Part shown: in pieces, positions 1 through 54,718 of the stretch
How the letters are laid out: the number at the start of each line of letters is the position of its first letter
How positions within the stretch are numbered: the stretch's first letter is position 1
IMG/VR virus record: IMGVR_UViG_3300042535_000010
Span: 1 to 54,718 of that record
DNA from: a virus
Taxonomy: Duplodnaviria; Caudoviricetes
Direction: 5' to 3' (one strand)
Length of the DNA: 54,718 nucleotides
Notes under the pieces: model-generated
Database searches by the model: none
What the model saw: only the letters and a program-made list of their open reading frames with translations
Told to the model about the DNA's origin: nothing
Made by a program: the position numbers and the translations under genes

Positions 1-185
1 TCGAGCGGTTGAAGGCTTCGCGCGCCGGATTTGAGGGCCGCCTTGCCGCAGCGCAGCTGGAGATCGAGCGGCTGAAGGCGGAGATCAAGCGCCCGGAGGC
101 GGAGCCTGCAGCAGCACACAACCCCTATGATCTATACGATCGTGCAGAGGATGGACGACGTATACCCCGCACAGGTGGCGAATGA
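1..185 (+). CDS. 3' end of coiled-coil EIERLK-repeat protein (partial; equivalent to end of 50637-51425)
   Basis: Same sequence as the last ~60 codons of 50637-51425; TGA at 183-185 overlaps next ATG. Confidence 0.8.
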   Translation, partial: ERLKASRAGFEGRLAAAQLEIERLKAEIKRPEAEPAAAHNPYDLYDRAEDGRRIPRTGGE

Positions 186-636
186 CCCTATTCGAAGCAA
201 TCAACTCACCCGGAACCGGCGCCAGCATGCGCCGCGCGCTCAAGGTCTTGGCCAAGGAGTGGCGGAGAAGGGGCGGGCCAGAAACGGACGACGTGCGGCT
301 TGCGTACTACACCTGTAACATGGATGACCAAGTGTACGACAGCTGCCGCACGGAGCGCCGTGCACGACTCGTCAAGTACATGCCCCCGAGCCTGCTCCAA
401 AGACAGCTCAAGAAGCTCGGCGCGTGCGAGGAGTCCATCGCCTGGGCGGGGCAGTTCTCGACTGCGCGCCAGGCCTGGGAGGCATGCGAGGACGAGTTCG
501 AGATGTTGTCGTGGCTGCTACGCTTCGGGGGCGTCCGGCTGCGCGAGGAGGGCTACTACGCGCTTAGGGGCACTTGCATCAACTCACCCGAGGCCTGCGC
601 GGCCATCCGCCGCGTGGTACCGTTCGAGCGCTTGAG
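1..636 (+). repeat. Imperfect direct repeat, copy A (copy B at 51241-51885)
   Basis: 1-127 identical to 51241-51367, mismatch at 128, identity again to 189, divergent middle block, then near-identity to ~636. Confidence 0.97.
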
Positions 637-658
637 GGGTTTGAGCCATGGTCGCTAA
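182..658 (+). CDS. Hypothetical protein, paralogue of 51422-51907
   Basis: ATGA-coupled; conserved N- and C-terminal blocks (LGACEESIAWAGQF...ACAAIRRVVPFERL). Confidence 0.8.
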   Translation: MTLFEAINSPGTGASMRRALKVLAKEWRRRGGPETDDVRLAYYTCNMDDQVYDSCRTERRARLVKYMPPSLLQRQLKKLGACEESIAWAGQFSTARQAWEACEDEFEMLSWLLRFGGVRLREEGYYALRGTCINSPEACAAIRRVVPFERLRGLSHGR

Positions 659-806
659 ATGCCCATTACATCCCAAGTACAAGGCGATTCTCAAGCCGAG
701 GTCGAAACGGCCGGGCTGTATCTGCCAGGCCATCTACGAGCGGAAACAGATGCGCCCTAATGGCGCCATCGGCGGCGCCAAGCTATCGAACGGGAGCAGA
801 CCATGA
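648..806 (+). CDS. Small hypothetical protein (MVAKCPLHPKY..., 52 aa)
   Basis: Hand-translated; overlaps previous stop and is ATGA-coupled to next ORF. Confidence 0.55.
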   Translation: MVAKCPLHPKYKAILKPRSKRPGCICQAIYERKQMRPNGAIGGAKLSNGSRP

Positions 807-967
807 CCACTTTTTCTACCAAAGCCGATATCCTGCGCGCGCTGGCGGATGGTAAGACTGTGGTGCGCGGGCACAAGGTCAAGCGCGCGGGCTACCCAGC
901 GGCGTTCGCCATGACCTCGTTCTCACACGCCGACTTCATCGCCAAGGATTGGTGCCATGCTGAGTGA
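803..967 (+). CDS. Small hypothetical protein (MTTFSTKADILRALADGK..., 54 aa)
   Basis: Hand-translated; GGAG upstream; ATGA overlap. Confidence 0.55.
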   Translation: MTTFSTKADILRALADGKTVVRGHKVKRAGYPAAFAMTSFSHADFIAKDWCHAE

Positions 968-1268
968 TATCGAATCCATCTGCATCCGCTCAAACGAGGC
1001 CTGGGTGCGATTCGGCTGCGGGCCGCTGTGGCTCCTGCTCTTAGGAGACGCCATGGGCAACATCGTGCTCGCGTGCCAGGAGGCCGCCTATGATTAGGGC
1101 CTGGCTATGGTCCTGGGGCGGGCTCCTGGTGCGCGGAGACGAGCACCTCTGGGTGCATGCGTCGGGGGTGATCATCGGGCACGGCTATCCCTCGGTGCCC
1201 GGAGAGGGCTACGTCGTGCCCGAGAGCGTCTGGCTTGACGTGCTGGGCCGAGCGAAGGAGGGTTGAGC

Positions 1269-1595
1269 ATGGAAGTACGACGACACAACAAGCGCTGGGA
1301 GGCCGGCATCTCAAGCCCCGCTAGGGACGGGGGCTACATCTGGATCACGTTCGGTAGCATGCGCAAGCCAACCAAGGCAGAGCTGGCCGAGGTCGAGACC
1401 CAGCTATGGGACCAGGTCTCGAGCGACTTCGAGGCCCAGATCCTGGAGCTGCAGAAGCGAGCGCAGGTATGGCGGGAGTCCAGACCTGACGCGTGCAGCG
1501 CGTGCGGAGGGACAGGCGCCATCAAGCACTACGTCAGGAGCCTGACCCAGGACCTGACGTGTCAGCGCTGCTGGGGGACGGGGCAGGCACCGTGA
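1269..1595 (+). CDS. Protein with DnaJ-type CxxCxGxG zinc finger
   Basis: CSACGGTG and CQRCWGTG motifs; AAGGAGG upstream of ATG 1269. Confidence 0.7.
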   Translation: MEVRRHNKRWEAGISSPARDGGYIWITFGSMRKPTKAELAEVETQLWDQVSSDFEAQILELQKRAQVWRESRPDACSACGGTGAIKHYVRSLTQDLTCQRCWGTGQAP

Positions 1596-1717
1596 TATGC
1601 CTCGATCTCGGAACGGGCCGGGGTCAAGGTCTGGCGCGTCAAATGACCATACATGTAGTGTCACGTCACGTAGGGCGATCTATGGCAACTCAGCACACAT
1701 CAACACACATACCGACC

Positions 1718-2143
1718 ATGACACCGTTCACTGTCACAGTCGATGCTGACGAGAAGAACCGGATCGCGGCCGCGACCTACTTCTTGACCGAGTACGAGGT
1801 CACGGGCTACATGGGCCCCTCGCAATGGGACGGGGGCACGCTCCATCTCCGGGGCTCGGCGGCGAGGGCGGAACTCGACCTAGCCCTAGCTTGGCCATTG
1901 ACCTACCCTCTGGCCGTCTACGGCACGCTCAAGAGCGGGGGCGAGAACCATCACCTGCTCGAGGGCCCGTGCCTTGGCGAGGCTACAGCGGGCGGCATGG
2001 TCGTGCTCGAGAACCATCTCTATACCGGGCTCGGCGCAGTGGCCCTCGAGCTCTACCCGTTCCAGGACCTGGACCTGTTCGAGGAAGGGTACACGCGCAC
2101 ACTCATACGTACATCTGCAGGCAGGGCCTGGGTCTACGTGTAA
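1718..2143 (+). CDS. Gamma-glutamylcyclotransferase (AIG2-like) family protein
   Basis: LAVYGTLKSGGENHHLL, LDLFEEGYTR and AWVY motifs; start uncertain. Confidence 0.75.
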   Translation: MTPFTVTVDADEKNRIAAATYFLTEYEVTGYMGPSQWDGGTLHLRGSAARAELDLALAWPLTYPLAVYGTLKSGGENHHLLEGPCLGEATAGGMVVLENHLYTGLGAVALELYPFQDLDLFEEGYTRTLIRTSAGRAWVYV

Positions 2144-2317
2144 GTCGCGGCGCCGGGCTCTACAGGGTCGCCACGGACGTGTAAGGCGCCAGACCCGCTG
2201 AGGTGCCTCGGCGCCGCGTTGACACATCTGACGCGAGGTCGCCGAAAAGGCAGGGAACGAGATCAAGGGGGAGGGTATAGTATGCCTATCACTACTTTCT
2301 CTCTCCCCTAGACTTTA

Positions 2318-2384
2318 GACCTATGTGTATATAGAGTAAAGGATGTATATGTGATTATGGTTTCAGGGGGTTACACGTTCCGGC
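2318..2384. repeat. AT-rich conserved 67-bp element, copy 1 (candidate origin/regulatory element)
   Basis: Ungapped 55/67 match to 26394-26460 by manual alignment; non-coding AT-rich gap. Confidence 0.85.
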
Positions 2385-2489
2385 TCACTCAAGGGCTATC
2401 TGTCAACCTGTAGACGCCAGGCCCGCCCTAGTGGGGCCACGCATCCCTAACCCTAGGTGTCGTTTCCTGTTACTATCAGCCGTTCACAG

Positions 2490-2504
2490 TGCTACACTAG
2501 GGAC
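2490..2504 (+). promoter_or_regulatory. Extended -10 leaderless promoter
   Basis: TGC-TACACT-N6-ATG(2505). Confidence 0.7.
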
Positions 2505-2855
2505 ATGAACGAGTTACTATCAACCGTTAGGGCCGCGATCAAGAACCTGCAGCAGCTCGAGGCCGCGCTGACGCAGCCCGTACTGGACCCGCTTCCTCTC
2601 CCTCTGTCGTCCGCCGCTGCCGCCTTGGTCGGGACAGAGATGCTAGCCCAGGCCATCTTGGCCCTCGACCCTCCCGACGTGCTGCGCATGCGGGAGCTAG
2701 CGGCACACATGGACCTGCCGCATCCCCAGTCGAGCCGAATGCTGGGCAAGGCACTACGCCGACTACAGTACGCGCGCGTGCACACAGGCGTTGAGCGTAT
2801 CTGGGTCCTACGCGGTGCACAGGTGTCCGAGCCTAAGCGCTGGGTCAGGGAGTAA
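2505..2855 (+). CDS. Stand-alone homologue of the primase-helicase C-terminal (winged-helix-like) domain
   Basis: SRMLGKALRRLQYARVHTGVERIWV vs ARKIGKVMSRLGWRRVHTGTARVWL at end of 26525-29041. Confidence 0.7.
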   Translation: MNELLSTVRAAIKNLQQLEAALTQPVLDPLPLPLSSAAAALVGTEMLAQAILALDPPDVLRMRELAAHMDLPHPQSSRMLGKALRRLQYARVHTGVERIWVLRGAQVSEPKRWVRE

Positions 2856-2866
2856 GGTCAGACGTG

Positions 2867-2881
2867 TGCTAGACTAGGCGC
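2867..2881 (+). promoter_or_regulatory. Extended -10 leaderless promoter of tape measure gene
   Basis: TGC-TAGACT-N6-ATG(2882). Confidence 0.75.
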
Positions 2882-4378
2882 ATGACCGTGATTTCCGAGC
2901 TCGTCTCGATTCTGACCCTGAAAACGGATAAGTCGAGTTTCAAGGAAGGTGAGACACAACTCACCAACTTTGCGCGCACGGCCCAAGCTGCGATCGGGTT
3001 CGACCTGTTCGGCAAGCTGAGCTCGAGTCTCCTGTCCTACGTGGAGCAGGCGGACCAGCTCGACGACACGTCCAAGGCCCTGGGCATCAGCGCGCAGCAG
3101 CTGCAGGCGCTCGGGTACGCGGCCAAGCTGAGCGGGTCCGACGTCAATGACATGATCGGGGCCTTGGGCCGGCTCAACAACGAGGTCGGCGCAGCGGCCG
3201 CGGGCGTGGGCGCGCAGACGGTCTTGTTCGCCAAGCTGGGCGTGGACGTATCCAAGGGCATGAAGCCCATGGCCGAGCTCCTGCCCGAGATCGCGGACGG
3301 GATCAGCAAGCTCCCGACGCACGCCGAGCGCGCGGCAGCGACCGTGCAGTTGTTCGGGCGCGGGGCTCGCGCCCTCGTCCCGTTCCTCGAGCAGGGGCGC
3401 GAGGGCATCAAGGCCCTGACCGACGAGTTCGAAGCGCTAGGCGGCGGCTTCACCGACGAGTTCATCGAGCGCGCGGCCAAGGTGCAGGACGAGCTCGATC
3501 GCGTGCACTACATTCAGCAGCGGGTCGCGAGCACGATGCTGTCCTCGGTCTTGCCGCCGTTCACGACCTTCCTGCAGGTGGCAGAGAAGGGCACGAACGC
3601 GACCATGAAGATGCTCGAGGGCACCGAGTTCCTGGGCGCTGCGCTCGCCACCACGACGGCGCTCGCGCTCGCTCAGGCCGCGGCCTTGGGCTTGTCCTCG
3701 AGCAAGGTCGGGCAGTTCATGCGGCTTGGCGCGGCCTTGGGCGTGGTCGCCCTGGCGGCAGACGACGTCAAGAGCTTCCTCGAGGGCGGGGACTCGGCCT
3801 TGGGCCAGATGCTGGAGCGCGCTGGTCTGATGAAGACTGCCATGGCCCTGGTCAAGGACGAGGTCGCGGGCCTGGACGAGCTCTTGAACCCCAAGAACAC
3901 GAACAAAAAGAGCTGGTTCGAGGATATCAAGGAGCAGAACATCGAGATCGGGCGCGCGATGCAGGAGCAGGTCAGGCTCCAGCGCGAGGTCGAGAAGCTG
4001 CGCGCGCAAGGCGGAGGCGCGGACTACTTCAAGGCTCTCAAGGCGCTAGAGGACGCGGACAAGCGCGTGCGCTACCTGCAGGCGAGCCCCGACGACAGGA
4101 ACGCGTTCACGGGCGACGCAGGGCGCCTGCAGCGCGCGAACAAGCGCGGGCTCGACGCCGAGGTGCAACAGCGCGTCTACGGGCGCGTGGGTGCGGACGT
4201 GCTACAGACCGAGGCCGGGGCAACCGGCGTGTCCTCGGTCCTGAACATGAACATCGAGAAGATCGAGGCCAATGACCCGGCCGACATGGCGCGGCAGATG
4301 AAGAACATCGCCAAGGACGCGCACGCTCAGCAGACCGAGGAGCTCCGGCGCGGGCTGGCGGGCAGGGTCAGGCCCTAG
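2882..4378 (+). CDS. Tail tape measure protein (short, 498 aa)
   Basis: N-terminal VISELVSILTL; Ala-rich helical TMP core (LGISAQQLQALGYAAKLSG, LFGRGARALVPFL); hydrophobic segment. Confidence 0.85.
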   Translation: MTVISELVSILTLKTDKSSFKEGETQLTNFARTAQAAIGFDLFGKLSSSLLSYVEQADQLDDTSKALGISAQQLQALGYAAKLSGSDVNDMIGALGRLNNEVGAAAAGVGAQTVLFAKLGVDVSKGMKPMAELLPEIADGISKLPTHAERAAATVQLFGRGARALVPFLEQGREGIKALTDEFEALGGGFTDEFIERAAKVQDELDRVHYIQQRVASTMLSSVLPPFTTFLQVAEKGTNATMKMLEGTEFLGAALATTTALALAQAAALGLSSSKVGQFMRLGAALGVVALAADDVKSFLEGGDSALGQMLERAGLMKTAMALVKDEVAGLDELLNPKNTNKKSWFEDIKEQNIEIGRAMQEQVRLQREVEKLRAQGGGADYFKALKALEDADKRVRYLQASPDDRNAFTGDAGRLQRANKRGLDAEVQQRVYGRVGADVLQTEAGATGVSSVLNMNIEKIEANDPADMARQMKNIAKDAHAQQTEELRRGLAGRVRP

Positions 4379-4644
4379 AGCGTGTCAATGCGAGCGCGCA
4401 CGTCCGAGATGAAAGCCTCAAAGGCGGCGTCGACCAGGTGTGCGCGTGTGGGCATGGCTGCCACCACGGCCGTGCTAGTAGTATAGCGCAGGGTCTCGTG
4501 AGCTAGCGCGCACGTGCCTGCGATCTTGGTCTTGATCCCGGCGAGCGCGAGAGGCGCAGCGGCCTTAGCCTCGGGCTTGGTCGAGCCTGTGTAGAGGGCC
4601 TGTGCGCAGCGCGTGAGGAGGGTCGAGTATTCGCCTGCGGTCAT
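4375..4644 (-). CDS. Hypothetical protein (MTAGEYSTLL...)
   Basis: Convergent with TMP; TGC-TACATC-N7-ATG upstream on minus strand. Confidence 0.55.
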   Translation of the reverse strand: MTAGEYSTLLTRCAQALYTGSTKPEAKAAAPLALAGIKTKIAGTCALAHETLRYTTSTAVVAAMPTRAHLVDAAFEAFISDVRARIDTL

Positions 4645-4728
4645 GTGCCTAGATGTAGCACAAACCTTGCAGAAGTGAAATGGCCTTTCGCCTTGCACAG
4701 GCAGCGCGAGCCGGGCCATGCTCTAGAC

Positions 4729-5220
4729 ATGATGTACTCACACGTTGACGCGCTCCTGGTTCGAACCACTCAGGCCGCGCGGCGTTTCTTCGGCTCGCGC
4801 GCGAACGCGCCCTGGAACGTGGTCAAGGCCGCGGATGCCCTCGGCAACCTGCGCCTGGCCCAGGACGAGGACCAGCACGATCGGAACTATGCGCGTGTGC
4901 AGGTGAAGCGCACGGACTTTGGGTTTCCGGGAGGCATGAAGTGCCCCGCCGAGAAGGGCGGCTCCTGCACCTGCTCTGGCGGCTGCGCGCGGGCTAAGTG
5001 GCCGAGTTGGTCAGGGCCGGGTCATGATCTGGGCATGCTGAAGCAAACACTGTGGCACCTGGCCCAATCCGCGATCGCGAGACGGGCGCGTAACCACGAG
5101 TGGACCCGGATCCATCTCGAGAGCGCGGGCCGCTGGGCGGCTTGGGAACTGAACCAAGACCCGACCCGAGACGTCACTGCAGAGCTGACCCGAGCATTCC
5201 AGAGGAGGATCGTCAAGTGA
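4729..5220 (+). CDS. Hypothetical Cys-containing protein; probable second in-frame start at 5035
   Basis: TTGCAC-N18-CATGCT-N6-ATG at 4729; CATGAT-CTGGGC-ATG at 5035. Confidence 0.55.
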   Translation: MMYSHVDALLVRTTQAARRFFGSRANAPWNVVKAADALGNLRLAQDEDQHDRNYARVQVKRTDFGFPGGMKCPAEKGGSCTCSGGCARAKWPSWSGPGHDLGMLKQTLWHLAQSAIARRARNHEWTRIHLESAGRWAAWELNQDPTRDVTAELTRAFQRRIVK

Positions 5221-5471
5221 AACACGCCGAGTTGATCGAGGACATGGTCACGGACGCGATCGAGTACTACTGGCCGGGCTGGAGCGACGCGCACGCCGAC
5301 GTGGCAGCCGCCGCCGAGGCGATCGGAAACATCGATCTGGCCGAGGATGAGGACGAGCGAGACTGGCGGATGTCGGCGTTCTGGGGCCTGCGCAGCGCCG
5401 TCGAACGCGCGCTCTGGTCCGAGCGCATAGGCTGCGCCGCGCCTTGCCCGGCCTGCGGCTACGTCACCTGA
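5217..5471 (+). CDS. Hypothetical acidic protein with C-terminal CxxC
   Basis: GTGA overlap with previous stop; GAGGAGG upstream. Confidence 0.55.
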   Translation: MKHAELIEDMVTDAIEYYWPGWSDAHADVAAAAEAIGNIDLAEDEDERDWRMSAFWGLRSAVERALWSERIGCAAPCPACGYVT

Positions 5472-5727
5472 CCGTGTACGGCGGCCCCTGACAAATCGAA
5501 GCCCTCGCCCTAAAGCCTGGCCGCGACCGTCCGTACTCCTGGGCATGTTCAAGCAGTCCACCACGAACACCGCCCTTGAGATCGCGCTCCTGGCCATTGC
5601 CGAGGGTGCGAGCCCGGAGATGGCCGAGATCGCGGCAGCGGACCGCGTCGCGCCCACGTTCGTGTCGGGCGAGGACTACCAGGGCGAGGATCTGTTCGGC
5701 GACCTGGCCGCGTGATATCCTGCCTAC

Positions 5728-5979
5728 ATGGCAGACTATTTCGTGTTCAACCGTACCAATCCCCAACCCAGCACACACCGGGCAGGCGTGCGCATCTCGA
5801 CCGGAGCCGCTGACGAGGTCTCGGACGTGGTCACCAAGTACGCCGCGACTCACCCCGTGGCTGCTGGCGACGTGCTCGAGGTCGTGAGCGCGGGCTCGTT
5901 CCAGGCGCGCACCGCCGCGGCAACGATCTCGTTCTCGCCCGCGAGCCCCGCTACCGTGCTCCCTCCCGTAGGCTCCTGA
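5728..5979 (+). CDS. Hypothetical protein, probably late/virion
   Basis: TGA-TATCCT-N6-ATG promoter motif; virion-like composition. Confidence 0.6.
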   Translation: MADYFVFNRTNPQPSTHRAGVRISTGAADEVSDVVTKYAATHPVAAGDVLEVVSAGSFQARTAAATISFSPASPATVLPPVGS

Positions 5980-6040
5980 CCCTGCCGCGCGCCTGGCCTT
6001 CCTGTGGCCCGGCTAAAGCGCGAGCATGCTACACTAGGCC

Positions 6041-6790
6041 ATGGCCACGAAGCTGACCTGGGGTAGTTTCTTTCTCACCTTTGATGCAGTCCTGCGCGAG
6101 GTGCATACACTGAACCAGGAAGTGACCGAGCATCCGGTAGAGCAGGGCGCCGCGCTTGTGGATCACATCCGGCCGCTTCCGCTCGAGATCGCGCTCGAGG
6201 GCGTGATCAGCAACTCGCCCGTGTACCTGCCCCTGGATCATGCCGACGGCGTGAGCTGGCAGGCGCGCGAGGTCGAGGTCGAGCCCCAGACTCTGGCGGA
6301 TATCGTCGCGCGCAACCGGGGCTCGGCCGGAGTGTCCGGGGCATTCAACCCGATCGCGTCCCAGCTCGCGGCCTCGGCGGCGCAGCTCATCACGATACCC
6401 GGTCCCAAGGGGCGCGTATACGGCCCGAGCCAGCCCCTACAGAGAGAGCAGGCGGTCTACGCGACCCTGTCCGACCTGCGAGGCAAGGGCGAGCTCCTGA
6501 CCCTGTACACCGGCCTGGCCACGATCGAGCGGCTCGCGCTCGCGAGCGTGACGTGCTCGCGCGACGCCAGCGGAGGACTGCAGATCCAGATGACCCTGCG
6601 GCAGGTGCGCCTGGCCACGGTCGACGCCTTGCCCGAGACCAAGCCCCTGGTGACGGTCAAGGCCGCGCCGAAGAAGCGCGTGGCGGCGACCGAGAAAGCG
6701 CCCGAGGCCACGAACCGGGCGAGCCTGGGCTTCAAGGTCGGGGACAAGGCCGGGGCCTGGTCGCACAAGGGCGAGCTGGTCACGGATTGA
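6041..6790 (+). CDS. Tail tube initiator / baseplate (Dit-like) protein
   Basis: FDAVLREVH...VTEHPVEQGAALVDH motif typical of the gene after TMP in this myovirus type; TGC-TACACT-N5-ATG. Confidence 0.8.
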   Translation: MATKLTWGSFFLTFDAVLREVHTLNQEVTEHPVEQGAALVDHIRPLPLEIALEGVISNSPVYLPLDHADGVSWQAREVEVEPQTLADIVARNRGSAGVSGAFNPIASQLAASAAQLITIPGPKGRVYGPSQPLQREQAVYATLSDLRGKGELLTLYTGLATIERLALASVTCSRDASGGLQIQMTLRQVRLATVDALPETKPLVTVKAAPKKRVAATEKAPEATNRASLGFKVGDKAGAWSHKGELVTD

Positions 6791-6851
6791 AGACGAGCCC
6801 AAGCCCGAGGGCAAGCTCAACCGCGGCGGTCAGGATTAGGATCGTGAGCAT
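6780..6851 (-). CDS. 23-aa hydrophobic peptide MLTILILTAAVELALGLGLVFNP
   Basis: Hand-translated; own TTGATC-N17-CACGAT-N6-ATG promoter. Confidence 0.5.
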   Translation of the reverse strand: MLTILILTAAVELALGLGLVFNP

Positions 6852-6865
6852 GCCCAGATCGTGAC

Positions 6866-6949
6866 CTAGAGCAGGGGCGCGATCAAGGCGTGCCAGAGAA
6901 TCACGGCGGCGACGTATGTGACGCACAGACCGAATACCAGCTTGTCCAT
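6866..6949 (-). CDS. 27-aa hydrophobic peptide MDKLVFGLCVTYVAAVILWHALIAPLL
   Basis: Hand-translated; own TTGCGC-N17-TATGGT-N6-ATG promoter. Confidence 0.55.
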   Translation of the reverse strand: MDKLVFGLCVTYVAAVILWHALIAPLL

Positions 6950-6983
6950 ACCCCGACCATACCCCGCGTGCTAGACTAGCGCA

Positions 6984-7319
6984 ATGGCCAAAACGTTCGA
7001 TCTGTACCCCGAGCCTACCCGGATCAGGATCCTGGCCGGCACGACGCTTCGGTTGAACTGTCGGCCTAAATACGATACGGGCGCACAGGTCGACCTGACC
7101 TCGGCCACGTTCGAGACCTCGATTTTCGCCCGGACCGGGACGGCCCCGGCCGTGACCACGTTCGCCACCTCGCTCCTGAGCGACGGTCGTGTGCAGCTCG
7201 CCCTCACCGCGGCCGAGACCGACTTGATCCCCGGCTCGTGGGGGATATCGGCCACGGCGACGATCGGCTCGGTCGTGTTCGCGCTCCTGCGCGGCGACCT
7301 GACAGTGGTGGAACCATGA
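6984..7319 (+). CDS. Virion beta-sandwich (BppU-like) fibre adaptor
   Basis: VDLTSATF...[14 protein letters not shown]...LLRGDLTV pattern; ATGA-coupled to collagen-like fibre; TGC-TAGACT-N6-ATG. Confidence 0.6.
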
Positions 7320-8434
7320 GTGATATCGAGATCTTTACTACGCTCACGTCCGAGCTCTCGGTCGACGTCGCGCTCGGCGGCACGCCCGGGGCGACCGGGC
7401 CTCAGGGTCCGGCCGGTGCCGCAGGTGCGACTGGTGCTCAAGGCCCGCAGGGGGTTCAGGGCCCTGCGGGCGCGACCGGACCTCAGGGTCCTGCAGGTGC
7501 CGACGGTGCTGCGGGCGCGACCGGACCTCAGGGTCCTGCAGGTGCCGACGGTGCTGCGGGTGCGACAGGGCCGCAAGGGCCGACCGGCGCGACCGGACCT
7601 CAAGGCCCCGCAGGTGCCACCGGACCTCAAGGGCCGACCGGCGCGACCGGAGCCACAGGCGCGACAGGACCTGCGGGATCGTCCGGGAGCTCGAACGTCT
7701 ACCTAACCCCTCCTGTGGTCGCAGACTCTCTGGACGACGAGTTCACCGCGTACGCGGGTTGGACGATGTACGGACTGAACGATGCCTCCGTTCTGACCGA
7801 CGATGGGGACGGATCCACTAACCCGTGGACGTCGCCGGCCGCAGTGCACTTTCGACGCCGGACCCTCGATTCGCAACTGTTCCTGCAGTTTCCTAATGCG
7901 ACCAAGTCCTACATTTTGTACAAAGCTGTGACAGTGGCGGATACCTCCCTGTTCTGGCTACGCTGTGCGGTATCTGCGCAGTGGGATAATAACGCCTCCG
8001 GCAACTCAGTGGATGTAGGGTTCGGTCTGTGGAAGGACAACGGATCTGGGCTTCCGGCCAGCGCCGACGCACTTGTGGTGGAGTGGCGCAACCTATCAAG
8101 CACAGGCCGACAGATCGGGCTAATGGAACCACCTGGAAGCACTCGCGTGCAGTCCGGTCAGGCGCTGCAGAAAGGTGTGTCAGCCCCTGACATCGGCGGA
8201 TTTTTCGTCTCGACGGCCGGTGTCACTGGCGGGGCCAACTCGGTCTGGCGCCCGTTCTTTCATTCCTCGCACACCGGAGAGACGTGGCACGTCAGCGGCG
8301 CAGCGCGCAGCGTGACCGGATACACGCGAGTGTGGCTGGTCCTGCGCTTCGACTGCACCGTCGCACAAATCTCGCCTATCGTCACGATCGACTTCGTTAG
8401 ACGCAAGGTCGGCGCGTCGGCGTGGATTGTCTAG
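7316..8434 (+). CDS. Collagen-like fibre protein with beta-rich C-terminal domain
   Basis: About 30 Gly-X-Y triplets ([15 protein letters not shown]...); start MSDIEIF at 7316. Confidence 0.85.
7378..7690 (+). repeat. Collagen-encoding tandem repeats
   Basis: Recurrent GGCGCGACCGGACCTCA(A/G)GG units. Confidence 0.9.
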
Positions 8435-9857
8435 GCCTCGACCTGACACAGCGTCAGTCCACTGCTTAGTATCCGGATCGGGCTCACCACTAGCCAGCCG
8501 TGGCCGTTGACCAGGTACGCGCGCGCGTCCTCGTGTGTGCCGCACGCAGCTAGGGCGTGCATGCGCGTCAGCGCGATGTAGACGAACGACATGGTAATAG
8601 CTCGGGATACATGAGAGTGAACGCGTCCTCGTCTGTGTGATCGAAGTAGGCCTCGATCTCGCCATCGGCCCAGGCGGCCCATAAGACACGACATGGTGGT
8701 AGGACATCAGCCCAGCTTCTCCAGCCATCGTAGGGTCGGCCACCGATGTTTTGCACGTACATCTCGAACGCTTCTTTTCCGGTCATGGTTTAGTCCTAAC
8801 ACGAGATTCGGGGGTGCAGCAAGGACACTCCCGCGTACATGCGACCAGAAGCCAGCCTAAGGGCAGGCCAAAGAGAGCCCACGCCTCTGGCGCGCCGAGT
8901 AGACAGCCCAAGAACGCGGCAGGGCAGGCGAGCAGACACAAGAGCCCGATCAGGCCCATGCGCCCGTTTGACAAGTATCCGACAAGTAGGCAAACGCCTG
9001 CCATTATCATGGTGTCGCCTCGTGCAGTGCCTTGAGGTATCGCTGCACTAGCGCGTCGAATACCTCATCCGAGATCTCGCGCAGACCCGCGCGGTACGCG
9101 GCCTCGTGATACTGAATCAGTTCGCGCATTGCCTCTAAGGATTCCGCAGGCTTACGCCGTGGTTGTTTCATGGCTTGAGCCTCCATCGGGTCTTGACCCA
9201 GGGCCCAGGATGATCCTTCTCCCAGCCCGGGAATGGGGTGGTCCATCGTTCGTAGAGCGTGCTCCAGAACTGGACCGCGATCCCCTGCGCGACCAGGCTC
9301 CGGGCCTGGGTCACGCTGAAGCCGATCGCCATCGTCGGGATCGTGTCCCGGACGTAGTTCTTGCAGTCACGCGCGCCTCGGCAGGCAAAGCCCGTGAACA
9401 AGGGCTCGCCCTCGCCGCCGCAGAGTGGACACTTCATACGGCCCCGCACATTCTGGCCAGCGCCAAGACAAGGAGCACGAACACCAGCGCGCCGAGCGTG
9501 AAGTCAAACGAGGTCATACTGCCCCCTGCAGAGTCTCGACCATGGCCTTGAGCTCGGCCTCGGCGGCGCGCTTGGCAGCCGCCGCAGTCGTGTAGCCCAT
9601 CGAGAGCCAGACCGTGGTACCGCGCACCTGCGCGTACGCGACCCAGAGCGTGCTCGACCCCTGCGGGTGCACACGGGCTGCATCCCCTAGCAGCCACCAC
9701 TGTCCGGCTCGTTTCCATTTCTTGCTTAGCATCTCGACACCGCCTGCTTGTGGTTCTCGGCCAGCTCGCGCCGCCATCCCGCGCCGTGGCGGCGGATCAC
9801 GATCTCTCGCCACGCGGCGAGCGCGGCGACCAGGAGACAGGTCTCAGAATAGGTCAT
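8431..9857 (-). other. Minus-strand chain of small overlapping accessory ORFs (incl. 8568-8786, membrane ORF 8783-9010, ligase-N-like ORF ending 9007, CxxC ORF ending 9168)
   Basis: Successive stop/start overlaps downstream of the pentapeptide gene; starts uncertain. Confidence 0.6.
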
Positions 9858-10537
9858 CGGTATTCCTCCGCCTCGACGCGGGTCATAAAGAAATGTATGC
9901 CATGCGTACACTCGACCCTGATGTCGTCGTCGAACTTGTCCGCGGTCACCACAGATCCCACCGCACTATAGTCCAGTTCACCCTTCGTAGGTGACTTACC
10001 ACCCGCATCCATCACAATCACGTGGCTCGCGCGGCACTTACGCCCGACAAGCGAGCTTGTGCGGACTGCGTCTGCGGGGACCTGCACCCGGATAACACCT
10101 GTCGTGGTTTTCTTCCACGCCACGAACTCGCCCTCGCTCGGCACGATCTGAAAGTGCGGCAACTTCGCTCCAGTGAGGTTCGCGCCGCTGAGGTTCGCGC
10201 CGCTGGGGTTCGCGCCGCTGAGGTTCGCGCCGCTGAGGTTCGCGCCGCTGAGGTCCGCGCTGCGGAGGTTCGCGCTGCGGAGGTTCGCGCTGCGGAGGTC
10301 CGCGCCGCTGAGGCTCGCGCCGCTGAGGCTCGCGCCGCTGAGGCTCGCGCTGCGGAGGTCCGCGCTGCGGAGGTCCGCGCTGCGGAGGTCCGCGCTGCGG
10401 AGGTCCGCGCCGCTGAGGTCCGCGCTGCGGAGGGCCGCGCCGCTGAGGGCCGCGCCGATGAGGGCCGCGCCGCGGAGGTTTTCGGTCGGGATCGTGAGAA
10501 GTACAACACCCTGGTGATTTCTGATTTCGACAGGCAT
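9854..10537 (-). CDS. Pentapeptide repeat protein with DUF5758-like C-terminal domain
   Basis: About 20 A(D/N/S/A)L(S/R)(G/S) repeats, then GEFVAWKK...GRKCRAS...[18 protein letters not shown]. Confidence 0.9.
10174..10478. repeat. 15-bp tandem repeats encoding pentapeptides
   Basis: GAGGTTCGCGCCGCT / GAGGTCCGCGCTGCG units. Confidence 0.95.
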
Positions 10538-10590
10538 GCCCTAGTTCTGCCGCACGGCCTGGTCCCAGTCAACGTGCTATACTCCGATTC

Positions 10591-10905
10591 ATGCTCGTGA
10601 TCCCCACACCGGAGCTGACCGACTACCAGGACCTGTACGAGGTCGAGGCCAGGCTCGGGAGCAATGACTACCTCCTGCGCCTGGCCTGGGACGGCTCTCG
10701 CTGGTTCATTGACGTGCTCCTTAGCGACACGCTGGAGCCCCTGACCGAGGGCGCGCCCCTGACCCTGTGGCGTCCCGTGCTGGTCTACTGCACGCACGCC
10801 AGCCGCCCTGCGGGCGAGATCATGCTCATCTCCTCGACCGAGGACACGACCGAGGCTCAGCGCGCCGACCTAGGCGCACGCTGTGTGCTGGTGTATGTTG
10901 CCTGA
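10591..10905 (+). CDS. Baseplate plug-type small protein
   Basis: YEVEARLG..DYLLRLAW...WFIDV...DLG..CVLVYV; precedes hub; TGC-TATACT-N7-ATG. Confidence 0.7.
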   Translation: MLVIPTPELTDYQDLYEVEARLGSNDYLLRLAWDGSRWFIDVLLSDTLEPLTEGAPLTLWRPVLVYCTHASRPAGEIMLISSTEDTTEAQRADLGARCVLVYVA

Positions 10906-11707
10906 GCGCTCTATCTCACTCCACATCGGGGGCCTGATCGCGAACGAGCTCGACTGCACGTTCTCGGTCCAGGCCGACCTGTCGGATAAGCCCAACGTCG
11001 CGAGCATCCAGGTGTTTGGCGCGAGCGAGGCCACGCGCGCGGCATGGAGCGCGAGCGCGGCCGGGGTCGAGGTCCGGCTGCAGGCCGGGTACCGGGGCCA
11101 GAAGCTGGCCGATATCTTTCGCGGAAAGCTGCGTGATATCAATCACAAGCACGAGCACGCGGAGTGGGTCACGACCATCAGCTCTGGTGATGGCGACGAG
11201 GCGAGCGCCACGGTGGCCTTCAATCTGAGCCAGGGGTCGAGCATCCAGGCCGCAGTCGCGCGCGTCGCGCGAGACCTGAACCTGGCCACCAAGGACAACA
11301 AGACCCTGGCCGGGATCACGCTCGCGAATGGGGCCGCGCTGTTCGGTAAGTCCATGTCCGAGCTCGGGCGCATCACCGCTCAGTACGGCATGCGCCCGAC
11401 CATCCAGAGCGGCGAGCTGGTGGTCGTGCAGGACGGCAAGGCGCTGCCGGGTCGCTTCGTGGACGTCACGACCGGGCTCGTGGGCGCGCCCGAGGTCACG
11501 ACCACGGCTGTGAGCGTGAAGGGCCAGCCCCAGAAAAAGAAGCAGCGCCAGCTCAAGATCACGCACCTCATGACCGCCGACATCCGGCCAGGTTACCTGC
11601 TTGAGGTCGGGACCGAAGGCAGGTGGCTCGTCAAGCAGGTGACCTGGAGCGGGAGCACGTTCGGGAATGACTGGTATGTCACGGCCCTCTGCGTGCCCCC
11701 GGTCTAG
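10895..11707 (+). CDS. Baseplate hub protein
   Basis: PNVASIQVF...LQAGY...IFRG...SGDG; TGLVGAP; GSTFGNDWY. Confidence 0.85.
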   Translation: MLPERSISLHIGGLIANELDCTFSVQADLSDKPNVASIQVFGASEATRAAWSASAAGVEVRLQAGYRGQKLADIFRGKLRDINHKHEHAEWVTTISSGDGDEASATVAFNLSQGSSIQAAVARVARDLNLATKDNKTLAGITLANGAALFGKSMSELGRITAQYGMRPTIQSGELVVVQDGKALPGRFVDVTTGLVGAPEVTTTAVSVKGQPQKKKQRQLKITHLMTADIRPGYLLEVGTEGRWLVKQVTWSGSTFGNDWYVTALCVPPV

Positions 11708-11985
11708 AGCGAGGTCAGGTGAGCCAGCTCAGCCTTGCGTATGGCGTGCGCCTCTGGGCGAGCATACCAGCGAGCGCGTTCTGCGATCAGGTGACCATGG
11801 TGGAAAGCATCTACACAACCCTCTGTCGTGTGTCCGCGCTTGTCGACGCGCGCGTAAGGGTCACACGCGCGGCGTGCGCACGTGGGGCAGTGCGTGCCCG
11901 GATTCCCCGCTGCGGCGCGGATTGCGTTGATCTTGGCCGAAACCGAGGCTTGTTGCGTCGCCGGAACTTTGCGTGCGTTGCTCAT
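11704..11985 (-). CDS. Hypothetical zinc-binding protein
   Basis: CPTC...GCVDAFH; TTGCGC-N17-CATGAT-N6-ATG promoter. Confidence 0.65.
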   Translation of the reverse strand: MSNARKVPATQQASVSAKINAIRAAAGNPGTHCPTCARRACDPYARVDKRGHTTEGCVDAFHHGHLIAERARWYARPEAHAIRKAELAHLTSL

Positions 11986-11996
11986 ACCCAGATCAT

Positions 11997-12033
11997 GAAC
12001 GCGGCCGGTCGATCGCGCAAACCGGCCGCGTTC
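11997..12033. terminator. 13-bp perfect inverted repeat (terminator or operator hairpin)
   Basis: GAACGCGGCCGGT-N11-ACCGGCCGCGTTC followed by GTTTT on + strand. Confidence 0.6.
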
Positions 12034-12039
12034 GTTTTG

Positions 12040-12510
12040 TCAGTACAGGTCGGTCTCTGCGTACCAGATCCAAGAGTGCTTGACCCAGCACCGTTTCCCG
12101 CCGTCGTAGCTGAACGTGCGCAGGTCACCCGCAAGCAGCGGACCCAGCGCGACGTTCGAGACGATGGTCTTGTTCTCGACCCAGATCACACCGCGGCCTG
12201 TGTAGGGGTCCACCCGTGACGTGTATGTGAACCAGCCCGGGACCCTGCAGCGGGCGCACGCCCAGCCGCCCGTGCACTGGCGCCCGTAGTAGTCGATCCC
12301 GTAGGTGCAGTCAGAGGTCTCGCCTACGAAGCACTTGAGTGCGTTCAGCGTGTCGTAGCCACGAGTCTTCAGCGTGGGCCAGGTCATGGCTCCAGAGAGC
12401 GCCTCTACGCGCGCTGTCACGCCCCCGTCCTCATCCCCCGTATCAGGCGCGCGCGGCTCGGTGTCCAGTGAGCACGCGGTCAGTAGCACACACAAAAATA
12501 GATGTCGCAT
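12040..12510 (-). CDS. Cys-rich lipoprotein
   Basis: Signal peptide with lipobox LTAC; GGAGG upstream; acidic linker. Confidence 0.75.
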   Translation of the reverse strand: MRHLFLCVLLTACSLDTEPRAPDTGDEDGGVTARVEALSGAMTWPTLKTRGYDTLNALKCFVGETSDCTYGIDYYGRQCTGGWACARCRVPGWFTYTSRVDPYTGRGVIWVENKTIVSNVALGPLLAGDLRTFSYDGGKRCWVKHSWIWYAETDLY

Positions 12511-13237
12511 GTCAGCCTCCGTTGTGAATAAAGATGCGATCTTAGACCGGGCCGAGGTACGCCAGGTGTCGCTAGTATCAGGTTAGATGCACATGTGTGC
12601 GAAGCGCTTGCGCATGTTGCCTCCAGCGTGTGTAGGTTGCCGTCCGAGGTCTCTACTATGAGCTGAGACCCCTGCACGTCCAGGACCAGGACCCAGCCAT
12701 TGACCGCGCCCTGGACCTTGATGATGTCGCCTACCTCGGGCATCGGAGCCGGATCACTTCGCCGATGCTGAGGAAACCGGCGCGGCTGCGGAACATGTCG
12801 GCAGCGACGTCGTATCGGACGCGACAGACGAGCACGCGGACGCGACGCCGCTGCTTGTTCCAGCGCTTACGGTCGCGGCGCAGGCGGCGCGCGGTAGTAG
12901 TCGTTTCCATATTTTACCTCCGTGTAGCTCCAGCTCAACCGAGATCATACCCGCAACCCAGGCCCGGGTCACAACCTCGTAATCCTTGCAGCCCAGCGCG
13001 CGCAGCGCGGGGCCTGCGTACGTGCCCGGATGTTCTGACACGTACGCAGCTAACGCATGCATCTGATGTCCGCGTCTCATAGGCTCACCGCAACCGAGAG
13101 CACACCCTCGGGAATGATGTAGGACCTGAACCAACCGCGCTCGCGGGCGCCACGGAAGCGCGTGCACCGGAACAGGCGCAGCGCTTCCTCACGCTCAATC
13201 GAGACCCAGCCGCAGCGGTCAGTATAGAGTTGGTACT

Positions 13238-13815
13238 TCATGATCCAATCCTACGATAGTGCTGCTGCCAGTCAAGCAGACAGTGAGCATCTTCCGCCTG
13301 ATCCCAGCTCCAGAGCCACTGCACCTCATGCACCCCAGACGCGAGCCCGGCCTGAGCAATCCGCGTCCAGTACGCCAGCTCTAGGATTTGCTCTGGGACT
13401 TCTGCGCCGCCGTTGCCGCTGCCTTGGCTGCGCGCAGGGCCGCGGCGCGGGCGAAAAAACCCTGGAAGTTCCAGGCAATGTGCGCTTCCATGATCTCGAA
13501 CAGGTCGCCTACGTCTGGGCCCACGAACGGGCCCCCGACGCCGGCCGCTGTGGTGACGGGTGCGAAGTGGCCTTCAGGACCGCGCACCTCGGTCTGGGGC
13601 TCGAACGCGCTATAAAACTGCTCGAACAGCTCCGGTGTGAGCGAGGCGCCTACAGCCAGCTCTTGGTTTCCGCCGCCGCCGATGAGCGCGGCGCGGGAGA
13701 TCGTGGCCGTCAGCGTGACGAGCAGCGGGCGCGCGAGCACGGCCGGCAGCGCGGTGATGCGGTAGGTCTTACCGCCTAGGGTCGTGAGAGTCTTCTGGGG
13801 CAGGGTGTTTGCCAT
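13238..13815 (-). CDS. Tail assembly chaperone, -1 frameshifted long form (gpGT-like)
   Basis: Slippery G-GGT-TTT-TTC at 13462-13453; -1 frame open to TGA at 13240-13238 (..ELAYWTRIAQAGLASGVHEVQWLWSWDQAEDAHCLLDWQQ..). Confidence 0.7.
13381..13815 (-). CDS. Tail assembly chaperone (gpG-like)
   Basis: LGGKTYRITALPA...LFEIMEAHIAWNFQGFF resembles chaperones of DUF3383/DUF3277 myoviruses. Confidence 0.75.
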   Translation of the reverse strand: MANTLPQKTLTTLGGKTYRITALPAVLARPLLVTLTATISRAALIGGGGNQELAVGASLTPELFEQFYSAFEPQTEVRGPEGHFAPVTTAAGVGGPFVGPDVGDLFEIMEAHIAWNFQGFFARAAALRAAKAAATAAQKSQSKS

Positions 13816-13818
13816 GGT

Positions 13819-14511
13819 CTATACCTTACACACCTGGTAGAGGGTGTCAACTTTCGTGACCTCGGACGTGCCCGAGACCGCGATCCTGCGCGGTATCTCT
13901 AGCACGACCCTGTGTGGTGTAGGGCACGAGAACTCGGAGACATACACGGCGGTGTACTGCGCCCACTCCTGGCAGCGAGCCCAGAAAGACGCATGGTCGA
14001 AGTCTCCGGTGCTGTAGCCTGTGGTCCCCGCGTACGGAGGATCGCAGTAGATGATCCCGTTTATCGGTCCGGGTGTGACATCGAAGAACGAGAGCCTCAC
14101 GATAGGCCAGGAGGCGAGGGCGGCGAGTTGTCGTTGTAGCGCGCGCTTGGTGTATATGTGCTCTAGCTTGCCGGGGTTGTGCTTTGCGTACCCCCCGAAG
14201 TACATACCCCCGAACGAGCACCCGAACCCGGCAAAGCCCTTCATCGGATCCGAGTCCGGCAGCATTTTTGCCTCTCGCCACATGGCCTCGGTCACGTGCT
14301 CTGGCGGGGTCCAGCCTGCCCGAACGGCCTGGTAGAGGGCGATCAAGGCCGGGTGTACGTCGCTGGCGACACCAGGACCGGTCTTGGAAAACTCAGTTGC
14401 CATCGAGAGGCCGCCGCAAAACGCGTCCCAGACCGGGACGTTGCCGACATCGGCTCGAATCGCCTTGACCAGATGTTTCGCCAGCCTGTGTTTCCCGCCC
14501 AGATACTGCAT
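13819..14511 (-). CDS. D12-class N6-adenine DNA methyltransferase, copy 1
   Basis: MQYLGGK, DAFCGG, IYCDPPY, VYVSE motifs. Confidence 0.9.
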   Translation of the reverse strand: MQYLGGKHRLAKHLVKAIRADVGNVPVWDAFCGGLSMATEFSKTGPGVASDVHPALIALYQAVRAGWTPPEHVTEAMWREAKMLPDSDPMKGFAGFGCSFGGMYFGGYAKHNPGKLEHIYTKRALQRQLAALASWPIVRLSFFDVTPGPINGIIYCDPPYAGTTGYSTGDFDHASFWARCQEWAQYTAVYVSEFSCPTPHRVVLEIPRRIAVSGTSEVTKVDTLYQVCKV

Positions 14512-14530
14512 GTGCTAGGCTTAGCACATG
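14509..14530. promoter_or_regulatory. Palindromic bidirectional leaderless promoter
   Basis: CATGTGCTA-GGCT-TAGCACATG spans both divergent start codons (14511 minus, 14528 plus). Confidence 0.7.
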
Positions 14531-15208
14531 AACGAGACCTCGCACGTGGATGTTTTCCAGGCCGTGATCACGGACGCGCTCATCGACGTCCACACCGCGC
14601 TGCCGGGGACCGTGACCAGCTACGCGACCCAGACCCAGCGCGCGACCGTGAGCCTGGACATTCCGGTGTACCAGGATTACGCAATGCCGGACCTGCGCGA
14701 CGTCCCGGTCCTGTGGCCGGCCTGCGCGGCTGGGATCCTGCACCTGCCCTTAGCCGCAGGCGACAAGGTCCTGGTTCTGTTCTCGGAGGAGAGCATCGCG
14801 CGCTGGAAGGCGAGCGGAGCCCCAGGACCGAGCGCGGACCCCCGTCGGCACGGGCCGGACGGCGCTGTCGCGCTCCCGATCCGGGTCCAGGCCTCGGCCG
14901 TGCCCGCGAGCGCGGCCGGGCTGATGGCCGCCGAGGTGTGTCTAGCTGATCCGAACCCGAGCTACCACGCGGCCAGGGGAGAGACCGTGGACCAGCAGCT
15001 CGCCAAGGTGACGGCAGACCTGCTCGCGCTCAAGACGGCGCTGATCACATTCATGCAGACGATCGCGCCTCCCGGCCCTCCTGCTCCGGCGCCGGCGCCG
15101 GTTATGAATACCCTGGTAGTCACGGCAACCAGCACATTCCTTTCCACTACAGGGGCGCTCCCGCAGGTGCTACTTCCGGTCTCTGCCACGAAGGTGCGCC
15201 TTACGTAA
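14528..15208 (+). CDS. Baseplate central spike (Gp138-like)
   Basis: VHTALPGTVTSY...DVPVLWP...LHLPLAAGDKVLVLFSE...RRH..DGAVA. Confidence 0.88.
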   Translation: MNETSHVDVFQAVITDALIDVHTALPGTVTSYATQTQRATVSLDIPVYQDYAMPDLRDVPVLWPACAAGILHLPLAAGDKVLVLFSEESIARWKASGAPGPSADPRRHGPDGAVALPIRVQASAVPASAAGLMAAEVCLADPNPSYHAARGETVDQQLAKVTADLLALKTALITFMQTIAPPGPPAPAPAPVMNTLVVTATSTFLSTTGALPQVLLPVSATKVRLT

Positions 15209-15228
15209 CGACGTGGTATACTTGACGC

Positions 15229-15450
15229 ATGCTTGCTCAACTCCCGAAGCTGCCCCCGTGGGCGCACATGCTCCTGCTCGCAGTCTCGGGCGCGCTGAGC
15301 GCCGTGGCTGTGTCTCTGCCCGATCCCTGGAAGGGGATTGTGGGCGGTCTCGGCACCACGGGCTTGACCGTGGCCGGACTGCTGAACCGTAAGGAGGGAG
15401 CGCCTAATGCCGACGCTAACGGACCTGGCCCTACCTCTGCAGGTCAGTAA
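15229..15450 (+). CDS. Small two-TM protein, possible holin
   Basis: Two hydrophobic segments and polar tail; TGG-TATACT-N6-ATG. Confidence 0.5.
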   Translation: MLAQLPKLPPWAHMLLLAVSGALSAVAVSLPDPWKGIVGGLGTTGLTVAGLLNRKEGAPNADANGPGPTSAGQ

Positions 15451-15856
15451 CGGCCAGCTCGTGTTCCGGGTCGACGGCAACGCCGTAGCCCAGCGCATAG
15501 CCAACCGCGTGCTGACGTTCCGGAACGAGTGGTTTCTAGACGCGAACACAGGTACGCCATACTACGAGCAGATCCTAGGCGCGGTCCCGGACGAGCAAGC
15601 GGCTGCGTCCGTGTTCCGCGCTGTGGTCCAGGCAGACCCCGCGGTGTTGGCGGTGCCTGTCTGCGTCGTGACCTACTCGCTCGCGACCCGCCTGTTCTCG
15701 GTCAGGATCGAGGCCACGATCTCGCTCCCGGGAGACGGCACGGCCGGGGATACCGGCTCGGTCTTGATCACGGTCGGCGGCCTACCTGACGGCGCGATCG
15801 TGATCGATGGTCTGGCGCTGGTCGTGGGTGGGGTCCCGGTCGTGGTGTCACTCTGA
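15407..15856 (+). CDS. Baseplate wedge / sheath initiator (gp25-like)
   Basis: AVAQRIANRVLTFRNEWFLDANTGTPYYEQILG; AAGGAGG upstream. Confidence 0.85.
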   Translation: MPTLTDLALPLQVSNGQLVFRVDGNAVAQRIANRVLTFRNEWFLDANTGTPYYEQILGAVPDEQAAASVFRAVVQADPAVLAVPVCVVTYSLATRLFSVRIEATISLPGDGTAGDTGSVLITVGGLPDGAIVIDGLALVVGGVPVVVSL

Positions 15857-16171
15857 GTCACACGTCTGGCTTGGGCACACGTACCAGGTGCTGAACTGAG
15901 GCGAGCACTTGCTGGGCACCATCTCGTGCCCACAATCGGGGCAGGGATGAGACTCCGGCATGGGGTATAGCCGAACCCCTCGGCTGTCGCGCTCACAGCG
16001 CACTAGCCCGGCGTCAATCGCCCGGTGTACGGTGTTGTAGCCATAGCTCTCGGCCTTCTCGGGCACGGGGCAGGGGTTCACATGGTGCGCAGCCGCGCAC
16101 ATGTAGAGACCGGGGTTGCGCTCGACGAACGACACGACCTGAGACATACGGGGACCGATTCGCTTAGCCAT
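15848..16171 (-). CDS. Hypothetical HTH + zinc-ribbon protein (MAKRIGPRM...)
   Basis: AAGGAG SD; TTGCGA-N17-CAGACT upstream; CPDC...CPSQTC. Confidence 0.6.
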   Translation of the reverse strand: MAKRIGPRMSQVVSFVERNPGLYMCAAAHHVNPCPVPEKAESYGYNTVHRAIDAGLVRCERDSRGVRLYPMPESHPCPDCGHEMVPSKCSPQFSTWYVCPSQTCDSE

Positions 16172-16265
16172 CTGAGTTACTCCTTGTTCGCTGACAAAGA
16201 ACAGTCTGGCGTTGAAGGGTCCGGCTCGCAAGCCGGCTGCGTCGATTCATGCTATCCTACCCGAC

Positions 16266-17444
16266 ATGGGTCTATCACCTACCGGCTTCAGCGTCCGCAC
16301 CCTACAGGAGATCCGAGACAGCCTGGCCGCGGATGCCCGCGCGCGCATTGACCCGACCCTGGACGTGAGCGACAACGCGGCATTCGGCAGGCTGCTTGGG
16401 ATCTGGTCGGAGCGTATCCTGGCGCTGGAGCAGAGCTTGCGCGACGTGTGGCAGAGCTACCGGGTCGAAGGTGCGACCGGGGTGAGCCTCCGCTCGCTCG
16501 GCGCGCTGACCGGCACCCTGCCCGAGGCCGCGAGCTACAGCTCGGTCACCCTTTCATTCACGCTGCAGGCTGGAGTCACGGTCGCGGCTTTGAGCGAGTT
16601 CCGCGTGCCGGGCGACACGGTCACGGTATGGGCGACGCAAGCGACCGTAACCAATAGCGGGGGCTCGCCCCTGGTCGTGACCGTGGCAGCGCTTGCGAAC
16701 GCGACCGGCCCGAAGGCGGCTGCAGCCGGGACCATCACGGAGTTCCTCAGCCCAGTCATTGGCGCTGTCGTGACCAATCCCGCGGATGCAGTGCTAGGCG
16801 CGAATGAAGAGACTGACGCTGAGTTCCGACTTCGCCGCGAGATCGAGCTCCGGGACCAGGGCTCGGCTGCGCTCGAGGCGATCATCTCGGCCGTGTCGAA
16901 GGTCACAGCTGTCGTGACAGTGTCTGGCCGCGAGAACGAGACCGACTCCACGGTGGACAGCTTGCCCGCGCACCATTTCGAGATCGTGATCTGGGACGGC
17001 GGAGGTAGCGCGGACGATGATGCTGTTGCTCAGGCGATCTGGGACAACAAAGCGGCCGGCGTCGGGAGCTACGGCAGCGCGAGTGGTACGGCCGTCAACA
17101 CGCTCGGTCAGGACAAGACCGTGTCGTTCACGCGCGCGAGCGCGCTGCTCGTTTACGCCGCGGTCCAGGTCTCGATCGACACCTCGACATGGACAGACTC
17201 GGGCGCAGCCATCACCGCGATCAAGCAGGCCCTGGTCGACTACGCGGACGGCACCTGGACCATTGGCGACGACATCGCGCGCGCCGCTCTCTACGCGCCG
17301 ATCTTCGCCCTGGGTGGAATCAAGAACGTGACCCAGCTCTCAATCGGCACGAGCGCGAGCCCTAGCGGCACGGCCGATCTCGCTGTCGCGATCACGCAGT
17401 ATCCCCAGCTCGCGACTGCGCGCATCGGAGTGACGATCGTATGA
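16266..17444 (+). CDS. Baseplate J-like protein
   Basis: MGLSPTGF; ATGVSLRSLG; GANEETDAEFRLRR; KAAGV; TGC-TATCCT-N7-ATG. Confidence 0.92.
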   Translation: MGLSPTGFSVRTLQEIRDSLAADARARIDPTLDVSDNAAFGRLLGIWSERILALEQSLRDVWQSYRVEGATGVSLRSLGALTGTLPEAASYSSVTLSFTLQAGVTVAALSEFRVPGDTVTVWATQATVTNSGGSPLVVTVAALANATGPKAAAAGTITEFLSPVIGAVVTNPADAVLGANEETDAEFRLRREIELRDQGSAALEAIISAVSKVTAVVTVSGRENETDSTVDSLPAHHFEIVIWDGGGSADDDAVAQAIWDNKAAGVGSYGSASGTAVNTLGQDKTVSFTRASALLVYAAVQVSIDTSTWTDSGAAITAIKQALVDYADGTWTIGDDIARAALYAPIFALGGIKNVTQLSIGTSASPSGTADLAVAITQYPQLATARIGVTIV

Positions 17445-18004
17445 GCACGCATGAGGACCTGGCCGTCGCTCGGCTGCCTGAGCATATGCGGGGCGACGAC
17501 AAGCTGGACGCGCTCGTGCGCGTGCTCGCCGCGCCGATGGATGGACTCCAGGCTGAGTGCACGCTCGTGTCCGAGGCGTACCGGATCGAGACCGCGCTCG
17601 GGGCCCAGCTCGACGCGATCGGCGAATGGGTCGGGCTCACGCGCGAGGGTCGGCCGGACGAGGACTATCGCCTGTGGCTGCAGGCTCAGCTACTAGTGCT
17701 GCGCACGGCAGGCCGGGCACAAGACCTGGAGACGATCCTGACCCTGGTCGCGGGCACGGCAGAGCTGGAGCTGCTCGACTTCGTGGGCTATGTCCAGTTC
17801 TCGGCCGCGCCGCTCCTGCGCGCCGAGCAGGTCTACGCGATCTTGCACCGGGCCAAGGCCGCAGGCGTGCGCATCGGCCTGGTCTACAGCGAGTACGAGG
17901 ACTTGATCTTGTTCGGAACCCCTGCCGAGTATGCATACGACGCCACTGTAGGTATCGGGGACACAGGCACGGTTGGCGGGCGCCTCGCCAGTGTGCTAGC
18001 GTGA
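17441..18004 (+). CDS. Baseplate wedge protein (DUF2612 / gpI-like)
   Basis: ALGAQLDAIGEWVGLTR..DEDYRLWL; AKAAGV; coupled to gpJ. Confidence 0.85.
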   Translation: MSTHEDLAVARLPEHMRGDDKLDALVRVLAAPMDGLQAECTLVSEAYRIETALGAQLDAIGEWVGLTREGRPDEDYRLWLQAQLLVLRTAGRAQDLETILTLVAGTAELELLDFVGYVQFSAAPLLRAEQVYAILHRAKAAGVRIGLVYSEYEDLILFGTPAEYAYDATVGIGDTGTVGGRLASVLA

Positions 18005-18007
18005 AGC

Positions 18008-18385
18008 ATGGAAAAAGCTAACGTTGTCACGTGGCTGCTCAAGCACAATCGGATCGTGGGTCTGAACCTGAACGCGACCGTGCCTGGGGTCGTGCTGCCT
18101 GTGGACCTCATGACACACGAGCAGGTGGTTCTAGAAATAGGTCTCGACCTTCCAAAACCGATCCACGACCTGTGGATAGACGGCAACGGAATCGCGGGCA
18201 CGCTCTCCTTTGACCGCCCGGTGCATTGCTTGATCCCGTGGGCCGCGTTGCGCGCCGCGTGGGGGAAAGACGGCAGAGGTACGGTCTGGGACGACGTCCC
18301 AGGCCCGAAGCAGTCCGCCGTCGCGGTCCTGGACGGCGGCGCGGAAACGACACCGCCGAAGCGCGGGCACCTGCGATTGTGCTAG
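18008..18385 (+). CDS. sspB: SspB-like ClpXP adaptor, copy 1
   Basis: PGVVLP...VLEIGLDLPKPIHDL...GTLSF...IPWAAL...GRGTVWDDVP; C-terminal HLRLC resembles ClpX-binding LRVVK tail. Confidence 0.8.
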   Translation: MEKANVVTWLLKHNRIVGLNLNATVPGVVLPVDLMTHEQVVLEIGLDLPKPIHDLWIDGNGIAGTLSFDRPVHCLIPWAALRAAWGKDGRGTVWDDVPGPKQSAVAVLDGGAETTPPKRGHLRLC

Positions 18386-18394
18386 ACTAGGCAC

Positions 18395-19465
18395 ATGGCA
18401 CGACCTGTCGACTATCCAGACTTCGCCACCTCAGGCACCCGCACAGCACCGCCAGGCCCCGTCACATCCGCGGGCTGGACCCCAGGTAACCGCCTGCCTG
18501 CCGTGTGGATGAACTACCTACAAGGCCTCTGCGGCGACTGGATCCGGCAGCTCGTGCTCGAGTCCGACGGCTCAGCCCGGCTCGCCCCTACGACGCAGAA
18601 CGCGTTCACAGTCTCGGATCCAGACTACGCCCCGATCGACGTCGCGACTGAACCGGGCGCGAACTTATGGCAGTGTGTGCTCAAGATGCACACAGGGCTA
18701 ATCTCAGCCGGCAACAACTGCGACGTCCGGGTGTATGTAGGTAATGGGAGCGAGGGCTACGTCGCGATCGTCGTCAACACCCTGTTTCATCACCCAAGCG
18801 CCAAGTGGCGCAACATGAACACGACGCTGGACTCGCGCGCGTTGTTCATCGGCCCGGGTGGTGTGTCGTTCAAGTTCAAGGCCGCCGCTTCGGCGGCCTG
18901 GACAACCTGGACCGACTACACGAACCTAGATGTAGGTCAGATCACGGCGACCGGGTTCATCGCCGCTACGGGGAATATCACGTCAGGCGGCAACGTCACC
19001 GCCAGCGGATACATGTCCGCGGACTACTACCAGACCCCGAACACGACATTGACCGCGCCAATCCGCCTGGCGAGCGCCCAAGGCAACGTGTCTCGCGTGG
19101 GCGCTACGGGCGCGATCAAGCCTGCGTCTGGAACAGCGGTGATCTACTGGCCTTTCCAGCGCCCCCTCAACTCGACATGGGGCGACATCGTGATCGTGCT
19201 GAACCAGGCGACATCGACCCCGGGCCAGTTTGAACTCATGCGCCGAGACGCGGACGGAGGCGCGGGCGGCGCCCCCGCCGTGGCGATCGACTTCACCGTC
19301 GGGACCGGGACCGGGACCGGGCGCAAGGTTGTGACCCTGGCGACGTCGGGGGGCGAGTATGTCTCGAGCGAGGATTACGAGCTCGTGTGGACCCCGGGTG
19401 CTACCGCAGACGAGGTCGAGCAGATCCAGATGAGCTGGACCGACAGAGGACCGCGAAACGACTAG
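18395..19465 (+). CDS. Tail fibre protein
   Basis: MARP..PDFAT...GWTPG.RLPAVWMNYL N-terminus; follows baseplate; TGC-TAGACT-N6-ATG. Confidence 0.8.
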   Translation: MARPVDYPDFATSGTRTAPPGPVTSAGWTPGNRLPAVWMNYLQGLCGDWIRQLVLESDGSARLAPTTQNAFTVSDPDYAPIDVATEPGANLWQCVLKMHTGLISAGNNCDVRVYVGNGSEGYVAIVVNTLFHHPSAKWRNMNTTLDSRALFIGPGGVSFKFKAAASAAWTTWTDYTNLDVGQITATGFIAATGNITSGGNVTASGYMSADYYQTPNTTLTAPIRLASAQGNVSRVGATGAIKPASGTAVIYWPFQRPLNSTWGDIVIVLNQATSTPGQFELMRRDADGGAGGAPAVAIDFTVGTGTGTGRKVVTLATSGGEYVSSEDYELVWTPGATADEVEQIQMSWTDRGPRND

Positions 19466-19544
19466 CGATTATCCCGGCAGCTAGCCAATACTGGCCGGTG
19501 AGCAGCATCACACAGAGCCCTGTAATCACTAGCAGATTCGGCAT
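19401..19544 (-). CDS. 47-aa hydrophobic peptide MPNLLVITGLCVMLLTGQYWLAAGII...
   Basis: Hand-translated; TGC-TAGACT-N7-ATG on minus strand; overlaps fibre 3' end. Confidence 0.45.
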   Translation of the reverse strand: MPNLLVITGLCVMLLTGQYWLAAGIIASRFAVLCRSSSSGSARPRLR

Positions 19545-19592
19545 ACATCGAAGTCTAGCATTCGTGAGGCGTTTTTGCTAGGATTGCACACA

Positions 19593-19904
19593 ATGAGATC
19601 CATCACCCTGACCCTTCTTCTCCTGTGTTCCGCCTGCGCGACAGCTCGCGACAGCACGCTGCCTGCGCTCGGTGAGGTGCTACGCAAGGCGCACGTGGCC
19701 CAGGCTGCGGCCGTGGATGGCCGCGCCGCGGCGAGGCACGTGGCTGATCTGCTCTGTCGCGCGCCCCTGCCGGAGACGGCCGCGGTGTGTTCCGAGGCGG
19801 AGCGCGCGTTGCTAATCAGCAAGGACGCGCTCAACATCTCGGCCGACGGCCTGGACGCCGCCAGCAAGATCTACAACGACGTGAATGACGAGGTAGGCAA
19901 GTGA
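19593..19904 (+). CDS. Lipoprotein, possible spanin component
   Basis: MRSITLTLLLLCSAC lipobox, helical body; TGC-TAGGAT-N8-ATG. Confidence 0.6.
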   Translation: MRSITLTLLLLCSACATARDSTLPALGEVLRKAHVAQAAAVDGRAAARHVADLLCRAPLPETAAVCSEAERALLISKDALNISADGLDAASKIYNDVNDEVGK

Positions 19905-20041
19905 AATCCATCCTGGACATCATCGCATCCGCGGCCAAGATCCTCGCCGGGCTGGTCGGCCTGCGACCCGGACCGAAAGTGCCGGAGAAAGCCAAACGCC
20001 CAGAGTAGGCGCAGGGCACGCACTCGTGCTACACTAAGCGC

Positions 20042-22300
20042 ATGGCACTCTCTTACGAGCTCTCCACGCGCCTAGCTGATTCCTCGATCGAGTACCTGCC
20101 ATCCGGCCAGATCCGGATCCCGCTGGCGGACCAGACCACGATCGACAACGCGGCCGCCGCCCAGGTCTTGGACGCGTGGCGTGTTGAGCGTTTTCTTCTG
20201 CCGGGCGAGGTCCTTAGCGCGAGCACCTGCAACGCGGCGCTGATCGCCGCCGAGGCCGCCGCCTACGCGCGCGCCGGAGACCAGGGTGTCGCGATCTTGG
20301 TACCAGCGGGGACGTACACGCTGAGCCAGACCGTGCGCGTGCGCGGCCGCGGCGGAAACAAGCGAGCCCCCTACATCATTGGGGCTGGTGTCGGCGCGAC
20401 AATCTTCGAGGTGCCCGCGCTCCCGACGGGCGGCACCTACTCCGGAGCCGGCGCGTGCTTCTGGCTGGACGGTAGCTACGCGGCCAACAGCGCTTTCTAC
20501 AACGGGGGTTTGATCGGCATCACCATCAAGATGATGAGCGAGCACGGCGCCATCGGTGTCTACGGCGAGGGGCTGTTGCATTCGAAGCTCTGCGACCTGG
20601 ACGTGATCGGCTATGGCACGGTCAACTACTACTCGGCCGTGAGCGGCCAGACGGGCGCCGCTGCGAGTTGCAGCGCCGCGGACGCGAACGGCGAGCAGAC
20701 ATGGACCGGGCTCACGGGCGTGACTCTGGATTGCGAAGGCCGCGCGCACGTAAGCACGGGCGCGACCACAGGCGCGAACAATGGAACGTTCACTATCACG
20801 CGTTACGTCTCGGCGACCAGCTACAAGGTGTTCAATCCTTCCGGCACGAGCGACGCGAGCAACGGTTCCTTGGGGTGGACAGAGAAATACACGAGCACGG
20901 GCTACAAGTTCCGCGGCGAGTACGTGAACAGCCGCGGCGTCACGATCGCAAACAACCAGGACGTGCGTATGGACAACGTCCGGTCCTATGGCATGGGTGT
21001 AGGGGCGTGGCTGGAGGCGGTCACGCAGTTCTCGATCACGCATTTCAAGATAGAGAACAACGGGCGCAACGTGTGTCTCGGCCACCGTTGTGACCAGCTC
21101 TCGATCACCAGCGCGCTATTTCAAGGCATCGGGACCTACGTGGTGTGGGAGATCCCAGGCAGAACGGGAAACAAGATGGTCACCTTGCGTGACTGCTACC
21201 AAGAGGGCGCAGCTACTGCATGGCTTAAGACGTATCCGCCGATCAGTGGCATGAATGACTACGTCCTTGAAGATTGCGGCCAGGGCAACGCTGCCACATA
21301 CATCGATGCGTCAGGCACGCGTTCGATCATCGTGCGTATGCCTGGCAATCAGGCAGTTCCTTCGACGGCATGGGCCAAGCTCCGCAACGTGGGGCACGCG
21401 TCGTTCACCGGTGGCGTCTTCGAAAGCCCGGCGATCGCGCCAACCAAGTGGGACCTTGATCTAGCATCGCGCGTCGGCTTTAGCGTCAACGGGTCGAGCA
21501 AGAGATATCACGGCAGCCACGGAGTAGAGAAAGGTCTGAACCGCTTCTTGATTGGACGTGGTGACCTGATGGCTGAGGTGTGGGACGGGCGTGCGGTCCG
21601 GAAGCGCACCGTAAATGCAGGCAATCTCGAGGCCTTGGTCGGCATCGTGAACGGCATCACGCTCGGGCCCGTGAACGCGGCCATCTACCCGACCTGGACT
21701 GCGTCGAATGCTGCCTTCAACGGCGCACCCACGTGGAACGTGCTGCCTGGTGCGATCGCCGCCGCGGGGGCGCTCAAGGCGACCATGACGGTCGGCGCAC
21801 TGCCCGTCGGCTCACAGCCGGGCCTGCTCTGCGTGTTCAGGAACCCGAGCGCAGCCGATGCCTCGAACCACTACCAGCGATTTGTCTGGACAGACGGGAC
21901 CAACTCTACGCTGATCGGTATGTCCGACAGCGTGGCCGTGGGGGCGCCGGGCACGGACGATTCTTTCTACTTCTACAATCAGATAGTCGGACAGGTGCTC
22001 GGCCCTCTGTCCAGCACAGACACACAGGCGATTTACGGCGGCGTTTGCCCCGCCGCGGGCGGTACGATTTCGGGCGAGTGTAACACGGCCGATTTTCTCA
22101 CGACGCCGTACGCAAACATGGCAGCGTACGCCAGCGTTGCGGCGGGCACCGTGACCGTGTTCGGCCCGGCAACGCAGCCGATCGACAACGCGATCGAGGT
22201 CGCGTGGTGCGGCGTCACCAAGCGCGGCATGACACGCGGGGAGCTGGAGCAGTTCCTAGATCTGGCGGCGGCCGAGTTCGGCCCCATTGCGCGCTACTAG
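20042..22300 (+). CDS. Tail spike / beta-helix (pectin-lyase-like) receptor-binding protein
   Basis: AILVPAGTYTLS..IIGAGVGATIF, beta-helix periodicity; TGC-TACACT-N6-ATG. Confidence 0.78.
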   Translation: MALSYELSTRLADSSIEYLPSGQIRIPLADQTTIDNAAAAQVLDAWRVERFLLPGEVLSASTCNAALIAAEAAAYARAGDQGVAILVPAGTYTLSQTVRVRGRGGNKRAPYIIGAGVGATIFEVPALPTGGTYSGAGACFWLDGSYAANSAFYNGGLIGITIKMMSEHGAIGVYGEGLLHSKLCDLDVIGYGTVNYYSAVSGQTGAAASCSAADANGEQTWTGLTGVTLDCEGRAHVSTGATTGANNGTFTITRYVSATSYKVFNPSGTSDASNGSLGWTEKYTSTGYKFRGEYVNSRGVTIANNQDVRMDNVRSYGMGVGAWLEAVTQFSITHFKIENNGRNVCLGHRCDQLSITSALFQGIGTYVVWEIPGRTGNKMVTLRDCYQEGAATAWLKTYPPISGMNDYVLEDCGQGNAATYIDASGTRSIIVRMPGNQAVPSTAWAKLRNVGHASFTGGVFESPAIAPTKWDLDLASRVGFSVNGSSKRYHGSHGVEKGLNRFLIGRGDLMAEVWDGRAVRKRTVNAGNLEALVGIVNGITLGPVNAAIYPTWTASNAAFNGAPTWNVLPGAIAAAGALKATMTVGALPVGSQPGLLCVFRNPSAADASNHYQRFVWTDGTNSTLIGMSDSVAVGAPGTDDSFYFYNQIVGQVLGPLSSTDTQAIYGGVCPAAGGTISGECNTADFLTTPYANMAAYASVAAGTVTVFGPATQPIDNAIEVAWCGVTKRGMTRGELEQFLDLAAAEFGPIARY

Positions 22301-22783
22301 CTCGTCGTGCCGGGCCAGGAATAAACCCCTGGCCTGGCGCCAATCCATCTCGCGCATATGCTGCTCGTAGATCGAGTGCAGCCCGCATTTGAGGTGACGA
22401 TACTCCTCTTGCCAGGCACGCTTGTCCGCGACGTGGACGGCAGCGGCGGACGCGGAGTCCAGATACGCCAGCGGGTACCCCAGCTCACGCAGCCGGGCCT
22501 CGATCACATGCTCCATTAGGCGGTATCCTGGGACCTCGCGCTTGATCGGGGTCGGGACGTCGACCAGGAACGCCTCGGCGGCGTCGTGCCAGAGCGCGGC
22601 CAGGGACCAGATTCCCTCGCACATGTGTGACACGAACACCGAGTGTTGCGCCACACTGTATGGGTGCCGCAGGCTGCCCCCACAGCGGTTGATCTGGGCC
22701 AGGCGATTGGCCACGATCTCGACCGACACATCGCGCGGCTGCAGGTCCAGGATGTTGTACAGCCGGCCTGTTTCGTCACTCAT
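22256..22783 (-). CDS. HD-domain 5'-deoxynucleotidase-like phosphohydrolase
   Basis: LAQINRCGG..YSVAQHS..ALWHDAAEAFLVDVPTPIK..AD. Confidence 0.88.
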   Translation of the reverse strand: MSDETGRLYNILDLQPRDVSVEIVANRLAQINRCGGSLRHPYSVAQHSVFVSHMCEGIWSLAALWHDAAEAFLVDVPTPIKREVPGYRLMEHVIEARLRELGYPLAYLDSASAAAVHVADKRAWQEEYRHLKCGLHSIYEQHMREMDWRQARGLFLARHDELVARNGAELGRRQI

Positions 22784-22913
22784 GATGATCTTGTCCATCA
22801 AGCAAGGCAGGGCCAGTATCCGAGTTGTCAAGCCGTGCCCTGCTTGATGGGCGGCCCCTTACGGGGGCCAGTCGGCCTGGTCGTACCCAGACATGCGCAC
22901 TAGGCGCCGAGTC

Positions 22914-23444
22914 TTACTTGGCGGCCTCGAAGAACTTGTGTGTGAAGTACGCACCGTTGTCGCTGCGTTTCGCCGTGCACTTGACCACGAAGCGTGCGCC
23001 GTCGTACTTGCCCGCGAGCAGGCCCTGGTACACCTGCTGGCAGAGCGCCTCGGCTTGGGCCTCGCGATCGAGGTCGGCCTGCGTGGGCACGTCCGGGTTC
23101 GCGCGAGTGGTAGTGAACACCGGGTGCTCGCTCGCACCTGGCATGAGCGCGACGCAGAGCGCGCGCATGTTGCGGAGAGCGCGGTAGCCTCCGCACTTAG
23201 TCACGTCTGAGTTGTCCCACAAGTTGAAGCCTGTGATCCGGATGCGGTGGATCTTGTTCTCGGTGGGAAAGTCTACAGGCTTGATCTCTACTTTAAGAGT
23301 CCAGCCCGCGTCTTTGCCTTTGTGTCCGGTGACCTTGTACTGCTCGGCCTTGCCGCAGATCACGACCGTGCCCTCGCCCGAGGGCAGGTCCGGGCGTTCG
23401 ACCGGACCTTGCACGTTACCCATGTTCACGTTTTGATTATTCAT
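22914..23444 (-). CDS. Probable ssDNA-binding protein
   Basis: Position after nuclease/helicase; beta-rich OB-like pattern; weak. Confidence 0.45.
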   Translation of the reverse strand: MNNQNVNMGNVQGPVERPDLPSGEGTVVICGKAEQYKVTGHKGKDAGWTLKVEIKPVDFPTENKIHRIRITGFNLWDNSDVTKCGGYRALRNMRALCVALMPGASEHPVFTTTRANPDVPTQADLDREAQAEALCQQVYQGLLAGKYDGARFVVKCTAKRSDNGAYFTHKFFEAAK

Positions 23445-25162
23445 CTGATTAGATCCTCGATTTCAGAGACGTCACCACTCCAGTCAGCATACGCTAGTTT
23501 TTTCGGCACGCAAGTCCGACGCTGCGATCCGTAGCTATCGGTAATCGCCTGGCGCAGCGTGTGCAGCTTCGCAGGTGTGTAATAAGGAATCACACAGCGC
23601 ACATCGTGCTTCTGCCCGGGCCGGTGAATGCGCCCGAGCATCTGCTCTACCTTGTCGCCAACGCTGTGCATGCCCAGGCAATACATGCGGTCGAACCAGT
23701 GCTGTAGGTTCAGACCGACCGAGCACGTATCCATAGAGGCGATGCAGGAGCCTCGGTGCTGCTCGATGTTGTTACCCTGGGCGTCGTTACCTTTCTGCCA
23801 AAAGAACGGCAGGCCGGTCAACCTCGCGAGCTCGCGGCCTGTATGTGGGAAGTCGACCCAGCACACGCCCCGGCCCTCGGACTCGTCCCGGAGCCAGGCG
23901 GCAGCATCTTCGAGCGCCGTGCGGTCTACCCAGCGCGCGACCGTGTTCGGGCGAAAGCGCTTGTCCCACTCATCCCACAGCTCGAACAGCCCGTAGTAGG
24001 GTGAGCCTTCGCGTTGCAGCGCTAACTTGACCAGCTCCTCGGACTCGAGCCCGGGGATCTCCCGGCCGATGATATCGGACACCACGATGGCCCAGGCCCT
24101 GCGCGCCTCGCGGTACGCCTCGGGGGCCGGCGGGTCCCACACATAATACCATCCGGTCTCGAGCTGCACGTCGCGCTGATACACCTCGATATCGGACGTG
24201 AGCACATAGCCGTCCGGAGTCTCGCGATAGACCTTGTCGTCTTCTGTGCGCCGCTTCTTATGCATGTGCTCTAGCGCTGCGGCCACGGACAGGGGCGTCG
24301 GGTATTGCCGAACCTCGACCGAGAACCCCATTTCGGGCCTGGTCCCGATCGATGCCACGACCCCGGGCGTGTGCACGAACCGCTGGCCATACGCCTCTTG
24401 CGCGGCCTCGAGATCATCCAGGTCCGAGGGCACGACCCACAGCCCGCGCAGGGGCGAGGGGTCGATTCGCTTGTACTCCGGGATCTTATCCCCTAGCGCG
24501 CCGTGCCACGCGAGCGCCTGGAACAGGTCCAGGGGCATAGGTGAGTGCTCACGCAGGCTGTAGCTGATCATGTGCCAGTAGCTCATAGGCGAGCGCGAGC
24601 CCAGGCTTGCGGACAAGCAGAAGAGCAGCGGGCGGGCGTCGCTCATGAAGTAGCGCAGCTTCTTCCAGGCGGTGTTGCCACTGTCCTGCAGCTCCTGGCA
24701 CTCGTCCAGGATCACCAGGTCGGGGTTGATCTCGGCCAGCGCCGCAGCGCCGTGCTTGCGCTGGAGCTTCTCGTACGAGAGGATCGCGGGCTTGATCAGC
24801 TTCCAGCTCTTGCTATCGGTCTCGAAGTCGCGCTCTGTCTTCTCGAGGATGGAGCCACCGGGCACCACGAGCAGCGGGCGCACGCGGCCCTTGCGCCTGA
24901 ACAGCGTGGCGAGCATGAATGAGAGCAGGGTCTTACCTCCACCTGGGAGGATCGGCGCGATCAGCCCGTCCATGTTCCAGGCATCGACCAGCGCCGCGGC
25001 CTGGACGTCGCGCAGCATTGCGCCCGGCTCCTTGCGGTACTCGGCCGAGATCTGCTCGGCGACGGCGCGGATGCGCGTGTCGGTCTGCCAGGCTCTCGCC
25101 GGCAGGGCGCGGACTCGCTGAAAGTCTAGCGAGTCCGCGCGTACTACTGCGGGCGTGAGCAT
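23441..25162 (-). CDS. Superfamily 2 helicase
   Basis: PGGGKT Walker A, ILDECQ, GLNLQ, QMLGRIHRPGQ. Confidence 0.9.
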   Translation of the reverse strand: MLTPAVVRADSLDFQRVRALPARAWQTDTRIRAVAEQISAEYRKEPGAMLRDVQAAALVDAWNMDGLIAPILPGGGKTLLSFMLATLFRRKGRVRPLLVVPGGSILEKTERDFETDSKSWKLIKPAILSYEKLQRKHGAAALAEINPDLVILDECQELQDSGNTAWKKLRYFMSDARPLLFCLSASLGSRSPMSYWHMISYSLREHSPMPLDLFQALAWHGALGDKIPEYKRIDPSPLRGLWVVPSDLDDLEAAQEAYGQRFVHTPGVVASIGTRPEMGFSVEVRQYPTPLSVAAALEHMHKKRRTEDDKVYRETPDGYVLTSDIEVYQRDVQLETGWYYVWDPPAPEAYREARRAWAIVVSDIIGREIPGLESEELVKLALQREGSPYYGLFELWDEWDKRFRPNTVARWVDRTALEDAAAWLRDESEGRGVCWVDFPHTGRELARLTGLPFFWQKGNDAQGNNIEQHRGSCIASMDTCSVGLNLQHWFDRMYCLGMHSVGDKVEQMLGRIHRPGQKHDVRCVIPYYTPAKLHTLRQAITDSYGSQRRTCVPKKLAYADWSGDVSEIEDLIR

Positions 25163-26262
25163 CAGCCGAACGAGACCTTGCCGCCAGCCTTGAGGATGCA
25201 GCGGACCGAGCGACCAAGCTCGGCGTCGAGCAAGTCCTGGCCCAAGGGCGAGTGCTCGGTGTTCATCATCTTGCTGCGTGTCTCGAAGTCCTCAGGCAGC
25301 ACCTTCGCCTTGGTTTGATCGGCGGCGAGGGCAGCCGTGAACGCAGGCTCCGGCAACGTCGGGATCTTGACAGGCTCGGTCACGACCGTGGCCGGGCTCT
25401 CGAGCACAGGGAGTTGCGCGACCTGCGCAACGGCAGGGGTCGAGGCAACAGCCGGGCCGCCGAGCAGGTTGACGGTAGCGGGCGCGGTCACAGCTGCGGG
25501 GTTCTTGAACTGGGCCATCATCGCGAGCAAATCGGGCTGACTCATGATCTCATTCCTCCGGTCACAATATTGTCGAACATCACAGGCACCATACTCGTAA
25601 CACAGGTTCTTGTTCGTGTCCAGCTGACGGGGGTCATCTGCATTCACGATCCGGAGTGCCTTACGCGCGCGGTTGTACAGCTGCGGGCGCCGCGTCTCGA
25701 GCTCCACGCGTGTGAACGTGGCCGTGATTGGCTCCGGAGCGCCGTGCGCGATCCGGTCGTAGGGCGCAGCATCGGCCGACTTCTTTGTCCTGAGATAGAG
25801 CCAGGTGCAGGTCACGCCCTGCTTCTCGGGGTGGCGATCGAGCGCGTCCAGGCAGTATGCCTGTACCTGGGGGTCGGTTAGCATCGCATCCCGGTGCTGC
25901 AGCTTCGGCTTCTGCGTCGACGTCTTGTAGTCGATCACGACCAGCTCCGGGTCTGTCAGCCGGTGATCGTACTTGCCCGAGATCTCGAAGCCGGGTGCGA
26001 ATGGGATCTTGACCCAGCCCTCAGCTGTGCCCTCTCCGGGTTTCGGCAGGTAGGGCATGGCGAGCATGAGCGCAGCCTTGAGCGCGGGGTGCTCGGGCAC
26101 CGTACCGTGGCGTGTCCACTGCTCGAACGCGTCGTGTACCGCGTTGCCAAACTGGCGCCCTCCTGCGTCCTTGTCCTCACCTTTCGGTAGGTGATACACG
26201 AGCCAGCCCCGAACGGGGCACTCGCACTTACTCATCATGCTCGGGCTGGCGCGCTTGAACAT
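25162..26262 (-). CDS. PD-(D/E)XK (RecB/Cas4-like) exonuclease
   Basis: FGNAVHDAFE, GKYD, IDYKT, QVQAY, Cys cluster; TGC-TAGCCT-N6-ATG. Confidence 0.88.
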   Translation of the reverse strand: MFKRASPSMMSKCECPVRGWLVYHLPKGEDKDAGGRQFGNAVHDAFEQWTRHGTVPEHPALKAALMLAMPYLPKPGEGTAEGWVKIPFAPGFEISGKYDHRLTDPELVVIDYKTSTQKPKLQHRDAMLTDPQVQAYCLDALDRHPEKQGVTCTWLYLRTKKSADAAPYDRIAHGAPEPITATFTRVELETRRPQLYNRARKALRIVNADDPRQLDTNKNLCYEYGACDVRQYCDRRNEIMSQPDLLAMMAQFKNPAAVTAPATVNLLGGPAVASTPAVAQVAQLPVLESPATVVTEPVKIPTLPEPAFTAALAADQTKAKVLPEDFETRSKMMNTEHSPLGQDLLDAELGRSVRCILKAGGKVSFG

Positions 26263-26393
26263 GCCGCTAGGCTAGCACGCCTGACGCTTTACACAACACA
26301 ACACGTTTTACACTAGGGGTCGGAGCTTATGGGAAACCGATCGAGGGAGGGTCATAGTATCACCCTCCATTCAGATCCATTCCCCATGCGCGT

Positions 26394-26460
26394 GACCTAT
26401 GTGTATTTAGAGTAAAGCCCGTATATGTGCTTTACGAATCAAGGGGCTACACGTTCCGGC
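26394..26460. repeat. AT-rich conserved 67-bp element, copy 2 (candidate origin)
   Basis: 55/67 match to 2318-2384; lies between divergent replication operons. Confidence 0.85.
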
Positions 26461-26524
26461 CGCAGCATCTGGATGTGTGCGACCTGTATTTGCGCCGGAC
26501 CCCCAGGTGCGCTACAGTCCCCGC

Positions 26525-29041
26525 ATGAGCTATGCTGCGTTCCTTCGCGAGTACCCTCACCGGATTGCGCTTCGCGAAATAGGTAACGGATTCAAGGGCA
26601 AGGAGCCGATCGCGAACGGCTGGCAGACCTCGACCTTGACCGAGGACGACGTCCCGGGCCGGTACGGGATCCCGTGTGGGCGCCCGCTGCGCGACGGCTA
26701 CCTGGTCGTGATCGACGTCGACAGCGCGCCAGACCTCGCGATCCTAGAGCAGCGCTACGGCAAGCTGCCCACCACGCTCTCGGTCGCGACCGGGCAGGGC
26801 ACACACCTGTACTTCATCTCGCGCCGCCCCTGCGGCAACAGCACGCCCTGGGACAAGACCATCGCTGTGGATGTGCGCGGGCTTGGCGGCCAGGTCGTAG
26901 GAGCGGGCCAGCAGCACCACAGTGGGGCGCACTACAACGCGAACACGGCTGAGATCGCGTACCTGCCCGAGACCTGGCCCCTGCTCCCGCCCGGCGCGCA
27001 GCGCGAGCGCGGAGCCGTCTCGGCTCTGCCTGTGTCCCCTACGCTCGGCCAGATCAAGATGGCGGCCAGGCTCCTGGCCCCGTCTCAGGCCGCGTGGTTC
27101 GTCGCGCTCGCGTCCGGGCAGGTCATGCCCGGGTTCGAGAAGGGTAAGAAGACGCACGCGACCATGCTGTCGCTCGCGCTCGCGATGGTGGACGTCTGGG
27201 GCCCAGGTCTAGACCTGGAGCCGCTCGAGGACATGCTCTCGGTGAGCTGGCCCTCATACCTGAAGAACCGCGCGGACTTCGCGCGCGCCCTCGCAGGCGC
27301 CGCGGCCTCGTTCCAGGGGCAGCCGCTGCTCGCCGGGCCTATGCCGAAGGTCGAGCTCGCGCCCGCCGCACAGGAGCGAGAGCTGCCCTCTGGATCTGAC
27401 CTGCGCTCGCGAGCGGTCCAGAAAGGCACGCCTAAGGATCGCGCGCTCGTGATCCAGGCCATCGCAAGTGGCCGGCAGGTGGACCCGGGCGAGGCAGCCT
27501 ACGTGCTCCTGTGGGCGTTCCCCGGGCTCGCGCCGGACCAGGCGCAGCAGCTATGCCCAGCCATCGAACTCAGCCACTGCGCAGCCGCTACGCTGCGCCT
27601 GTCCGAGGAGAGCGCCGCGGCGCACCTGGCCGCGACCGAGGCTGAGGAAGCGAAGACGCTCAAGGCCGCGGAGAAGCGAGCGAAAGAGGCCGCGAAGAAA
27701 CAAGCGGCTGAGTCTGCCGCCGCGCGCGCGGCGAAGTTCACGGCCGAGGGCCTGGACCTGCGCCTGGACTCGAAGGGGCGCCCCGTCGACGGCATGGGCA
27801 ACATTGCCAAGATCCTGCGCGCGCGCGTACAGGTTCAGGTTCACGTGCGCGGGCGAGACGCGACCATAGGCTGGGACGGCGAGGCTGCGGAACACATCGG
27901 GCCGACGCACATCGCCGAGCAGATCGACCTCGCGTATGAGATGCCAGTGCGCCCGGGCGTGATCAAGGGCTGGCTTGAGGAAGCGGTGCTGAACACCGCC
28001 AACGAATATGACCCGATCGTGGGCTACCTGCAGGCCGCGAAGTGGGACGGGCGCGCGCGCCTGGACTCGTGGCTTGACGCGTTCGTGGCCCAGCCCACGA
28101 GCTACACGAGAGCCGTGGGCCGGTATCTGATCCTGGCCGCTGTCGCGCGCACGGTCGCACCTGGCTGCCACTTGGGCTACACGCCCGTGCTCATCGGCGA
28201 CGAGGGCACGGGCAAGTCCGGCATGCTGAACGCACTCTGCGCCGGCCTGGACGGGACCCGGTTTGGGCAGCGCAGCCGATTCGCAGGCCAGCCCACGAAC
28301 GGTATGGAGGGCAAGGATCTGATCCTCGCCCGGCACAAGGCCCTGATCTACGAGGACGCAGAGGCGGTGAACCACAGCCAGCGCGAGGCTGAGCAGTCGC
28401 GCGCGGACTTGAGCGCGGAAACGGACCTGGTCCGGCCCCCGTACGCGGCTCGTGCGCTGCTCATCCCGCGTCGGTTCGTGACTGTGATCACGACCAACCA
28501 TAAGCAAATACACGGAGATCGCGAGGGCCGGCGCTATGCCCCGGTGCACCTCAAGCGCTACCTGCTGGCGAACGGCAACCCAGACATCAAGCGCCGCTCG
28601 CGCGAGGTGGGCTCGATGCTGGAACAGCTGCACTCGGAGGCGACCCAGATCTGGGCCGAGGCCGTGGCCGTGTTCGCGGTCGAGGGCCTGCGCGCGCTCG
28701 AGTGTCTGCGTGCTGGCGAGGTCGCGGACCAGCTCGCAGCTGAGCAGAGCGACGCGCGCGAGTCCGGCGAGGAAGACATCGTGGCCGAGAACATCGAGCG
28801 CGCGCTCACGCAGGCGACCGAGGGCAAGGGCCTGCCGCTTGCGGACACCGCAAGCGCGGACCGATACGGGCGCGGGCAGGTGGTGAGCCTGACAGCGCTG
28901 GCCGAGGTCGCGCTAGGAATGAGCAAGGCCGACGCGATGCGAGCCGCGCGCAAGATAGGCAAGGTCATGTCTCGGCTTGGCTGGAGACGTGTGCACACAG
29001 GCACAGCCCGCGTTTGGCTTGCGCCGGGGGTCAAGGCGTGA
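26525..29041 (+). CDS. Bifunctional primase-polymerase fused to VirE/VapE-type helicase
   Basis: VVIDVD, TGQGTHLYF, DVRGLGGQVV; WDGRARLD, GDEGTGKS, RPPY, TTN; TTGCGC-N17-TACAGT-N6-ATG. Confidence 0.9.
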   Translation: MSYAAFLREYPHRIALREIGNGFKGKEPIANGWQTSTLTEDDVPGRYGIPCGRPLRDGYLVVIDVDSAPDLAILEQRYGKLPTTLSVATGQGTHLYFISRRPCGNSTPWDKTIAVDVRGLGGQVVGAGQQHHSGAHYNANTAEIAYLPETWPLLPPGAQRERGAVSALPVSPTLGQIKMAARLLAPSQAAWFVALASGQVMPGFEKGKKTHATMLSLALAMVDVWGPGLDLEPLEDMLSVSWPSYLKNRADFARALAGAAASFQGQPLLAGPMPKVELAPAAQERELPSGSDLRSRAVQKGTPKDRALVIQAIASGRQVDPGEAAYVLLWAFPGLAPDQAQQLCPAIELSHCAAATLRLSEESAAAHLAATEAEEAKTLKAAEKRAKEAAKKQAAESAAARAAKFTAEGLDLRLDSKGRPVDGMGNIAKILRARVQVQVHVRGRDATIGWDGEAAEHIGPTHIAEQIDLAYEMPVRPGVIKGWLEEAVLNTANEYDPIVGYLQAAKWDGRARLDSWLDAFVAQPTSYTRAVGRYLILAAVARTVAPGCHLGYTPVLIGDEGTGKSGMLNALCAGLDGTRFGQRSRFAGQPTNGMEGKDLILARHKALIYEDAEAVNHSQREAEQSRADLSAETDLVRPPYAARALLIPRRFVTVITTNHKQIHGDREGRRYAPVHLKRYLLANGNPDIKRRSREVGSMLEQLHSEATQIWAEAVAVFAVEGLRALECLRAGEVADQLAAEQSDARESGEEDIVAENIERALTQATEGKGLPLADTASADRYGRGQVVSLTALAEVALGMSKADAMRAARKIGKVMSRLGWRRVHTGTARVWLAPGVKA

Positions 29042-29056
29042 CAGGGTTCTCCCTGT

Positions 29057-29752
29057 ATGCAGTACCTCGGTGGCAAGACACGGATCGCGAAACAGATCGT
29101 AGCGCAACTGCCTGACGCCAAGTGTGTCTGGGAGCCGTTCTGTGGCGGTCTAAACATGACCCTCGAACTCGCGAAACGATATGAGTTCGTGGGTGCGTCG
29201 GACCTACACCCCGGTCCAATCGCGCTTGGTCAGGCGCTCAAGGACGGCTGGCAGCCGCCGATTGAGGTGTCTCGAGAGGACTGGTATGCCGCGAAGCTCC
29301 TGCCCGACACAGACCCGCGCAAGGCGTTCATCGGGTTTGGCTGCAGCTTCGGAGGTAAGTGGTTTGGGGGATACGCAAAGGATGACCCTGCGCACGGTTC
29401 TTATTTTGCTGGCGCCTGTGGTGCATTCTGCGAGCGTCTTAGACCTCTTACGACACGCATCGCGTTCGCACGCCTCGATTTCATGACACAGACCCCACAG
29501 CCCGGAATACCGCTCATCTACTGCGATCCTCCGTATGCAGGCACGACGGGATACGAGACCGGAGATTGGGATCCTGACGCGTTTTGGGCTCGCTGCCGAG
29601 AATGGGTTGCGCAGGGGTCTCGTGTGTTTGTGTCTGAGTATAGCGGCCAGGGGTTACTTGTGTGGGAGGGAAAACCACGCAAGAGCAGCATGAATAAAGG
29701 CGAGACCGGAGCGGTTACTGTGACAGAGCGCCTATACGAGGTCACGCTGTGA
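29057..29752 (+). CDS. D12-class N6-adenine DNA methyltransferase, copy 2
   Basis: MQYLGGK, EPFCGG, IYCDPPYAGTTGY; paralogue of 13819-14511. Confidence 0.9.
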   Translation: MQYLGGKTRIAKQIVAQLPDAKCVWEPFCGGLNMTLELAKRYEFVGASDLHPGPIALGQALKDGWQPPIEVSREDWYAAKLLPDTDPRKAFIGFGCSFGGKWFGGYAKDDPAHGSYFAGACGAFCERLRPLTTRIAFARLDFMTQTPQPGIPLIYCDPPYAGTTGYETGDWDPDAFWARCREWVAQGSRVFVSEYSGQGLLVWEGKPRKSSMNKGETGAVTVTERLYEVTL

Positions 29753-31848
29753 GAATAGCCTCATTCGACATGGAGTGGCTGGCCGGGCCTGACAAGTACG
29801 GCAGGATCTCTAGCTACTCCCTGGCCACGACCGAGGACGGCGCTAGCTGGACCAAACACATCGGGCTGTACCACGAACTCGAGACCTTGATCCCGACCCT
29901 GTTCGGTGACGAGTCCTGGCTCATCACAGGTACCTACCTGTGCTCGGACATCGGCCAGCTCCTGCATTGGTACCCGCACCACGCTCCTGTCATCTGGCGC
30001 GCACTCAAGGCATGCCGCGTGGTCGGGATCGATATCTGTCAGCTCTTGCTGGACATCCGGGACGGCGAGCTTGAGGAGGACAAGGAAGCCTTCTACAGCC
30101 TGGCCGGGCTCGCGCGTAAGTACAGGCATGAGATGCCTGAGAAAGACAACGGCTGGTGCACGCAGTTCGACTCGCTGCGCGAGATCCCGCCCGACCAGTG
30201 GCCCGAAAGCGCGCGCCGCTACGTACTGGATGACGCCGAGGTCCCGGGTAAGATCCTGCTTCAGATGCTGCAGGGGGACGCGCGCGGGCTACACCGCGCG
30301 GGCATCGAGACCGCCCACCAGGTCTGGCTGTATCAGACCGCGAACGAAGGCGTGCATGTCGACGGCGCGCGGCTCGCTGCGTCTGAGAAGATCGTGGATG
30401 AGTACCGCGAGAGCATCGTCGACAGCCTCACATTGACCCGGGTCGCGACAGCGGATGGCCAGGTACACGAGTTCCAGGACCCAAAAGCCGCGGCCGCGTT
30501 CCAGGCCGAGACCCGGGACAGCGAGCTGTGGCCTGCGCTCGTGCGCGTCGACAAGAAAGGCAAGCGCACCAAGGACAAGAAAGCGACCCAGCTCGCGGTC
30601 TGCCGCGCGTTCGAGGCCATGGGCAAGGTGCCCGCGCTCGCAGACGCAGGTGATGCGCTTGAGAAAGCCGGCCTGCTCGCCGCCGAGGACCGCTGGAAGT
30701 ACGTGAGCACGAACAAGGATCAGTGCCAGCTATCGACCGATCCGTTGCTCGTGACCTACACCGAGTACCTGACCTGCACGGGCGGGGGCGTCGGGGGTCG
30801 GCTGAAGGACCTGCGCGCAGCTTACGAGGCCGGCAGCAAGGTCTACACGAACCTGGCGCCCCTGGTCAGCACCGGGCGCACGAGCTCGCGCAAGGACAGC
30901 AAGGACCACGCTGATAGACGGCACTCGGTCCAACAGCAGAACTGGCACCGTGGCACGGTCAGTTGGGGTGCGAAGAAGATCAACCTGCGTCTGCGCGAGA
31001 TCATGACCCCGCCCCCAGGCTACGTGTTCGTGTGGTTCGACTTTTCCGCAGCGGAGATGCACACGCTGGCGCAGAGCTGCAAGGACCTGGTCGGGTACTC
31101 GAAGCTGGGCGAGCTGCTGAACCATCACGTGGACCCCCACGCATGGTTTGGTGGCATCGCGTTCGAGGGCCTGTACGCGCCGGACGGCGTGTACGGAATC
31201 GAGGCCGACAAGTGGATCGCGGACTACGTCATGAAGTCGCCGCGCAAGAAGGTGGTCCGGGACTCGGCCAAGCCCGTCAACTTCGGCCTGCCCGGCGGCA
31301 TGGGCCCGGACAAGTGGATCGTGTTCGCGCGCGTGCAGTATGACAAGCATTTCGATCGGCCAACCGCGGTGCGCCTGCGCGGTCAGTGGTTCTCGTGCCT
31401 GCCCGAGGTCAAGGAGATGCAGGGGTACACGAACAGCCTGCTGGGTGGGCGCGACGGTTGCGAGATCGTGCTCCCGCGCGGGGGCATCATCGGCGGTGGC
31501 AAGCGCTACACAGCCGCAAACAACTTCTGGTTTCAAGCACCTACAGCAGCCGGCGCAAAAGCCGCCATGCTCGAATGCGCGGCCCAATGCCAGGAGCCCG
31601 GCGCGCCATTGTACGGCTGGAAGCCCTGGAACTTCGTACACGATGAGGGCTGCTTCATAGCGCCGGCCGACCCCGAGATCGTGGACGCTGGAGCGCGCGA
31701 GCTCGTGCGCGTATGTGAGCCCGCGTTCAACTACTACTGCCCGGATTACCCAACGCACATCGAAGTCAGCGCAGGTAACGTCTGGACCAAGGATGATGCG
31801 GCCGGTTACAAAATCGGCTCGAAGAAGATCTGGCACTATGCTACCTAG
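29749..31848 (+). CDS. Family A DNA polymerase with 3'-5' exonuclease
   Basis: FDME (ExoI), TGRTSS, DFSAAE (motif A), RDSAKPVNFG (motif B), VHDE (motif C). Confidence 0.92.
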   Translation: MRIASFDMEWLAGPDKYGRISSYSLATTEDGASWTKHIGLYHELETLIPTLFGDESWLITGTYLCSDIGQLLHWYPHHAPVIWRALKACRVVGIDICQLLLDIRDGELEEDKEAFYSLAGLARKYRHEMPEKDNGWCTQFDSLREIPPDQWPESARRYVLDDAEVPGKILLQMLQGDARGLHRAGIETAHQVWLYQTANEGVHVDGARLAASEKIVDEYRESIVDSLTLTRVATADGQVHEFQDPKAAAAFQAETRDSELWPALVRVDKKGKRTKDKKATQLAVCRAFEAMGKVPALADAGDALEKAGLLAAEDRWKYVSTNKDQCQLSTDPLLVTYTEYLTCTGGGVGGRLKDLRAAYEAGSKVYTNLAPLVSTGRTSSRKDSKDHADRRHSVQQQNWHRGTVSWGAKKINLRLREIMTPPPGYVFVWFDFSAAEMHTLAQSCKDLVGYSKLGELLNHHVDPHAWFGGIAFEGLYAPDGVYGIEADKWIADYVMKSPRKKVVRDSAKPVNFGLPGGMGPDKWIVFARVQYDKHFDRPTAVRLRGQWFSCLPEVKEMQGYTNSLLGGRDGCEIVLPRGGIIGGGKRYTAANNFWFQAPTAAGAKAAMLECAAQCQEPGAPLYGWKPWNFVHDEGCFIAPADPEIVDAGARELVRVCEPAFNYYCPDYPTHIEVSAGNVWTKDDAAGYKIGSKKIWHYAT

Positions 31849-31854
31849 AGGGAT

Positions 31855-32883
31855 ATGAGCAAGCAAATCACAGAGCTACTGGCGCAGCATGTCGCGAAGG
31901 ACGAGAACCTGCGTGACAACAAGCAGGTACGCGCGCTCCTGCGCGACAACAAACGCCTGCGCGGGGTTATCGCCGCTGCGCATGGAATCCGGACCGAGAA
32001 CGTGGAGGTGCGCGCGTTCAAGAAAGTCTTGAGCACAGGCAAGCGCCGTGCTTGCGCCGTGGTCATGGCCTCCGACTGGCACGTAGGCGAGCGAGTGGAC
32101 CGGAAAAAGGTCGCAGGGATCAACCACTACAACCCCAAGATCGCAGCCTTCCGCGCCGAGCGGTTCTTCTCCGCCATCGTGCACATGATCGAGACCTACA
32201 AACAGTCCAACTGGGACATCCGGGATCTGGTCCTGTGCCTGAACGGAGACCTGATCTCGGGCTTCATTCATGAGGAGCTCAAGGAGAGCAACTTCATGTC
32301 CCCGACCAAGGAGACAGCCTACGCTGAGCGCCTGATCTCTGCCGGGCTCAAGTTCCTGGCCGAGTATCTGCCCGAGGTCAAGATCCACTGCGTGTGTCAG
32401 CCCGGCAACCACGGTCGGACCACACACAAGACCCAGCTCGCGACCTATGTAGAGAACTCGTTCGAGTGGCTGTGCTACTACTACCTGCGTGAGAAAAACC
32501 CACAGTGCACCTGGCAGATTGGCGCCGGCCTGCACTCGGTGTTCGACGCCTACGGCATGCGCGTGCATGTGCACCATGGTGACACGGTCCGCAGCCAGGG
32601 TGGCGTCGGCGGCATCCTCGTGCCTCTGAACAAAGCGCGCCTGGGCTGGGCAAAGAAATACAAGGCGCACATGTCCATGGTCGGACACTTCCACCAATAC
32701 ATGGACCTACCTTCGATCGTGGTGAATGGTTCGCTCATCGGCTACGGCTCCTACGCCGACTCCCTGCCCATGGCCGAGGCCGAGCCCCCGCAGCAGGCCT
32801 TTTTCCTGATCGACGAGAAGCGCGGCAAGTGCCAAAGCACACCGCTCTGGTGCGGCGACCCGAGCGCGGAGAAGACGCTATGA
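31855..32883 (+). CDS. Calcineurin-like metallophosphoesterase
   Basis: SDWH, GDLISG, GNHGR, HGD, GHFH motifs. Confidence 0.88.
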   Translation: MSKQITELLAQHVAKDENLRDNKQVRALLRDNKRLRGVIAAAHGIRTENVEVRAFKKVLSTGKRRACAVVMASDWHVGERVDRKKVAGINHYNPKIAAFRAERFFSAIVHMIETYKQSNWDIRDLVLCLNGDLISGFIHEELKESNFMSPTKETAYAERLISAGLKFLAEYLPEVKIHCVCQPGNHGRTTHKTQLATYVENSFEWLCYYYLREKNPQCTWQIGAGLHSVFDAYGMRVHVHHGDTVRSQGGVGGILVPLNKARLGWAKKYKAHMSMVGHFHQYMDLPSIVVNGSLIGYGSYADSLPMAEAEPPQQAFFLIDEKRGKCQSTPLWCGDPSAEKTL

Positions 32884-33158
32884 TCTCGCCCGATCTCGTC
32901 AACGCCCTGTTTGAGTGTTGGGGCGCGGTCTGCACCTGGCGCGACGTCGCGGCTCTGCGTCGGTCGCGCCAGGTGTCCGGTGTCCTGGCCTCCAGTCGGC
33001 TTTTCTTCGCCGCCTGGGGCGCCTGGAACCTGTACTTTTACCCCAGCGTCGGCGCGCCCCTGAGCGCGATCGCAGGCGCGGTCATCTTCGTGGGGAACGT
33101 GACCTGGTACACGCTGGCGATGAGGCTCAAATGGCACGATCGAAAACGCTCCAGCTAA
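32880..33158 (+). CDS. PQ-loop/SemiSWEET-like 3-TM membrane protein, copy 1
   Basis: MISPDLVNALFE...QVSGV...FFAAWGAWNLYFY. Confidence 0.6.
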   Translation: MISPDLVNALFECWGAVCTWRDVAALRRSRQVSGVLASSRLFFAAWGAWNLYFYPSVGAPLSAIAGAVIFVGNVTWYTLAMRLKWHDRKRSS

Positions 33159-33514
33159 GTGAGAACGGGGATAGCAAACTACTCGTGGCCTACTGTAAGG
33201 CCAAGAGCTATCCTGTGATCCACATCCCGAACGAGATCTTGGGCATCCTCGCCAAGCTCGGTCTGGTCGAACTCGCGGGACACCTGCGCGCTATGGGTGT
33301 AGGACAGCCTGGCTGGCCAGACTACATCATGATCGTGCGTGCGCGAGTGCGATTCATCGAGCTGAAGCGCGAGCACGGCGGCACTGTCAGTCCAGATCAG
33401 GTTCGCATGCTCGACGCCTTGCGCATGGCCGGCGCATCAGCCAAGGTGTGTCGTGGTTTCTTTGAGGCAAAGTCGCAAATAGAGAGGTGGGCAAGTGGCG
33501 AAGAAGAAAGCTAA
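33131..33514 (+). CDS. VRR-NUC-like endonuclease
   Basis: HIPNE, GWPD, FIELK, SPDQ. Confidence 0.85.
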   Translation: MARSKTLQLSENGDSKLLVAYCKAKSYPVIHIPNEILGILAKLGLVELAGHLRAMGVGQPGWPDYIMIVRARVRFIELKREHGGTVSPDQVRMLDALRMAGASAKVCRGFFEAKSQIERWASGEEES

Positions 33515-34115
33515 AGTCGAGGGTCTGGCCAAGTACCAGGAGCAGGCGCAGCCGTACGTACAGGAGGCGACCGGGATCCTGGCCGCGATCGCTGACGCGC
33601 AGGTAACGTGTCAGGCTGACGTAGACGCCATGACCGCGTTCCGTGCCGCGACCAGGAGCAAGCGCCTGCACGTGACCGAGCTCCGGGACTCGATCTTGGA
33701 TCCCATGACCGCCGCCGTGAAGGCCGTGCGCGGCGTGTTCAATCCCCCGATCGAGACCTACCAGACCGTCGAGTCTCAGCTCGAGGCCAAGATTCAGGCG
33801 CACGTCAAGGCGAGCCAGGCCGCGCTGCTCGCCGCAACCACTACCGAGGAGGTGCTCGCGACGCCCGCGCTCACACTCGCCGCAGGCACGCGCGTCATGC
33901 GCCGGACCGTGGTCGAGATCCAGGACCGTGACGCGTGCATGGAGGCACTCTGCGCGCGCTACCTGGTCTCGCGAGGATACCAGGTCTACAAGGAGGGCAT
34001 GGCCCAGTACGCGCCCGAGGGCTGCCTGCAGCTGGACGAGGTCGCGATTCGGCGCCTGCCCCACGACCAACTCCCGCCCGGCTGCGCCGCGGTGGAGAAG
34101 GAGACAATGTTATGA
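33495..34115 (+). CDS. Hypothetical helical phage protein
   Basis: In-operon overlap; coiled-coil character. Confidence 0.7.
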   Translation: MAKKKAKVEGLAKYQEQAQPYVQEATGILAAIADAQVTCQADVDAMTAFRAATRSKRLHVTELRDSILDPMTAAVKAVRGVFNPPIETYQTVESQLEAKIQAHVKASQAALLAATTTEEVLATPALTLAAGTRVMRRTVVEIQDRDACMEALCARYLVSRGYQVYKEGMAQYAPEGCLQLDEVAIRRLPHDQLPPGCAAVEKETML

Positions 34116-34567
34116 CCGAGACCAAGGACACGAACCCTAAGGACGCCCTGGGCTCGACCCGTGCCCCTATCTATCCTCCGCTCCCCGCGCTGACAGCCAT
34201 GATGCTCGCCCTTGCGGAGGGCGCGATCAAGTATGGCTGGTGGAACTGGACGAGCGCTGGCGTGCGCGCGAGCATCTACGTCGCGGCAGCAGCCAGGCAC
34301 CTGTTCAAGTGGTTTTTCGGCCAGGACAAGGACCCGGTCACGGGCGTGCACCATCTCGGCTACGTGATGGCGTGCTGCGCGATCCTGATCGATGCCGAGT
34401 GGCGCGCGAAGCTGGTGGATGATCGCCCGCCCGCGCTCCCTCGAATGGACGAGCTCTTTGCCCAGACCGAAGCCATCCTGAAGAACCTGGCCGCGACGAT
34501 GAAGCCGCAGCCAGGGGTCAGGGACTACACTAACCCTCAGCCAGAGGGCGTGCCACGAACACCCTGA
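34112..34567 (+). CDS. dATP/dGTP diphosphohydrolase-domain (DUF5664-like) protein
   Basis: NPKDALG, GAIKYGWWNW, AAARHL..W..GQDKDPVTGVHHLG. Confidence 0.85.
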   Translation: MTETKDTNPKDALGSTRAPIYPPLPALTAMMLALAEGAIKYGWWNWTSAGVRASIYVAAAARHLFKWFFGQDKDPVTGVHHLGYVMACCAILIDAEWRAKLVDDRPPALPRMDELFAQTEAILKNLAATMKPQPGVRDYTNPQPEGVPRTP

Positions 34568-34818
34568 ACGCATGCTGTGAGCTGATAGGCGCTGTGCTGG
34601 CATGGCACAGCGCCTATCTTGCGTGGCGCACGCCTCCTGCCGGGGTCTCGCCCTGGGCGCTGGCGTTCTCCGGCGTCTGGGCGATCGAGTGCGTGCCGTA
34701 CTACTGGGGCCACGGCGACACACTGAGCGCAGGTGTGGCGTGCGTCCGCTGCCTCGGCTGGTTGACGTGGTGCGGGCTATACCACGCGCACAGGCGCCGA
34801 GCGGGACGCGATCAGTAG
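34555..34818 (+). CDS. PQ-loop-like membrane protein, copy 2 (start uncertain)
   Basis: In-frame TLNACCELIGAVLAW aligns with LVNALFECWGAVCTW of copy 1. Confidence 0.5.
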   Translation, partial: TNTLNACCELIGAVLAWHSAYLAWRTPPAGVSPWALAFSGVWAIECVPYYWGHGDTLSAGVACVRCLGWLTWCGLYHAHRRRAGRDQ

Positions 34819-35283
34819 CCTGATCCGGCCGCCGCACGCGGAGTCGTGTCGGATAGCGCACCGGATCGCGGCCTTGACCTGGCGCGCAGCCGCGTCGAGT
34901 GTGCGCACTTCAGGCAGCGCGTCCAGGTACCCAAGCGCGTACTTGGCTCCGGACCCGAGCGCAGCCGAGCGTGTGCGTACGTTCACAACCCAGCCGTCAT
35001 TGTCGGTCGAGATGAGCTGACCCTTGGTCTGGTCATACACGAGCGCGCTCCAGCCCTCGCGCCTTCGGCGCAGCAGAGCGGGCCTGAGCTCGGCCCAGCT
35101 GTCGTGCTCGTCCGCGGCCGCCAGCACGAGCCCGAGGTGACCGGCGAGCGCGCCGCACATGCGCTCGCCGACGAACCACTTGCGGGCGTTGTCTGCCTCA
35201 ATGACCGACCCCGAGGTGCACCGACTATCGCACCCTATCACACATCCGACTCCAGGAACGCGAACGGCAGCAATGACGGTCAT
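34777..35283 (-). CDS. HslV/proteasome-beta-like Ntn hydrolase
   Basis: M-TVIAA (Thr1), GCDSR, K, AG, ALGSGAKYALG, DSACGG. Confidence 0.82.
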   Translation of the reverse strand: MTVIAAVRVPGVGCVIGCDSRCTSGSVIEADNARKWFVGERMCGALAGHLGLVLAAADEHDSWAELRPALLRRRREGWSALVYDQTKGQLISTDNDGWVVNVRTRSAALGSGAKYALGYLDALPEVRTLDAAARQVKAAIRCAIRHDSACGGRIRLLIASRSAPVRVV

Positions 35284-35322
35284 GGGGTGTAGTCTGACAC
35301 AGACCATGCTACACTTCCATGT

Positions 35323-36369
35323 GTGACCGCCTATCGCTATGATACCATTGGGACTGTTCAGGGCTTCGAGCGCACCTCGCACGGGTTCCTGCGCGTGGAC
35401 GCACGTCTGACCAGGACCGGGGTCCTGCCCTACACCACGAGCTCGGGTGTGCGCCGAGAGCTGCGCCAGGACTCCGAGGTGTTCGCGCCGCAGAGCCTGG
35501 CCACGGCCCGCGCAGGCGTCCCGATCACGGTAGGCCACGTGGCCGCGCTGACCACGCAGAACCTGAGCGCGAAGGTCGGACAGTCCGTGACCGACGCCAC
35601 GCGCGAGGGCCGCTACCTGCGCGCCACGCTCCAGATCGAGGACCCGGCCACGATCGCCAAGGTCGAAGCGGGTGAGCTCCGGGATATTTCCATGGGCTAC
35701 ACCGCGGTCATGCGCTCGGACTCAGGCGCGGGCTACGACGCGATCCAGACCCAGATCCGATACAACCACATCGCCTTGCTGCCGCGCGGACAGGGGCGCG
35801 CCGGAACTGACGTCAGTCTGCGACTAGACACCTCCGAGGATGTGGGCTACACTACGGACATGGCACAGATTCAGATTGGCAGCGAGACATTCGAAGTGCC
35901 CGAGCAGGTGGCCTCGGCCTACAGCTCGGCGCAAGGCCAAGTCGCTGCGCTCGCCGCGCGCGCTGACGCCGCAGAGGCGAAGGTGTCCGAGGTCTCGGCC
36001 CGCGCCGACGCAGCGGACGCGCAGGTCGCGTCGCTCTCGGCTGTGGACCACACGCCCGCCATCGCGCAGGGTGTGACCGATCGCCTCGCGCTTCTCGAGC
36101 GCGTTCGCGCAAGCTTCCCCGCGTTCGCCTACTCCGGTCAGTCAGACGACCAGATCAAGGCCGAAGTCGTGGCCGCCAAGGGCGTGCGCGCTGACGGCAA
36201 GGACTCGGCCTGGATCTCTGGCGCGTTCGAGGCCGTGTGCTCCGCGCCCGTCGTGGCAGCGCCGCCTGCCGCCAGCGAGCAGAAGCTCGACAAGAAGGAT
36301 GAGCCCAAGGGCCCCGACGCAGAGCGCGAGGCGATGATCGCCCGCCGCAACGCAAAGTTTTCGCGCTAA
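35323..36369 (+). CDS. Prohead protease/scaffold (DUF2213)
   Basis: GFLRVDARLTRTGV, PITVGH, ISMGY, YNHIALL..GRAG; Ala-rich C-terminal half; TGC-TACACT-N7-GTG. Confidence 0.92.
   Translation: MTAYRYDTIGTVQGFERTSHGFLRVDARLTRTGVLPYTTSSGVRRELRQDSEVFAPQSLATARAGVPITVGHVAALTTQNLSAKVGQSVTDATREGRYLRATLQIEDPATIAKVEAGELRDISMGYTAVMRSDSGAGYDAIQTQIRYNHIALLPRGQGRAGTDVSLRLDTSEDVGYTTDMAQIQIGSETFEVPEQVASAYSSAQGQVAALAARADAAEAKVSEVSARADAADAQVASLSAVDHTPAIAQGVTDRLALLERVRASFPAFAYSGQSDDQIKAEVVAAKGVRADGKDSAWISGAFEAVCSAPVVAAPPAASEQKLDKKDEPKGPDAEREAMIARRNAKFSR
35860..36369 (+). CDS. Probable internally initiated scaffolding protein
   Basis: In-frame ATG (MAQIQIGSETFEV) preceded by GGC-TACACT-N6. Confidence 0.6.
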   Translation: MAQIQIGSETFEVPEQVASAYSSAQGQVAALAARADAAEAKVSEVSARADAADAQVASLSAVDHTPAIAQGVTDRLALLERVRASFPAFAYSGQSDDQIKAEVVAAKGVRADGKDSAWISGAFEAVCSAPVVAAPPAASEQKLDKKDEPKGPDAEREAMIARRNAKFSR

Positions 36370-36393
36370 CGAGAGACCAAGGAAAACAGACAC

Positions 36394-36891
36394 ATGGCTA
36401 TTCAGACCAGCTTCACCACGTCACACACGGTCGCTCTCGAAGGCGCGATCTGTGACGCCGCGCCTGCGGAATGCAAGGCAGCCGTGGCCTCGGCCGCGGT
36501 CAACATCGGCACGCTCGTCTCGATCGACACGACGCGCCCGACTGGCTACGACACACGCGGCCCCACGCTGGTCGAGAACCCGACCACGTCCGGCGCTGTG
36601 ACCGGCAACCTCGTGTACGGCGTGGTCGTGCGTCCTGACAACCGCCAGGACCAGAGCGCGCTCGCGATCGGCGAAGTGTTCGACGTCCTGTCGCGCGGCC
36701 GAATCTGGGTCAAGGCTGAGGAAGCCGTCGCCGTGGGCGACCCGGTTTTCGCGCGCTACGCAGCGGGCGGCAACGGCGTAGGCGCGCTGGGCATGCAGGC
36801 CGGCACGTCAGAGCGCGCACAGGTGGCGGGCGCCCGTTGGCTCTCGGCCGCGAGCGCGAACGGTCTCGCGATGGTGGAGATCCAAGGCTGA
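36394..36891 (+). CDS. Head decoration/cement protein
   Basis: MAIQTSF; VLSRGRIWVKAEEAVAVGDPV; directly before MCP; AAGGA SD. Confidence 0.85.
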   Translation: MAIQTSFTTSHTVALEGAICDAAPAECKAAVASAAVNIGTLVSIDTTRPTGYDTRGPTLVENPTTSGAVTGNLVYGVVVRPDNRQDQSALAIGEVFDVLSRGRIWVKAEEAVAVGDPVFARYAAGGNGVGALGMQAGTSERAQVAGARWLSAASANGLAMVEIQG

Positions 36892-36930
36892 TAGTGGGGA
36901 CCCCCACGAAAGGTAGATGAGAGAGTTCCC

Positions 36931-37926
36931 ATGTCTAAGCACCTGAAAGCGATCGAAACCCTCCTGGGCCAGACCGAGTCCAAGGCGGACGCGAAGGATA
37001 GCCCCTTCCTCGCCCTGCAACTCGAGCAGCTCGAGACCGAGATCTACAAGACCGAGTATCCCGACCTGATGTTCCGGCAGGTGATGCCGGTCAAGTCGAG
37101 CGGCCTCAACCCCGGCGCTGAGACCTTCGCGTACCGCGTCTACGACTGGTTCGGCGCGGCGAAGTTCATCTCGTCCAAGACCGAGGACCTGCCCTTGGTC
37201 GACTTTGCGGGCGAAAAGTTCGCCGGCAAGTTCGAGCTCCTGGGCGCTGCGTTCAAGGTCAGCCTGGACGAGCTGATGGCCGCTGCCTTCGCGGGCGTGG
37301 CGATCGAGGCCGAGAAGTCGAGCGCGGCAGCCGAGAGCATCGAGCGCAAGCTCGATAGCGTGGCAGCACGCGGCGACGTCGAGGTGGGCTTCAAGGGCTT
37401 CCTGAACCACAGCGACGTGACCATCATCGCGACGCAGACGGCCGAGTCAGTGACCACGTGGGCCGCGAAGCTCGCGCTTGCCAGCGGCAAGGGTCCGACG
37501 CACATCCTGAACGACCTGCACTACGCGGCGCAGAAGATCGTGACCGACAGCAAGGGCAAGATTCGGCCTGACCGCATGGTCATCCCGACCCAGCTCTACG
37601 GCTTGATCGCGACCACGCCGATGAACTCGACGGGTCAGAGCGACGCGACGATCTTGAGCACGTTCCTCAAGACCTCGCCCTTCATCAAGTCCGAGAGCCA
37701 GATCTCGGTGTGGTACCAGGCTGACACCGCATCGGCGGGCGGCACGGGTCGCATCGTGTTCTACAAGGCGGACCGCCGCTACATGGAGTTCTACGAGAGC
37801 CAGCCCCTCAAGGTGCTGCCGGGCCAGCCCAAGGGCCTGTGCGTGACCGTGCCAATGTACGCCAAGTGCGGTGGCCTGGTTTTGCGCATGCCGCCCGCGA
37901 TCCGCTACCTGGACGGCGCCGAGTGA
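36931..37926 (+). CDS. Major capsid protein (DUF2184-type)
   Basis: FLALQLEQLETEIY, DLPLVD, GFLNH, GGLVLRMP.AIRYLDG. Confidence 0.92.
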   Translation: MSKHLKAIETLLGQTESKADAKDSPFLALQLEQLETEIYKTEYPDLMFRQVMPVKSSGLNPGAETFAYRVYDWFGAAKFISSKTEDLPLVDFAGEKFAGKFELLGAAFKVSLDELMAAAFAGVAIEAEKSSAAAESIERKLDSVAARGDVEVGFKGFLNHSDVTIIATQTAESVTTWAAKLALASGKGPTHILNDLHYAAQKIVTDSKGKIRPDRMVIPTQLYGLIATTPMNSTGQSDATILSTFLKTSPFIKSESQISVWYQADTASAGGTGRIVFYKADRRYMEFYESQPLKVLPGQPKGLCVTVPMYAKCGGLVLRMPPAIRYLDGAE

Positions 37927-37950
37927 GCCTAGCCTGAGCTAGGACAAAGG

Positions 37951-37984
37951 AGGCCCAGGGCGCTTGCTCTGGGCCTTTTCTTTT
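37951..37984 (+). terminator. Rho-independent terminator after MCP
   Basis: AGGCCCAGGGC-GCTT-GCTCTGGGCCT then TTTCTTTT. Confidence 0.85.
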
Positions 37985-37998
37985 GCTAGACCACACGT

Positions 37999-38382
37999 AT
38001 GGAAATCAAGCTCAACACACGCGGGGGCCTGGAAGTGGACAAGCTAGTGCTTGCCCCGGGCTACAACACGGTCGCTGACGACGTCTGGACCGATGCCGAG
38101 AAACACCCGCTCGTGCAGACCCTGCTCGCGCAGGACGTGCTCGAGATCGCGACCCCGGTCAAGCCCCGGAAGCTGGCGCCCGGCGCCGCGCCCAAGCAGC
38201 TGCGCGGTATCGCGCTGCCCGAGGTCAAGACCCTGATCGCGGAGTGCACGGACCGCGCGCAGCTCTTGGCCTGGCTGCCCACTGACAGCCGCAAGGATGT
38301 GAAGGCCGCGCTCCAGAAGCGCGCCGATGCTCTGTACGAGATCGCGGTCAAGGAGGCAGCCAATGGCGACTCCGACGATTGA
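37999..38382 (+). CDS. Head-associated hypothetical protein
   Basis: LAPGYNTV..W...HP motif after MCP; TGC-TAGACC-N6-ATG. Confidence 0.7.
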   Translation: MEIKLNTRGGLEVDKLVLAPGYNTVADDVWTDAEKHPLVQTLLAQDVLEIATPVKPRKLAPGAAPKQLRGIALPEVKTLIAECTDRAQLLAWLPTDSRKDVKAALQKRADALYEIAVKEAANGDSDD

Positions 38383-38656
38383 GAGATTTGCGAGCTTCTT
38401 CAAGGAGTTCCAATCGGCTGTAGACGCTAGCCCGGACATGGTCCAGGCGCATCTCGACGCCGCCTTGCCTTGCATCTCCGAGAGCTACTTCGAAGGCGCG
38501 TACGAAATGTGCGTCTACTACCAGACCGCGCACAGCCTGAGCCTGAGCCCGTTCGGCACGCAAGCGGCACTCAAGGACGCGCCAGGTGAGACCGTGTACT
38601 CGGCCGCGCTCAAGGTCCATCGCTCGCGCCTGAGCGCGCGCATGCTCCAGCCATGA
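38363..38656 (+). CDS. Head-tail adaptor (DUF4054-like)
   Basis: F...FKEF..., TAHSLSL, TVY; AAGGAGG SD. Confidence 0.75.
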   Translation: MATPTIERFASFFKEFQSAVDASPDMVQAHLDAALPCISESYFEGAYEMCVYYQTAHSLSLSPFGTQAALKDAPGETVYSAALKVHRSRLSARMLQP

Positions 38657-39084
38657 AGCTGGAAGTCCGCCACAACCTCGAGGCGCTGAAGCCACCCAAG
38701 GACGCCCACGTAAAAGTGGGCGTCCTGAACGGCGACCAGAAGCCATACCAAGGGCAGGATGTCACGCTCGGTGTGCTCTCGCACATCCTACATGACGGCA
38801 CCGGGACCGCGCCCGCTCGCCCGTTCCTGCGCGCGGCCCTAGCGCGGCCGGAGATGGCGGCGACCTTGACCAAGATCGCGACCCAGGTCGCGCAGGGCAA
38901 GATGACCCAGGCACGCGGGCTCGCGCTACTCGGAGAGTACGCGCGCGGGCTCGTCATCCGGCGCATAGTGGAGCGGGACTACGCGCCGAACGCCCCTAGC
39001 ACGATCGCGGCCAAAGGCTCAGACACGCCTCTGGTAGACGAGGGCATACTCAAGGGTAGCATCACCTACAAGGTAGAACAATGA
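38653..39084 (+). CDS. Neck protein
   Basis: VKVGV, GT..APARPFLR, PNAPSTIAAKGSDTPLVDEG.L..SITY. Confidence 0.85.
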   Translation: MKLEVRHNLEALKPPKDAHVKVGVLNGDQKPYQGQDVTLGVLSHILHDGTGTAPARPFLRAALARPEMAATLTKIATQVAQGKMTQARGLALLGEYARGLVIRRIVERDYAPNAPSTIAAKGSDTPLVDEGILKGSITYKVEQ

Positions 39085-39623
39085 GCGACCTAAACTCCAT
39101 GGAGAACGCCCTGAAAACGCTCGGCAGCTGGGCAACCGGGATCCCGTGGGAGATCGAGAGCCAGCCTCGGCAGATGCCTCAGCCTCCCGCGTTCGGTATC
39201 TGGGTCGGCCCGGACCAGCTCACCAACGCGGGTCGGGACTACTACAAGGTAGAGCCTGTCACCGGGCGCGCCTCGGTCCATGCCTGGCGCACGTGCGTGG
39301 TCTCGGCCAAGATCGTGACCTACAGCCAGGCGGGGAACAAGCGCGCGCAGTGGCTGATGCAACAGCTGATTATGGCGCTCGCGCTCCCGGACGTGAGCCC
39401 GGCACTGGCCGCCGCTGGGTTGGCCGTCGCGCGCATCGGCGCCGCGCGCAGCTTCGATACGACCGGGGTCACCAAGCGGGTCGAGTCGATTGCGGTGTGC
39501 GACCTGACCCTGAACTGGGTGCCCTCGGCCCTGAGTCCCGCTACGGACTACGGTGTGATCCGCTCGGTGTCAGGGACCATGCTCCTGGACGGCAGTAGCA
39601 GCGCTTGGCAGGTCGGCCCATAA
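39081..39623 (+). CDS. Tail terminator/neck protein
   Basis: Directly before sheath; size and pattern. Confidence 0.65.
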   Translation: MSDLNSMENALKTLGSWATGIPWEIESQPRQMPQPPAFGIWVGPDQLTNAGRDYYKVEPVTGRASVHAWRTCVVSAKIVTYSQAGNKRAQWLMQQLIMALALPDVSPALAAAGLAVARIGAARSFDTTGVTKRVESIAVCDLTLNWVPSALSPATDYGVIRSVSGTMLLDGSSSAWQVGP

Positions 39624-39625
39624 GG

Positions 39626-39656
39626 TGCTACACTCTGTGGCAGGAGACAGCGATAC
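39626..39656 (+). promoter_or_regulatory. Extended -10 promoter with short SD-containing leader (sheath)
   Basis: TGC-TACACT then AGGAG before ATG 39657. Confidence 0.7.
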
Positions 39657-40955
39657 ATGTCAGATCTCGATTCCATCGTGCAGGTGAGCATCACCCTGGA
39701 GTCCGCGGCTATCGATGTCGCGGGTTTCGGCGTGCCCCTCGTTCTCGGGCACCACAGCGCCTTTGCGGACGTGGTCAGGAGCTACGAGGCGAGCACGGCG
39801 CTGGCTGACCTGGTCGCCGATGGCATCCCGAGCACGAGCCGGATCTACCAGGCTGTGGCCGCCATCATGAGCGCGACGCCCCGCGTGGCCGAGATCAAGG
39901 TCGGCAAGTCGAGCACGGCCGTGGCCCAGATCACGCATGTGACCCCGAGCTCGGCTGCTAACGATACGGTCTACAGCTGCAAGGTCAACGGCACGGTCGC
40001 GACGTTCACGTCAGACGGCACCGCGCTGCTGGCCGAGATCTGCACCGGCCTCGCCGCGGCAATCGACGCGCTCCCGCTCGTGACCGCGACCAGCGACGGC
40101 ACGAAGGTCATTGTCGCGACCACGCTCGCGGACAGCACGGCGACTATCAACACCCCGGTCATGGTCAAGATCGACGATGCGACCGTGGCGACCGGCCTGG
40201 CCGCTGACCTCGACGCGATCGTGGCCGTGGACGATGGCTGGTATGCCCTCGCGATCGCCAGCTGCGGCAACGCGGACAAGCTCGCGGTCTCGGCATGGGT
40301 CGAGGCCCACACCAAGATCTTCGGCACGACCCTGCAGGGCACGCGCGCTGGCGACGTCTCGGACACGACCGACACGGCGACCACGCTCGGCGCCTACCTG
40401 CGCACGTTCTGGCAATATCACTCGGACCCCAGCGCATTCTCCGCGGAGAAGCTCATGGGCCAGCGCCTGCCCTCGGACCCGAGCTATGGCAAGACCTGGG
40501 CCTTCCGCCAGACAGGCACCGCGCCCGAGAGCCTCTCGACCACGTTCAAGAACGCTGTCAAGTCCAAGGGCGGCAACGTCCTCGAGACCCGCGCGGGCGT
40601 CGCGATCAACATGCCGGGCGTCATGGCCGAGGGCGGCCGATTCGTGGACCAGACCACGCTCATCGACGAGCTGACGGCACGGATCCAGGAGCGGGTCTAC
40701 GCCGCGCTACTGAACGACCTGCCGTACACGAACGAGTCCGCGGACGCGATCTGCGGCGAGATCTTGGGCGAGCTCCAGACGCACGTAGACCGCGGCTCGA
40801 TCGCGGCCTCGCCCAAGCCCACGTGCACGTTCACCCCAGTGGAGAACGTGAGCTCGGTCAACCGCGCTGCTCGTCACCTCCCTGACATCGTGTTCGCCGC
40901 GCAAACCGCGGGCCGCATCCACAGCGTCGCAATCCAGGGCAAGCTCACCGTATGA
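39657..40955 (+). CDS. Tail sheath protein (DUF3383)
   Basis: DSIVQVSITL..GFGVPLVLG; TWAF; LPYT; AGRIHSVAIQGKL. Confidence 0.92.
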   Translation: MSDLDSIVQVSITLESAAIDVAGFGVPLVLGHHSAFADVVRSYEASTALADLVADGIPSTSRIYQAVAAIMSATPRVAEIKVGKSSTAVAQITHVTPSSAANDTVYSCKVNGTVATFTSDGTALLAEICTGLAAAIDALPLVTATSDGTKVIVATTLADSTATINTPVMVKIDDATVATGLAADLDAIVAVDDGWYALAIASCGNADKLAVSAWVEAHTKIFGTTLQGTRAGDVSDTTDTATTLGAYLRTFWQYHSDPSAFSAEKLMGQRLPSDPSYGKTWAFRQTGTAPESLSTTFKNAVKSKGGNVLETRAGVAINMPGVMAEGGRFVDQTTLIDELTARIQERVYAALLNDLPYTNESADAICGEILGELQTHVDRGSIAASPKPTCTFTPVENVSSVNRAARHLPDIVFAAQTAGRIHSVAIQGKLTV

Positions 40956-41359
40956 AAAACTACAATCAATCCGACGTGACCCTGTCCTGCGGCGGCGTGC
41001 AACTGCGCGGCTACGCCGAGGGTCAGTTCTGCAAGATCGCCTTCGTGACGCCCCTGTTCAGCGACAAGGCCGGGACCGACGGCGACGTCTCGCGCTCGCA
41101 GTCGGCCGACCGGCGCGCGACCGTCGAGGTCAGCCTGATGCAGACCTCAGACTCAAACGACTACCTCAGCGGCATTGCTGCGCTGGGCGACGCGGGCGTG
41201 TTCTCACTTCTGGTTCGCGACCGTAACGGGCGCTCGCTCTACCAGGCAGCGCAAGCGTGGATCGAGGGCGAGCCCGAGATCATGTTCGATGGTGTGGCCA
41301 CGAGCCGTGTGTGGAAGATCAAGTGCGCGAAGCTGGTCGCCTTCACTGGCGGCAACTGA
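40952..41359 (+). CDS. Tail tube protein (DUF3277)
   Basis: KNYNQSDV, GTDGDVSRS, LMQTSDSNDYLS, RVWKI. Confidence 0.9.
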   Translation: MKNYNQSDVTLSCGGVQLRGYAEGQFCKIAFVTPLFSDKAGTDGDVSRSQSADRRATVEVSLMQTSDSNDYLSGIAALGDAGVFSLLVRDRNGRSLYQAAQAWIEGEPEIMFDGVATSRVWKIKCAKLVAFTGGN

Positions 41360-41381
41360 GCGCGTGACAGGACTTTGGGAG

Positions 41382-41410
41382 GGGCTGGCCTGAAAACAGG
41401 CTGGCCCTTT
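41382..41410 (+). terminator. Hairpin terminator after tail tube
   Basis: GGGCTGGCCTG-AAAA-CAGGCTGGCCC-TTT. Confidence 0.7.
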
Positions 41411-41436
41411 CCTATTCAGGGTGCTAGACCAAGTGT

Positions 41437-41613
41437 ATGGACAGCAGCAGACTAGGGTTCTACTTCCGCGACATCGAGGAAGGGGACGCACAGCCCAGCA
41501 CGAACGAGTGCCCCAAGTGCGGCGACATGCGCCAGGACCCGCGAGAGCCCTACTGCTGCGGGCGCCGCTGCGGATGGATGCCTCGCAAGCGCCGTGAGCG
41601 TGATGAGGATTGA
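41437..41613 (+). CDS. 58-aa zinc-ribbon protein leading the TerL unit
   Basis: Hand-translated MDSSRLGFY..CPKCG..CCGRRC; TGC-TAGACC-N6-ATG. Confidence 0.55.
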   Translation: MDSSRLGFYFRDIEEGDAQPSTNECPKCGDMRQDPREPYCCGRRCGWMPRKRRERDED

Positions 41614-43003
41614 GCCCCAGGCAGGGTTCCAGACCCGCTTCTCGGGCTGCTCTGCCGACATCGCGGTAGCAGGCTCGGGCGCGGGCGTGGGAAAGACCCA
41701 CATCATGCTCATGGAGGCTGCGCGATGGCACAAGCGCAAGGGATACCAGGGCGTGATCTTCCGCCGTGAGTCGACCGACCTGACAATCGGCGGCGGTCTG
41801 TGGGACGAGGCCTCGAAGATGTATCCGCTCCTGGGCGCGCGCCTCCGCGCGGGTGCGGAGATGGACGCGACTTGGACGTCTGGCGCACGCGTACAGTTCC
41901 GCGGCATGCAGAAGGAATCCGACATGTACGGGTTCCAGGGTGCGCAGTTTGCGTTTGTGGGCTTTGATGAGGCGACGCACTTCACCGAGGCTCAGGTGTG
42001 GTATCTGTGGTCACGCTGTCGCTCGACCTGTGGCGTCAAGCCCTACATGCGCCTGACCTGCAACCCGGATCCGGACTCGTTCTTGTTCCAGTGGGTGCTG
42101 CCTTGGATCGACGTGGAGACCGGCCTGCCGAAGCCCGAGCTCGCGGGCAGGGTCATGTGGATCACTCGCGACGCAGACGACCAGATCAGGCACTTCCTCT
42201 CGGCCGAGGACTGTCAGGCGTTCATGAACCAGCTCGGCCGCAAGGGCCGGCCAATCAGCCTGGCGTTCCTGCCCGGCCGCCTGGACGAGAACCGGCTCGG
42301 GGACCCGGACTACGCCGCGCGGCTCGAGATGATGGATCGGGTCCAGCGCGCGCGCCTGCTCGGCGGCAGCTGGACGGCGCGGTATACCGCGGGGTCGATG
42401 TTCCAGCGAGGCTGGTTCGATGTCCTGGACCAGTGCCCGCCCGCGGACCAGTTCAAGTTCGTGGTGCGTGGCTTCGACCGAGCGGGCTCGGCAGACCCCA
42501 AGGCCGACGCCTCGGGCACGGTCAAGATCGGGCTGCTCAAGAGCGGCGGGCTCGTGTTCATGCACGCGGACCAGCAGAACCTGGAGCCCGGAGCGGTTAC
42601 CGCGTGGCAGGCGCACTACGTCAAGGCCGACGGGCGCGGCACTGTGCAGGCTCTCTGGCAGGACCCCGGACAGGCGGGGAAGGACCAGAACGAGACCCTG
42701 ACCAAGGCGTTGCGCGAGGCGTACCCCGCCGCGGATATCCGACACATCCCGGCTACGAAGGACAAGGTAACCTACGCCTCGATCCTGTCTGCTATGTGTG
42801 ACCCGCAGAGCCGAAAGGCGCCCGCTTACATCGTGCGCGCCCCGTGGAACGAGCAGCTACTTACGGCTATGACCATCTTTCCTAATAAACGGCTGGGCAA
42901 GATAGACCTGATCGACGCAGCGAGCCGCGCAGGTCTAGAGGTGTCGAAGCTCACAACATCCTTCGCCAGCGCGTTTATGGCCGGACTCGGTAGGCAGGGA
43001 TGA
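41594..43003 (+). CDS. terL: Terminase large subunit
   Basis: EPQAGFQ, GAGVGKT, FDEATHF, TCNPD, nuclease GFDRA...IDAASRA. Confidence 0.93.
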   Translation: MSVMRIEPQAGFQTRFSGCSADIAVAGSGAGVGKTHIMLMEAARWHKRKGYQGVIFRRESTDLTIGGGLWDEASKMYPLLGARLRAGAEMDATWTSGARVQFRGMQKESDMYGFQGAQFAFVGFDEATHFTEAQVWYLWSRCRSTCGVKPYMRLTCNPDPDSFLFQWVLPWIDVETGLPKPELAGRVMWITRDADDQIRHFLSAEDCQAFMNQLGRKGRPISLAFLPGRLDENRLGDPDYAARLEMMDRVQRARLLGGSWTARYTAGSMFQRGWFDVLDQCPPADQFKFVVRGFDRAGSADPKADASGTVKIGLLKSGGLVFMHADQQNLEPGAVTAWQAHYVKADGRGTVQALWQDPGQAGKDQNETLTKALREAYPAADIRHIPATKDKVTYASILSAMCDPQSRKAPAYIVRAPWNEQLLTAMTIFPNKRLGKIDLIDAASRAGLEVSKLTTSFASAFMAGLGRQG

Positions 43004-43491
43004 AAGCCTGTAAGCACAGCCAAGTTCCGTGCGCGAAATGTCTGGCGCGACGCCAGTACATGCGCGACTGGAAGGCAGCGAACACCACTCCGGAGAAGAA
43101 AAATCGCTGGGCGGAGGCCGAGGCGCGACGATACCAGGCACGTAAGGACGATCCAGAGTTTCGGGAGTATGTGCGTACTGCCCAGAAACGCAGATACCGG
43201 GAGAACAAGCACGTCCGCGATGCGTCCCGCGCCCAGCAGCTCCGAGCTAAGTTTGGCTTGACACCGGAGCAGGTAGAGGCGATGGCAGAGACGCAGGGTC
43301 AGGCATGCGCATCGTGTGCGCGTCCGTTCAAGACGCCTAAACAACGACATGTAGACCACTGTCACACTACAGGAAAGGTCCGAGGCCTACTGTGTCATGG
43401 CTGCAACACGGGGATCGGATTGTTCCGTGAAGACCCGGACGCACTCCGCGCCGCGATTCAATACCTCGACCGCCACCGGACTTCAGGCTAG
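43000..43491 (+). CDS. Endonuclease VII-family endonuclease, copy 1
   Basis: CASC..HVDHCHTTGKVRGLLCHGCN.GIG. Confidence 0.9.
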   Translation: MKACKHSQVPCAKCLARRQYMRDWKAANTTPEKKNRWAEAEARRYQARKDDPEFREYVRTAQKRRYRENKHVRDASRAQQLRAKFGLTPEQVEAMAETQGQACASCARPFKTPKQRHVDHCHTTGKVRGLLCHGCNTGIGLFREDPDALRAAIQYLDRHRTSG

Positions 43492-43503
43492 GATACATAC
43501 ATC

Positions 43504-45102
43504 ATGAGCATCCTCAAGGACATCAAGACCGCGATCAAGACCGCCGAAGCGCGCTATGACGGCTGGTGGGCCGCGAGCACCGGCCTGGGCGGGACCGCGC
43601 GCCGCGCTGCGTGGCAGCCCGAGTGCTTGGTCTCGCCGGAGGAAGCGTTCTCCTTGTATCATAACAACGACTTGGCCCGGACCATCATCGAGGCCCCGGT
43701 CGAGGCCGCGCTCCGGCAAGGCTGGCACGTAGAGACCGGAGACGCGGACGCAGACAAGCTTTGGCGCGCCAAGGTCGAGGCACTGAACCTGGACGAGCTG
43801 CTAACCAAGGCACTTGTCTATGGGCGAACATGCGGCGGCGGCGGCCTGATCCTCGGGCTTGCGGGCTCGGGAGAGGACATGAGCCAGCCCTCGCCGAAGG
43901 GCGGCGAGCTAAGGAACCTCACGCCCTGGGACCGGCGCCAGGCCACGATCACGAAACATGTCACGGACCCGAACAGCCCGAGCTACGGACTGCCCGAGCT
44001 CGTGCAGCTCCAGCTCGCTGGCCGTGCGTCCCTGACCCTGGTGCACAGAGACCGCCTGGTCCTGTTCGGGGGCGCGCGCACGGGCGAGCAGGAGCGACAG
44101 ATCAATAACTGGTGGGACTACAGCGTCCTGCAGCCAGTCAAGTCCGTGCTCGAGGAGATGGGCCTGGGCTGGGCCAGCGCGAGCCTGCTGCTCCAGACCG
44201 CGTCCCAGCCGGTGTACGGCGTCAAGGACCTGGCCGCGATCCTGGCATCGGCCGAGGGCGAGGAGCGCCTGAGCGCGCGATTCAAGATCATCGCCATGAT
44301 GCGCAGCGTCGCCAAGGCCATGGTGATCGACGCGGACGGCGAGAGCTACACGAACGTGAGTCAGAGCTTCGGCGGCGTGCCCGAGCTGCTGGACCGGCTT
44401 GCGACCCGCGTCGCCGCTGCCGGCCGTATCCCGGTGACGATCCTCATGGGCGAGGCACCGGCCGGACTGAACGCCACGGGCCAGAGCGACCTGGAGACCT
44501 GGTACGCGCAGGCACGCACGATGCAGGCACTGGTCATCCAGCCCGCGATACAGCGCCTGGTGGGGCTCATGGGAGGCGGCGAGGCCGAGGTCTGCATGCA
44601 TGACCCCGACCCCAACCACGCCAGCAAGCAGGCCCAGCTCGCCGCCGTGCGCGCGCAGGCGGACACGGCGTACGTGACGGCGGGGGTGTTCCTCCCGAGC
44701 GAGATCGCGACAGCGCGCACGAGCGGCGAGGAGCCCTACATCCACATTGAGGCGCGCGAGGAAGCTCCGGCCGAGGGCGTGGACCCGATGCAGGAGCAGG
44801 CCGACATCCAGTCCACGGTCCTGAACGGCGCCCAGGTAACGAGCTTGGTCGAGATCGTGACCCAGGTGGCAGCAGGGACGCTACCGCGTGACTCCGCCTC
44901 GGCAATCATCCAGCTCGCCTACCAGGTAGACAAGACACAAGCCGAAGCTATGCTAGGCTCAGCAGGAACCGATGCCTTCACGCCGACGCCCAAGACTCCC
45001 GCCCCTGACCGAGGGCTCGCACGCGACGTACGCCCGGCTCCTGCGGGCGATGATAAGGCGCTGGAAGACGACGGGCCTATGGGCGACTCCGAGCCCGCGT
45101 GA
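43504..45102 (+). CDS. Portal protein (DUF1073-type)
   Basis: NDLARTIIEAP, HRDRL, IPVTILMGEAPAGLNATGQSDLETWY. Confidence 0.92.
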   Translation: MSILKDIKTAIKTAEARYDGWWAASTGLGGTARRAAWQPECLVSPEEAFSLYHNNDLARTIIEAPVEAALRQGWHVETGDADADKLWRAKVEALNLDELLTKALVYGRTCGGGGLILGLAGSGEDMSQPSPKGGELRNLTPWDRRQATITKHVTDPNSPSYGLPELVQLQLAGRASLTLVHRDRLVLFGGARTGEQERQINNWWDYSVLQPVKSVLEEMGLGWASASLLLQTASQPVYGVKDLAAILASAEGEERLSARFKIIAMMRSVAKAMVIDADGESYTNVSQSFGGVPELLDRLATRVAAAGRIPVTILMGEAPAGLNATGQSDLETWYAQARTMQALVIQPAIQRLVGLMGGGEAEVCMHDPDPNHASKQAQLAAVRAQADTAYVTAGVFLPSEIATARTSGEEPYIHIEAREEAPAEGVDPMQEQADIQSTVLNGAQVTSLVEIVTQVAAGTLPRDSASAIIQLAYQVDKTQAEAMLGSAGTDAFTPTPKTPAPDRGLARDVRPAPAGDDKALEDDGPMGDSEPA

Positions 45103-45859
45103 AGCCCTGACCGAGGCCGCGAAGCAGCGCAGCCGGGTGCTCGAGACCTGGCTGCGCGCGCGTGGCGTGCGGCTCGACGCAGCGGACGAAACGCCGGGCG
45201 TCGACGATATCATCCGACAAAACGTATCATTGATCTCGAAGCTGAAGCGGACCACGCAAGCGCAGGTAGCCCGGGTCATCCGCCAGGCCAACGCCGAGGC
45301 CTGGACCAGGGACAAGCTCTCCCGCGCGCTGTCGGACCGGTTCGCGATCGCCGAGCGGCACGCGGTCCTGATCGCGCGCGACCAGATCGGGAAGCTGAAC
45401 GGTGCGATCGTCCAGCGCCGCTCGGAGGAACTCGGGATCAAGGGCTACATCTGGGTCACGAGCGCGGACCAGCGCGTGCGTCCGATACATCGCCGGCTGA
45501 ACAACACGAAGCACACCTGGGACAAGCCCCCTGTTGTGAGCCCGGACGGCCGACACGAGCACCCAGGAGGCGACTTCCAGTGTCGCTGCACAGCCGAGCC
45601 TGACTTGTCCGAGATCCTGGACGAGCCCGCACCTAAACCAGAGCGTGGCCCGCTGCCGGCACCGAAGCCCCCGCGCCCAGCACCGGAGCCCGCACAGCTC
45701 AACGTACGGGTCGAGTCCTGGCCCGATCGCCTGAGCTACGCACGCGGGTATCGCGCGGCGCACGGCGGCGTGTTGCCGGACCATGTGCTCTACGCCCTGG
45801 CTCGGGGCCAGACCGAGATCCCTTTCGATGAGGCTGTGCAGGAGCTACAGAATGTCTAG
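44972..45859 (+). CDS. Minor head morphogenesis protein (Mu gpF / SPP1 gp7-like)
   Basis: LIARDQIGKLN, YIWVTSADQRVRPIH, HPGGDFQCRCTAEP. Confidence 0.9.
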   Translation: MPSRRRPRLPPLTEGSHATYARLLRAMIRRWKTTGLWATPSPREALTEAAKQRSRVLETWLRARGVRLDAADETPGVDDIIRQNVSLISKLKRTTQAQVARVIRQANAEAWTRDKLSRALSDRFAIAERHAVLIARDQIGKLNGAIVQRRSEELGIKGYIWVTSADQRVRPIHRRLNNTKHTWDKPPVVSPDGRHEHPGGDFQCRCTAEPDLSEILDEPAPKPERGPLPAPKPPRPAPEPAQLNVRVESWPDRLSYARGYRAAHGGVLPDHVLYALARGQTEIPFDEAVQELQNV

Positions 45860-46301
45860 AGTCTATCGCCCGTGTGGGCATATTGACGGCGTGTGCGACC
45901 CCTGTAAGCGCGCCCGCAAACGAGAGTATATGCGGCGCTGGAATCAGAATCAGCATGCGAAGGATGCCAAACTCGCATACCGCAATACCCCGGCCCAGCG
46001 AGAACGGAGCAGGGCATGGCACGCATCTCAGGCCCAGCGAGCCGTTCGACTCGGGCGTCGATATCGCGTCCGAGTCTGGTTTCTTGACCTACTCTGGCGC
46101 GCACAGTCTGGACTGTGCGCTATATGCGACAGTACGCTGACGCCGTTCACCCGCGCGGCCATGTGTGTGGATCACGACCACGAGACAGGCGCGGTTCGTG
46201 GCCTGCTGTGTACACGATGTAACACCGGCGTCGGTATGTTTCAGGAGCGACGCGAGAGCCTCGCACGAGCCGCTGACTACCTGGAGAGGTACGGAAAATG
46301 A
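45852..46301 (+). CDS. Endonuclease VII-family endonuclease, copy 2
   Basis: CAIC..VDHDHETGAVRGLLCTRCN.GVG. Confidence 0.9.
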   Translation: MSRVYRPCGHIDGVCDPCKRARKREYMRRWNQNQHAKDAKLAYRNTPAQRERSRAWHASQAQRAVRLGRRYRVRVWFLDLLWRAQSGLCAICDSTLTPFTRAAMCVDHDHETGAVRGLLCTRCNTGVGMFQERRESLARAADYLERYGK

Positions 46302-46768
46302 ACAAACGAGAAGAGCTGCGCGAGCGTGTGGCTAACGGAGAGGACCGGGAGACGGTCCGCAAGGAGCTTGGGATCTCTAAACAAGTCTGTAAGGAGGCGC
46401 TAGACCACTACAAGGGCACACCCAATTCAGCCCGGGGTGGGCATGTGAGCCCGATCTCGGACGCGCTCGGCTACACGCCCCTGGCCGTCACGCAGGAGAT
46501 GTTCGATGAGCGCGCGCGCACCTCGGCGGCGGCCATCGAGCTGATCTCGCGCAGGCCTGAGCTCAAGCTCCTGCAGCGGAACGAGCGCCTGGCCCTGTGC
46601 GCGCAGATCGCCTCGGGCATTGCGGGCGAGGGGATCGAGTGGAAGGTGCGCCTGGACGCGCTCAAGCTCCTCATGCAGGCATGTGGCGACATGAAGGAAG
46701 GGATCTCGGTCACGGTCTCGGAAACGGTCCAGCTCGTGGTGGTCAGCAATGGTCGCGATTCGGATTGA
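46298..46768 (+). CDS. Putative terminase small subunit
   Basis: N-terminal HTH; RLDALKLL..G..E.ISV C-terminal pattern. Confidence 0.5.
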   Translation: MNKREELRERVANGEDRETVRKELGISKQVCKEALDHYKGTPNSARGGHVSPISDALGYTPLAVTQEMFDERARTSAAAIELISRRPELKLLQRNERLALCAQIASGIAGEGIEWKVRLDALKLLMQACGDMKEGISVTVSETVQLVVVSNGRDSD

Positions 46769-46799
46769 CGAGGTCTAGCGCCAGGGCTAGACCTTAGAC

Positions 46800-47114
46800 A
46801 TGCGAATCAAGATCGAGTGTGAGACCTTCACAGCCGAGACCTCGGACCTGGAGACCGCTAAGGTGCTAATCACCATGGCTTCTCCGAAACCCAGAGTGTC
46901 GGTCCGAGTGACACTCAAGCCCGGCCTAGGCGCTAAGAAGATCTATGCCATCCGTTGCGTGTGTGAGCACACAGGCGCGACCTTAGGCCAGGCTAAGGAG
47001 ATGGTCGAGGCCGGCTGTTTCTCGGCCGTTCTGCTGCCTAATAGGTCCTCGCAGGACCTCGCGCGCGCCCTGTCCCAAGAGGCCGACTATAACGTCGAGC
47101 TGGAGAGCGTATGA
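46800..47114 (+). CDS. Ribosomal protein bL12 (L7/L12) C-terminal-domain-like protein
   Basis: KKIYAIRCVCEHTGATLGQAKEMVE; TTGACG-N17-TAGACC-N6-ATG. Confidence 0.7.
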   Translation: MRIKIECETFTAETSDLETAKVLITMASPKPRVSVRVTLKPGLGAKKIYAIRCVCEHTGATLGQAKEMVEAGCFSAVLLPNRSSQDLARALSQEADYNVELESV

Positions 47115-47653
47115 AAACCATCGAGGATGTGTTGATAGCCCACGAAGGCTTGATCCAGTTCCCCTACCTGTGCACTGAGGGCCGAGTCACGATTGGCGTC
47201 GGGTGCACAGTCACGCGCACGCAGCTGACCGCTGACCTGGACTGGGTCGCGCCCGGCTGCTCCCCGGTGCACGCGCGCCTGCTCGCGCTCTCCGGGTACG
47301 ACGCAGTCCTCCACCTGGAGCTGGGCCGGACCCCGGGCTACTACGCGCCGCACACCCGCGCGCGCGCGACCAAGGAGTCCTGCCTGCGGCTCCTCAAGCG
47401 GCGCGTGACCGAGATCGAGAAGCTGATCCAGAGATACGGCTGGGACACGACCAAGATGCCCGAGCCGTGCCGCTTGGTCTGCCTCGACATCGCGTTCCAG
47501 ATCGGGGCCTTCGGCTTGAGCAAATACCGACACCTGAAGATCTGCCTGGATGCCCAGGACTACGTCGCGGCATCGCGCGAGGTCTCGGTCCGGGGCAAGT
47601 TCGAAGCGCGCAACAAGTGGCGCAAGGAGACGATGTGTCTCTCGCAACCCTGA
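47111..47653 (+). CDS. T4-type lysozyme (endolysin)
   Basis: HEG..PYLC.EGRVTIGVG (E-x8-C-x5-T triad); DIAFQIG..GL. Confidence 0.82.
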   Translation: MKTIEDVLIAHEGLIQFPYLCTEGRVTIGVGCTVTRTQLTADLDWVAPGCSPVHARLLALSGYDAVLHLELGRTPGYYAPHTRARATKESCLRLLKRRVTEIEKLIQRYGWDTTKMPEPCRLVCLDIAFQIGAFGLSKYRHLKICLDAQDYVAASREVSVRGKFEARNKWRKETMCLSQP

Positions 47654-48093
47654 TCCCGCGTGGCAGGACCGTGCCCCGGGCATGGGCAGAGATGTGGCCC
47701 GGGTCGACCATGCCGCGCCGCCAGGGTGGCCAGAGCTGGATGCTCCGCTGGGGCGACAAGATGGTCAAGCTCACCGAGTTCCAGAGCGAGCTCGCTGTCG
47801 CTCGCGAGATGCTGCGCGAGCCTGCGCAGGGTGTGGTCCCGGTGCTGGCGGTAGGAGACTGCTGGTACATCATGCCTCGGTGTCAGACGCTGCCGGCATC
47901 GGACCTAGACCTGGACTGTCTGATCAAGTGCCCTGACTGGACCCAAGGCGATTACAATGGCGGCGCACACAACATAGTGACCTACTGCCACGAATATGTG
48001 TGGTGCGACCTACACGAGATGAGACCTCGACCCGCTCGGCTGGCGCGGTGCCTGCCCGAGAACCGGGAGATGATGCAAGATGCGACTATTTGA
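47635..48093 (+). CDS. Minimal protein-kinase-like protein
   Basis: VK..E, YIMP, D..HNI, VWCD in kinase-like order; AAGGAG SD before GTG 47635. Confidence 0.45.
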   Translation: MSLATLIPRGRTVPRAWAEMWPGSTMPRRQGGQSWMLRWGDKMVKLTEFQSELAVAREMLREPAQGVVPVLAVGDCWYIMPRCQTLPASDLDLDCLIKCPDWTQGDYNGGAHNIVTYCHEYVWCDLHEMRPRPARLARCLPENREMMQDATI

Positions 48094-48466
48094 GAAATGC
48101 AAAGACGGCGGCCCGGACTCGAACGTCACGGCCTACGTCCTCTGCGAGTTCAAGAGCCTGTTCTCGGTCATGATCCTGCGCTTCGACGCGGGCAGCCGGG
48201 AGGTCTACCACTCGCACGCGTTCAACTGCTGGAGCCTGGTCCTGTGGGGCCTGCTGACCGAGAAGCACCTGGCTGGCGGCTGGAACTACCACCACGCCGG
48301 GGCGATCATTGGCACGTTCCGCGACACCTTCCACAAGGTGTACTCGATTGGCACCACGTGGGTGTTCACCGTGCGCGGGCCCTGGTCTAAGCTCTGGTTC
48401 GAGGCCGATGACGAGGGCAGGTCCTGGGTGCTCACGAACGGCCGCAAGCGTCGGGAGCTGCCATGA
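48080..48466 (+). CDS. Cupin-fold protein
   Basis: YHSHAF..SLVLWG.LTE..FHKV. Confidence 0.65.
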   Translation: MRLFEKCKDGGPDSNVTAYVLCEFKSLFSVMILRFDAGSREVYHSHAFNCWSLVLWGLLTEKHLAGGWNYHHAGAIIGTFRDTFHKVYSIGTTWVFTVRGPWSKLWFEADDEGRSWVLTNGRKRRELP

Positions 48467-49047
48467 TCTTCACCCAAGCCGACTATCAGATGCTGCACAC
48501 CCTGTTCGACGCTGGCTACAAGGGCTATCGCCCGACCGTGCGCGAGCTGCCTAACGGCGACGGGGTCGTGGATACGGACAAGCGCTATCTCCACGTCGCG
48601 CTCCAATACGACCCGCCGTCCTGGGCGCGCAGCTTCCTCTACCAGGCGCACGACGAGGCGGTCACGTACGCGGAGAAGCTCGGGGTCCCGACCGAGTTCT
48701 GGCCCGATCTCTCGGCGGGCGCGCTGCGCGTGCTCGAGTACCCGATCGGCGCGGGCTCGGCGCTGCATACTGACTTCGACCTACTGACCACGCTCTGCTA
48801 CAGGTCGACGCCCGATGACCTGATCTGCCCCGTGGGAGCACACCTGCACATCGGCGAGATTGGCGAGCTCGTGGGGCTCGGAGAAGCAACCAAGCACTAC
48901 GTCCCGAGCCGGCCCTACGTCCAGCACTCTATCGTCTACTTCGCCCTTCCCTCACACCAGGCTATCCTACCTGGGGGCCAGACCGTAGGGCAGTGGCTCG
49001 CAAATCGGCTTGCCCGCTCGCGGGTCTCAGCTACGCTCGAGTCATGA
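48463..49047 (+). CDS. 2OG-Fe(II) oxygenase-like protein
   Basis: LRVLEYP, HTDFDLLT (HxD), distal H, HSIVYFALP. Confidence 0.75.
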   Translation: MIFTQADYQMLHTLFDAGYKGYRPTVRELPNGDGVVDTDKRYLHVALQYDPPSWARSFLYQAHDEAVTYAEKLGVPTEFWPDLSAGALRVLEYPIGAGSALHTDFDLLTTLCYRSTPDDLICPVGAHLHIGEIGELVGLGEATKHYVPSRPYVQHSIVYFALPSHQAILPGGQTVGQWLANRLARSRVSATLES

Positions 49048-49391
49048 CGAAGTTCGCAGTAATCCTGGTCGACGGCGCGGTGTTCGAGTTCTACAGTCTC
49101 CAGCGCGCCGTCACCTTCCAGGCACAGAAGAAAGGCTCGGTCCTATGCTACGTGTGATCGAGGATATGGCCCGGGGTTGCGACCCGCGGCTCGTGCGCAG
49201 CGTCTACGGGATCAAGACCATCGAAGCCGCGCTCAAGCTCCTGGTACGGAACCCGACAGCGGCGGGGCGATACCGCAAGGTCGAGGTCAGGGTCGGGGTC
49301 TCTGGCACGTACCGAATCGACCATAACGGCGATGTACACTCACTGCGCCGCGGTAGCTGGCTCAAGGTTTCAGGCTCGCTGAAAGGTATCT

Positions 49392-49586
49392 ATGTCAAGG
49401 TGTAAGGGTGTGATACGTTGGTTCAACGGTGTGGCGGGCTACGGCTTTATCGTCTACGAGGGCAAGGACGTGTTCGTCCACCACACGGAGCTCAAGATGT
49501 TCGCGCGTGGCAGCGAGGTGGTCGAGTTCGACCTTCGCGAGGGCCCTAACGGTCTGTTCGCGCTCGAGGTGAGACCATGCCCGTAG
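49392..49586 (+). CDS. Cold-shock domain protein
   Basis: GVIRWFN..GYGFI..DVFVH (RNP1/RNP2). Confidence 0.9.
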   Translation: MSRCKGVIRWFNGVAGYGFIVYEGKDVFVHHTELKMFARGSEVVEFDLREGPNGLFALEVRPCP

Positions 49587-50086
49587 TCCAGCATTTAGCC
49601 AAGAGCGCCGAGTGGGGCACGCCCCAGGACGTGATCGAGGCCGCGCGCGAGACCATGGGCTCGATCACGTTCGACCCGTGCAGCTCGGCCGAGGCCAATC
49701 TGCGGGTCCGTGCCGACAGCTGGAGCGACAACGGCCTGGCTGAGGACTGGACGGGTGAGCGCGTGCTCCTGAACCCGCCAGGTGGTCGGGTCAAGCTCGG
49801 AGGCAAGAAGTACGGCCTGCCCTTCCTCTTCTGGACCAAGCTCCGGGACTCACACGTGCGGGGCTGCGTCTATATCGGGTTCACGCTCGAGCACCTCAGA
49901 CACAATGCGGGCATGATCTCGTTCCCGATCTGTATCCCACACAAGCGCCTATGCTTTCATCCGCTCGCTGGTCAGAATGCACCGTCGCCTGGACACGGGA
50001 ACGCGATCGTGTATATTCCAGGGAGTGAGGACCGGACCTCAGAGTTTCTACGGATATTCAAGGAGTTTGGCGATGTACGAGGATGA
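49577..50086 (+). CDS. Phage-type N6-adenine DNA methyltransferase
   Basis: EWGTP, FDPCSS, NGLAEDW, LLNPPG. Confidence 0.8.
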   Translation: MPVVQHLAKSAEWGTPQDVIEAARETMGSITFDPCSSAEANLRVRADSWSDNGLAEDWTGERVLLNPPGGRVKLGGKKYGLPFLFWTKLRDSHVRGCVYIGFTLEHLRHNAGMISFPICIPHKRLCFHPLAGQNAPSPGHGNAIVYIPGSEDRTSEFLRIFKEFGDVRG

Positions 50087-50450
50087 GATCAGGAACTTAC
50101 AGGCGAAGATGACCCGCGGAGACACTGCGCTGGAGACCGCCATCGCGCTCATGCGCGCGGCCCAGCCCAAGGACGAGGCGGCGGAGCGGGAGCACTGCCT
50201 ACGTGTAGTAGACTCCGTTGAGCAGGTAGCCGACACATACACGGACGAGCAGGTGAGGGGCCTCGCAGCAGAACTTATCCTGCGCGAACGCGCCGCCGTG
50301 CGAGCGGAGTGCGCGGCCGAGCTGGCCGTAATGCGCGTCGATGTCACGCACTGGAAGCGTGCTTACTACCTGCTCAAGCGCGAGATCGCGCGCCAGCAGG
50401 CCGCTGAGTCGGACTTCTGCATATGCTGCATCGACGAAGACCAACCATGA
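50073..50450 (+). CDS. MYE-EI family protein 1
   Basis: MYEDEI...ALETAIALMRAA. Confidence 0.75.
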   Translation: MYEDEIRNLQAKMTRGDTALETAIALMRAAQPKDEAAEREHCLRVVDSVEQVADTYTDEQVRGLAAELILRERAAVRAECAAELAVMRVDVTHWKRAYYLLKREIARQQAAESDFCICCIDEDQP

Positions 50451-50463
50451 CGGAGGTGAAGTA

Positions 50464-50637
50464 ATGTACGAGAATGAGATCAAGGTGTTAGAGTTGTTGC
50501 GCCCAAACACGGGTGGCATAAATGACAAGGCCCTCGACACCGCCATCGCGCTCATGCGCGCGGCCGATCGAAAGTGCCCCACCTGCAACCACGACAAGAA
50601 CGCTCATCCTGATTGGTGTCATACGGAGGTGAAGTAA
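50464..50637 (+). CDS. MYE-EI family protein 2 (short, CxxC tail)
   Basis: MYENEI...ALDTAIALMRAA; GGAGGT SD. Confidence 0.7.
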   Translation: MYENEIKVLELLRPNTGGINDKALDTAIALMRAADRKCPTCNHDKNAHPDWCHTEVK

Positions 50638-51425
50638 TGTACGAGAATGAGATCAACGCCCTGCTGGGCATGGGTGAAACGAAGCACGAACGTGCGGCCC
50701 TCGACACCGCCATCGCGCTCATGCGCGCGGCTTCGGTTCCGCCCCATGACGAGGCGGCGGAGCTGGCGCACTGCGAACGCACAGCAGACGCTATCCCCGG
50801 TGTGGGCTCCTGGGAAACCCGCATCGCGATCCGAGGAGCTATTCTGGGCCAGCGCGCCGCCGTGCGGGCCAAGTGCGCTGCCGAGCCTACGGACGAGGAC
50901 TTGAAGCGCCACATTCGTGACAAGGACCGCTATCGGGAGTTGCTCGGACGTGCGGAGGCCGAGATCGAGCGGCTGAAGAGCCTCAGCGACGGGCTGGCGC
51001 GGGCGGTGGCCACACTCGTGGCAGACAACTCGACGCTACAGACCGAGTTGACCGAGCTAGCGGCCGAGATCGAGCGGCTGAAGGCGCAGCTGTCGGGTGT
51101 CGGGATGCAAGAGTTCCGGCGTCTGGAAGGGCGCCTGCACAACGCTCAGGACGAGATCGAGCGGCTTCGCGAAGTCTGGCGCCTGGCAGAGAAGCAGGTC
51201 GAGACCCTCTTGCGACAGAAATCCGAGCTCCAAATCGAGATCGAGCGGTTGAAGGCTTCGCGCGCCGGATTTGAGGGCCGCCTTGCCGCAGCGCAGCTGG
51301 AGATCGAGCGGCTGAAGGCGGAGATCAAGCGCCCGGAGGCGGAGCCTGCAGCAGCACACAACCCCTACGATCTATACGATCGTGCAGAGGATGGACGACG
51401 TATACCCCGCACAGGTGGCGAATGA
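50637..51425 (+). CDS. MYE-EI family protein 3 with EIERL coiled-coil repeats
   Basis: MYENEI...ALDTAIALMRAA; five EIERL(K/R) repeats. Confidence 0.8.
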   Translation: MYENEINALLGMGETKHERAALDTAIALMRAASVPPHDEAAELAHCERTADAIPGVGSWETRIAIRGAILGQRAAVRAKCAAEPTDEDLKRHIRDKDRYRELLGRAEAEIERLKSLSDGLARAVATLVADNSTLQTELTELAAEIERLKAQLSGVGMQEFRRLEGRLHNAQDEIERLREVWRLAEKQVETLLRQKSELQIEIERLKASRAGFEGRLAAAQLEIERLKAEIKRPEAEPAAAHNPYDLYDRAEDGRRIPRTGGE

Positions 51426-51885
51426 CCCTCTACACAGCGATCAACCAACCAGGAACCGGCGCGAGCATGCGCCGCGCGCTCAAGGTCTTAGCTAAGGAGT
51501 GGCGGAGACGGGGCGTCCTGCCTGACGTAGAGGCCGAGTTGCACGTGAGGCACCTGCACGCGTGCGTAGACGCATCCCCCGAGGCCCAGCGCGCCCGCCA
51601 AGAGACGCACACCTACCTCGTCCAAAACATGCCCCTGAGTCTGCTCCAAAGACAGCTGACCAAGCTCGGCGCGTGCGAGGAGTCCATCGCCTGGGCGGGG
51701 CAGTTCTCAACCGCACGCCAGGCCTGGGAGGCGTGTGCGGACGAGTTCGAGATGTTGTCGTGGCTGCTACGCTTCGGGGGCGTCCGGCTGCGCGAGGAGG
51801 GCTACTACGCGCTTAGGGGCACTTGCATCAACTCACCCGAGGCCTGCGCAGCCATCCGCCGCGTGGTCCCGTTCGAGCGATTGAG
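51241..51885 (+). repeat. Imperfect direct repeat, copy B
   Basis: See 1-636. Confidence 0.97.
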
Positions 51886-51907
51886 AGAACTGTCGAGGGA
51901 AAAATGA
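51422..51907 (+). CDS. Hypothetical protein, paralogue of 182-658
   Basis: Direct sequence comparison. Confidence 0.8.
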   Translation: MTLYTAINQPGTGASMRRALKVLAKEWRRRGVLPDVEAELHVRHLHACVDASPEAQRARQETHTYLVQNMPLSLLQRQLTKLGACEESIAWAGQFSTARQAWEACADEFEMLSWLLRFGGVRLREEGYYALRGTCINSPEACAAIRRVVPFERLRELSREK

Positions 51908-52239
51908 AAACATACAGCGTAACGTACGCGCCGCCCTGGATGCGGACCCCTTCACCGGGATGGCGTGACATGCTACGTGACCTCATCGATCCCGAGATGT
52001 ACCTGACGTGGCGAGAATGGCGCTACGCCAGGTACGTCGAGAAGTTACGGGGCCGGCGCGCGCTGGAACGGTTTCAGGCGGGTTCACCGGGGCCACGAAA
52101 CGCCCCTGCGCCCGTTGCTCTGCGCTACGCCGACCAGTGGGCGGTCTCGCGGCGGTACACCCCTCCCGATACGACGCACCTGTCAAACCGCCTCCTAGAA
52201 ATTGCCCTTGCGGATGCGCGCGAGTTGAGTCAGAAATAG
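51904..52239 (+). CDS. Hypothetical protein (MKTYSVTY...)
   Basis: ATGA overlap; GAGGG SD. Confidence 0.55.
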   Translation: MKTYSVTYAPPWMRTPSPGWRDMLRDLIDPEMYLTWREWRYARYVEKLRGRRALERFQAGSPGPRNAPAPVALRYADQWAVSRRYTPPDTTHLSNRLLEIALADARELSQK

Positions 52240-52243
52240 TGAC

Positions 52244-53005
52244 ATGGCCGGCTACAAACGACGCCCCCCGCGACTCGACCGCAAGGCTCGGTTCCCCCGC
52301 CGCCCCAAGCTCGAGTCGTCAGAGTGCGCCGTGGGGTACATCCGCGTCTCGACTGACGAGCAGGCCCTCGGCCCCGAGGCCCAGAAGACAGAAATCCTGA
52401 CCTGGTCGGCCGAGAACGACATCCCGATCGCGGCCTGGCACGAGGACCTGGGTGTATCGGGGCGGTCCCCCATGGACCAGCGACCGGCGCTCATGGACGC
52501 CCTGGAGAGCGTCCACAAGAATCACGCGCGGTTCTTGATCGTGGCGGCCCGTGACCGCCTCTCGCGCGACGTGTCCGTGGGGGCCATGCTTGAGTACGAG
52601 TTTTCGCGTAACAAGTGCCGTATTCTGACCGTCCGCGAGGACACCTCCGACGAGACACCCGAGAGTCTGATGATGCGCCGCATGCTGGACGTCATGTCCG
52701 AGTATGAGGTGTCCCTTATTCGCCGCCGCACGAAGGCGGCAATGGCCGCCGCGAAGGCGAACGGAAAACAAGTCGGCCGCCCGGGGATGCTGTCCAGCCA
52801 GTTCGGGCGCGAGATGGTAGCTTTGGTGCATGACCTCTCTGCGGCGGGGTTCCACTCGGCACGGATCTGTAGGTTCATGAACTGGAAGTACGGACGGAGC
52901 CTCTACGGCACTTCTTGGGGGCCGCAGCTCGTGAAGCGCTGCCTCGGGATGCCGCGGCCGCCGGAGTTTCTGGAATTCGCAATAGACAAGGATTGGGAAC
53001 CATGA
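52244..53005 (+). CDS. Small serine recombinase (resolvase/invertase family)
   Basis: GYIRVSTDEQ, DLGVSG, RPAL, DRLSRD, GKQVGRP. Confidence 0.92.
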   Translation: MAGYKRRPPRLDRKARFPRRPKLESSECAVGYIRVSTDEQALGPEAQKTEILTWSAENDIPIAAWHEDLGVSGRSPMDQRPALMDALESVHKNHARFLIVAARDRLSRDVSVGAMLEYEFSRNKCRILTVREDTSDETPESLMMRRMLDVMSEYEVSLIRRRTKAAMAAAKANGKQVGRPGMLSSQFGREMVALVHDLSAAGFHSARICRFMNWKYGRSLYGTSWGPQLVKRCLGMPRPPEFLEFAIDKDWEP

Positions 53006-53073
53006 CTCTAGACGCAGGTTTTTCTAACGGCTCCGGCTTGCGCCCGTGAAGGCCCGGTGCTAGTATTTCTGAC

Positions 53074-53319
53074 ATGGTCAAGTTCGACAAGCTAGCCCTG
53101 GAGATCGTCCCAGAGTACCGCCCCGGCAAGTTCGCCGCGGCCGTGGTGCTCTACCACCGCGGCGCCGAGGTCTACCGCGAGGTCTTCGCCGAGAACCAGA
53201 GGTTCACGCCGCTCATGGCCAAGGTGGTCGAGCAGTGTCGCATCGAAAGTACAAAGATGGCTCGGCACAAGTACGAGGCCGATCCTGTGGAAACTGCCCC
53301 GACAACGAAGGTGGACTAG
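53074..53319 (+). CDS. Hypothetical protein
   Basis: TTGCGC-N17-TAGTAT-N7-ATG promoter. Confidence 0.65.
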   Translation: MVKFDKLALEIVPEYRPGKFAAAVVLYHRGAEVYREVFAENQRFTPLMAKVVEQCRIESTKMARHKYEADPVETAPTTKVD

Positions 53320-53320
53320 G

Positions 53321-53566
53321 ATGTACCTAGCGATAAGCGTAGCCGCCGTCAGTCTGGCTGTCTGGGACATGTTTCGTCGTTGGGTGGCCTACGACCGCGC
53401 CAACGTGTCCGCCCTGTCAGAAAAACTGACACACCTGGTCGAGTCCAATCGCTTGCAAAAGGCCGCGCTCGAGAACTTTCTCAAGCAAATGGCGGAACTC
53501 GTGTCGTTCACGCAGGAGCGCAAGCGCGAGCTGGAACTTCGCCTGGCGGGAAAGAAGTTGCCGTGA
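53321..53566 (+). CDS. Membrane-anchored coiled-coil protein
   Basis: N-terminal hydrophobic helix then heptads. Confidence 0.6.
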   Translation: MYLAISVAAVSLAVWDMFRRWVAYDRANVSALSEKLTHLVESNRLQKAALENFLKQMAELVSFTQERKRELELRLAGKKLP

Positions 53567-54042
53567 CCGGAAGACCTCCGACCTGCGTTCAGACGGCGCT
53601 CGGTCTGTTCATAGACCGCAGCGGCGGAGAACTGTCCTGCTGGCCCTGGACGCAGACAACATTCCGTAATGGTTACGGACGGCTGTCCGTTCGCGGGCGC
53701 TCTCTATTAGCGCATCGCGTTACGTACGAGTTTTACATCGGCGCGATTCCGCACGGGCTCTCTCTTCTACACAGCTGCGACAATCCGATTTGCTGCAATC
53801 CGGCTCACTTACGTCCCGGTACTCCAGCTGACAACATGCAAGATAAAGTCAACCGCGGACGCGCACTCGGCGCGCATCGCGGGAGCCAGCACCACAACGC
53901 GGTGCTCACCGAGACAGACGTAGTCGAAATGCGCAAACTACACGAAGCTGGAGTTACGCAGCGTGCCATTGCCTTGCAATTCGGCGTCAGTTTCAGGCGG
54001 GTCAACAGCGTTGTGCTTCGACGCACCTGGAAGCACGTATGA
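53563..54042 (+). CDS. HNH endonuclease
   Basis: CWPW, GYG, AHRVTY, HSCDNPICCNPAHLRPGT..N. Confidence 0.92.
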   Translation: MTGRPPTCVQTALGLFIDRSGGELSCWPWTQTTFRNGYGRLSVRGRSLLAHRVTYEFYIGAIPHGLSLLHSCDNPICCNPAHLRPGTPADNMQDKVNRGRALGAHRGSQHHNAVLTETDVVEMRKLHEAGVTQRAIALQFGVSFRRVNSVVLRRTWKHV

Positions 54043-54407
54043 CCCAAATCCTCAGCAAGCTAGAGACAGCCAGATGGATCCTGTCCGCGGACGACCTGTT
54101 CGTCAGCCTGGATCCCCGCGGCGCGGACGTCACGGTCCCGCCCTGGCTCAAGCACCAGCCCGAACTGTGTCTGCAGTTCGGGCTGAACCTGCCAATTCAC
54201 ATCCCTGACATGCATTTGGACGAGACCGGCATCTACGGCACGCTGAGTTTTCAGCGGACGCCGTACACCTGCGCCATCCCATGGAAGGCCGTGTTCAAGA
54301 TGCACACGGGTCAGGGCTTGGGGTTCGCCTGGGGCCTGCCCGAAGAACCCATCAAGACGAAGACGCTCAAGAACGGTTGGAAACTCATAGTTGGTGGTAA
54401 GAAATGA
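54039..54407 (+). CDS. sspB: SspB-like ClpXP adaptor, copy 2
   Basis: LDPRGADVTVPPWLKHQPELCLQFGLNLPIHIPDM..GTLSFQRTPYTCAIPWKAVF. Confidence 0.85.
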   Translation: MTQILSKLETARWILSADDLFVSLDPRGADVTVPPWLKHQPELCLQFGLNLPIHIPDMHLDETGIYGTLSFQRTPYTCAIPWKAVFKMHTGQGLGFAWGLPEEPIKTKTLKNGWKLIVGGKK

Positions 54408-54718
54408 CCGACCTCGAAGTCTACTACGCCTCGCGTGAGATTTCACGCCAGCGCGAGTTCTGGATTGCCGTGTCAGAATTTCTGATTCTGGCGACGCTAC
54501 TCATCGAGTGGCAGCTGTTCATCGCTGTGCTGAAAGGTCTGGGCCTGTAAGATGTACATGAAGTTGCTAAGCTGCTACCGCATCCTTCGCGGGCATACAT
54601 CGCTCGCGGCCTGCTACGAACTCGGTTACATCGCCGGGATCGCCGTCGGCGCGCTGCGAGCTTCGGGTGTCAAGGCCACTGCGAAGAAAGTGGAGCTGAA
54701 CTAGTGAAGTACCTCATC

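Follow-up and report, generated by a model that had tools for sequence, protein, structure and literature searches.

The satellite phage P4 requires both ori and crr, i.e., two separated cis sites with initiator repeats, and its small copy-number protein, Cnr, acts via the DNA-binding domain of the alpha protein. A DNA-binding domain that is made alone and competes at the origin is also found with HSV-1 OBPC (UL8.5) and with the papillomavirus E2 repressor forms, where it comes from the initiator or its partner and the same gene yields it via internal starts or splicing. P4 alpha combines a primase, an SF3 helicase and a C-terminal winged-helix origin-binding domain in one polypeptide (PDB 1ka8; PMC4234260, PMC2777425), and cnr encodes a small protein controlling copy number (PMC8628076). 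Like P4 alpha, the replication proteins made of prim-pol, SF3 and winged-helix domains, such as pRN1 ORF904, are autonomous origin binders (PMC2777425, PMC4234260). The isolated winged-helix domain of ORF904 folds and binds DNA (PMC2777425), and the pRN1 origin is a non-coding element adjoining the gene (PMC4234260). The C-terminal winged-helix domain of SaPI Rep binds 5-6-nt iterons that flank an AT-rich region in opposite directions, and the protein binds and melts its origin independently of ATP (PMC9371898, on cryoEM structures of SaPI Reps). SaPI origins comprise 6-12 iterons, with at least two on each side, lie just downstream of rep and occur once (PMC9371898). The descriptions given with a PMC identifier follow excerpts of those papers.

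We analysed a 55-kb myovirus from sediment, represented by a record of 54,718 nt (hereafter, the window, i.e., the whole stretch of DNA) with a genome GC content of 64.5%. A sequence-only reading had pointed to two copies of an origin-like element, each beside a copy of the C-terminal domain of the primase-helicase, and roughly half a genome apart. The spacing stands, at 24,076 nt from copy 1 to copy 2, which amounts to 44% of the record. A tRNA/tmRNA scan of the window found none. The features discussed below are the following:

2136-2142 and 2177-2183, + strand: two extra ACGTGTA heptamers left of copy 1, 41 nt apart (motif count)
2253-2283, + strand: module A of copy 1, GGGAAC-N-GATC-N-GGGAGGGTATAGTAT (nhmmer E 7e-5)
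2268-2308, no strand: inverted repeat GGGGAGGG / CTCTCCCC with a 25-nt loop containing ATAGTAT (fold of 2268-2400)
2318-2384, + strand: module B of copy 1, with ATGTGTA at 2323-2329 (+), ACGTGTA at 2372-2378 (-) and a 42-nt AT-rich core
2490-2507, + strand: leaderless extended -10 promoter and start codon of ORF116, TGCTACACT-N6-ATG
2505-2855, + strand: ORF116 (P0001; ATG at 2505, stop at 2853-2855), a free-standing protein, winged-helix-like in its model and paralogous to the helicase C-terminus
26260-26277, - strand: leaderless promoter and start codon of the PD-(D/E)XK exonuclease gene at 25162-26262 (promoter match)
26285-26314, + strand: run GCTTTACAC AACAC AACAC G TTT TACACT, with four NACAC pentamers in one orientation
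26331-26360 (26331-26368 with the hairpin), + strand: module A of copy 2 (alignment, nhmmer)
26346-26352 and 26362-26368, + strand: perfect hairpin of copy 2, GGAGGGT and ACCCTCC around a 9-nt loop, CATAGTATC (fold)
26394-26460, + strand: module B of copy 2, with ATGTGTA at 26399-26405 (+) and ACGTGTA at 26448-26454 (-)
26513-26527, + strand: variant leaderless promoter of the primase-helicase, gcgcTACAGT-N6-ATG
26525-29041, + strand: P0002, a Prim-Pol / VapE-type SF3 helicase of 838 aa (Pfam, PHROGs and PDB match)
about 28787-29035, + strand: C-terminal domain of P0002 (residues 755-837), homologous to ORF116 (sequence comparison)

The repeat was confirmed. The two copies of module B align ungapped at 55 of 67 positions, and a DNA search of the genome against itself recovers the second copy at E 2.5e-14 with 82% identity. 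No other ungapped 67-nt alignment of the two intergenic regions does better, the shuffles of region 2 (n = 30, mononucleotide) giving a mean of 31.3 and a maximum of 33. The 24-nt head motif occurs twice at up to three mismatches, with no match at all in 100 shuffles; the 18-nt tail motif occurs twice as well, a number reached in one of 100 shuffles. No third copy was found in the window with a two-copy profile (nhmmer --max; next best E 1.2), and the pair is not among the 20 families listed by a repeat-family scan of the window. The repeat is longer than first described and is bipartite, a 31-nt module A preceding the 67-nt module B across a spacer in which 10 of 33 positions are identical between copies. 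The string GGGAGGGT(C)ATAGTAT, already seen upstream of both copies, occurs in the window at 2269 and 26345 only.

In module B, two AYGTGTA heptamers in inverted orientation enclose an AT-rich core of 42 nt. The core of copy 1 holds two alternating pyrimidine-purine runs, and within copy 2 there is an inverted repeat of 7 bp (GTAAAGC / GCTTTAC), absent from copy 1. The copies had been called conspicuously AT-rich in a GC-rich genome and they are: their 60-nt GC minima reach 33% for copy 1, the lowest-GC 60-nt stretch of the window, and 42% for copy 2, vs 64.5% overall. In nearest-neighbour duplex instability, calculated in windows of 40, 70 and 100 nt, copy 1 ranks first and copy 2 third in the genome. 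AYGTGTA, a motif defined post hoc after inspection of the blocks, is not over-represented genome-wide (eight occurrences vs 4.57 expected, and 11 of 100 shuffles reach eight). Six of these eight lie in the two element regions, four of them at 2136-2378, and two of the four heptamers outside the blocks are less than 190 nt from copy 1 (about 0.002 by uniform placement, our own post hoc estimate). All three genome occurrences of TTACACG fall within 2100-2504. Each block has one inverted pair, with two more heptamers left of copy 1 and four NACAC pentamers left of copy 2, and the outlying TACAC-type sites are oriented oppositely in the two regions. The TACACTAGGG of the pentamer run recurs at 2493 only. 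The heptamer at 2136-2142 shares bases with the stop codon that ends the GGACT-domain gene (1493-2143).

This anatomy resembles the SaPI layout in miniature, with inverted heptamers that enclose the DNA easiest to melt in this genome; both copies have an AT-rich, easily melted centre such as SF3-initiator origins show. Here, unlike in SaPIs, the element precedes the gene and is present twice, and a block contains a single heptamer pair, with few outliers, which is less than the SaPI number of iterons; no free winged-helix paralogue is described in the excerpts of PMC9371898. The pRN1 origin, a 100-nt stem-loop, has no iterons and follows the gene, whereas the element here is upstream and forms no large stable stem-loop (z of +0.45 and -1.14 for the 133-nt units), but only the short module A hairpin.

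P0002 has the same domain order as pRN1 ORF904 (Prim-Pol, SF3 helicase, winged helix, the last of these putative in P0002). It matches PF05272 (VapE-like) at E 1.3e-35, PF09250 (Prim-Pol) at E 1.2e-13 and both helicase and primase families of PHROGs, and over its ATPase domain PDB 7pds_A at E 1.1e-11. This entry is probably PriRep5 of SaPI5, since PMC9371898 mentions the code, once, in its main text. ESM Atlas groups the helicase tail with VapE C-termini and DUF3874 at a score of 0.96, which serves as a lead only. By these matches, P0002, the putative initiator, has an SF3 (VapE/D5-type) helicase and a primase domain.

ORF116 is a paralogue of the tail of this protein, as had been suspected from the resemblance of their ends: its residues 16-106 align with helicase residues 755-837 at 30% identity and 22% gaps (E 1e-8, for a single comparison). 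The best-conserved stretch, RxxGKxxxRL..RVHTGxxRxW, is a putative recognition helix and wing. Structure prediction of 2505-2855 from a five-row alignment (ORF116 and four relatives) gave a model of pLDDT 72 in the winged-helix order H-H-strand-H-H-hairpin, with elements H36-53, E59-61, H62-68, H75-86, E89-93 and E98-102; the single-sequence model was poor (pLDDT 47). Foldseek returned no match for the model at E <= 0.001 (best E 0.19), and seven of the ten top-ranked rows are, by title, winged-helix nucleic-acid binders, none of them significant (E 0.19-0.29). ORF116 matches no family in Pfam or PHROGs at E <= 0.01, DUF3874 (PF12990) appears solely as an ESM Atlas feature match of 0.89, and a PDB sequence search with profile A3 gave chance-level rows only (E 0.3 or more). 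An assignment as tail assembly chaperone was rejected: there is no family match, and the weak chaperone match sits elsewhere, at 13381-13815.

We tentatively propose that the two copies are sites at which the initiator binds and unwinds DNA in the manner of SaPI Rep and P4 alpha, and that ORF116 is a free winged-helix regulator comparable to P4 Cnr, a reading that we hold possible rather than probable. The self-loading initiator of the phage (Prim-Pol, VapE-type SF3 helicase and C-terminal winged helix) would assemble at each copy and open the duplex. Its winged-helix domain would recognise the AYGTGTA heptamers facing each other across the 42-nt AT-rich core, the core would then melt, and finally helicase rings would load and the Prim-Pol domain would prime. 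Copy 2, between divergent replication-gene operons, would be the likelier primary origin; it lies in a 238-nt gap bounded by the leftward leaderless promoter that serves the exonuclease and a helicase gene and by the primase promoter, which points rightward. Copy 1 would be a further site, serving as a secondary origin or, like P4 crr, in an auxiliary capacity. ORF116, expressed from the leaderless promoter 109 nt past copy 1, would occupy the same heptamers or pair with the initiator domain, and would thereby tune initiation as P4 Cnr does. The earlier origin and regulator interpretation is upheld in part, by the paralogy, the winged-helix topology of the model, the sequence relationship of the helicase to 7pds_A, the SaPI-like layout and the lack of support for an ncRNA. 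On the other side stands the GC skew, for which an inflection had been looked for at the copies: the cumulative curve makes no turn at 2.3 or 26.4 kb, and its detrended extremes are at 5386 and 41170. DnaA-box-like sites (TTWTNCACA, up to one mismatch) are not enriched, with 21 vs 17.5 expected and three in the two regions. The origin model leaves module A and the hairpin unexplained, and copy 1 is placed among late tail genes, where the coding strand does not switch.

The design is less new than the sequence-only reading implied, P4 alpha with ori, crr and the small Cnr being a known precedent. The two systems nevertheless differ in several respects. The alpha primase is of the DnaG/Toprim type (PMC4234260, as excerpted) and not a Prim-Pol as here; P4 is a satellite and our phage a 55-kb myovirus; and ORF116 is likened to Cnr by role only, with no homology claimed. 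Furthermore, the small protein is here a demonstrable paralogue of the initiator domain, and each cis site lies beside one paralogue. Unlike HSV-1 OBPC and the E2 repressors, ORF116 is a gene in its own right, which diverged long ago and has a copy of the site to itself. A few narrow literature searches retrieved no account of a Prim-Pol/VapE helicase tail that has a paralogue encoded separately, next to an origin-like element present in duplicate.

A bolder version is that the phage runs a two-site replication switch, in which the full initiator would fire at copy 2 while ORF116, made beside copy 1 at the head of the tail block, would occupy the shared heptamers. ORF116 would then close initiation, redirect it or couple it to late expression, or would block the origin of a superinfecting relative. 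We consider this unlikely. The "two origins", "decoy" and "exclusion" of the sequence-only reading are conjectural.

The main rival to the origin proposal is a role in transcription control, which appears somewhat unlikely to us. Module A would be a second promoter class or the docking site of a regulator, module B an operator or control region common to two co-switched units, and ORF116 a transcription factor derived from the winged-helix domain of the initiator. Free winged-helix proteins are most often transcription factors, and most of the top-ranked Foldseek rows for ORF116, though not significant, are winged-helix nucleic-acid binders. Both copies precede genes that start on the + strand and both face the same way, and copy 1 stands at the head of the tape-measure / baseplate block. 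Both copies also have GGAAC/GGAAAC followed 15-17 nt on by TATAGT/CATAGT, a combination found nowhere else in the window; module A can accordingly be written as a promoter-like pattern, GGAAC-N16/17-YATAGT. However, each of the two downstream genes is already served by a leaderless -10 promoter, located 6 nt ahead of the ATG. This class, TGCTANNNT-N5-7-ATG, has 14 matches in the window vs 0.28 expected, and the leaderless starts predicted are at 2505, 2882, 26262 and 26525. Since the two flanking genes each have a promoter of this class, or a variant thereof, that lies past the element, module B is not their leader. Transcription from module A would yield a leader of some 170-220 nt, in which neither ATG is preceded by a usable Shine-Dalgarno sequence, and the distance from module B to the -10 is unequal, at 109 nt for ORF116 and 53 nt for the primase-helicase. 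No sigma-70 -35/-10 sites at 16-18 nt spacing occur in 1900-3000 or in 26000-26700, and no sigma factor or RNA polymerase gene was recognised among the 39 ORFs scanned, a set from which several small ORFs were left out and in which the 752-aa ORF at 20042-22300 has no family. A role as intrinsic terminator was also considered and discarded, as none was detected in either region and no + strand gene ends before copy 2.

The pair could alternatively be the scar of a duplication or recombination, in which the upstream region and the 3' end of the primase-helicase gene were copied and the middle was lost, leaving the copy 1 element and ORF116 functionless. Element and domain do occur in duplicate together, in one and the same order, and the genome has further paralogue pairs, i.e., two D12 methyltransferases (a 93-nt inverted match at 76%) and the stretch 1-636, which matches 51241-51885 at 94-95%. 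Divergence is nevertheless very uneven, unlike that of one neutral duplication: the paralogous coding DNA of ORF116 and the helicase is identical at 47 of 93 nt, with only nine of 31 third positions, against 55 of 67 in the non-coding module B. The element is thus under constraint, or was copied more recently than the gene, since the coding DNA is saturated while module B keeps its 55 of 67. ORF116 moreover has an intact promoter of the genome's own class, its three codon positions have GC values of the coding type (0.68/0.46/0.74, frame 2457-2855), and it resembles free-standing metagenome proteins over its own architecture (P0005, E 1e-9; P0006, E 2e-9). A functionless scar is quite improbable.

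We give very little credence to a transcribed RNA, i.e., a small RNA or a cis-acting leader in two copies, an alternative for which a covariation check had been proposed. A -10-like TACACT (26309) precedes copy 2, ATAGTAT is a possible -10 in both copies, and GGGAGGG/CCCTCC pairing is retained in both though the loops differ. Against this, module B folds no more stably than its shuffles (z of +1.68 and +0.09 on the + strand, +0.58 and -0.60 on the - strand), and the RNAalifold consensus folds are weak (-6.4 and -4.0 kcal/mol). Two of 17 pairs change on both sides, both in the non-conserved flank, in a comparison of two sequences only. Rfam has no match at gathering score in the whole window, and the E-value mode returns just an lncRNA fragment at chance level (E 0.21). 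Copy 2 is spanned by an ORF of 28 codons, but in copy 1 a stop codon interrupts the frame, which also led us to reject a small conserved peptide encoded by the element. As for another kind of cis site, the centromere-binding winged-helix proteins pNOB8 AspA and TubR are among the weak Foldseek rows for the ORF116 model and a serine recombinase (52244-53005) and an HNH endonuclease are encoded in the window, but a partition site, packaging signal or recombinase target is highly improbable, given that the ORFs scanned contain no ParA/TubZ-type gene, that the element is far from the terminase gene (41594-43003) and that direct repeats spaced 24 kb would, on recombining, divide the genome into two parts.

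The databases searched gave no relatives usable for phylogenetic footprinting of the element. Among INPHARED phages, a DNA search found no match, the helicase protein hit 590 records, all below 60% identity and none covering 80% of the query, and ORF116 and P0005 had no match. Nothing was found for P0005 in PLSDB plasmids, for the helicase protein, a 22-nt element pattern or P0005 in IMG/VR, for profile A3 or P0005 in JGI metagenome contigs, or for profile A3 in GTDB genome contigs. In a set of 5.8 billion proteins, the ORF116 query retrieved only itself, the helicase one relative (P0003, 29%) and profile A3 only P0005 and P0006; profile A2 gave three further matches among 1.84 billion representatives (E 2.4e-5 to 1.4e-4). 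Relatives of the terminase exist in IMG/VR at 32-42% identity, and in the three records concerned the helicase has no counterpart. Among sequencing runs, one DNA run, probably of the source sample and kept as contigs, was listed as containing the sequence, and no RNA run.

For this orphan phage, the set of leaderless TGCTANNNT-N6-ATG promoters is of use in mapping transcription and in judging what type of host is likely. If the origin reading is true, the DNA-reading domain of an initiator was copied as a separate gene along with its target site, and the logic of P4 alpha, Cnr and ori-crr would extend to Prim-Pol/VapE initiators, a much commoner group in phages and islands, most of whose origins have yet to be mapped. 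Such origins could then be recognised by their signature, i.e., two inverted heptamers that enclose the most meltable DNA beside a VapE-type gene. The locus would also offer a compact and testable case of self-loading primase-helicase regulation, with two short DNA sites and two small domains. Finally, the switch, if it exists, would be the bacterial-virus counterpart of stand-alone origin-binding-domain repressors, attained by duplicating a gene and its cis site together.

The two 67-nt blocks singled out from the sequence alone as origin-like (copy 1, 2318-2384; copy 2, 26394-26460) are indeed alike: they share 55/67 positions without gaps and reach an E-value of 2.5e-14 in a search of the genome against itself, the maximum in 30 shuffled controls being 33/67. 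The upstream GGGAGGGT(C)ATAGTAT is present exactly twice in the window, as are the head motif and the tail motif of the block, and a profile search with all filters off found no third copy of the element in the genome. The copies are also AT-rich. The lowest-GC 60-nt stretch of the genome (33%, the window being at 64.5%) lies in copy 1. Whichever of three window sizes is used, copy 1 is thermodynamically the least stable DNA of the genome and copy 2 comes third. The second least stable duplex (23430-23469), at the junction of the leftward genes 22914-23444 and 23441-25162, is unlike the repeated element. The observation made by the sequence-only reading holds in all its details.

The repeat unit is bipartite and consists of module A, a spacer of about 34 nt whose identity is at chance level (10/33), and module B, i.e., the 67-nt block. 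Module A spans 31 nt (2253-2283 and 26331-26360), with the layout GGGAAC...GATC...GGGAGGGT(C)ATAGTAT. An inverted repeat is present in both copies with differing loops, namely GGGGAGGG, a 25-nt loop and CTCTCCCC in copy 1, and a GGAGGGT, 9-nt loop, ACCCTCC hairpin in copy 2. In module B, AYGTGTA heptamers form an inverted pair, 42 nt apart, around an AT-rich core that includes two alternating pyrimidine-purine runs. This heptamer, chosen after the blocks were seen, is clustered and not enriched genome-wide (8 in the window: four at 2136-2378, two at 26399-26454 and two elsewhere). All three TTACACG of the genome are left of or inside copy 1, and all three GCTTTAC are in the intergenic DNA around copy 2 (region 2), which also carries four NACAC pentamers in a run (26289-26313).

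The window is a complete IMG/VR record (54,718 nt) of the linear topology class, 100% complete by CheckV, and the gene map obtained by PHROG and Pfam scans is that of a myovirus:

Gene map from the PHROG and Pfam scans
2882-4378, tape measure protein
6041 and 7238, tail fibres
10883-18004, baseplate genes
22256-26262, leftward, dNMP phosphatase, helicase, PD-(D/E)XK exonuclease
26525-34115, rightward, Prim-Pol/VapE helicase, D12 methyltransferase, family A polymerase, exonucleases, resolvase-like endonuclease
35323, head protease
36931, major head protein
39657, tail sheath
41594, large terminase
43504, portal
44972, Mu-F-like protein

No close relative of the phage was found in INPHARED, PLSDB, IMG/VR, the JGI and GTDB contigs, or the protein sets searched. 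The module order over 35323-45859 and 2882-4378 is unusual, with protease, major head protein and sheath followed by large terminase, portal and Mu-F-like protein. The tail module is split, the tape measure gene lying about 16 kb farther along, after a block of small genes. Near both record ends, direct repeats of 94-95% identity (1-275 with 51241-51515, 368-636 with 51617-51885) are paralogous coding sequence, too diverged to be terminal redundancy; on a circular map, they enclose genes for a serine recombinase/invertase (52244-53005) and an HNH endonuclease (53380-54042). Two paralogous adenine methyltransferases of the D12 class, encoded on opposite strands (13819-14511, -; 29057-29752, +), share an inverted 93-nt match of 76% (13962-14054 and 29514-29606). 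A 15-nt unit is repeated in about 28 tandem copies at 10105-10524, inside ORFs overlapping on both strands (9854-10537, -; 10173-10517, +), and would give a pentapeptide-type repeat if translated. The tail fibre ORF 7238-8434 contains collagen-like Gly-X-Y repeats (7375-7678) and matches many PHROG tail fibre/collagen-like families.

ORF116, the 116-aa product of 2505-2855 (+), has GC by codon position of the coding type. Its proposed likeness to the end of the primase-helicase (838 aa, 26525-29041, +) is borne out by an alignment to helicase residues 755-837 (E 1e-8). ORF116 falls in no family in the Pfam and PHROG scans and has no relatives in a 5.8-billion protein set; a profile of ORF116 and the helicase tail, run against 1.84 billion representatives, found only three more proteins, two of them free-standing with two tandem domain copies each (165 and 161 aa), and a third of 383 aa with three copies. 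Since ORF116 matches both free-standing proteins (P0005, E 1e-9; P0006, E 2e-9), it is a member of a tiny stand-alone family, and not just debris. The small metagenome proteins P0004, P0005 and P0006, with two or three tandem domain copies and the motif LGxxLRxxGYxRVHTGxERxWL, make up a stand-alone family, so far uncharacterised, that is akin to the tails of VapE-type helicases.

The single-sequence model of ORF116 was poor (pLDDT 47); with a 5-row alignment, pLDDT was 72 and the order helix, helix, short strand, helix, helix, beta-hairpin, which in this predicted model is the winged-helix order. The residues best kept between the paralogues map to the core's third helix and to the predicted wing. 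Foldseek returned no significant match for the model (best E 0.19); by their titles, the best 10 rows, none significant, are seven winged-helix nucleic-acid binders and three methyltransferases. As leads only, the helicase tail falls with VapE C-termini and DUF3874 in the ESM Atlas (0.96), where ORF116 lies near winged-helix models.

A conspicuous promoter class, TGCTANNNT-N5-7-ATG, recurs in the genome, with 14 matches for 0.28 expected (0/100 shuffles reach 14). Read against the ORF list, 13 of the 14 coincide with the start codon of an ORF in that list:

Sites of the TGCTANNNT-N5-7-ATG class
2490-2507
2867-2884
6027-6043
6969-6986
10575-10593
14513-14530
16250-16268
17994-18010
18380-18397
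19542-19560 (-)
20027-20044
26260-26277 (-)
39045-39061 (-), the sole match without the start codon of a listed ORF
53058-53076

TGCTANNNT is a predicted extended -10 box with transcription starting at or beside the start codon, i.e., giving leaderless mRNAs, and the class suggests a host that commonly translates leaderless messages. Most sites stand at the head of tail and baseplate genes. There is one each for ORF116, for the tape measure gene and for the leftward exonuclease gene, and the primase-helicase gene has the variant gcgcTACAGT-N6-ATG. A 752-aa ORF (20042-22300) with its own leaderless promoter is without a match in either Pfam or PHROGs at E <= 0.01. Given these promoters, both elements lie upstream of or between promoters and outside the mRNAs of their neighbours, module B being 109 nt (copy 1) or 53 nt (copy 2) from the -10. 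The 10-mer TACACTAGGG occurs only at 2493-2502, the -10 region of the ORF116 promoter, and, without the TGC prefix, at 26309-26318. The latter, 20 nt before module A in copy 2, may act as a weak promoter that reads rightward through this copy.

Replication sites are our best reading of the elements, with a likelihood that we place somewhat below even. Copy 2 occupies the gap between divergent replication operons. The helicase matches PDB 7pds_A (E 1.1e-11). We take this entry to be PriRep5 because its code occurs in PMC9371898 (main text), the paper on the structures of PriRep5 and Rep1. Passages of the same paper describe SaPI Reps as self-loading initiator-helicases whose C-terminal winged-helix domain reads 5-6-nt iterons, placed on both sides of an AT-rich region in opposite directions, with ATP-independent binding and melting; pRN1 ORF904 and P4 alpha are described, in parts of PMC2777425 and PMC4234260, as autonomous origin binders of the same three-domain design. 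Module B is a miniature of the SaPI origin layout, placed where the genome is easiest to melt.

The serious rival is that the elements serve as promoters or operators: GGAAC-N16/17-YATAGT occurs in these copies only, and each copy faces a + strand gene. However, the genes faced have leaderless promoters of their own, a long leader would be without a ribosome-binding site, and the element-to-gene spacing is unequal. A neutral duplication scar fits poorly, as divergence is uneven and ORF116 has stand-alone relatives. Between the paralogues, the coding DNA has diverged to saturation (47/93 nt identical, 9/31 third positions), whereas the non-coding block is at 82%; the block is therefore constrained or kept alike by conversion, which adds weight to the replication-site reading. 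Partition, packaging or recombinase sites have no positive evidence, and a transcribed RNA, the alternative named at the outset, is not supported by single-sequence folds, by consensus folds or by Rfam, two sequences being too few for a real covariation test.

Against replication sites count the number of repeats, which is low for an iteron origin as described in PMC9371898, the heptamer's lack of genome-wide enrichment, the orientation of the outlying sites, which differs between the two regions, module A, which this reading leaves unexplained, and the position of copy 1 among late genes. GC skew, whose inflections were suggested as a check, is silent at the copies. Moreover, the known origins of this class (PMC9371898, PMC4234260) are downstream of the initiator gene, whereas the element here is upstream. 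The initial proposal thus has support in part. Its domain paralogy and origin-like anatomy are confirmed, but the origin function and the regulatory role of ORF116 are putative. Because iteron-like repeats are only partly present and the functional features are putative, we would assign the system, as judged from its sequence, to none of the P4, SaPI or pRN1 families.

The closest known design is P4, which combines a primase-helicase carrying a winged-helix origin-binding domain with two cis sites (ori and crr) and a small copy-number protein, Cnr. A study by Yeo et al. (2002) reportedly concerns winged-helix proteins that regulate by homo- and heterodimerisation. The P4 alpha winged helix binds origin repeats and cnr controls plasmid copy number, as stated in sections of PMC4234260 and PMC8628076, respectively. 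Unlike in P4, the primase here is a Prim-Pol, the small protein can be shown to be paralogous to a domain of the initiator itself, a separate copy of the site accompanies each of the two paralogues, and the carrier is a full-size myovirus.

Follow-up and report, generated by a model that had tools for sequence, protein, structure and literature searches.

Ribosomes can load directly on a 5'-terminal AUG, and leaderless expression with a promoter box near the start codon is also used by actinobacterial genes. In Deinococcus deserti, 47% of the mapped transcription start sites were reported to lie on a start codon, and a -10 box was found upstream of 94% of these start-codon sites, the -35 region not being conserved (PMC4007540). 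In D. radiodurans, TANNNT sequences are described about 6-7 bp before about one third of the ORFs, TACACT being the commonest; their -10 function was shown by mutation and the T at the last position was irreplaceable. The box bound sigma factor, and a ribosome-binding site could not substitute for it (PMC12340547).

Comparable arrangements have been reported for phages. For the Thermus phage Lalka27a, 16 late promoters were predicted, half of them accompanied by start sites from small-RNA sequencing (bioRxiv 10.64898/2026.04.20.719267). The transcripts are described as mostly leaderless, with few terminators between co-directional genes, as in phiYS40 (bioRxiv 10.64898/2026.04.20.719267; PMC3594737), and a distinct late consensus led the authors to propose a phage factor (bioRxiv 10.64898/2026.04.20.719267). 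The middle and late promoters of P23-45 fall into the extended -10 class, and its proteins gp39 and gp76 block or remodel -35 recognition by the host holoenzyme (PMC3950348).

Boxes at a fixed distance from start codons

The window, i.e. the whole stretch of 54,718 nucleotides analysed here, is the genome of an uncultured tailed phage with 65% GC; the listed holders of this DNA are all DNA metagenomes. The pattern TGNTANNNT occurs 44 times on both strands, compared to 27 on average and at most 41 in 200 dinucleotide-preserving shuffles. Seventeen of these matches end 5-8 nt upstream of a start codon (ATG or GTG) whose ORF reaches at least 70 aa, a number equal to the surplus over the shuffle mean (about 17). 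The shuffles gave 0.56 such start-linked matches on average and never more than 3, and five permuted control motifs gave 0-2. This motif-first test uses no gene model and bears out the pattern that an initial annotation of the sequence had described. The gap between box and start codon is 6 nt in nine cases, 7 nt in five, 5 nt in two and 8 nt in one. An alignment of 19 sites yields the consensus gTGCTA(G/C)ACT, often followed by AGGC, and no conserved -35 region. The invariant letters T, G, T, A and T correspond to TG plus T-12, A-11 and T-7, the central positions of the hexamer being variable; a C follows TG in 17 of the 19 aligned (15 of the 17 canonical) sites and occupies the fifth hexamer position in 16 of 19. 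TACACT and TAGACT are each found at four canonical sites, TATCCT and TATACT at two each. Of the best 20 hits of a position-weight scan of both strands, 17 are followed by an ORF start at 5-7 nt, a result that is partly circular because the matrix was trained on the same sites.

All 16 sites listed initially are present, and a seventeenth was detected at 18008. On the plus strand, TGCTACACT precedes ATG 2505 of a 116-aa ORF by 6 nt (2490..2507), TGCTAGACT ATG 2882 of the tape measure protein by 6 nt (2867..2884), TGATATCCT ATG 5728 of an 83-aa ORF by 6 nt (5713..5730), TGCTACACT ATG 6041 of a Dit-like tail protein by 5 nt (6027..6043), TGCTAGACT ATG 6984 of a 111-aa ORF, followed by a collagen-like fibre gene, by 6 nt (6969..6986), and TGCTATACT ATG 10591 of the baseplate plug by 7 nt (10575..10593). 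The latter site faces a divergent minus-strand pentapeptide-repeat gene starting at 10537. The near-palindrome CATGTGCTAGGCTTAGCACATG (14509..14530, both strands) contains TGCTAGGCT, 6 nt before ATG 14528 on the plus strand, and the variant TGCTAAGCC, with C at the last position, 6 nt before ATG 14511 of a D12 methyltransferase on the minus strand; the two start codons are 16 bp apart and their -10 boxes overlap.

Further plus-strand boxes are TGGTATACT, 6 nt before ATG 15229 of a 73-aa ORF (15214..15231), TGCTATCCT, 7 nt before ATG 16266 of a baseplate J-like protein (16250..16268; TTG 16212 could open a longer ORF), TGCTAGCGT, 5 nt before ATG 18008 and within the 3' end of the upstream gene (17994..18010), and TGCTAGACT, 6 nt before ATG 18395 of a 356-aa fibre-like protein (18380..18397). 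As the initial annotation had stated, the TAG of the last hexamer, TAGACT, also serves as the upstream gene's stop codon (18383-18385). On the minus strand, TGCTAGACT lies 7 nt before ATG 19544 (19542..19560); this 47-aa ORF overlaps the 3' end of the fibre gene and may represent a small gene or an antisense transcript. Back to back with this box (19552-19560) is TGCTAGGAT, 8 nt before ATG 19593 of a 103-aa ORF on the plus strand (19576..19595). The remaining sites are TGCTACACT, 6 nt before ATG 20042 of a 752-aa tail protein (20027..20044, plus strand), TGCTAGCCT, 6 nt before ATG 26262 of a PD-(D/E)XK exonuclease, the first gene of a minus-strand helicase operon (26260..26277), TGCTACACT, 7 nt before GTG 35323 of the prohead protease (35307..35325, plus strand), and TGCTAGTAT, 7 nt before ATG 53074 of an 81-aa ORF (53058..53076, plus strand). 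In the rough gene model, the ORFs with starts at 2505, 16266 and 19593 each contain an earlier possible start codon.

The boxed genes show features to be expected of leaderless expression. Shine-Dalgarno-like words, which occur in 11.5% of random 15-mers, were found at only one of the 17 canonical starts versus 26 of 59 box-free genes (44%; Fisher p = 0.0035); words of at least 5 nt precede none of the 17 and nine of the 59. A pyrimidine occupies position -1 at 15 of the 17 canonical and all nine other -10 sites, versus 32 of the remaining 59 genes (p = 0.012). The start codon is ATG in 16 of the 17 canonical genes.

The element was initially described as genome-wide and present before almost every gene island, which proved overstated. 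A rough gene model holds 84 genes, of which 38 are first in their unit, defined by an upstream neighbour on the other strand or a gap of at least 25 nt. Some form of the element precedes 18 of these 38 (13 canonical, 4 variant and 1 plain -10 box), mostly in the tail and baseplate module, and 7 of the 46 non-first genes; the other 20 unit-first genes have no such box. Few copies lie in the small-gene arm (45.8-54.7 kb and 0-2.2 kb) or along most of the plus-strand replication operon.

Variant boxes, longer promoters and relatives

The sheath gene combines a box with a separate leader, as had been proposed: TGCTACACT at 39626-39634 is part of a promoter with TTGGCA, an 18-nt spacer and TACACT with TG in front (39605..39659, plus strand), and is followed by a 22-nt leader with AGGAG (39642-39646) and ATG 39657. 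The decoration and major capsid genes were likewise correctly described as having purine-rich leaders and no -10 box. Directly 3' of the capsid gene lies the one strong terminator-like hairpin of the window (stem of 14 bp, 37948-37979), whose T-tract enters the variant box TGCTAGACC at 37984-37992, 6 nt before ATG 37999 (within 37948..38001, plus strand). TGCTAGACC also stands 6 nt before ATG 41437 of a 58-aa cysteine-rich ORF, the end of which overlaps the start of the large terminase (41422..41439, plus strand). The two TAGACC variants listed initially are real and a third one, GGCTAGACC, lies 6 nt before ATG 46800 of a 104-aa ORF (46785..46802, plus strand); each of the three GCTAGACC copies picked up by the position-weight scan is separated from an ATG by 6 nt. 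Five variant sites lack T at the last hexamer position and may be weak or inactive, since this T was irreplaceable in the D. radiodurans study (PMC12340547).

Other plus-strand sites depart from the canonical arrangement in different ways. TGCTAGGCT lies 12 nt before ATG 44972 of a head morphogenesis protein (44951..44974) and, if used, would give a short leader. The variant TGCTACCTA lies 7 nt before ATG 31855 of an exonuclease (31839..31857), with GAGG 3 nt before the ATG, and is doubtful. TACAGT without TG precedes by 6 nt ATG 26525, an alternative start of the primase-helicase ORF whose first start is GTG 26477 (26513..26527). At the portal gene, TAGGAT with GGC before it ends 9 nt before ATG 43504 (43489..43506), outside the 5-8 nt spacing; its TAG (43489-43491) terminates the upstream endonuclease gene, again as initially noted. 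Within the protease gene, TAGACA, 17 nt and TACACT (GGC before) end 6 nt before ATG 35860 (35825..35862), which is in frame, shares the stop codon of the protease gene and would yield its C-terminal 169 aa, a candidate nested scaffold gene.

Classical -35/-10 matches are not enriched in the window (4, 3 and 4 observed versus 2.2, 2.3 and 1.8 expected), and TTGAC followed after 17-19 nt by TANNNT occurs four times versus 0.73 expected. Two of these four stand at leaderless spacing in the minus-strand cassette at 11.7-14.5 kb: TTGACA, 16 nt and TAAGGT, 7 nt before ATG 13815 (13813..13850), and TTGACT, 16 nt and TAGGAT, 6 nt before ATG 13241 of a 54-aa ORF (13239..13275).

The same analysis had been suggested for related phages, and it extends the pattern beyond the window. 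TGNTANNNT lies 5-8 nt before the candidate portal start in 12 of 160 portal relatives, versus 0, 1, 2, 0, 0 and 0 in six other 4-nt gap windows. The 12 include three of the four relatives with at least 37% identity; their words differ, the TGNTANNNT skeleton and its place being common. Start-linked boxes occur at 0.22-0.44 per kb in L089, L086, L120, L082 and L081, similar to the 0.31 of the window; in L083, the closest long relative (37% portal identity, 19 kb), one of seven matches is start-linked. The trait is dispersed over the portal tree, with 9 changes for 12 rows compared to a shuffled mean of 11.6 (5 of 500 shuffles as low), in a count that scored the window as positive even though just TAGGAT, at 9 nt, precedes its portal start.

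Probable extended -10 promoters and competing readings

The boxes are probably host sigma-A-type extended -10 promoters that abut the start codons and give rise to leaderless mRNAs. The promoter class would consist of TG, one base and TAnnnT without a -35 box, and would be served by the host RNA polymerase; none of the 83 proteins compared with PHROGs and the 68 compared with Pfam was recognised as a sigma factor, an RNA polymerase or a known transcription factor. Since the box lies 6-7 bases before the start codon, the messages probably begin at its first letter, A or G. Translation of a boxed gene, or of the first gene in a short run, would then start on a leaderless mRNA and need no Shine-Dalgarno pairing. 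This core of the initial interpretation is best supported, by the letters of the box, the 6-7 nt spacing, the missing Shine-Dalgarno words, the -1 pyrimidine and the portal starts of relatives; its genome-wide scope is overstated and its short transcripts are not supported. The transcripts need not be short, as terminator-like sites show no clear enrichment apart from the one after the capsid gene and, with terminators nearly absent, transcripts probably run on into downstream genes. Read-through from each promoter would produce nested transcripts; where a gene has a box of its own but lacks a ribosome-binding site, translation would rely mainly on that gene's own start site. Portable gene units, a tuning of stoichiometry and survival of stress or host shut-off, which the initial annotation derived from such an arrangement, are speculative.

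An unlikely alternative is a phage-specific temporal promoter class, in which a phage protein would keep the host holoenzyme from recognising -35 regions or alter this recognition, as gp39 and gp76 of the Thermus phage P23-45 do. Only the TG-extended virion-gene boxes would stay active late, and the two full minus-strand promoters would represent an early class. The concentration of canonical boxes in virion modules, the excess of TTGAC-TANNNT matches with two leaderless-spaced copies in one cassette, and the precedents of P23-45 (PMC3950348) and Lalka27a (bioRxiv 10.64898/2026.04.20.719267) speak for it. So does the TGC extension, which is near-universal in the phage (15/17), whereas TGn precedes the hexamer in 2 of 30 promoter rows taken from the D. 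deserti tables. However, no homologue of gp39 or gp76 was found (best tblastn E-value 0.65), the Pfam and PHROGs scans recognised no transcription factor family, the canonical box at 26262 heads a replication operon outside the virion modules, and a sequence cannot give timing.

It is very improbable that the word is mainly the binding site of a phage DNA-binding protein, its likeness to a -10 box being secondary. Such 'stoperators' exist in cluster A mycobacteriophages, and gTGCTA(G/C)ACT, often with AGGC, exceeds a generic -10 box in length and uniformity. Several copies are partly palindromic, e.g. GTGCTAGGCTTAGCAC at 14512-14527, and a serine recombinase gene at 52244-53005 (PHROGs, Pfam) leaves a temperate life style possible. 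Nevertheless, the invariant letters are exactly those of an extended -10 element with a variable hexamer middle, an operator does not need a fixed 5-8 nt to the start codon, relatives keep the skeleton and place with different words, and no repressor-like protein was recognised in the PHROGs and Pfam scans.

Slightly less probable still is an element that acts on RNA, as a non-Shine-Dalgarno signal for ribosome loading or re-initiation, or as a processing site, in long polycistronic messages. Read-through messages probably exist, several boxes lie just 3-26 nt past the upstream gene, and many boxes include a TAG that, when the spacing is 6 nt, forms a stop codon in the reading frame of the ATG. 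Yet the boxes at 10591, 14528, 19593 and 26262 head divergent units, where no message running in that direction can come from upstream, the sheath copy has a separate AGGAG leader after the box, and the D. radiodurans box bound sigma factor and was not replaceable by a ribosome-binding site (PMC12340547). A by-product of composition or start-codon choice, conceivable from the A/T-richer intergenic DNA of a 65% GC genome and from the three starts that are not the first of their ORFs, is contradicted by the gene-model-free shuffle test, the sharp gap profile and the control spacings in relatives, and can be dismissed.

Host and known systems

Extended -10 promoters of the proposed kind invite a comparison with candidate hosts. 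Among eight hexamers counted over the whole file of D. deserti supplementary tables, the two favoured by the phage are the commonest: TACACT (at least 155) and TAGACT (at least 116), followed by TATACT (at least 72), TATCCT (at least 68), TAGGCT and TAGAAT (at least 63 each), TACAAT (at least 46) and TATAAT (at least 23). A 281-kb sample of an Actinomycetota MAG also has a leaderless peak (29 sites at gap 6, 14 at gap 7); its hexamers are instead TACGGT, TACGCT and TAGGCT, and neither TACACT nor TAGACT is among the 15 commonest, which cover 38 of the 43 sites. Deinococcus promoters share the phage's preference for TACACT and TAGACT, which hints, tentatively, at a Deinococcus-like host as the best guess; the host may also belong to another high-GC lineage with many leaderless genes. 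TGC plus the fifth-position C is stricter than a generic -10 box, and TGn is rare in the D. deserti rows, so the phage class does not simply copy the promoters of the host and may depend on a phage factor. The arrangement itself is no new code, being already documented for Deinococcus-Thermus genes and Thermus phages.

Extended -10-like boxes before start codons

The motif was searched for independently of any gene model: matches to TGNTANNNT (TG, one base, TAnnnT) were counted on both strands of the window and in 200 dinucleotide-preserving shuffles, and were called start-linked when an ATG or GTG heading an ORF of 70 aa or more followed after 5-8 nt. The window holds 44 matches (shuffle mean 27, maximum 41), and 17 of them are start-linked, compared to a mean of 0.56 and a maximum of 3 in the shuffles, which bears out the enrichment at fixed spacing claimed in the initial annotation. 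All 16 sites named there are present and a seventeenth canonical box was found before 18008. The gap to the start codon is 6 nt at nine sites, 7 nt at five, 5 nt at two and 8 nt at one, while each other gap within 0-40 nt is represented by 0-2 sites; five permuted control words gave 0-2 start-linked sites. Sixteen of the canonical boxes precede an ATG and one a GTG.

Alignment of 19 sites, comprising the 17 start-linked boxes and two leadered copies, yields the consensus gTGCTA(G/C)ACT. The first, second and last letters of the hexamer (T1, A2, T6) are invariant and its middle varies; C follows the TG in 17/19 sites and occupies the fifth hexamer position in 16/19. TGN stands directly before TANNNT at the 17 start-linked sites, as TGC in 15 of them, and their hexamers include TACACT (4), TAGACT (4), TATCCT (2) and TATACT (2). 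A conserved -35 element was not found, no position between -50 and -2 relative to the TG exceeding 0.53 bits in the aligned sites. Exceptions with a -35-like sequence are an internal protease site (TAGACA, 17 nt) and the sheath site (TTGGCA, 18 nt), where the previously described combination of box and AGGAG leader was recovered. Five further variant sites carry C or A at position 6 and thus lack the invariant T. TAGACC variants occur at 37999 and 41437, as had been noted, and a third lies at 46800; the GCTAGACC copies detected by a scan end 6 nt before an ATG in 3/3 cases. The two upstream stop codons that had been read as doubling as first hexamer letters were likewise confirmed in the sequence. 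A high-scoring box, TGCTACCCT, is located antisense inside the neck gene 38653-39084 (39053-39061, minus strand) and is followed by a 22-aa ORF only; it may drive antisense transcription or have arisen by chance.

Gene content and reach of the boxes

The record, which the collection itself classes as linear and estimates to be 100% complete, has a G+C content of 65%; no tRNA genes were found in its 54,718 bp. PHROG and Pfam scans, in which about half of the proteins had no family match, revealed the gene content of a contractile-tailed phage. From left to right they identified a tape measure protein (2882), a Dit-like tail protein (6041), a collagen-like fibre (7316), baseplate plug, hub, wedge and J-like proteins (10591-18004), a fibre-like protein of 356 aa (18395) and a tail protein of 752 aa (20042). 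These are followed by a minus-strand helicase and exonuclease operon (22256-26262), a primase-helicase, DNA polymerase A and exonucleases (26477-34567), the prohead protease (35323), a structural or decoration protein (36394), the major capsid protein (36931), sheath (39657), tube (40952), the large terminase (about 41600), the portal (43504) and a head morphogenesis protein (44972); neck proteins are also present. A small-gene arm extends from 45.8 kb to the record end and continues through 0-2.2 kb. The 83 proteins compared with PHROGs and the 68 compared with Pfam included no recognisable sigma factor, RNA polymerase or known transcription factor.

Several further features were observed along the genome. 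A direct repeat of about 640 nt (94-95% identity; 1-636 and 51241-51885), which is not a terminal repeat of the record, duplicates a 158/161-aa ORF (182-658 and 51422-51907) together with its upstream DNA. A minus-strand cassette inserted in the tail module is headed by a gene for a pentapeptide-repeat protein with a DUF5758 C-terminal domain (9854-10537, minus strand), which contains 19 overlapping repeat copies spaced by 15 nt at 10105-10524. Genes for two endonuclease VII-like proteins (43000-43491 and 45852-46301) stand on either side of the portal and head-morphogenesis genes, and the small-gene arm includes one for an HNH endonuclease (53380-54042); the three deviate from the genome in codon usage, as homing endonucleases would be expected to. 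Paralogous D12-class N6-adenine DNA methyltransferases of about 230 aa are encoded at 13819-14511 (minus strand) and 29057-29752 (plus strand), and a Dam-like fragment at 49577-50086. The word TTAA occurs twice in the whole window compared to 10.9 expected from trinucleotide frequencies; CTAG is not unusual (99 compared to 119.5 expected).

The reach of the boxes was assessed with a rough model of 84 genes, based on codon-usage scores and family matches with starts picked by hand. Among the 38 genes that come first in a unit, that is, whose upstream neighbour lies on the other strand or at least 25 nt away, this model counts 13 with a canonical box, four with a variant, one with a plain -10 and 20 with nothing; some form of box precedes 7/46 non-first genes. 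The description of the boxes as genome-wide, and as preceding almost every gene island, was therefore overstated. They are a feature of the virion modules, the tail above all: 13 of the 17 canonical boxes in 55 kb fall within the 17.6-kb tail module, where 9/11 unit-first plus-strand genes between 2505 and 20042 carry a box. In the small-gene arm boxes occur only at 46800 (variant) and 53074. The approximately 400 nt between the baseplate wedge gene and the 16266 box (15857-16265) contain no convincing ORF in the rough gene model.

The promoter reading and its alternatives

The boxes are most likely promoters at which transcription would begin on the start codon itself: an extended -10 box 6-7 nt upstream would place the first transcribed nucleotide at the start codon and thus give rise to a leaderless mRNA. 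The letters that never vary are the ones that make up a TG-extended -10 box, the middle of the hexamer being variable, and the 6-7 nt gap is the distance usually seen between a -10 box and its start site; both point to promoters. The same spacing has been reported for leaderless genes of Deinococcus radiodurans (PMC12340547) and for the promoters of phage Lalka27a (bioRxiv 10.64898/2026.04.20.719267). Start-codon promoters are also suggested by the lack of Shine-Dalgarno words, which precede 1/17 canonical genes compared to 26/59 box-less genes (Fisher p = 0.0035; rate in random 15-mers, 11.5%). The sole word in the canonical set is 4 nt long and part of the hexamer TAGGAT itself, and words of at least 5 nt precede 0/17 and 9/59 genes, respectively. 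Bacterial transcription start sites prefer a pyrimidine-purine step, and the pyrimidine found at -1 in 15/17 canonical sites, 9/9 other -10 sites and 32/59 of the rest fits this preference and points in the same direction. A purely RNA-level signal is argued against by the boxes that head the divergent units at 10591, 14528, 19593 and 26262, where no upstream message is possible in that direction. As no phage polymerase or sigma factor is recognisable, the host enzyme would have to read the phage promoters.

Counts of terminator-like sites were 15 compared to 7.6 expected, 13 compared to 9.0 and 7 compared to 7.9, and the sole strong terminator is a 14-bp hairpin right after the capsid gene, the T-tract of which enters the next box. 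Since terminators are scarce, transcripts probably continue into downstream genes; a downstream gene with its own box and no ribosome-binding site would then be translated mainly from its own start site. The structure of mRNA 5' ends did not differ over 30 nt (p = 0.60) and differed marginally over 45 nt (p = 0.04), a result given no weight in the promoter reading. Five DNA metagenome rows and no RNA run are listed as carrying positions 14000-22500. If they are promoters of this kind, the boxes also locate the true start codons, favouring 16266 over 16212 and 26525 over 26477, as well as an internal start at 35860.

No close relative of the window was found by DNA comparison in the phage collection, and nothing close to its capsid protein was found in genome, viral or metagenome contigs. 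By capsid and terminase the window comes nearest to myoviruses recorded for Erwinia, Shewanella and Rhizobium (30-40% identity), and the best portal relative shows 43% identity. The window is matched almost whole in one sediment metagenome, probably its source, and in small parts in freshwater metagenomes; contigs of four freshwater runs yielded only short pieces of relatives (80-95% likeness), and among the differences listed for them two indels, at 18003 and 18006, together leave the box spacing unchanged. A portal profile collected 80 loci in bacterial or archaeal assemblies and 80 in viral contigs, and the arrangement described for the window recurs there, with TGNTANNNT 5-8 nt before the candidate portal start in 12 of the 160 loci compared to 0, 1, 2, 0, 0 and 0 in six control spacing windows. 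L086 and L089, both among the twelve, nearly duplicate each other, which leaves about 11 independent cases. The boxed loci include 3/4 relatives with at least 37% identity, and all but one have a G+C content of 59-67%. The portal boxes read TGCTAGGGT, 6 nt, ATG in locus L081; TGCTACGCT, 7 nt, ATG in L082; TGCTACACT, 6 nt, ATG in L120; and TGCTACCCT, 7 nt, GTG in L006. Words differ while skeleton and position are kept, as expected of a functional promoter. Before the portal gene of the window itself only TAGGAT is present, at a gap of 9 nt.

A quick portal tree (FastTree, 115 rows, the window itself scored as box-positive) places the window in one group with L081, L083 and L082 (local support 97). 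The box trait is scattered, requiring 9 changes for 12 rows (shuffled mean 11.6; 5/500 shuffles as low), so that dense boxes do not characterise the family; in L083, a relative of 19 kb, just one box is start-linked. Such scatter would fit a trait set by the expression machinery of the host and not by phage ancestry.

The GCTAGACC copies lack the final hexamer T, which is essential in D. radiodurans (PMC12340547), and may therefore be weak promoters; one of them heads a pair consisting of a small ORF and the terminase. A 58-aa cysteine-rich ORF with CxxC and CC motifs (41437-41613) precedes the large terminase gene and overlaps its start, and the PHROG profile match of the terminase begins only at profile position 151. 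A frameshift in the terminase was considered because of this late match and of ATG 41437 lying in another frame; the stretch is tentatively read as a separate ORF, a candidate for a small terminase-associated protein or a frameshift remnant. Inside the protease gene, TAGACA is followed after 17 nt by TACACT and after a further 6 nt by the in-frame ATG 35860 (35825-36369). A start at this codon would give a 169-aa C-terminal product sharing the protease stop codon; nested scaffold genes are usually found at this place, and the ORF is a candidate for one that has a promoter to itself. At 14509-14530 the divergent starts 14511 (minus strand) and 14528 (plus strand) stand 16 bp apart within a near-palindrome (CATGTGCTAGGCTTAGCACATG) and have overlapping -10 boxes, which might make the two units mutually exclusive.

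A different element, TTGAC separated by 17-19 nt from TANNNT, occurs four times compared to 0.73 expected, and two of these sites lie at leaderless spacing (ATG 13815 and ATG 13241) in the minus-strand cassette at 11.7-14.5 kb. It is conceivable, although unlikely, that the phage follows an all-leaderless programme with two classes, in which -35/-10 promoters serve accessory cassettes and a private TGC-extended class serves virion genes, with amounts set gene by gene and promoters exchanged together with their genes. The full -35/-10 promoters of the cassettes would be read by the unmodified host polymerase, and the TGC-extended boxes would stay active after an unrecognised phage protein had disabled -35 recognition. 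Protein amounts in the late class would be set at the promoter of each gene: most tail parts would have TA(C/G)ACT boxes of full strength, low-copy functions such as terminase would have TAGACC boxes weakened by the change from T to C, and the sheath would have an added -35 and Shine-Dalgarno leader. The protease-internal box would provide a nested scaffold protein, the overlapping divergent boxes at 14509-14530 would exclude each other, and units of promoter plus gene would be the pieces exchanged between relatives. In one freshwater relative the match of a contig to the window is confined to the part from 14509 onward, a position at the edge of a box; this single case is no more than a hint of the portable units that, like stoichiometry tuning and resistance to shut-off, the initial annotation put forward as possible benefits. 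More doubtful still is a second, early -35/-10 class accompanied by a phage protein that disables -35 recognition, as in the Thermus phage P23-45: the TTGAC-TANNNT pair at leaderless spacing recalls the early promoters of that phage, but tblastn with both gp39 and gp76 found no homologue in the window (best E-value 0.65), and an unrelated protein might fill the same role. An operator or stoperator array is very unlikely in view of the spacing fixed at 5-8 nt and of an invariance limited to the -10 skeleton; no repressor was recognised in the PHROG and Pfam scans.

Host clues and known systems compared

Hexamer usage is the best clue to the host, and it makes a Deinococcus-like host quite possible, if a little short of probable. 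TACACT is the most frequent hexamer in D. radiodurans (PMC12340547). Occurrences anywhere in the supplementary tables for Deinococcus deserti amount to at least 155 for TACACT, 116 for TAGACT, 72 for TATACT, 68 for TATCCT, 63 each for TAGGCT and TAGAAT, 46 for TACAAT and 23 for TATAAT. Protein relationships give no host call: prophage-like portal relatives with at most 34% identity come from many phyla (Myxococcaceae-labelled MAGs, alphaproteobacteria and others), and the cold-shock protein matches mixed phyla in the protein atlas. The MAG that holds L006 (G004) is labelled Candidatus Saccharibacteria, a label that is not trustworthy for this locus because the contigs of the MAG have 38-52% G+C and L006 has 63%; the contig is probably mis-binned. 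Lower-GC contigs of the same MAG show TGNTANNNT 6 nt before ORF starts.

If the promoter reading holds, the window represents a clean and unusually dense case of per-gene leaderless expression outside the cultured Thermus phages. For an uncultured virus the boxes would also serve as a host clue, suggesting a lineage that has many leaderless genes and is perhaps Deinococcus-like, and they offer compact natural promoter variants of graded form that could be used in Deinococcus or Thermus reporter systems.

A close cellular parallel is found in the leaderless genes of Deinococcus-Thermus, which, as described in the respective reports, have TANNNT about 6-7 nt before the start and neither a Shine-Dalgarno sequence nor a conserved -35; for Deinococcus genes, the arrangement has been documented by start-site mapping and mutation (PMC4007540, PMC12340547). 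TACACT and TAGACT, the commonest of the eight hexamers counted for D. deserti, are also the commonest at the 17 phage sites. In contrast, TGn precedes the hexamer in only 2 of the 30 D. deserti promoter rows examined, which makes the TGC extension the phage's own emphasis. The window, unlike the Deinococcus systems, is viral, and its starts are deduced from sequence. Actinobacteria (Mycobacterium, PMC4633059; PMC3160421) resemble the window in having TANNNT 6-7 nt before the start in a high-GC genome. A 281-kb sample of an Actinomycetota MAG, a weak control as a single MAG of different G+C (about 73%), shows the same leaderless spacing peak; it uses TACGGT, TACGCT and TAGGCT, whereas TACACT and TAGACT, favoured by the phage, are absent among the 15 commonest hexamers listed (38/43 sites), and the six dinucleotides that most often precede the hexamer do not include TG.

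Among phages, phiYS40 and Lalka27a of Thermus have numerous promoters set close together, and the middle and late transcripts made from them are leaderless, the start site lying on the initiator codon 6 nt after TANNNT (bioRxiv 10.64898/2026.04.20.719267; PMC3594737). The window resembles them in the many promoter-like boxes directly before late genes, the few terminators between co-directional genes and the divergent pairs in short intergenic spaces. It differs from Lalka27a, whose reported consensus is TAGGGT with C at -25, in having TGCTA(G/C)ACT and no conserved upstream base, and no relation in gene content to either phage was found. Changes in IF2 and IF3 have been reported for phiYS40 (bioRxiv 10.64898/2026.04.20.719267; PMC3594737). 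P23-45 likewise places TG-extended -10 promoters without a -35 before its later genes (PMC3950348, PMC5758890); its early promoters are of the -35/-10 type, and a phage protein disables -35 recognition (PMC3950348). An extended -10 without a -35 would similarly let the phage studied here switch the host polymerase away from -35-dependent promoters, although tblastn found in it no homologues of the RNA-polymerase-binding proteins gp39 and gp76 of P23-45 (PMC3950348, PMC5758890). In a 45-kb part of P23-45, 5/39 TGNTANNNT matches lie near ORF starts, the density in the window being much higher. The expression mode and its use by phages are already in print and no new mechanism is opened; what sets the window apart is how uniformly its boxes carry the TGC extension, how densely they fill the tail module and which variant forms accompany them.

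Follow-up and report, generated by a model that had tools for sequence, protein, structure and literature searches.

E. coli SspB attaches to the zinc-binding N-domain of ClpX through its C-terminal peptide. According to the accessible part of one account, the ssrA tag is held by the native domain of SspB and the ClpX N-domain by the disordered C-terminus of the same protein (PMC9963277), and the accessible part of another states that an XB peptide is sufficient by itself to bring ClpXP to a protein to which it is fused or bound (PMC12373786). Phage-encoded homologues of SspB are already in print, which lessens the novelty of further ones. For example, the available passages on the Pseudomonas phage pf16 annotate the SspB homologue gp18 as a ClpXP adaptor and report its acidic disordered region as absent (PMC5587285), and those on the Erwinia phage RAY annotate the SspB homologue gp039 likewise (PMC10299810). 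In this study, we analysed the complete 54.7-kb record of a contractile-tailed phage (IMG/VR record IMGVR_UViG_3300042535_000010), and the window is this whole stretch of 54,718 nucleotides. We lean, with modest confidence, towards reading its two SspB-like genes as captured, tail-shortened SspB adaptors that would tether themselves and their clients to host ClpXP. The two genes, which we call ORF1 and ORF2, and their surroundings are as follows.

16212-17444, plus strand: baseplate wedge (gpJ-like) gene, upstream of ORF1 (phrog_6, E 3.5e-44)
17441-18004, plus strand: baseplate gpI-like gene, its stop 3 bases ahead of the ORF1 start (phrog_1160, E 9.7e-13)
18008-18385, plus strand: ORF1, SspB-like protein of 125 aa, C-terminus ..KRGHLRLC (ORF listing, stop included)
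18008-18298, plus strand: predicted substrate-binding domain of ORF1, residues 1-97, N-terminal helix and beta core (AF2 model)
18320-18340, plus strand: internal tail motif VAVLDGG of ORF1, residues 105-111 (counterpart of host LR[VL][VL][DE]G[GT])
18359-18382, plus strand: C-terminal ClpX-binding-like motif KRGHLRLC of ORF1, residues 118-125 (clade conservation, host-ending alignment)
18395-19465, plus strand: ORF of 356 aa, putative tail fibre by position only, starting 9 bases past the ORF1 stop
52244-53005, plus strand: serine recombinase (resolvase), accessory region (PF00239, E 1.5e-31)
53380-54042, plus strand: HNH endonuclease gene directly upstream of ORF2, with an uncertain true start (PF13392 HNH_3, E 7.6e-9)
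54039-54407, plus strand: ORF2, SspB-like protein of 122 aa, C-terminus ..WKLIVGGKK (ORF listing, stop included)
54360-54404, plus strand: ORF2 tail KTLKNGWKLIVGGKK, residues 108-122, with the ClpX-binding-like core GWKLIV at 54375-54392 (clade and host alignment)

The ORF listing bore out the preliminary description as to the existence, strand and C-terminal tails of both genes, and the motifs quoted there were present, namely LEIGLDLPKPIHD and GRGTVWDDVP in ORF1 and LQFGLNLPIHIPD in ORF2. ORF1 and ORF2 are paralogues (BLASTP, 34% identity over 95 aa, E 2e-14), and a search of the whole record found exactly these two SspB-like copies. The SspB likeness that had been claimed for them was weak in single-sequence tests and became firm with profiles and predicted structures. 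The Pfam SspB model PF04386 matched ORF2 with an E-value of 6.9e-4 and 20.1 bits, under its cut-off of 27, and did not match ORF1 at E<=1; in a scan of the whole record it matched ORF2 alone (19.8 bits). The NCBIfam model of the ClpXP specificity-enhancing factor matched ORF1 with an E-value of 3.1e-4 and 20.8 bits, under its cut-off of 202, and did not match ORF2, so that the curated SspB thresholds (Pfam, NCBIfam equivalogs) were reached by neither protein. A phmmer search of the PDB linked ORF1 to E. coli SspB (1ox8, E 0.0065) and found nothing with ORF2, and the PHROG families gave no match to either at E<=1.

A family profile built from five sequences retrieved 3180 relatives at E<=1e-3 among 1.84 billion representatives. 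In alignment A2, which samples 68 rows (63 relatives, ORF1, ORF2 and P0002-P0004), 65 of the 68 matched PF04386 at E<=0.01, the best at 4.1e-13. The profile of these 68 rows aligned end to end with E. coli SspB (8et3_Y, E 3.8e-6; profile positions 14-155 against chain residues 19-165, with the C-termini aligned), and it also matched 1yfn, 1ox8 and 1ox9 at about 6e-4. In three relatives (P0045, P0119 and P0131) a ClpX zinc-finger domain replaces the tail, which links the family to ClpX. Taken with the AlphaFold models, the family profile and the E. coli alignment place ORF1 and ORF2 in the SspB superfamily.

In the AF2 models, both proteins have the SspB substrate-binding fold that the preliminary description had assumed. 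The mean pLDDT was 84.2 for ORF1 and 84.9 for ORF2, and in residues 1-90 of ORF1 the means of 10-residue blocks were 91-97. An N-terminal helix was predicted at residues 3-14 of ORF1 and 7-17 of ORF2, followed in ORF1 by predicted strands at 16-21, 40-45, 61-67, 71-77, 81-86 and 91-93. In Foldseek searches of the PDB, the top 17 ranks for ORF1 were all SspB structures, 15 of them at E <= 0.001 (range 4.5e-5 to 1.2e-3), and the first listed match after them had an E-value of 0.58. For ORF2 there were 19 matches at E <= 0.001, all of those listed being SspB (9.6e-6 to 1.7e-4), and the next listed match had an E-value of 0.26. For both models, the gap between SspB and the next matches was three to four orders of magnitude. 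At the 34 sites that are at least 90% conserved across 78 host SspBs, the host residue was kept at 28 positions in ORF1 and at 26 in ORF2; the host-invariant DPR is replaced by NAT in ORF1.

The C-termini were compared with those of the cellular family, which end in L/M-R/K-V/L/I-V/I-K in 77 of 78 complete host proteins (read by eye). The ORF1 ending KRGHLRLC aligned with host endings of the type ..RGHLRLVK, and the family consensus C-terminus aligned with ..RPALRVVK of E. coli. The counterpart of the internal VAVLDGG motif occurs in the host subclade ending in HLRLVK (L004, L005, L012, L021 and L073) and also in L082. Across the four members of the ORF1 clade, whose overall identity is 41-84%, T115-L124, G110 and G111 are invariant, and the last 16 residues of ORF1 contain 12 of the 33 clade-invariant columns; conservation is thus highest in the ClpX-binding-like tail and not in the domain. 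The ORF2 tail aligned with the host ending ..KLPPYLRVVK and with ..LGWRVVK of P0077. Three of the four ORF2-clade members (ORF2, P0152 and P0153) share the tail type K.L.[KN]GW..-GG.K, and the fourth, P0041, ends in GEKK instead of GG.K. Both terminal motifs are non-canonical: ORF1 ends in LRLC and lacks the final V-K of 77 of the 78 hosts, and in ORF2 a W stands in place of L and the motif is followed by four further residues. In these alignments, the C-terminal peptides of ORF1 and ORF2 resemble the ClpX-binding motif of the cellular family and depart from its canonical form. In a complex prediction with two ClpX N-domains (residues 1-60) and residues 88-125 of ORF1, run without controls, the scores were 0.18 and 0.21, under the mark, and we count this neither for nor against binding.

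The tails are also short. From the C..PW anchor to the C-terminus there are 47 residues in ORF1 and 40 in ORF2; across 73 hosts the median is 131 and the shortest stretch is 76. About 10-15 residues separate the domain from the motif, neither protein has a host-like long linker (about 40 residues or more), and both tails have low pLDDT, consistent with disorder. With such a short spacer, the geometry of delivery may not be preserved. The two proteins could then be competitive anti-adaptors, which would keep the docking peptide and the groove on a tether too short to bring a client to the pore; by occupying ClpX N-domains, sequestering SspB clients or both, they would block host degradation that depends on SspB or the N-domain and could, for example, protect phage proteins. 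Every phage- or metagenome-borne form measured is short-tailed (40-66 residues from the anchor to the end, compared with 76-315 in the 73 hosts), which fits this reading, and free XB peptide reportedly prevents SspB-mediated delivery, a result ascribed to Wah et al. in 2003. The pf16 authors, in the available text, noted that their phage SspB has lost the acidic disordered region and suggested that it inhibits competitively (PMC5587285). However, a plain blocker would need the tail only, yet the core is largely conserved in both proteins, at the counts given above, and phage genes are often short for neutral reasons. The ClpX N-domain is itself flexibly tethered, so that short adaptor tethers may still deliver. 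We regard the anti-adaptor reading as a real but minority possibility. The tails of ORF1 and ORF2 could also be short simply because phage genes are compact.

No match to ORF1 or ORF2 was obtained by tblastn at E<=0.01 among 50,697 phage records, and scans of viral contigs with alignment A5 (ORF2 clade) and alignment A3 (host-like) gave no confirmed relative; the scan with alignment A1 gave one, L003. In free trees, ORF1 and ORF2 both lay on long branches and were not sisters: the ORF2 clade fell beside small host SspBs (SH-aLRT 84), and the long branch of ORF1 took no resolved position. A tree constrained to unite both clades withstood an AU test (p 0.806) and had the higher likelihood; the alignment used for this test and for one of the free trees left out five host rows without the regex anchor (L035, L053, L064, L082 and L083), of which L064 is the best BLAST match of ORF2. 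The long branches, the scores under the family thresholds and the position of ORF2 in a stretch at the record's end with less GC than the genome (59.1% against 64.5%) would suit functionless passengers, that is, recently captured fragments of host genes in decay. This we consider highly improbable, as both reading frames are intact, core positions are conserved, the GC3 of both genes (0.78-0.80) is typical of phage coding frames, and relatives at 41-93% identity on other contigs carry the same tail motifs.

The preliminary placement of ORF1 in the baseplate unit and of ORF2 in an accessory region was borne out: ORF1 is preceded by the gpJ-like and gpI-like genes, and ORF2 comes after the serine recombinase and the HNH endonuclease, its start codon sharing bases with the HNH stop codon (ATGA). 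In scans for promoters and terminators, no signal around either gene rose above what shuffled sequence gave. A search with the SspB profile found no SspB-like gene at any of 29 related baseplate loci or in either of two complete related phages, and the same procedure recovered both ORF1 and ORF2 in the window. ORF1 is a lineage-specific insertion between the gpI-like gene and the putative fibre gene, the 356-aa frame that had no PHROG match. In the relatives L104 and L129, a long ORF at the fibre position directly follows the gpI-like gene. ORF1 as a conserved component of the baseplate or fibre was accordingly rejected.

A narrower role of ORF1 in tail morphogenesis was also weighed, in which an SspB-fold module unrelated to ClpX would serve as an assembly chaperone of the fibre or baseplate or as a minor virion protein. 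The gene follows the gpI-like gene by 3 bases and precedes the putative fibre gene by 9, this run contains neither a promoter-like site nor a plus-strand terminator-like one, and the homologue P0003 (L094) adjoins a collagen-repeat, fibre-like ORF. We nevertheless think this role quite improbable: the gene is absent from all 29 related baseplate loci, with the gpI-like gene abutting the long ORF in L104 and L129, conservation within the ORF1 clade peaks in the ClpX-binding-like tail, and the homologues in L003 and L095 sit among non-structural genes.

The nearest cellular homologues found were single-copy SspB genes of Polyangia-type Myxococcota, at 37-49% identity. The likeness to Polyangia-type SspB, which the preliminary description had given from recall, held: of 275 confirmed cellular loci, the 80 with the best matches were all labelled Myxococcota, Polyangia-level or generic delta-proteobacterial, with no other phylum except for one generic 'Proteobacteria bacterium'. 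The closest host matches were L004 (Sandaracinus sp.) for ORF1, at 45.8%, and L064 for ORF2, at 48.5%. Three such host genomes carried 1, 1 and 2 sspB copies, the candidate host ssrA tags were of the form ANDNA[I/L/Y]ALAA, and in one host genome the distance between sspB and the tmRNA gene is 217 bp, which links the family to ssrA. Judging from these sequences, ORF1 and ORF2 were probably captured from myxobacterial (Polyangia) hosts. To our knowledge, few phages have been described for Polyangia. For the large terminase, identity to cultured phages peaked at 39.7%, in Rhizobium phages. Of 401 Myxococcota genomes sampled, 8 had a match to the major head protein (E<=1e-10), none of them above 32% identity. 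As independent host evidence, the capsid and terminase genes point neither towards Myxococcota nor away from it. The host of this phage may possibly belong to Polyangia, perhaps to a Sandaracinus-like lineage, the sole clue being the two SspB genes. Among the sequencing runs listed for the phage sequence, none was of RNA, and one of DNA, a sediment metagenome, may be its source sample.

A phage-encoded partner was also looked for. The models PF00574 and PF06689 had 0 matches in the record, which ruled out a ClpP-like or ClpX-like protein of the phage's own. Since the phage has neither ClpX nor ClpP, any such action of ORF1 and ORF2 must fall on the host enzyme, and the two proteins probably act on host ClpXP. 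In the adaptor reading that we favour, both would descend from the single-copy SspB adaptor of Polyangia-type myxobacteria, and each would keep the substrate-binding domain and a short C-terminal peptide of the L-R/K-V/L-V/I type. With these, they would tether themselves and groove-bound proteins to host ClpXP, and the tethering would retune which proteins are degraded during infection. ORF1 would be expressed along with the late baseplate and fibre genes, and ORF2 from the accessory cassette behind the HNH endonuclease. The preliminary description went further and proposed a late and an early adaptor, or an active and a dominant-negative pair, that would turn proteolysis on defence or developmental regulators; ORF1 does sit within a late structural operon, and the rest of this proposal stays conjecture. 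As the net effect, delivery is our first choice over competition with host SspB; ClpX binding, dimerisation and the clients are what we infer here. Counting against the adaptor reading are the sub-threshold scores, the non-canonical motifs, the short spacer and the loss of DPR in ORF1.

We also speculated more broadly that the short-tethered mini-SspB could be a recurrent phage invention, in which repeated capture, linker deletion and retuning of the groove yield natural devices for targeted degradation. This phage would then hold two non-redundant ones of different host-subclade ancestry, one of them co-expressed with tail genes, which would send certain host proteins, defence or stress regulators for instance, to ClpXP or shield phage proteins from it. 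This remains a tentative idea, and on balance we doubt it. The captures it envisages would be by myxobacterial phages and, as Atlas clusters indicate, by many uncultured viruses.

ClpXP adaptors decide which proteins a bacterium destroys, and phage versions could rewrite this choice with about 120 residues. With their different tails, and both far shorter than the measured host forms, the two diverged copies in this record make a clean pair for tests. If they are functional, they would reveal how the balance between delivery and inhibition is set by the length of the tether and the sequence of the tail, and they would be natural templates for bacterial targeted protein degradation, like the engineered degraders based on XB peptides.

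Compared with known systems, the closest in structure are the SspB proteins of E. coli and H. influenzae (1ox8, 1ou8, 8et3; PF04386). They have the same fold as the ORF1 and ORF2 models, with a Foldseek TM of 0.60-0.75 (target-normalised) and an rmsd of 2.2-3.0 A over about 90-104 columns, and the same plan of a domain, a disordered tail and a terminal hydrophobic-basic motif. However, their identity to ORF1 and ORF2 is only 15-26%, the E. coli tail is about 30-37 residues longer by alignment, and the terminal motifs are altered here (LRLC, and WKLIV followed by GGKK). SspB-alpha of Caulobacter and Agrobacterium (2qas, 2qaz, 2nys) also has this fold but stood lower in the fold-search lists of both proteins, being more distant by E-value than the gamma-proteobacterial structures. 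The tail motif of SspB-alpha differs from those of ORF1 and ORF2. The chromosomal SspB of Polyangia, an uncharacterised protein (e.g., L004 of Sandaracinus sp. and L019 of Labilithrix luteola), shares the PIPDL / GTLSF / C..PW core, and one of its subclades has the paired internal LRVV(D/E)GG and terminal RGHLRLVK motifs in common with ORF1. In contrast, these host proteins have 150-397 aa (median about 216), and their linkers are long and in many cases charged, whereas ORF1 and ORF2 have 122-125 aa, and the host-invariant DPR is missing in ORF1. A phage protein that binds the host Clp unfoldase ClpC and modulates it for phage development is a functional precedent by analogy only, as its fold is unrelated to ORF1 and ORF2, it is not derived from a host adaptor, and its partner is ClpC rather than ClpX. 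The pf16 gp18 and RAY gp039 proteins, as far as their available descriptions go, belong to other phage groups with Pseudomonadota hosts and occur as a single copy each, whereas the present phage carries two diverged copies, one of them in the baseplate operon.

ORF1 (18008-18385, plus strand, 125 aa) and ORF2 (54039-54407, plus strand, 122 aa) were both found among the window ORFs with the positions and C-terminal tails given in the preliminary description. The two proteins are paralogues (34% identity over 95 residues, E 2e-14), and a search of the whole record showed exactly two copies of this type. The record is linear, with 54,718 bp, a completeness estimate of 100% and a G+C content of 64.5%, and no tRNA or tmRNA genes were found in it. 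PHROG and Pfam scans, run on 40 of its longer ORFs, gave the gene content of a contractile-tailed phage.

Genes assigned in the window by the PHROG/Pfam scans
2882-4378, tape measure
10883-11707, baseplate hub
15407-15856, 16212-17444 and 17441-18004, wedge proteins
23441-32883, helicase/primase, DNA polymerase and exonucleases
35323-36369, prohead protease
36931-37926, major head protein
39657-40955, tail sheath
41594-43003, large terminase
43504-45102, portal

This otherwise lytic-looking myovirus also carries a serine recombinase (resolvase, E 1.5e-31) at 52244-53005, which might serve as an integrase or invert fibre genes. Two DNA methyltransferase-like genes are present at 13819-14511 (minus strand) and 49577-50086 (plus strand), with matches to phrog_56 (E 3.2e-19) and, under the cut-off, to Dam PF05869 (E 2.2e-5). 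Within the tail module, the minus-strand ORF 9854-10537 matches several PHROGs of unknown function, among them phrog_7713 in three repeated stretches (E 2.8e-33).

Tests with single sequences weakly supported the SspB identity of the two ORFs. Pfam SspB matched ORF2 (E 6.9e-4, 20.1 bits against a cut-off of 27) and gave nothing for ORF1, whereas the NCBIfam model of the ClpXP specificity-enhancing factor matched ORF1 far under its cut-off (E 3.1e-4) and gave nothing for ORF2. No PHROG family matched either ORF, and phmmer against the PDB related ORF1 to E. coli SspB at E 0.0065, with no meaningful match for ORF2. In an index of 5.8 billion proteins, three close relatives were found for ORF1 (84, 42 and 41% identity) and three for ORF2 (93, 59 and 57%). 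A five-sequence profile (A1), made from ORF1 with its three relatives and from ORF2, was run against 1.84 billion representatives and matched 3180 of them at E<=1e-3, with 1509 of these reaching E<=1e-10. From these we built a 68-row alignment (A2) of ORF1, ORF2, the ORF1 relatives P0002-P0004 and, out of 147 further listed matches, 63 that were picked non-randomly among the highest-ranking and the short ones. Pfam SspB was detected at E<=0.01 in 65 of the 68 rows (best 4.1e-13), with ORF1 among the three non-matching rows. The A2 profile matched full-length E. coli SspB (8et3_Y) at E 3.8e-6, and its C-terminal consensus was aligned onto the E. coli ending ..RPALRVVK.

AlphaFold2 models built on these alignments had a mean pLDDT of 84.2 for ORF1 and 84.9 for ORF2, with a confident domain and a poor tail. 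In Foldseek searches of the PDB, ranks 1-17 for ORF1 were all SspB structures, from E. coli, H. influenzae, Agrobacterium and Caulobacter (E 4.5e-5 to 1.2e-3; next listed match E 0.58). ORF2 had 19 matches at E<=0.001, and all of those listed were SspB (9.6e-6 to 1.7e-4; next listed match E 0.26). The SspB fold proposed earlier for both ORFs was thus borne out in the predicted models. The nearest ESM Atlas clusters, taken as a lead only, were mostly viral proteins of 121-139 aa with PF04386 on 17-47% of members. We conclude from profile and predicted fold that both proteins belong to the SspB superfamily, with scores below the curated defining threshold.

The start of ORF1 is separated by 3 bases from the stop of a gpI-like baseplate gene, and its end by 9 bases from the long ORF that follows. 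Because of this tight spacing, and because no promoter-like or plus-strand terminator-like site was found between the gpI-like gene, ORF1 and the next long ORF, ORF1 is most simply part of the late structural transcript. With the gpJ-like protein as query, 29 relatives (31-40% identity) were found in IMG/VR. None of the 29 loci had an SspB-like ORF within 5 kb on each side (A2 HMM, E<=1), by a procedure that recovered both window ORFs (E 1.2e-36 and 1.5e-43), and we do not consider ORF1 a tail component. At the related baseplate loci L104 and L129, the gpI-like gene runs directly into the long ORF behind it, whose start it overlaps, and the two complete phages from which these loci come have no SspB-like gene genome-wide. 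Given this absence from related loci and phages, we regard ORF1 as an insertion specific to this lineage, located where the baseplate and fibre genes meet. One SspB-like gene, ending in ..RLRLVK, is present in L003, a 107.7-kb phage unrelated to these, and the homologue at another locus (L095) ends in ..RLKLVKG; both sit among non-structural genes. The ORF1 homologue P0003, on a contig of just 2.1 kb (L094), adjoins a minus-strand ORF (1659-2147) with a collagen-like G-x-y repeat (GTPGPQGSEGPPGMAGP), and such repeats occur in some phage fibres.

The ATG of ORF2 and the stop of an HNH endonuclease gene (53380-54042) overlap as ATGA. The G+C content is lower at this end of the record, 59.1% in the ORF2 gene and 56.9% in the bases after it against 64.5% for the genome, and this stretch (~57-59%) makes up the final ~700 bases. 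ORF2 may travel with the HNH gene within a homing-endonuclease cassette. Two tiny ORFs with hydrophobic stretches lie directly 3' of ORF2, at 54404-54550 (48 aa) and 54552-54704 (50 aa); the 48-aa ORF, the one of the two that was scanned, had no Pfam match.

Patterns from ORF1 and five top matches (A3) were scanned against 185,579 species, with one genome each. The scan gave 508 pattern matches and 275 confirmed relatives, of which the best 80 were examined; their identity to ORF1 was 37-49%. The titles of these 80 loci were Polyangia-level in 46 cases (Polyangiaceae, Polyangiales, Sandaracinus/Sandaracinaceae, Labilithrix, Byssovorax), Myxococcota/Myxococcales in 21 and delta-proteobacterium in 10, and the remaining three were generic ('uncultured bacterium' twice, 'Proteobacteria bacterium' once). 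No title among the best 80 of 275 named another phylum more specifically, which agrees with the Polyangia-type likeness noted at the outset, within patterns that come from this subfamily and could not turn up taxa with different motifs. The family's full range is wider than these taxa, since for the 147 top representatives, an unbiased set, the best match to these host proteins had a median identity of only 53%, and it lay below 50% for 49 of them.

Three Polyangia genomes had 1, 1 and 2 copies, as expected for a chromosomal sspB. Their tmRNA tags (ANDNAIALAA, ANDNALALAA and ANDNAYALAA) are close to the E. coli tag as given in PMC9963277. In a Myxococcales MAG (G003:C1:183897-184985; L086, L135), the chromosomal sspB-like gene and the tmRNA gene lie next to each other in divergent orientation with 217 bp between them; in Labilithrix luteola the distance is ~18 kb. 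The best host match of ORF1 was L004, a Sandaracinus sp. MAG (45.8% over 118 aa), and that of ORF2 was L064 (48.5% over 103 aa). Judged from the ORF1 and ORF2 genes only, we consider a Polyangia host, perhaps of a Sandaracinus-like lineage, moderately probable.

Among the 80 host ORFs extracted, some with approximate starts, 78 were complete, with a median length of ~216 aa (range 150-397). By eye, 77 of these 78 ended in L/M-R/K-V/L/I-V/I-K, mostly as ..LPPYLRVVK and in a small group as ..RGHLRLVK; one protein ends in LRLVE. ORF1 ends in ..PPKRGHLRLC. In its clade (A6, n=4, 41-84% identical), G110, G111 and T115-L124 are invariant; the tail is the most conserved part, because 12 of the last 16 residues are invariant against 33 invariant columns over the entire protein. 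Residues 105-111 of ORF1 (VAVLDGG) correspond to an internal host motif, LR[VL][VL][DE]G[GT], present in exactly the hosts ending in HLRLV[K/E] (L004, L005, L012, L021, L073) and in L082, and these six form one starred clade in the first tree. The internal and terminal motifs are ~40 residues apart in those hosts versus six in ORF1. On these motifs, the two-motif layout ties ORF1 to the Sandaracinus-like host subclade. The internal motif of this subclade directly follows the domain, and the proteins end in HLRLV[K/E] in five of six cases and in PPYLRVVK in L082; the arrangement suggests two ClpX-contact sites per tail.

ORF2 ends in ..KTLKNGWKLIVGGKK, aligned under the host ..KLPPYLRVVK. The pattern K.L.[KN]GW..-GG.K is common to three of the four members of its clade (ORF2, P0152, P0153), and GEKK replaces GG.K in P0041. 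From the C..PW anchor to the C-terminus, ORF1 has 47 residues, ORF2 40 and eight other phage or metagenome forms 40-66, against 76-315 (median 131) in 73 hosts, five hosts without the regex anchor being left out; every phage-borne form is thus shorter than every host form measured.

Since tail types and nearest host subclades differ between ORF1 and ORF2, these comparisons suggest two captures, although the data do not settle it. The domain trees (88 and 83 rows, about 104-130 columns, quick method) were poorly resolved. The ORF2 clade had SH-aLRT values of 99-100 and lay beside small host SspBs in the first tree (support 84), and ORF1 with P0002 formed a long, unplaced branch. Joining the two clades as one was not rejected by the AU test (p 0.806).

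Among the 34 alignment columns conserved in at least 90% of the 78 hosts, 28 are kept in ORF1 and 26 in ORF2. The DPR of all hosts is NAT in ORF1, while ORF2 retains DPR and alters other positions. According to PMC9963277, high conservation in SspB is confined to the dimer interface and the ssrA-binding groove. In the relatives P0045, P0119 and P0131, an SspB-like domain is followed by one or two ClpX-type zinc-finger domains that replace the C-terminal docking peptide. Fusion of two domains usually marks interacting partners. As read from their domain content, these proteins are a natural SspB-ClpX zinc-finger link, which is evidence on the family and not on ORF1 or ORF2. Proteins P0154-P0163 (269-364 aa) have the ClpX zinc finger as their only Pfam domain and outscore true ClpX against the Sandaracinus ClpX N-domain; five of them (P0154, P0155, P0156, P0159, P0163) showed by regex two or three tandem CxxC...CxxC units and no AAA+ module. 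A role as N-domain decoys or as sinks for adaptors is conceivable.

No CLP_protease or ClpX zinc-finger match was found anywhere in the phage record, which means that a Clp-related effect has to go through the enzyme of the host. Tethering by SspB lowers the KM and raises the Vmax of ClpXP (PMC9963277), and the ClpX-binding (XB) peptide alone, fused to GFP or a bait peptide, recruits ClpXP and leads to degradation (PMC12373786). ORF1 and ORF2 would dock on host ClpX and carry groove-bound proteins along. From these findings, such delivery to host ClpXP is the simplest reading, and we rank it first, not strongly, because the entire domain is conserved and not the tail alone. The very short tethers and non-canonical ends, without the terminal V-K in ORF1 and with an extra GGKK in ORF2, leave room for the opposite effect, with both proteins taking up ClpX N-domains or retaining clients that are never delivered. 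The pf16 authors proposed a competitive reading of this kind for their phage SspB (PMC5587285).

In the literature searched, neither functional work on a phage SspB nor any account of SspB from myxobacteria or their phages turned up. Homologues of SspB in phages have been published before: pf16 gp18, reported in 2017, was characterised solely by modelling, and its authors stated that it was the first of its kind to be reported (PMC5587285). What is new here is two diverged SspB copies within one phage, one of them inserted into the late baseplate operon, the tail shortened in all phage-borne forms found, and the Polyangia affinity of the phage copies. A phage adaptor-like protein has been shown experimentally for another Clp protease, namely SPO1 Gp53, which acts with ClpC (PMC6873191).
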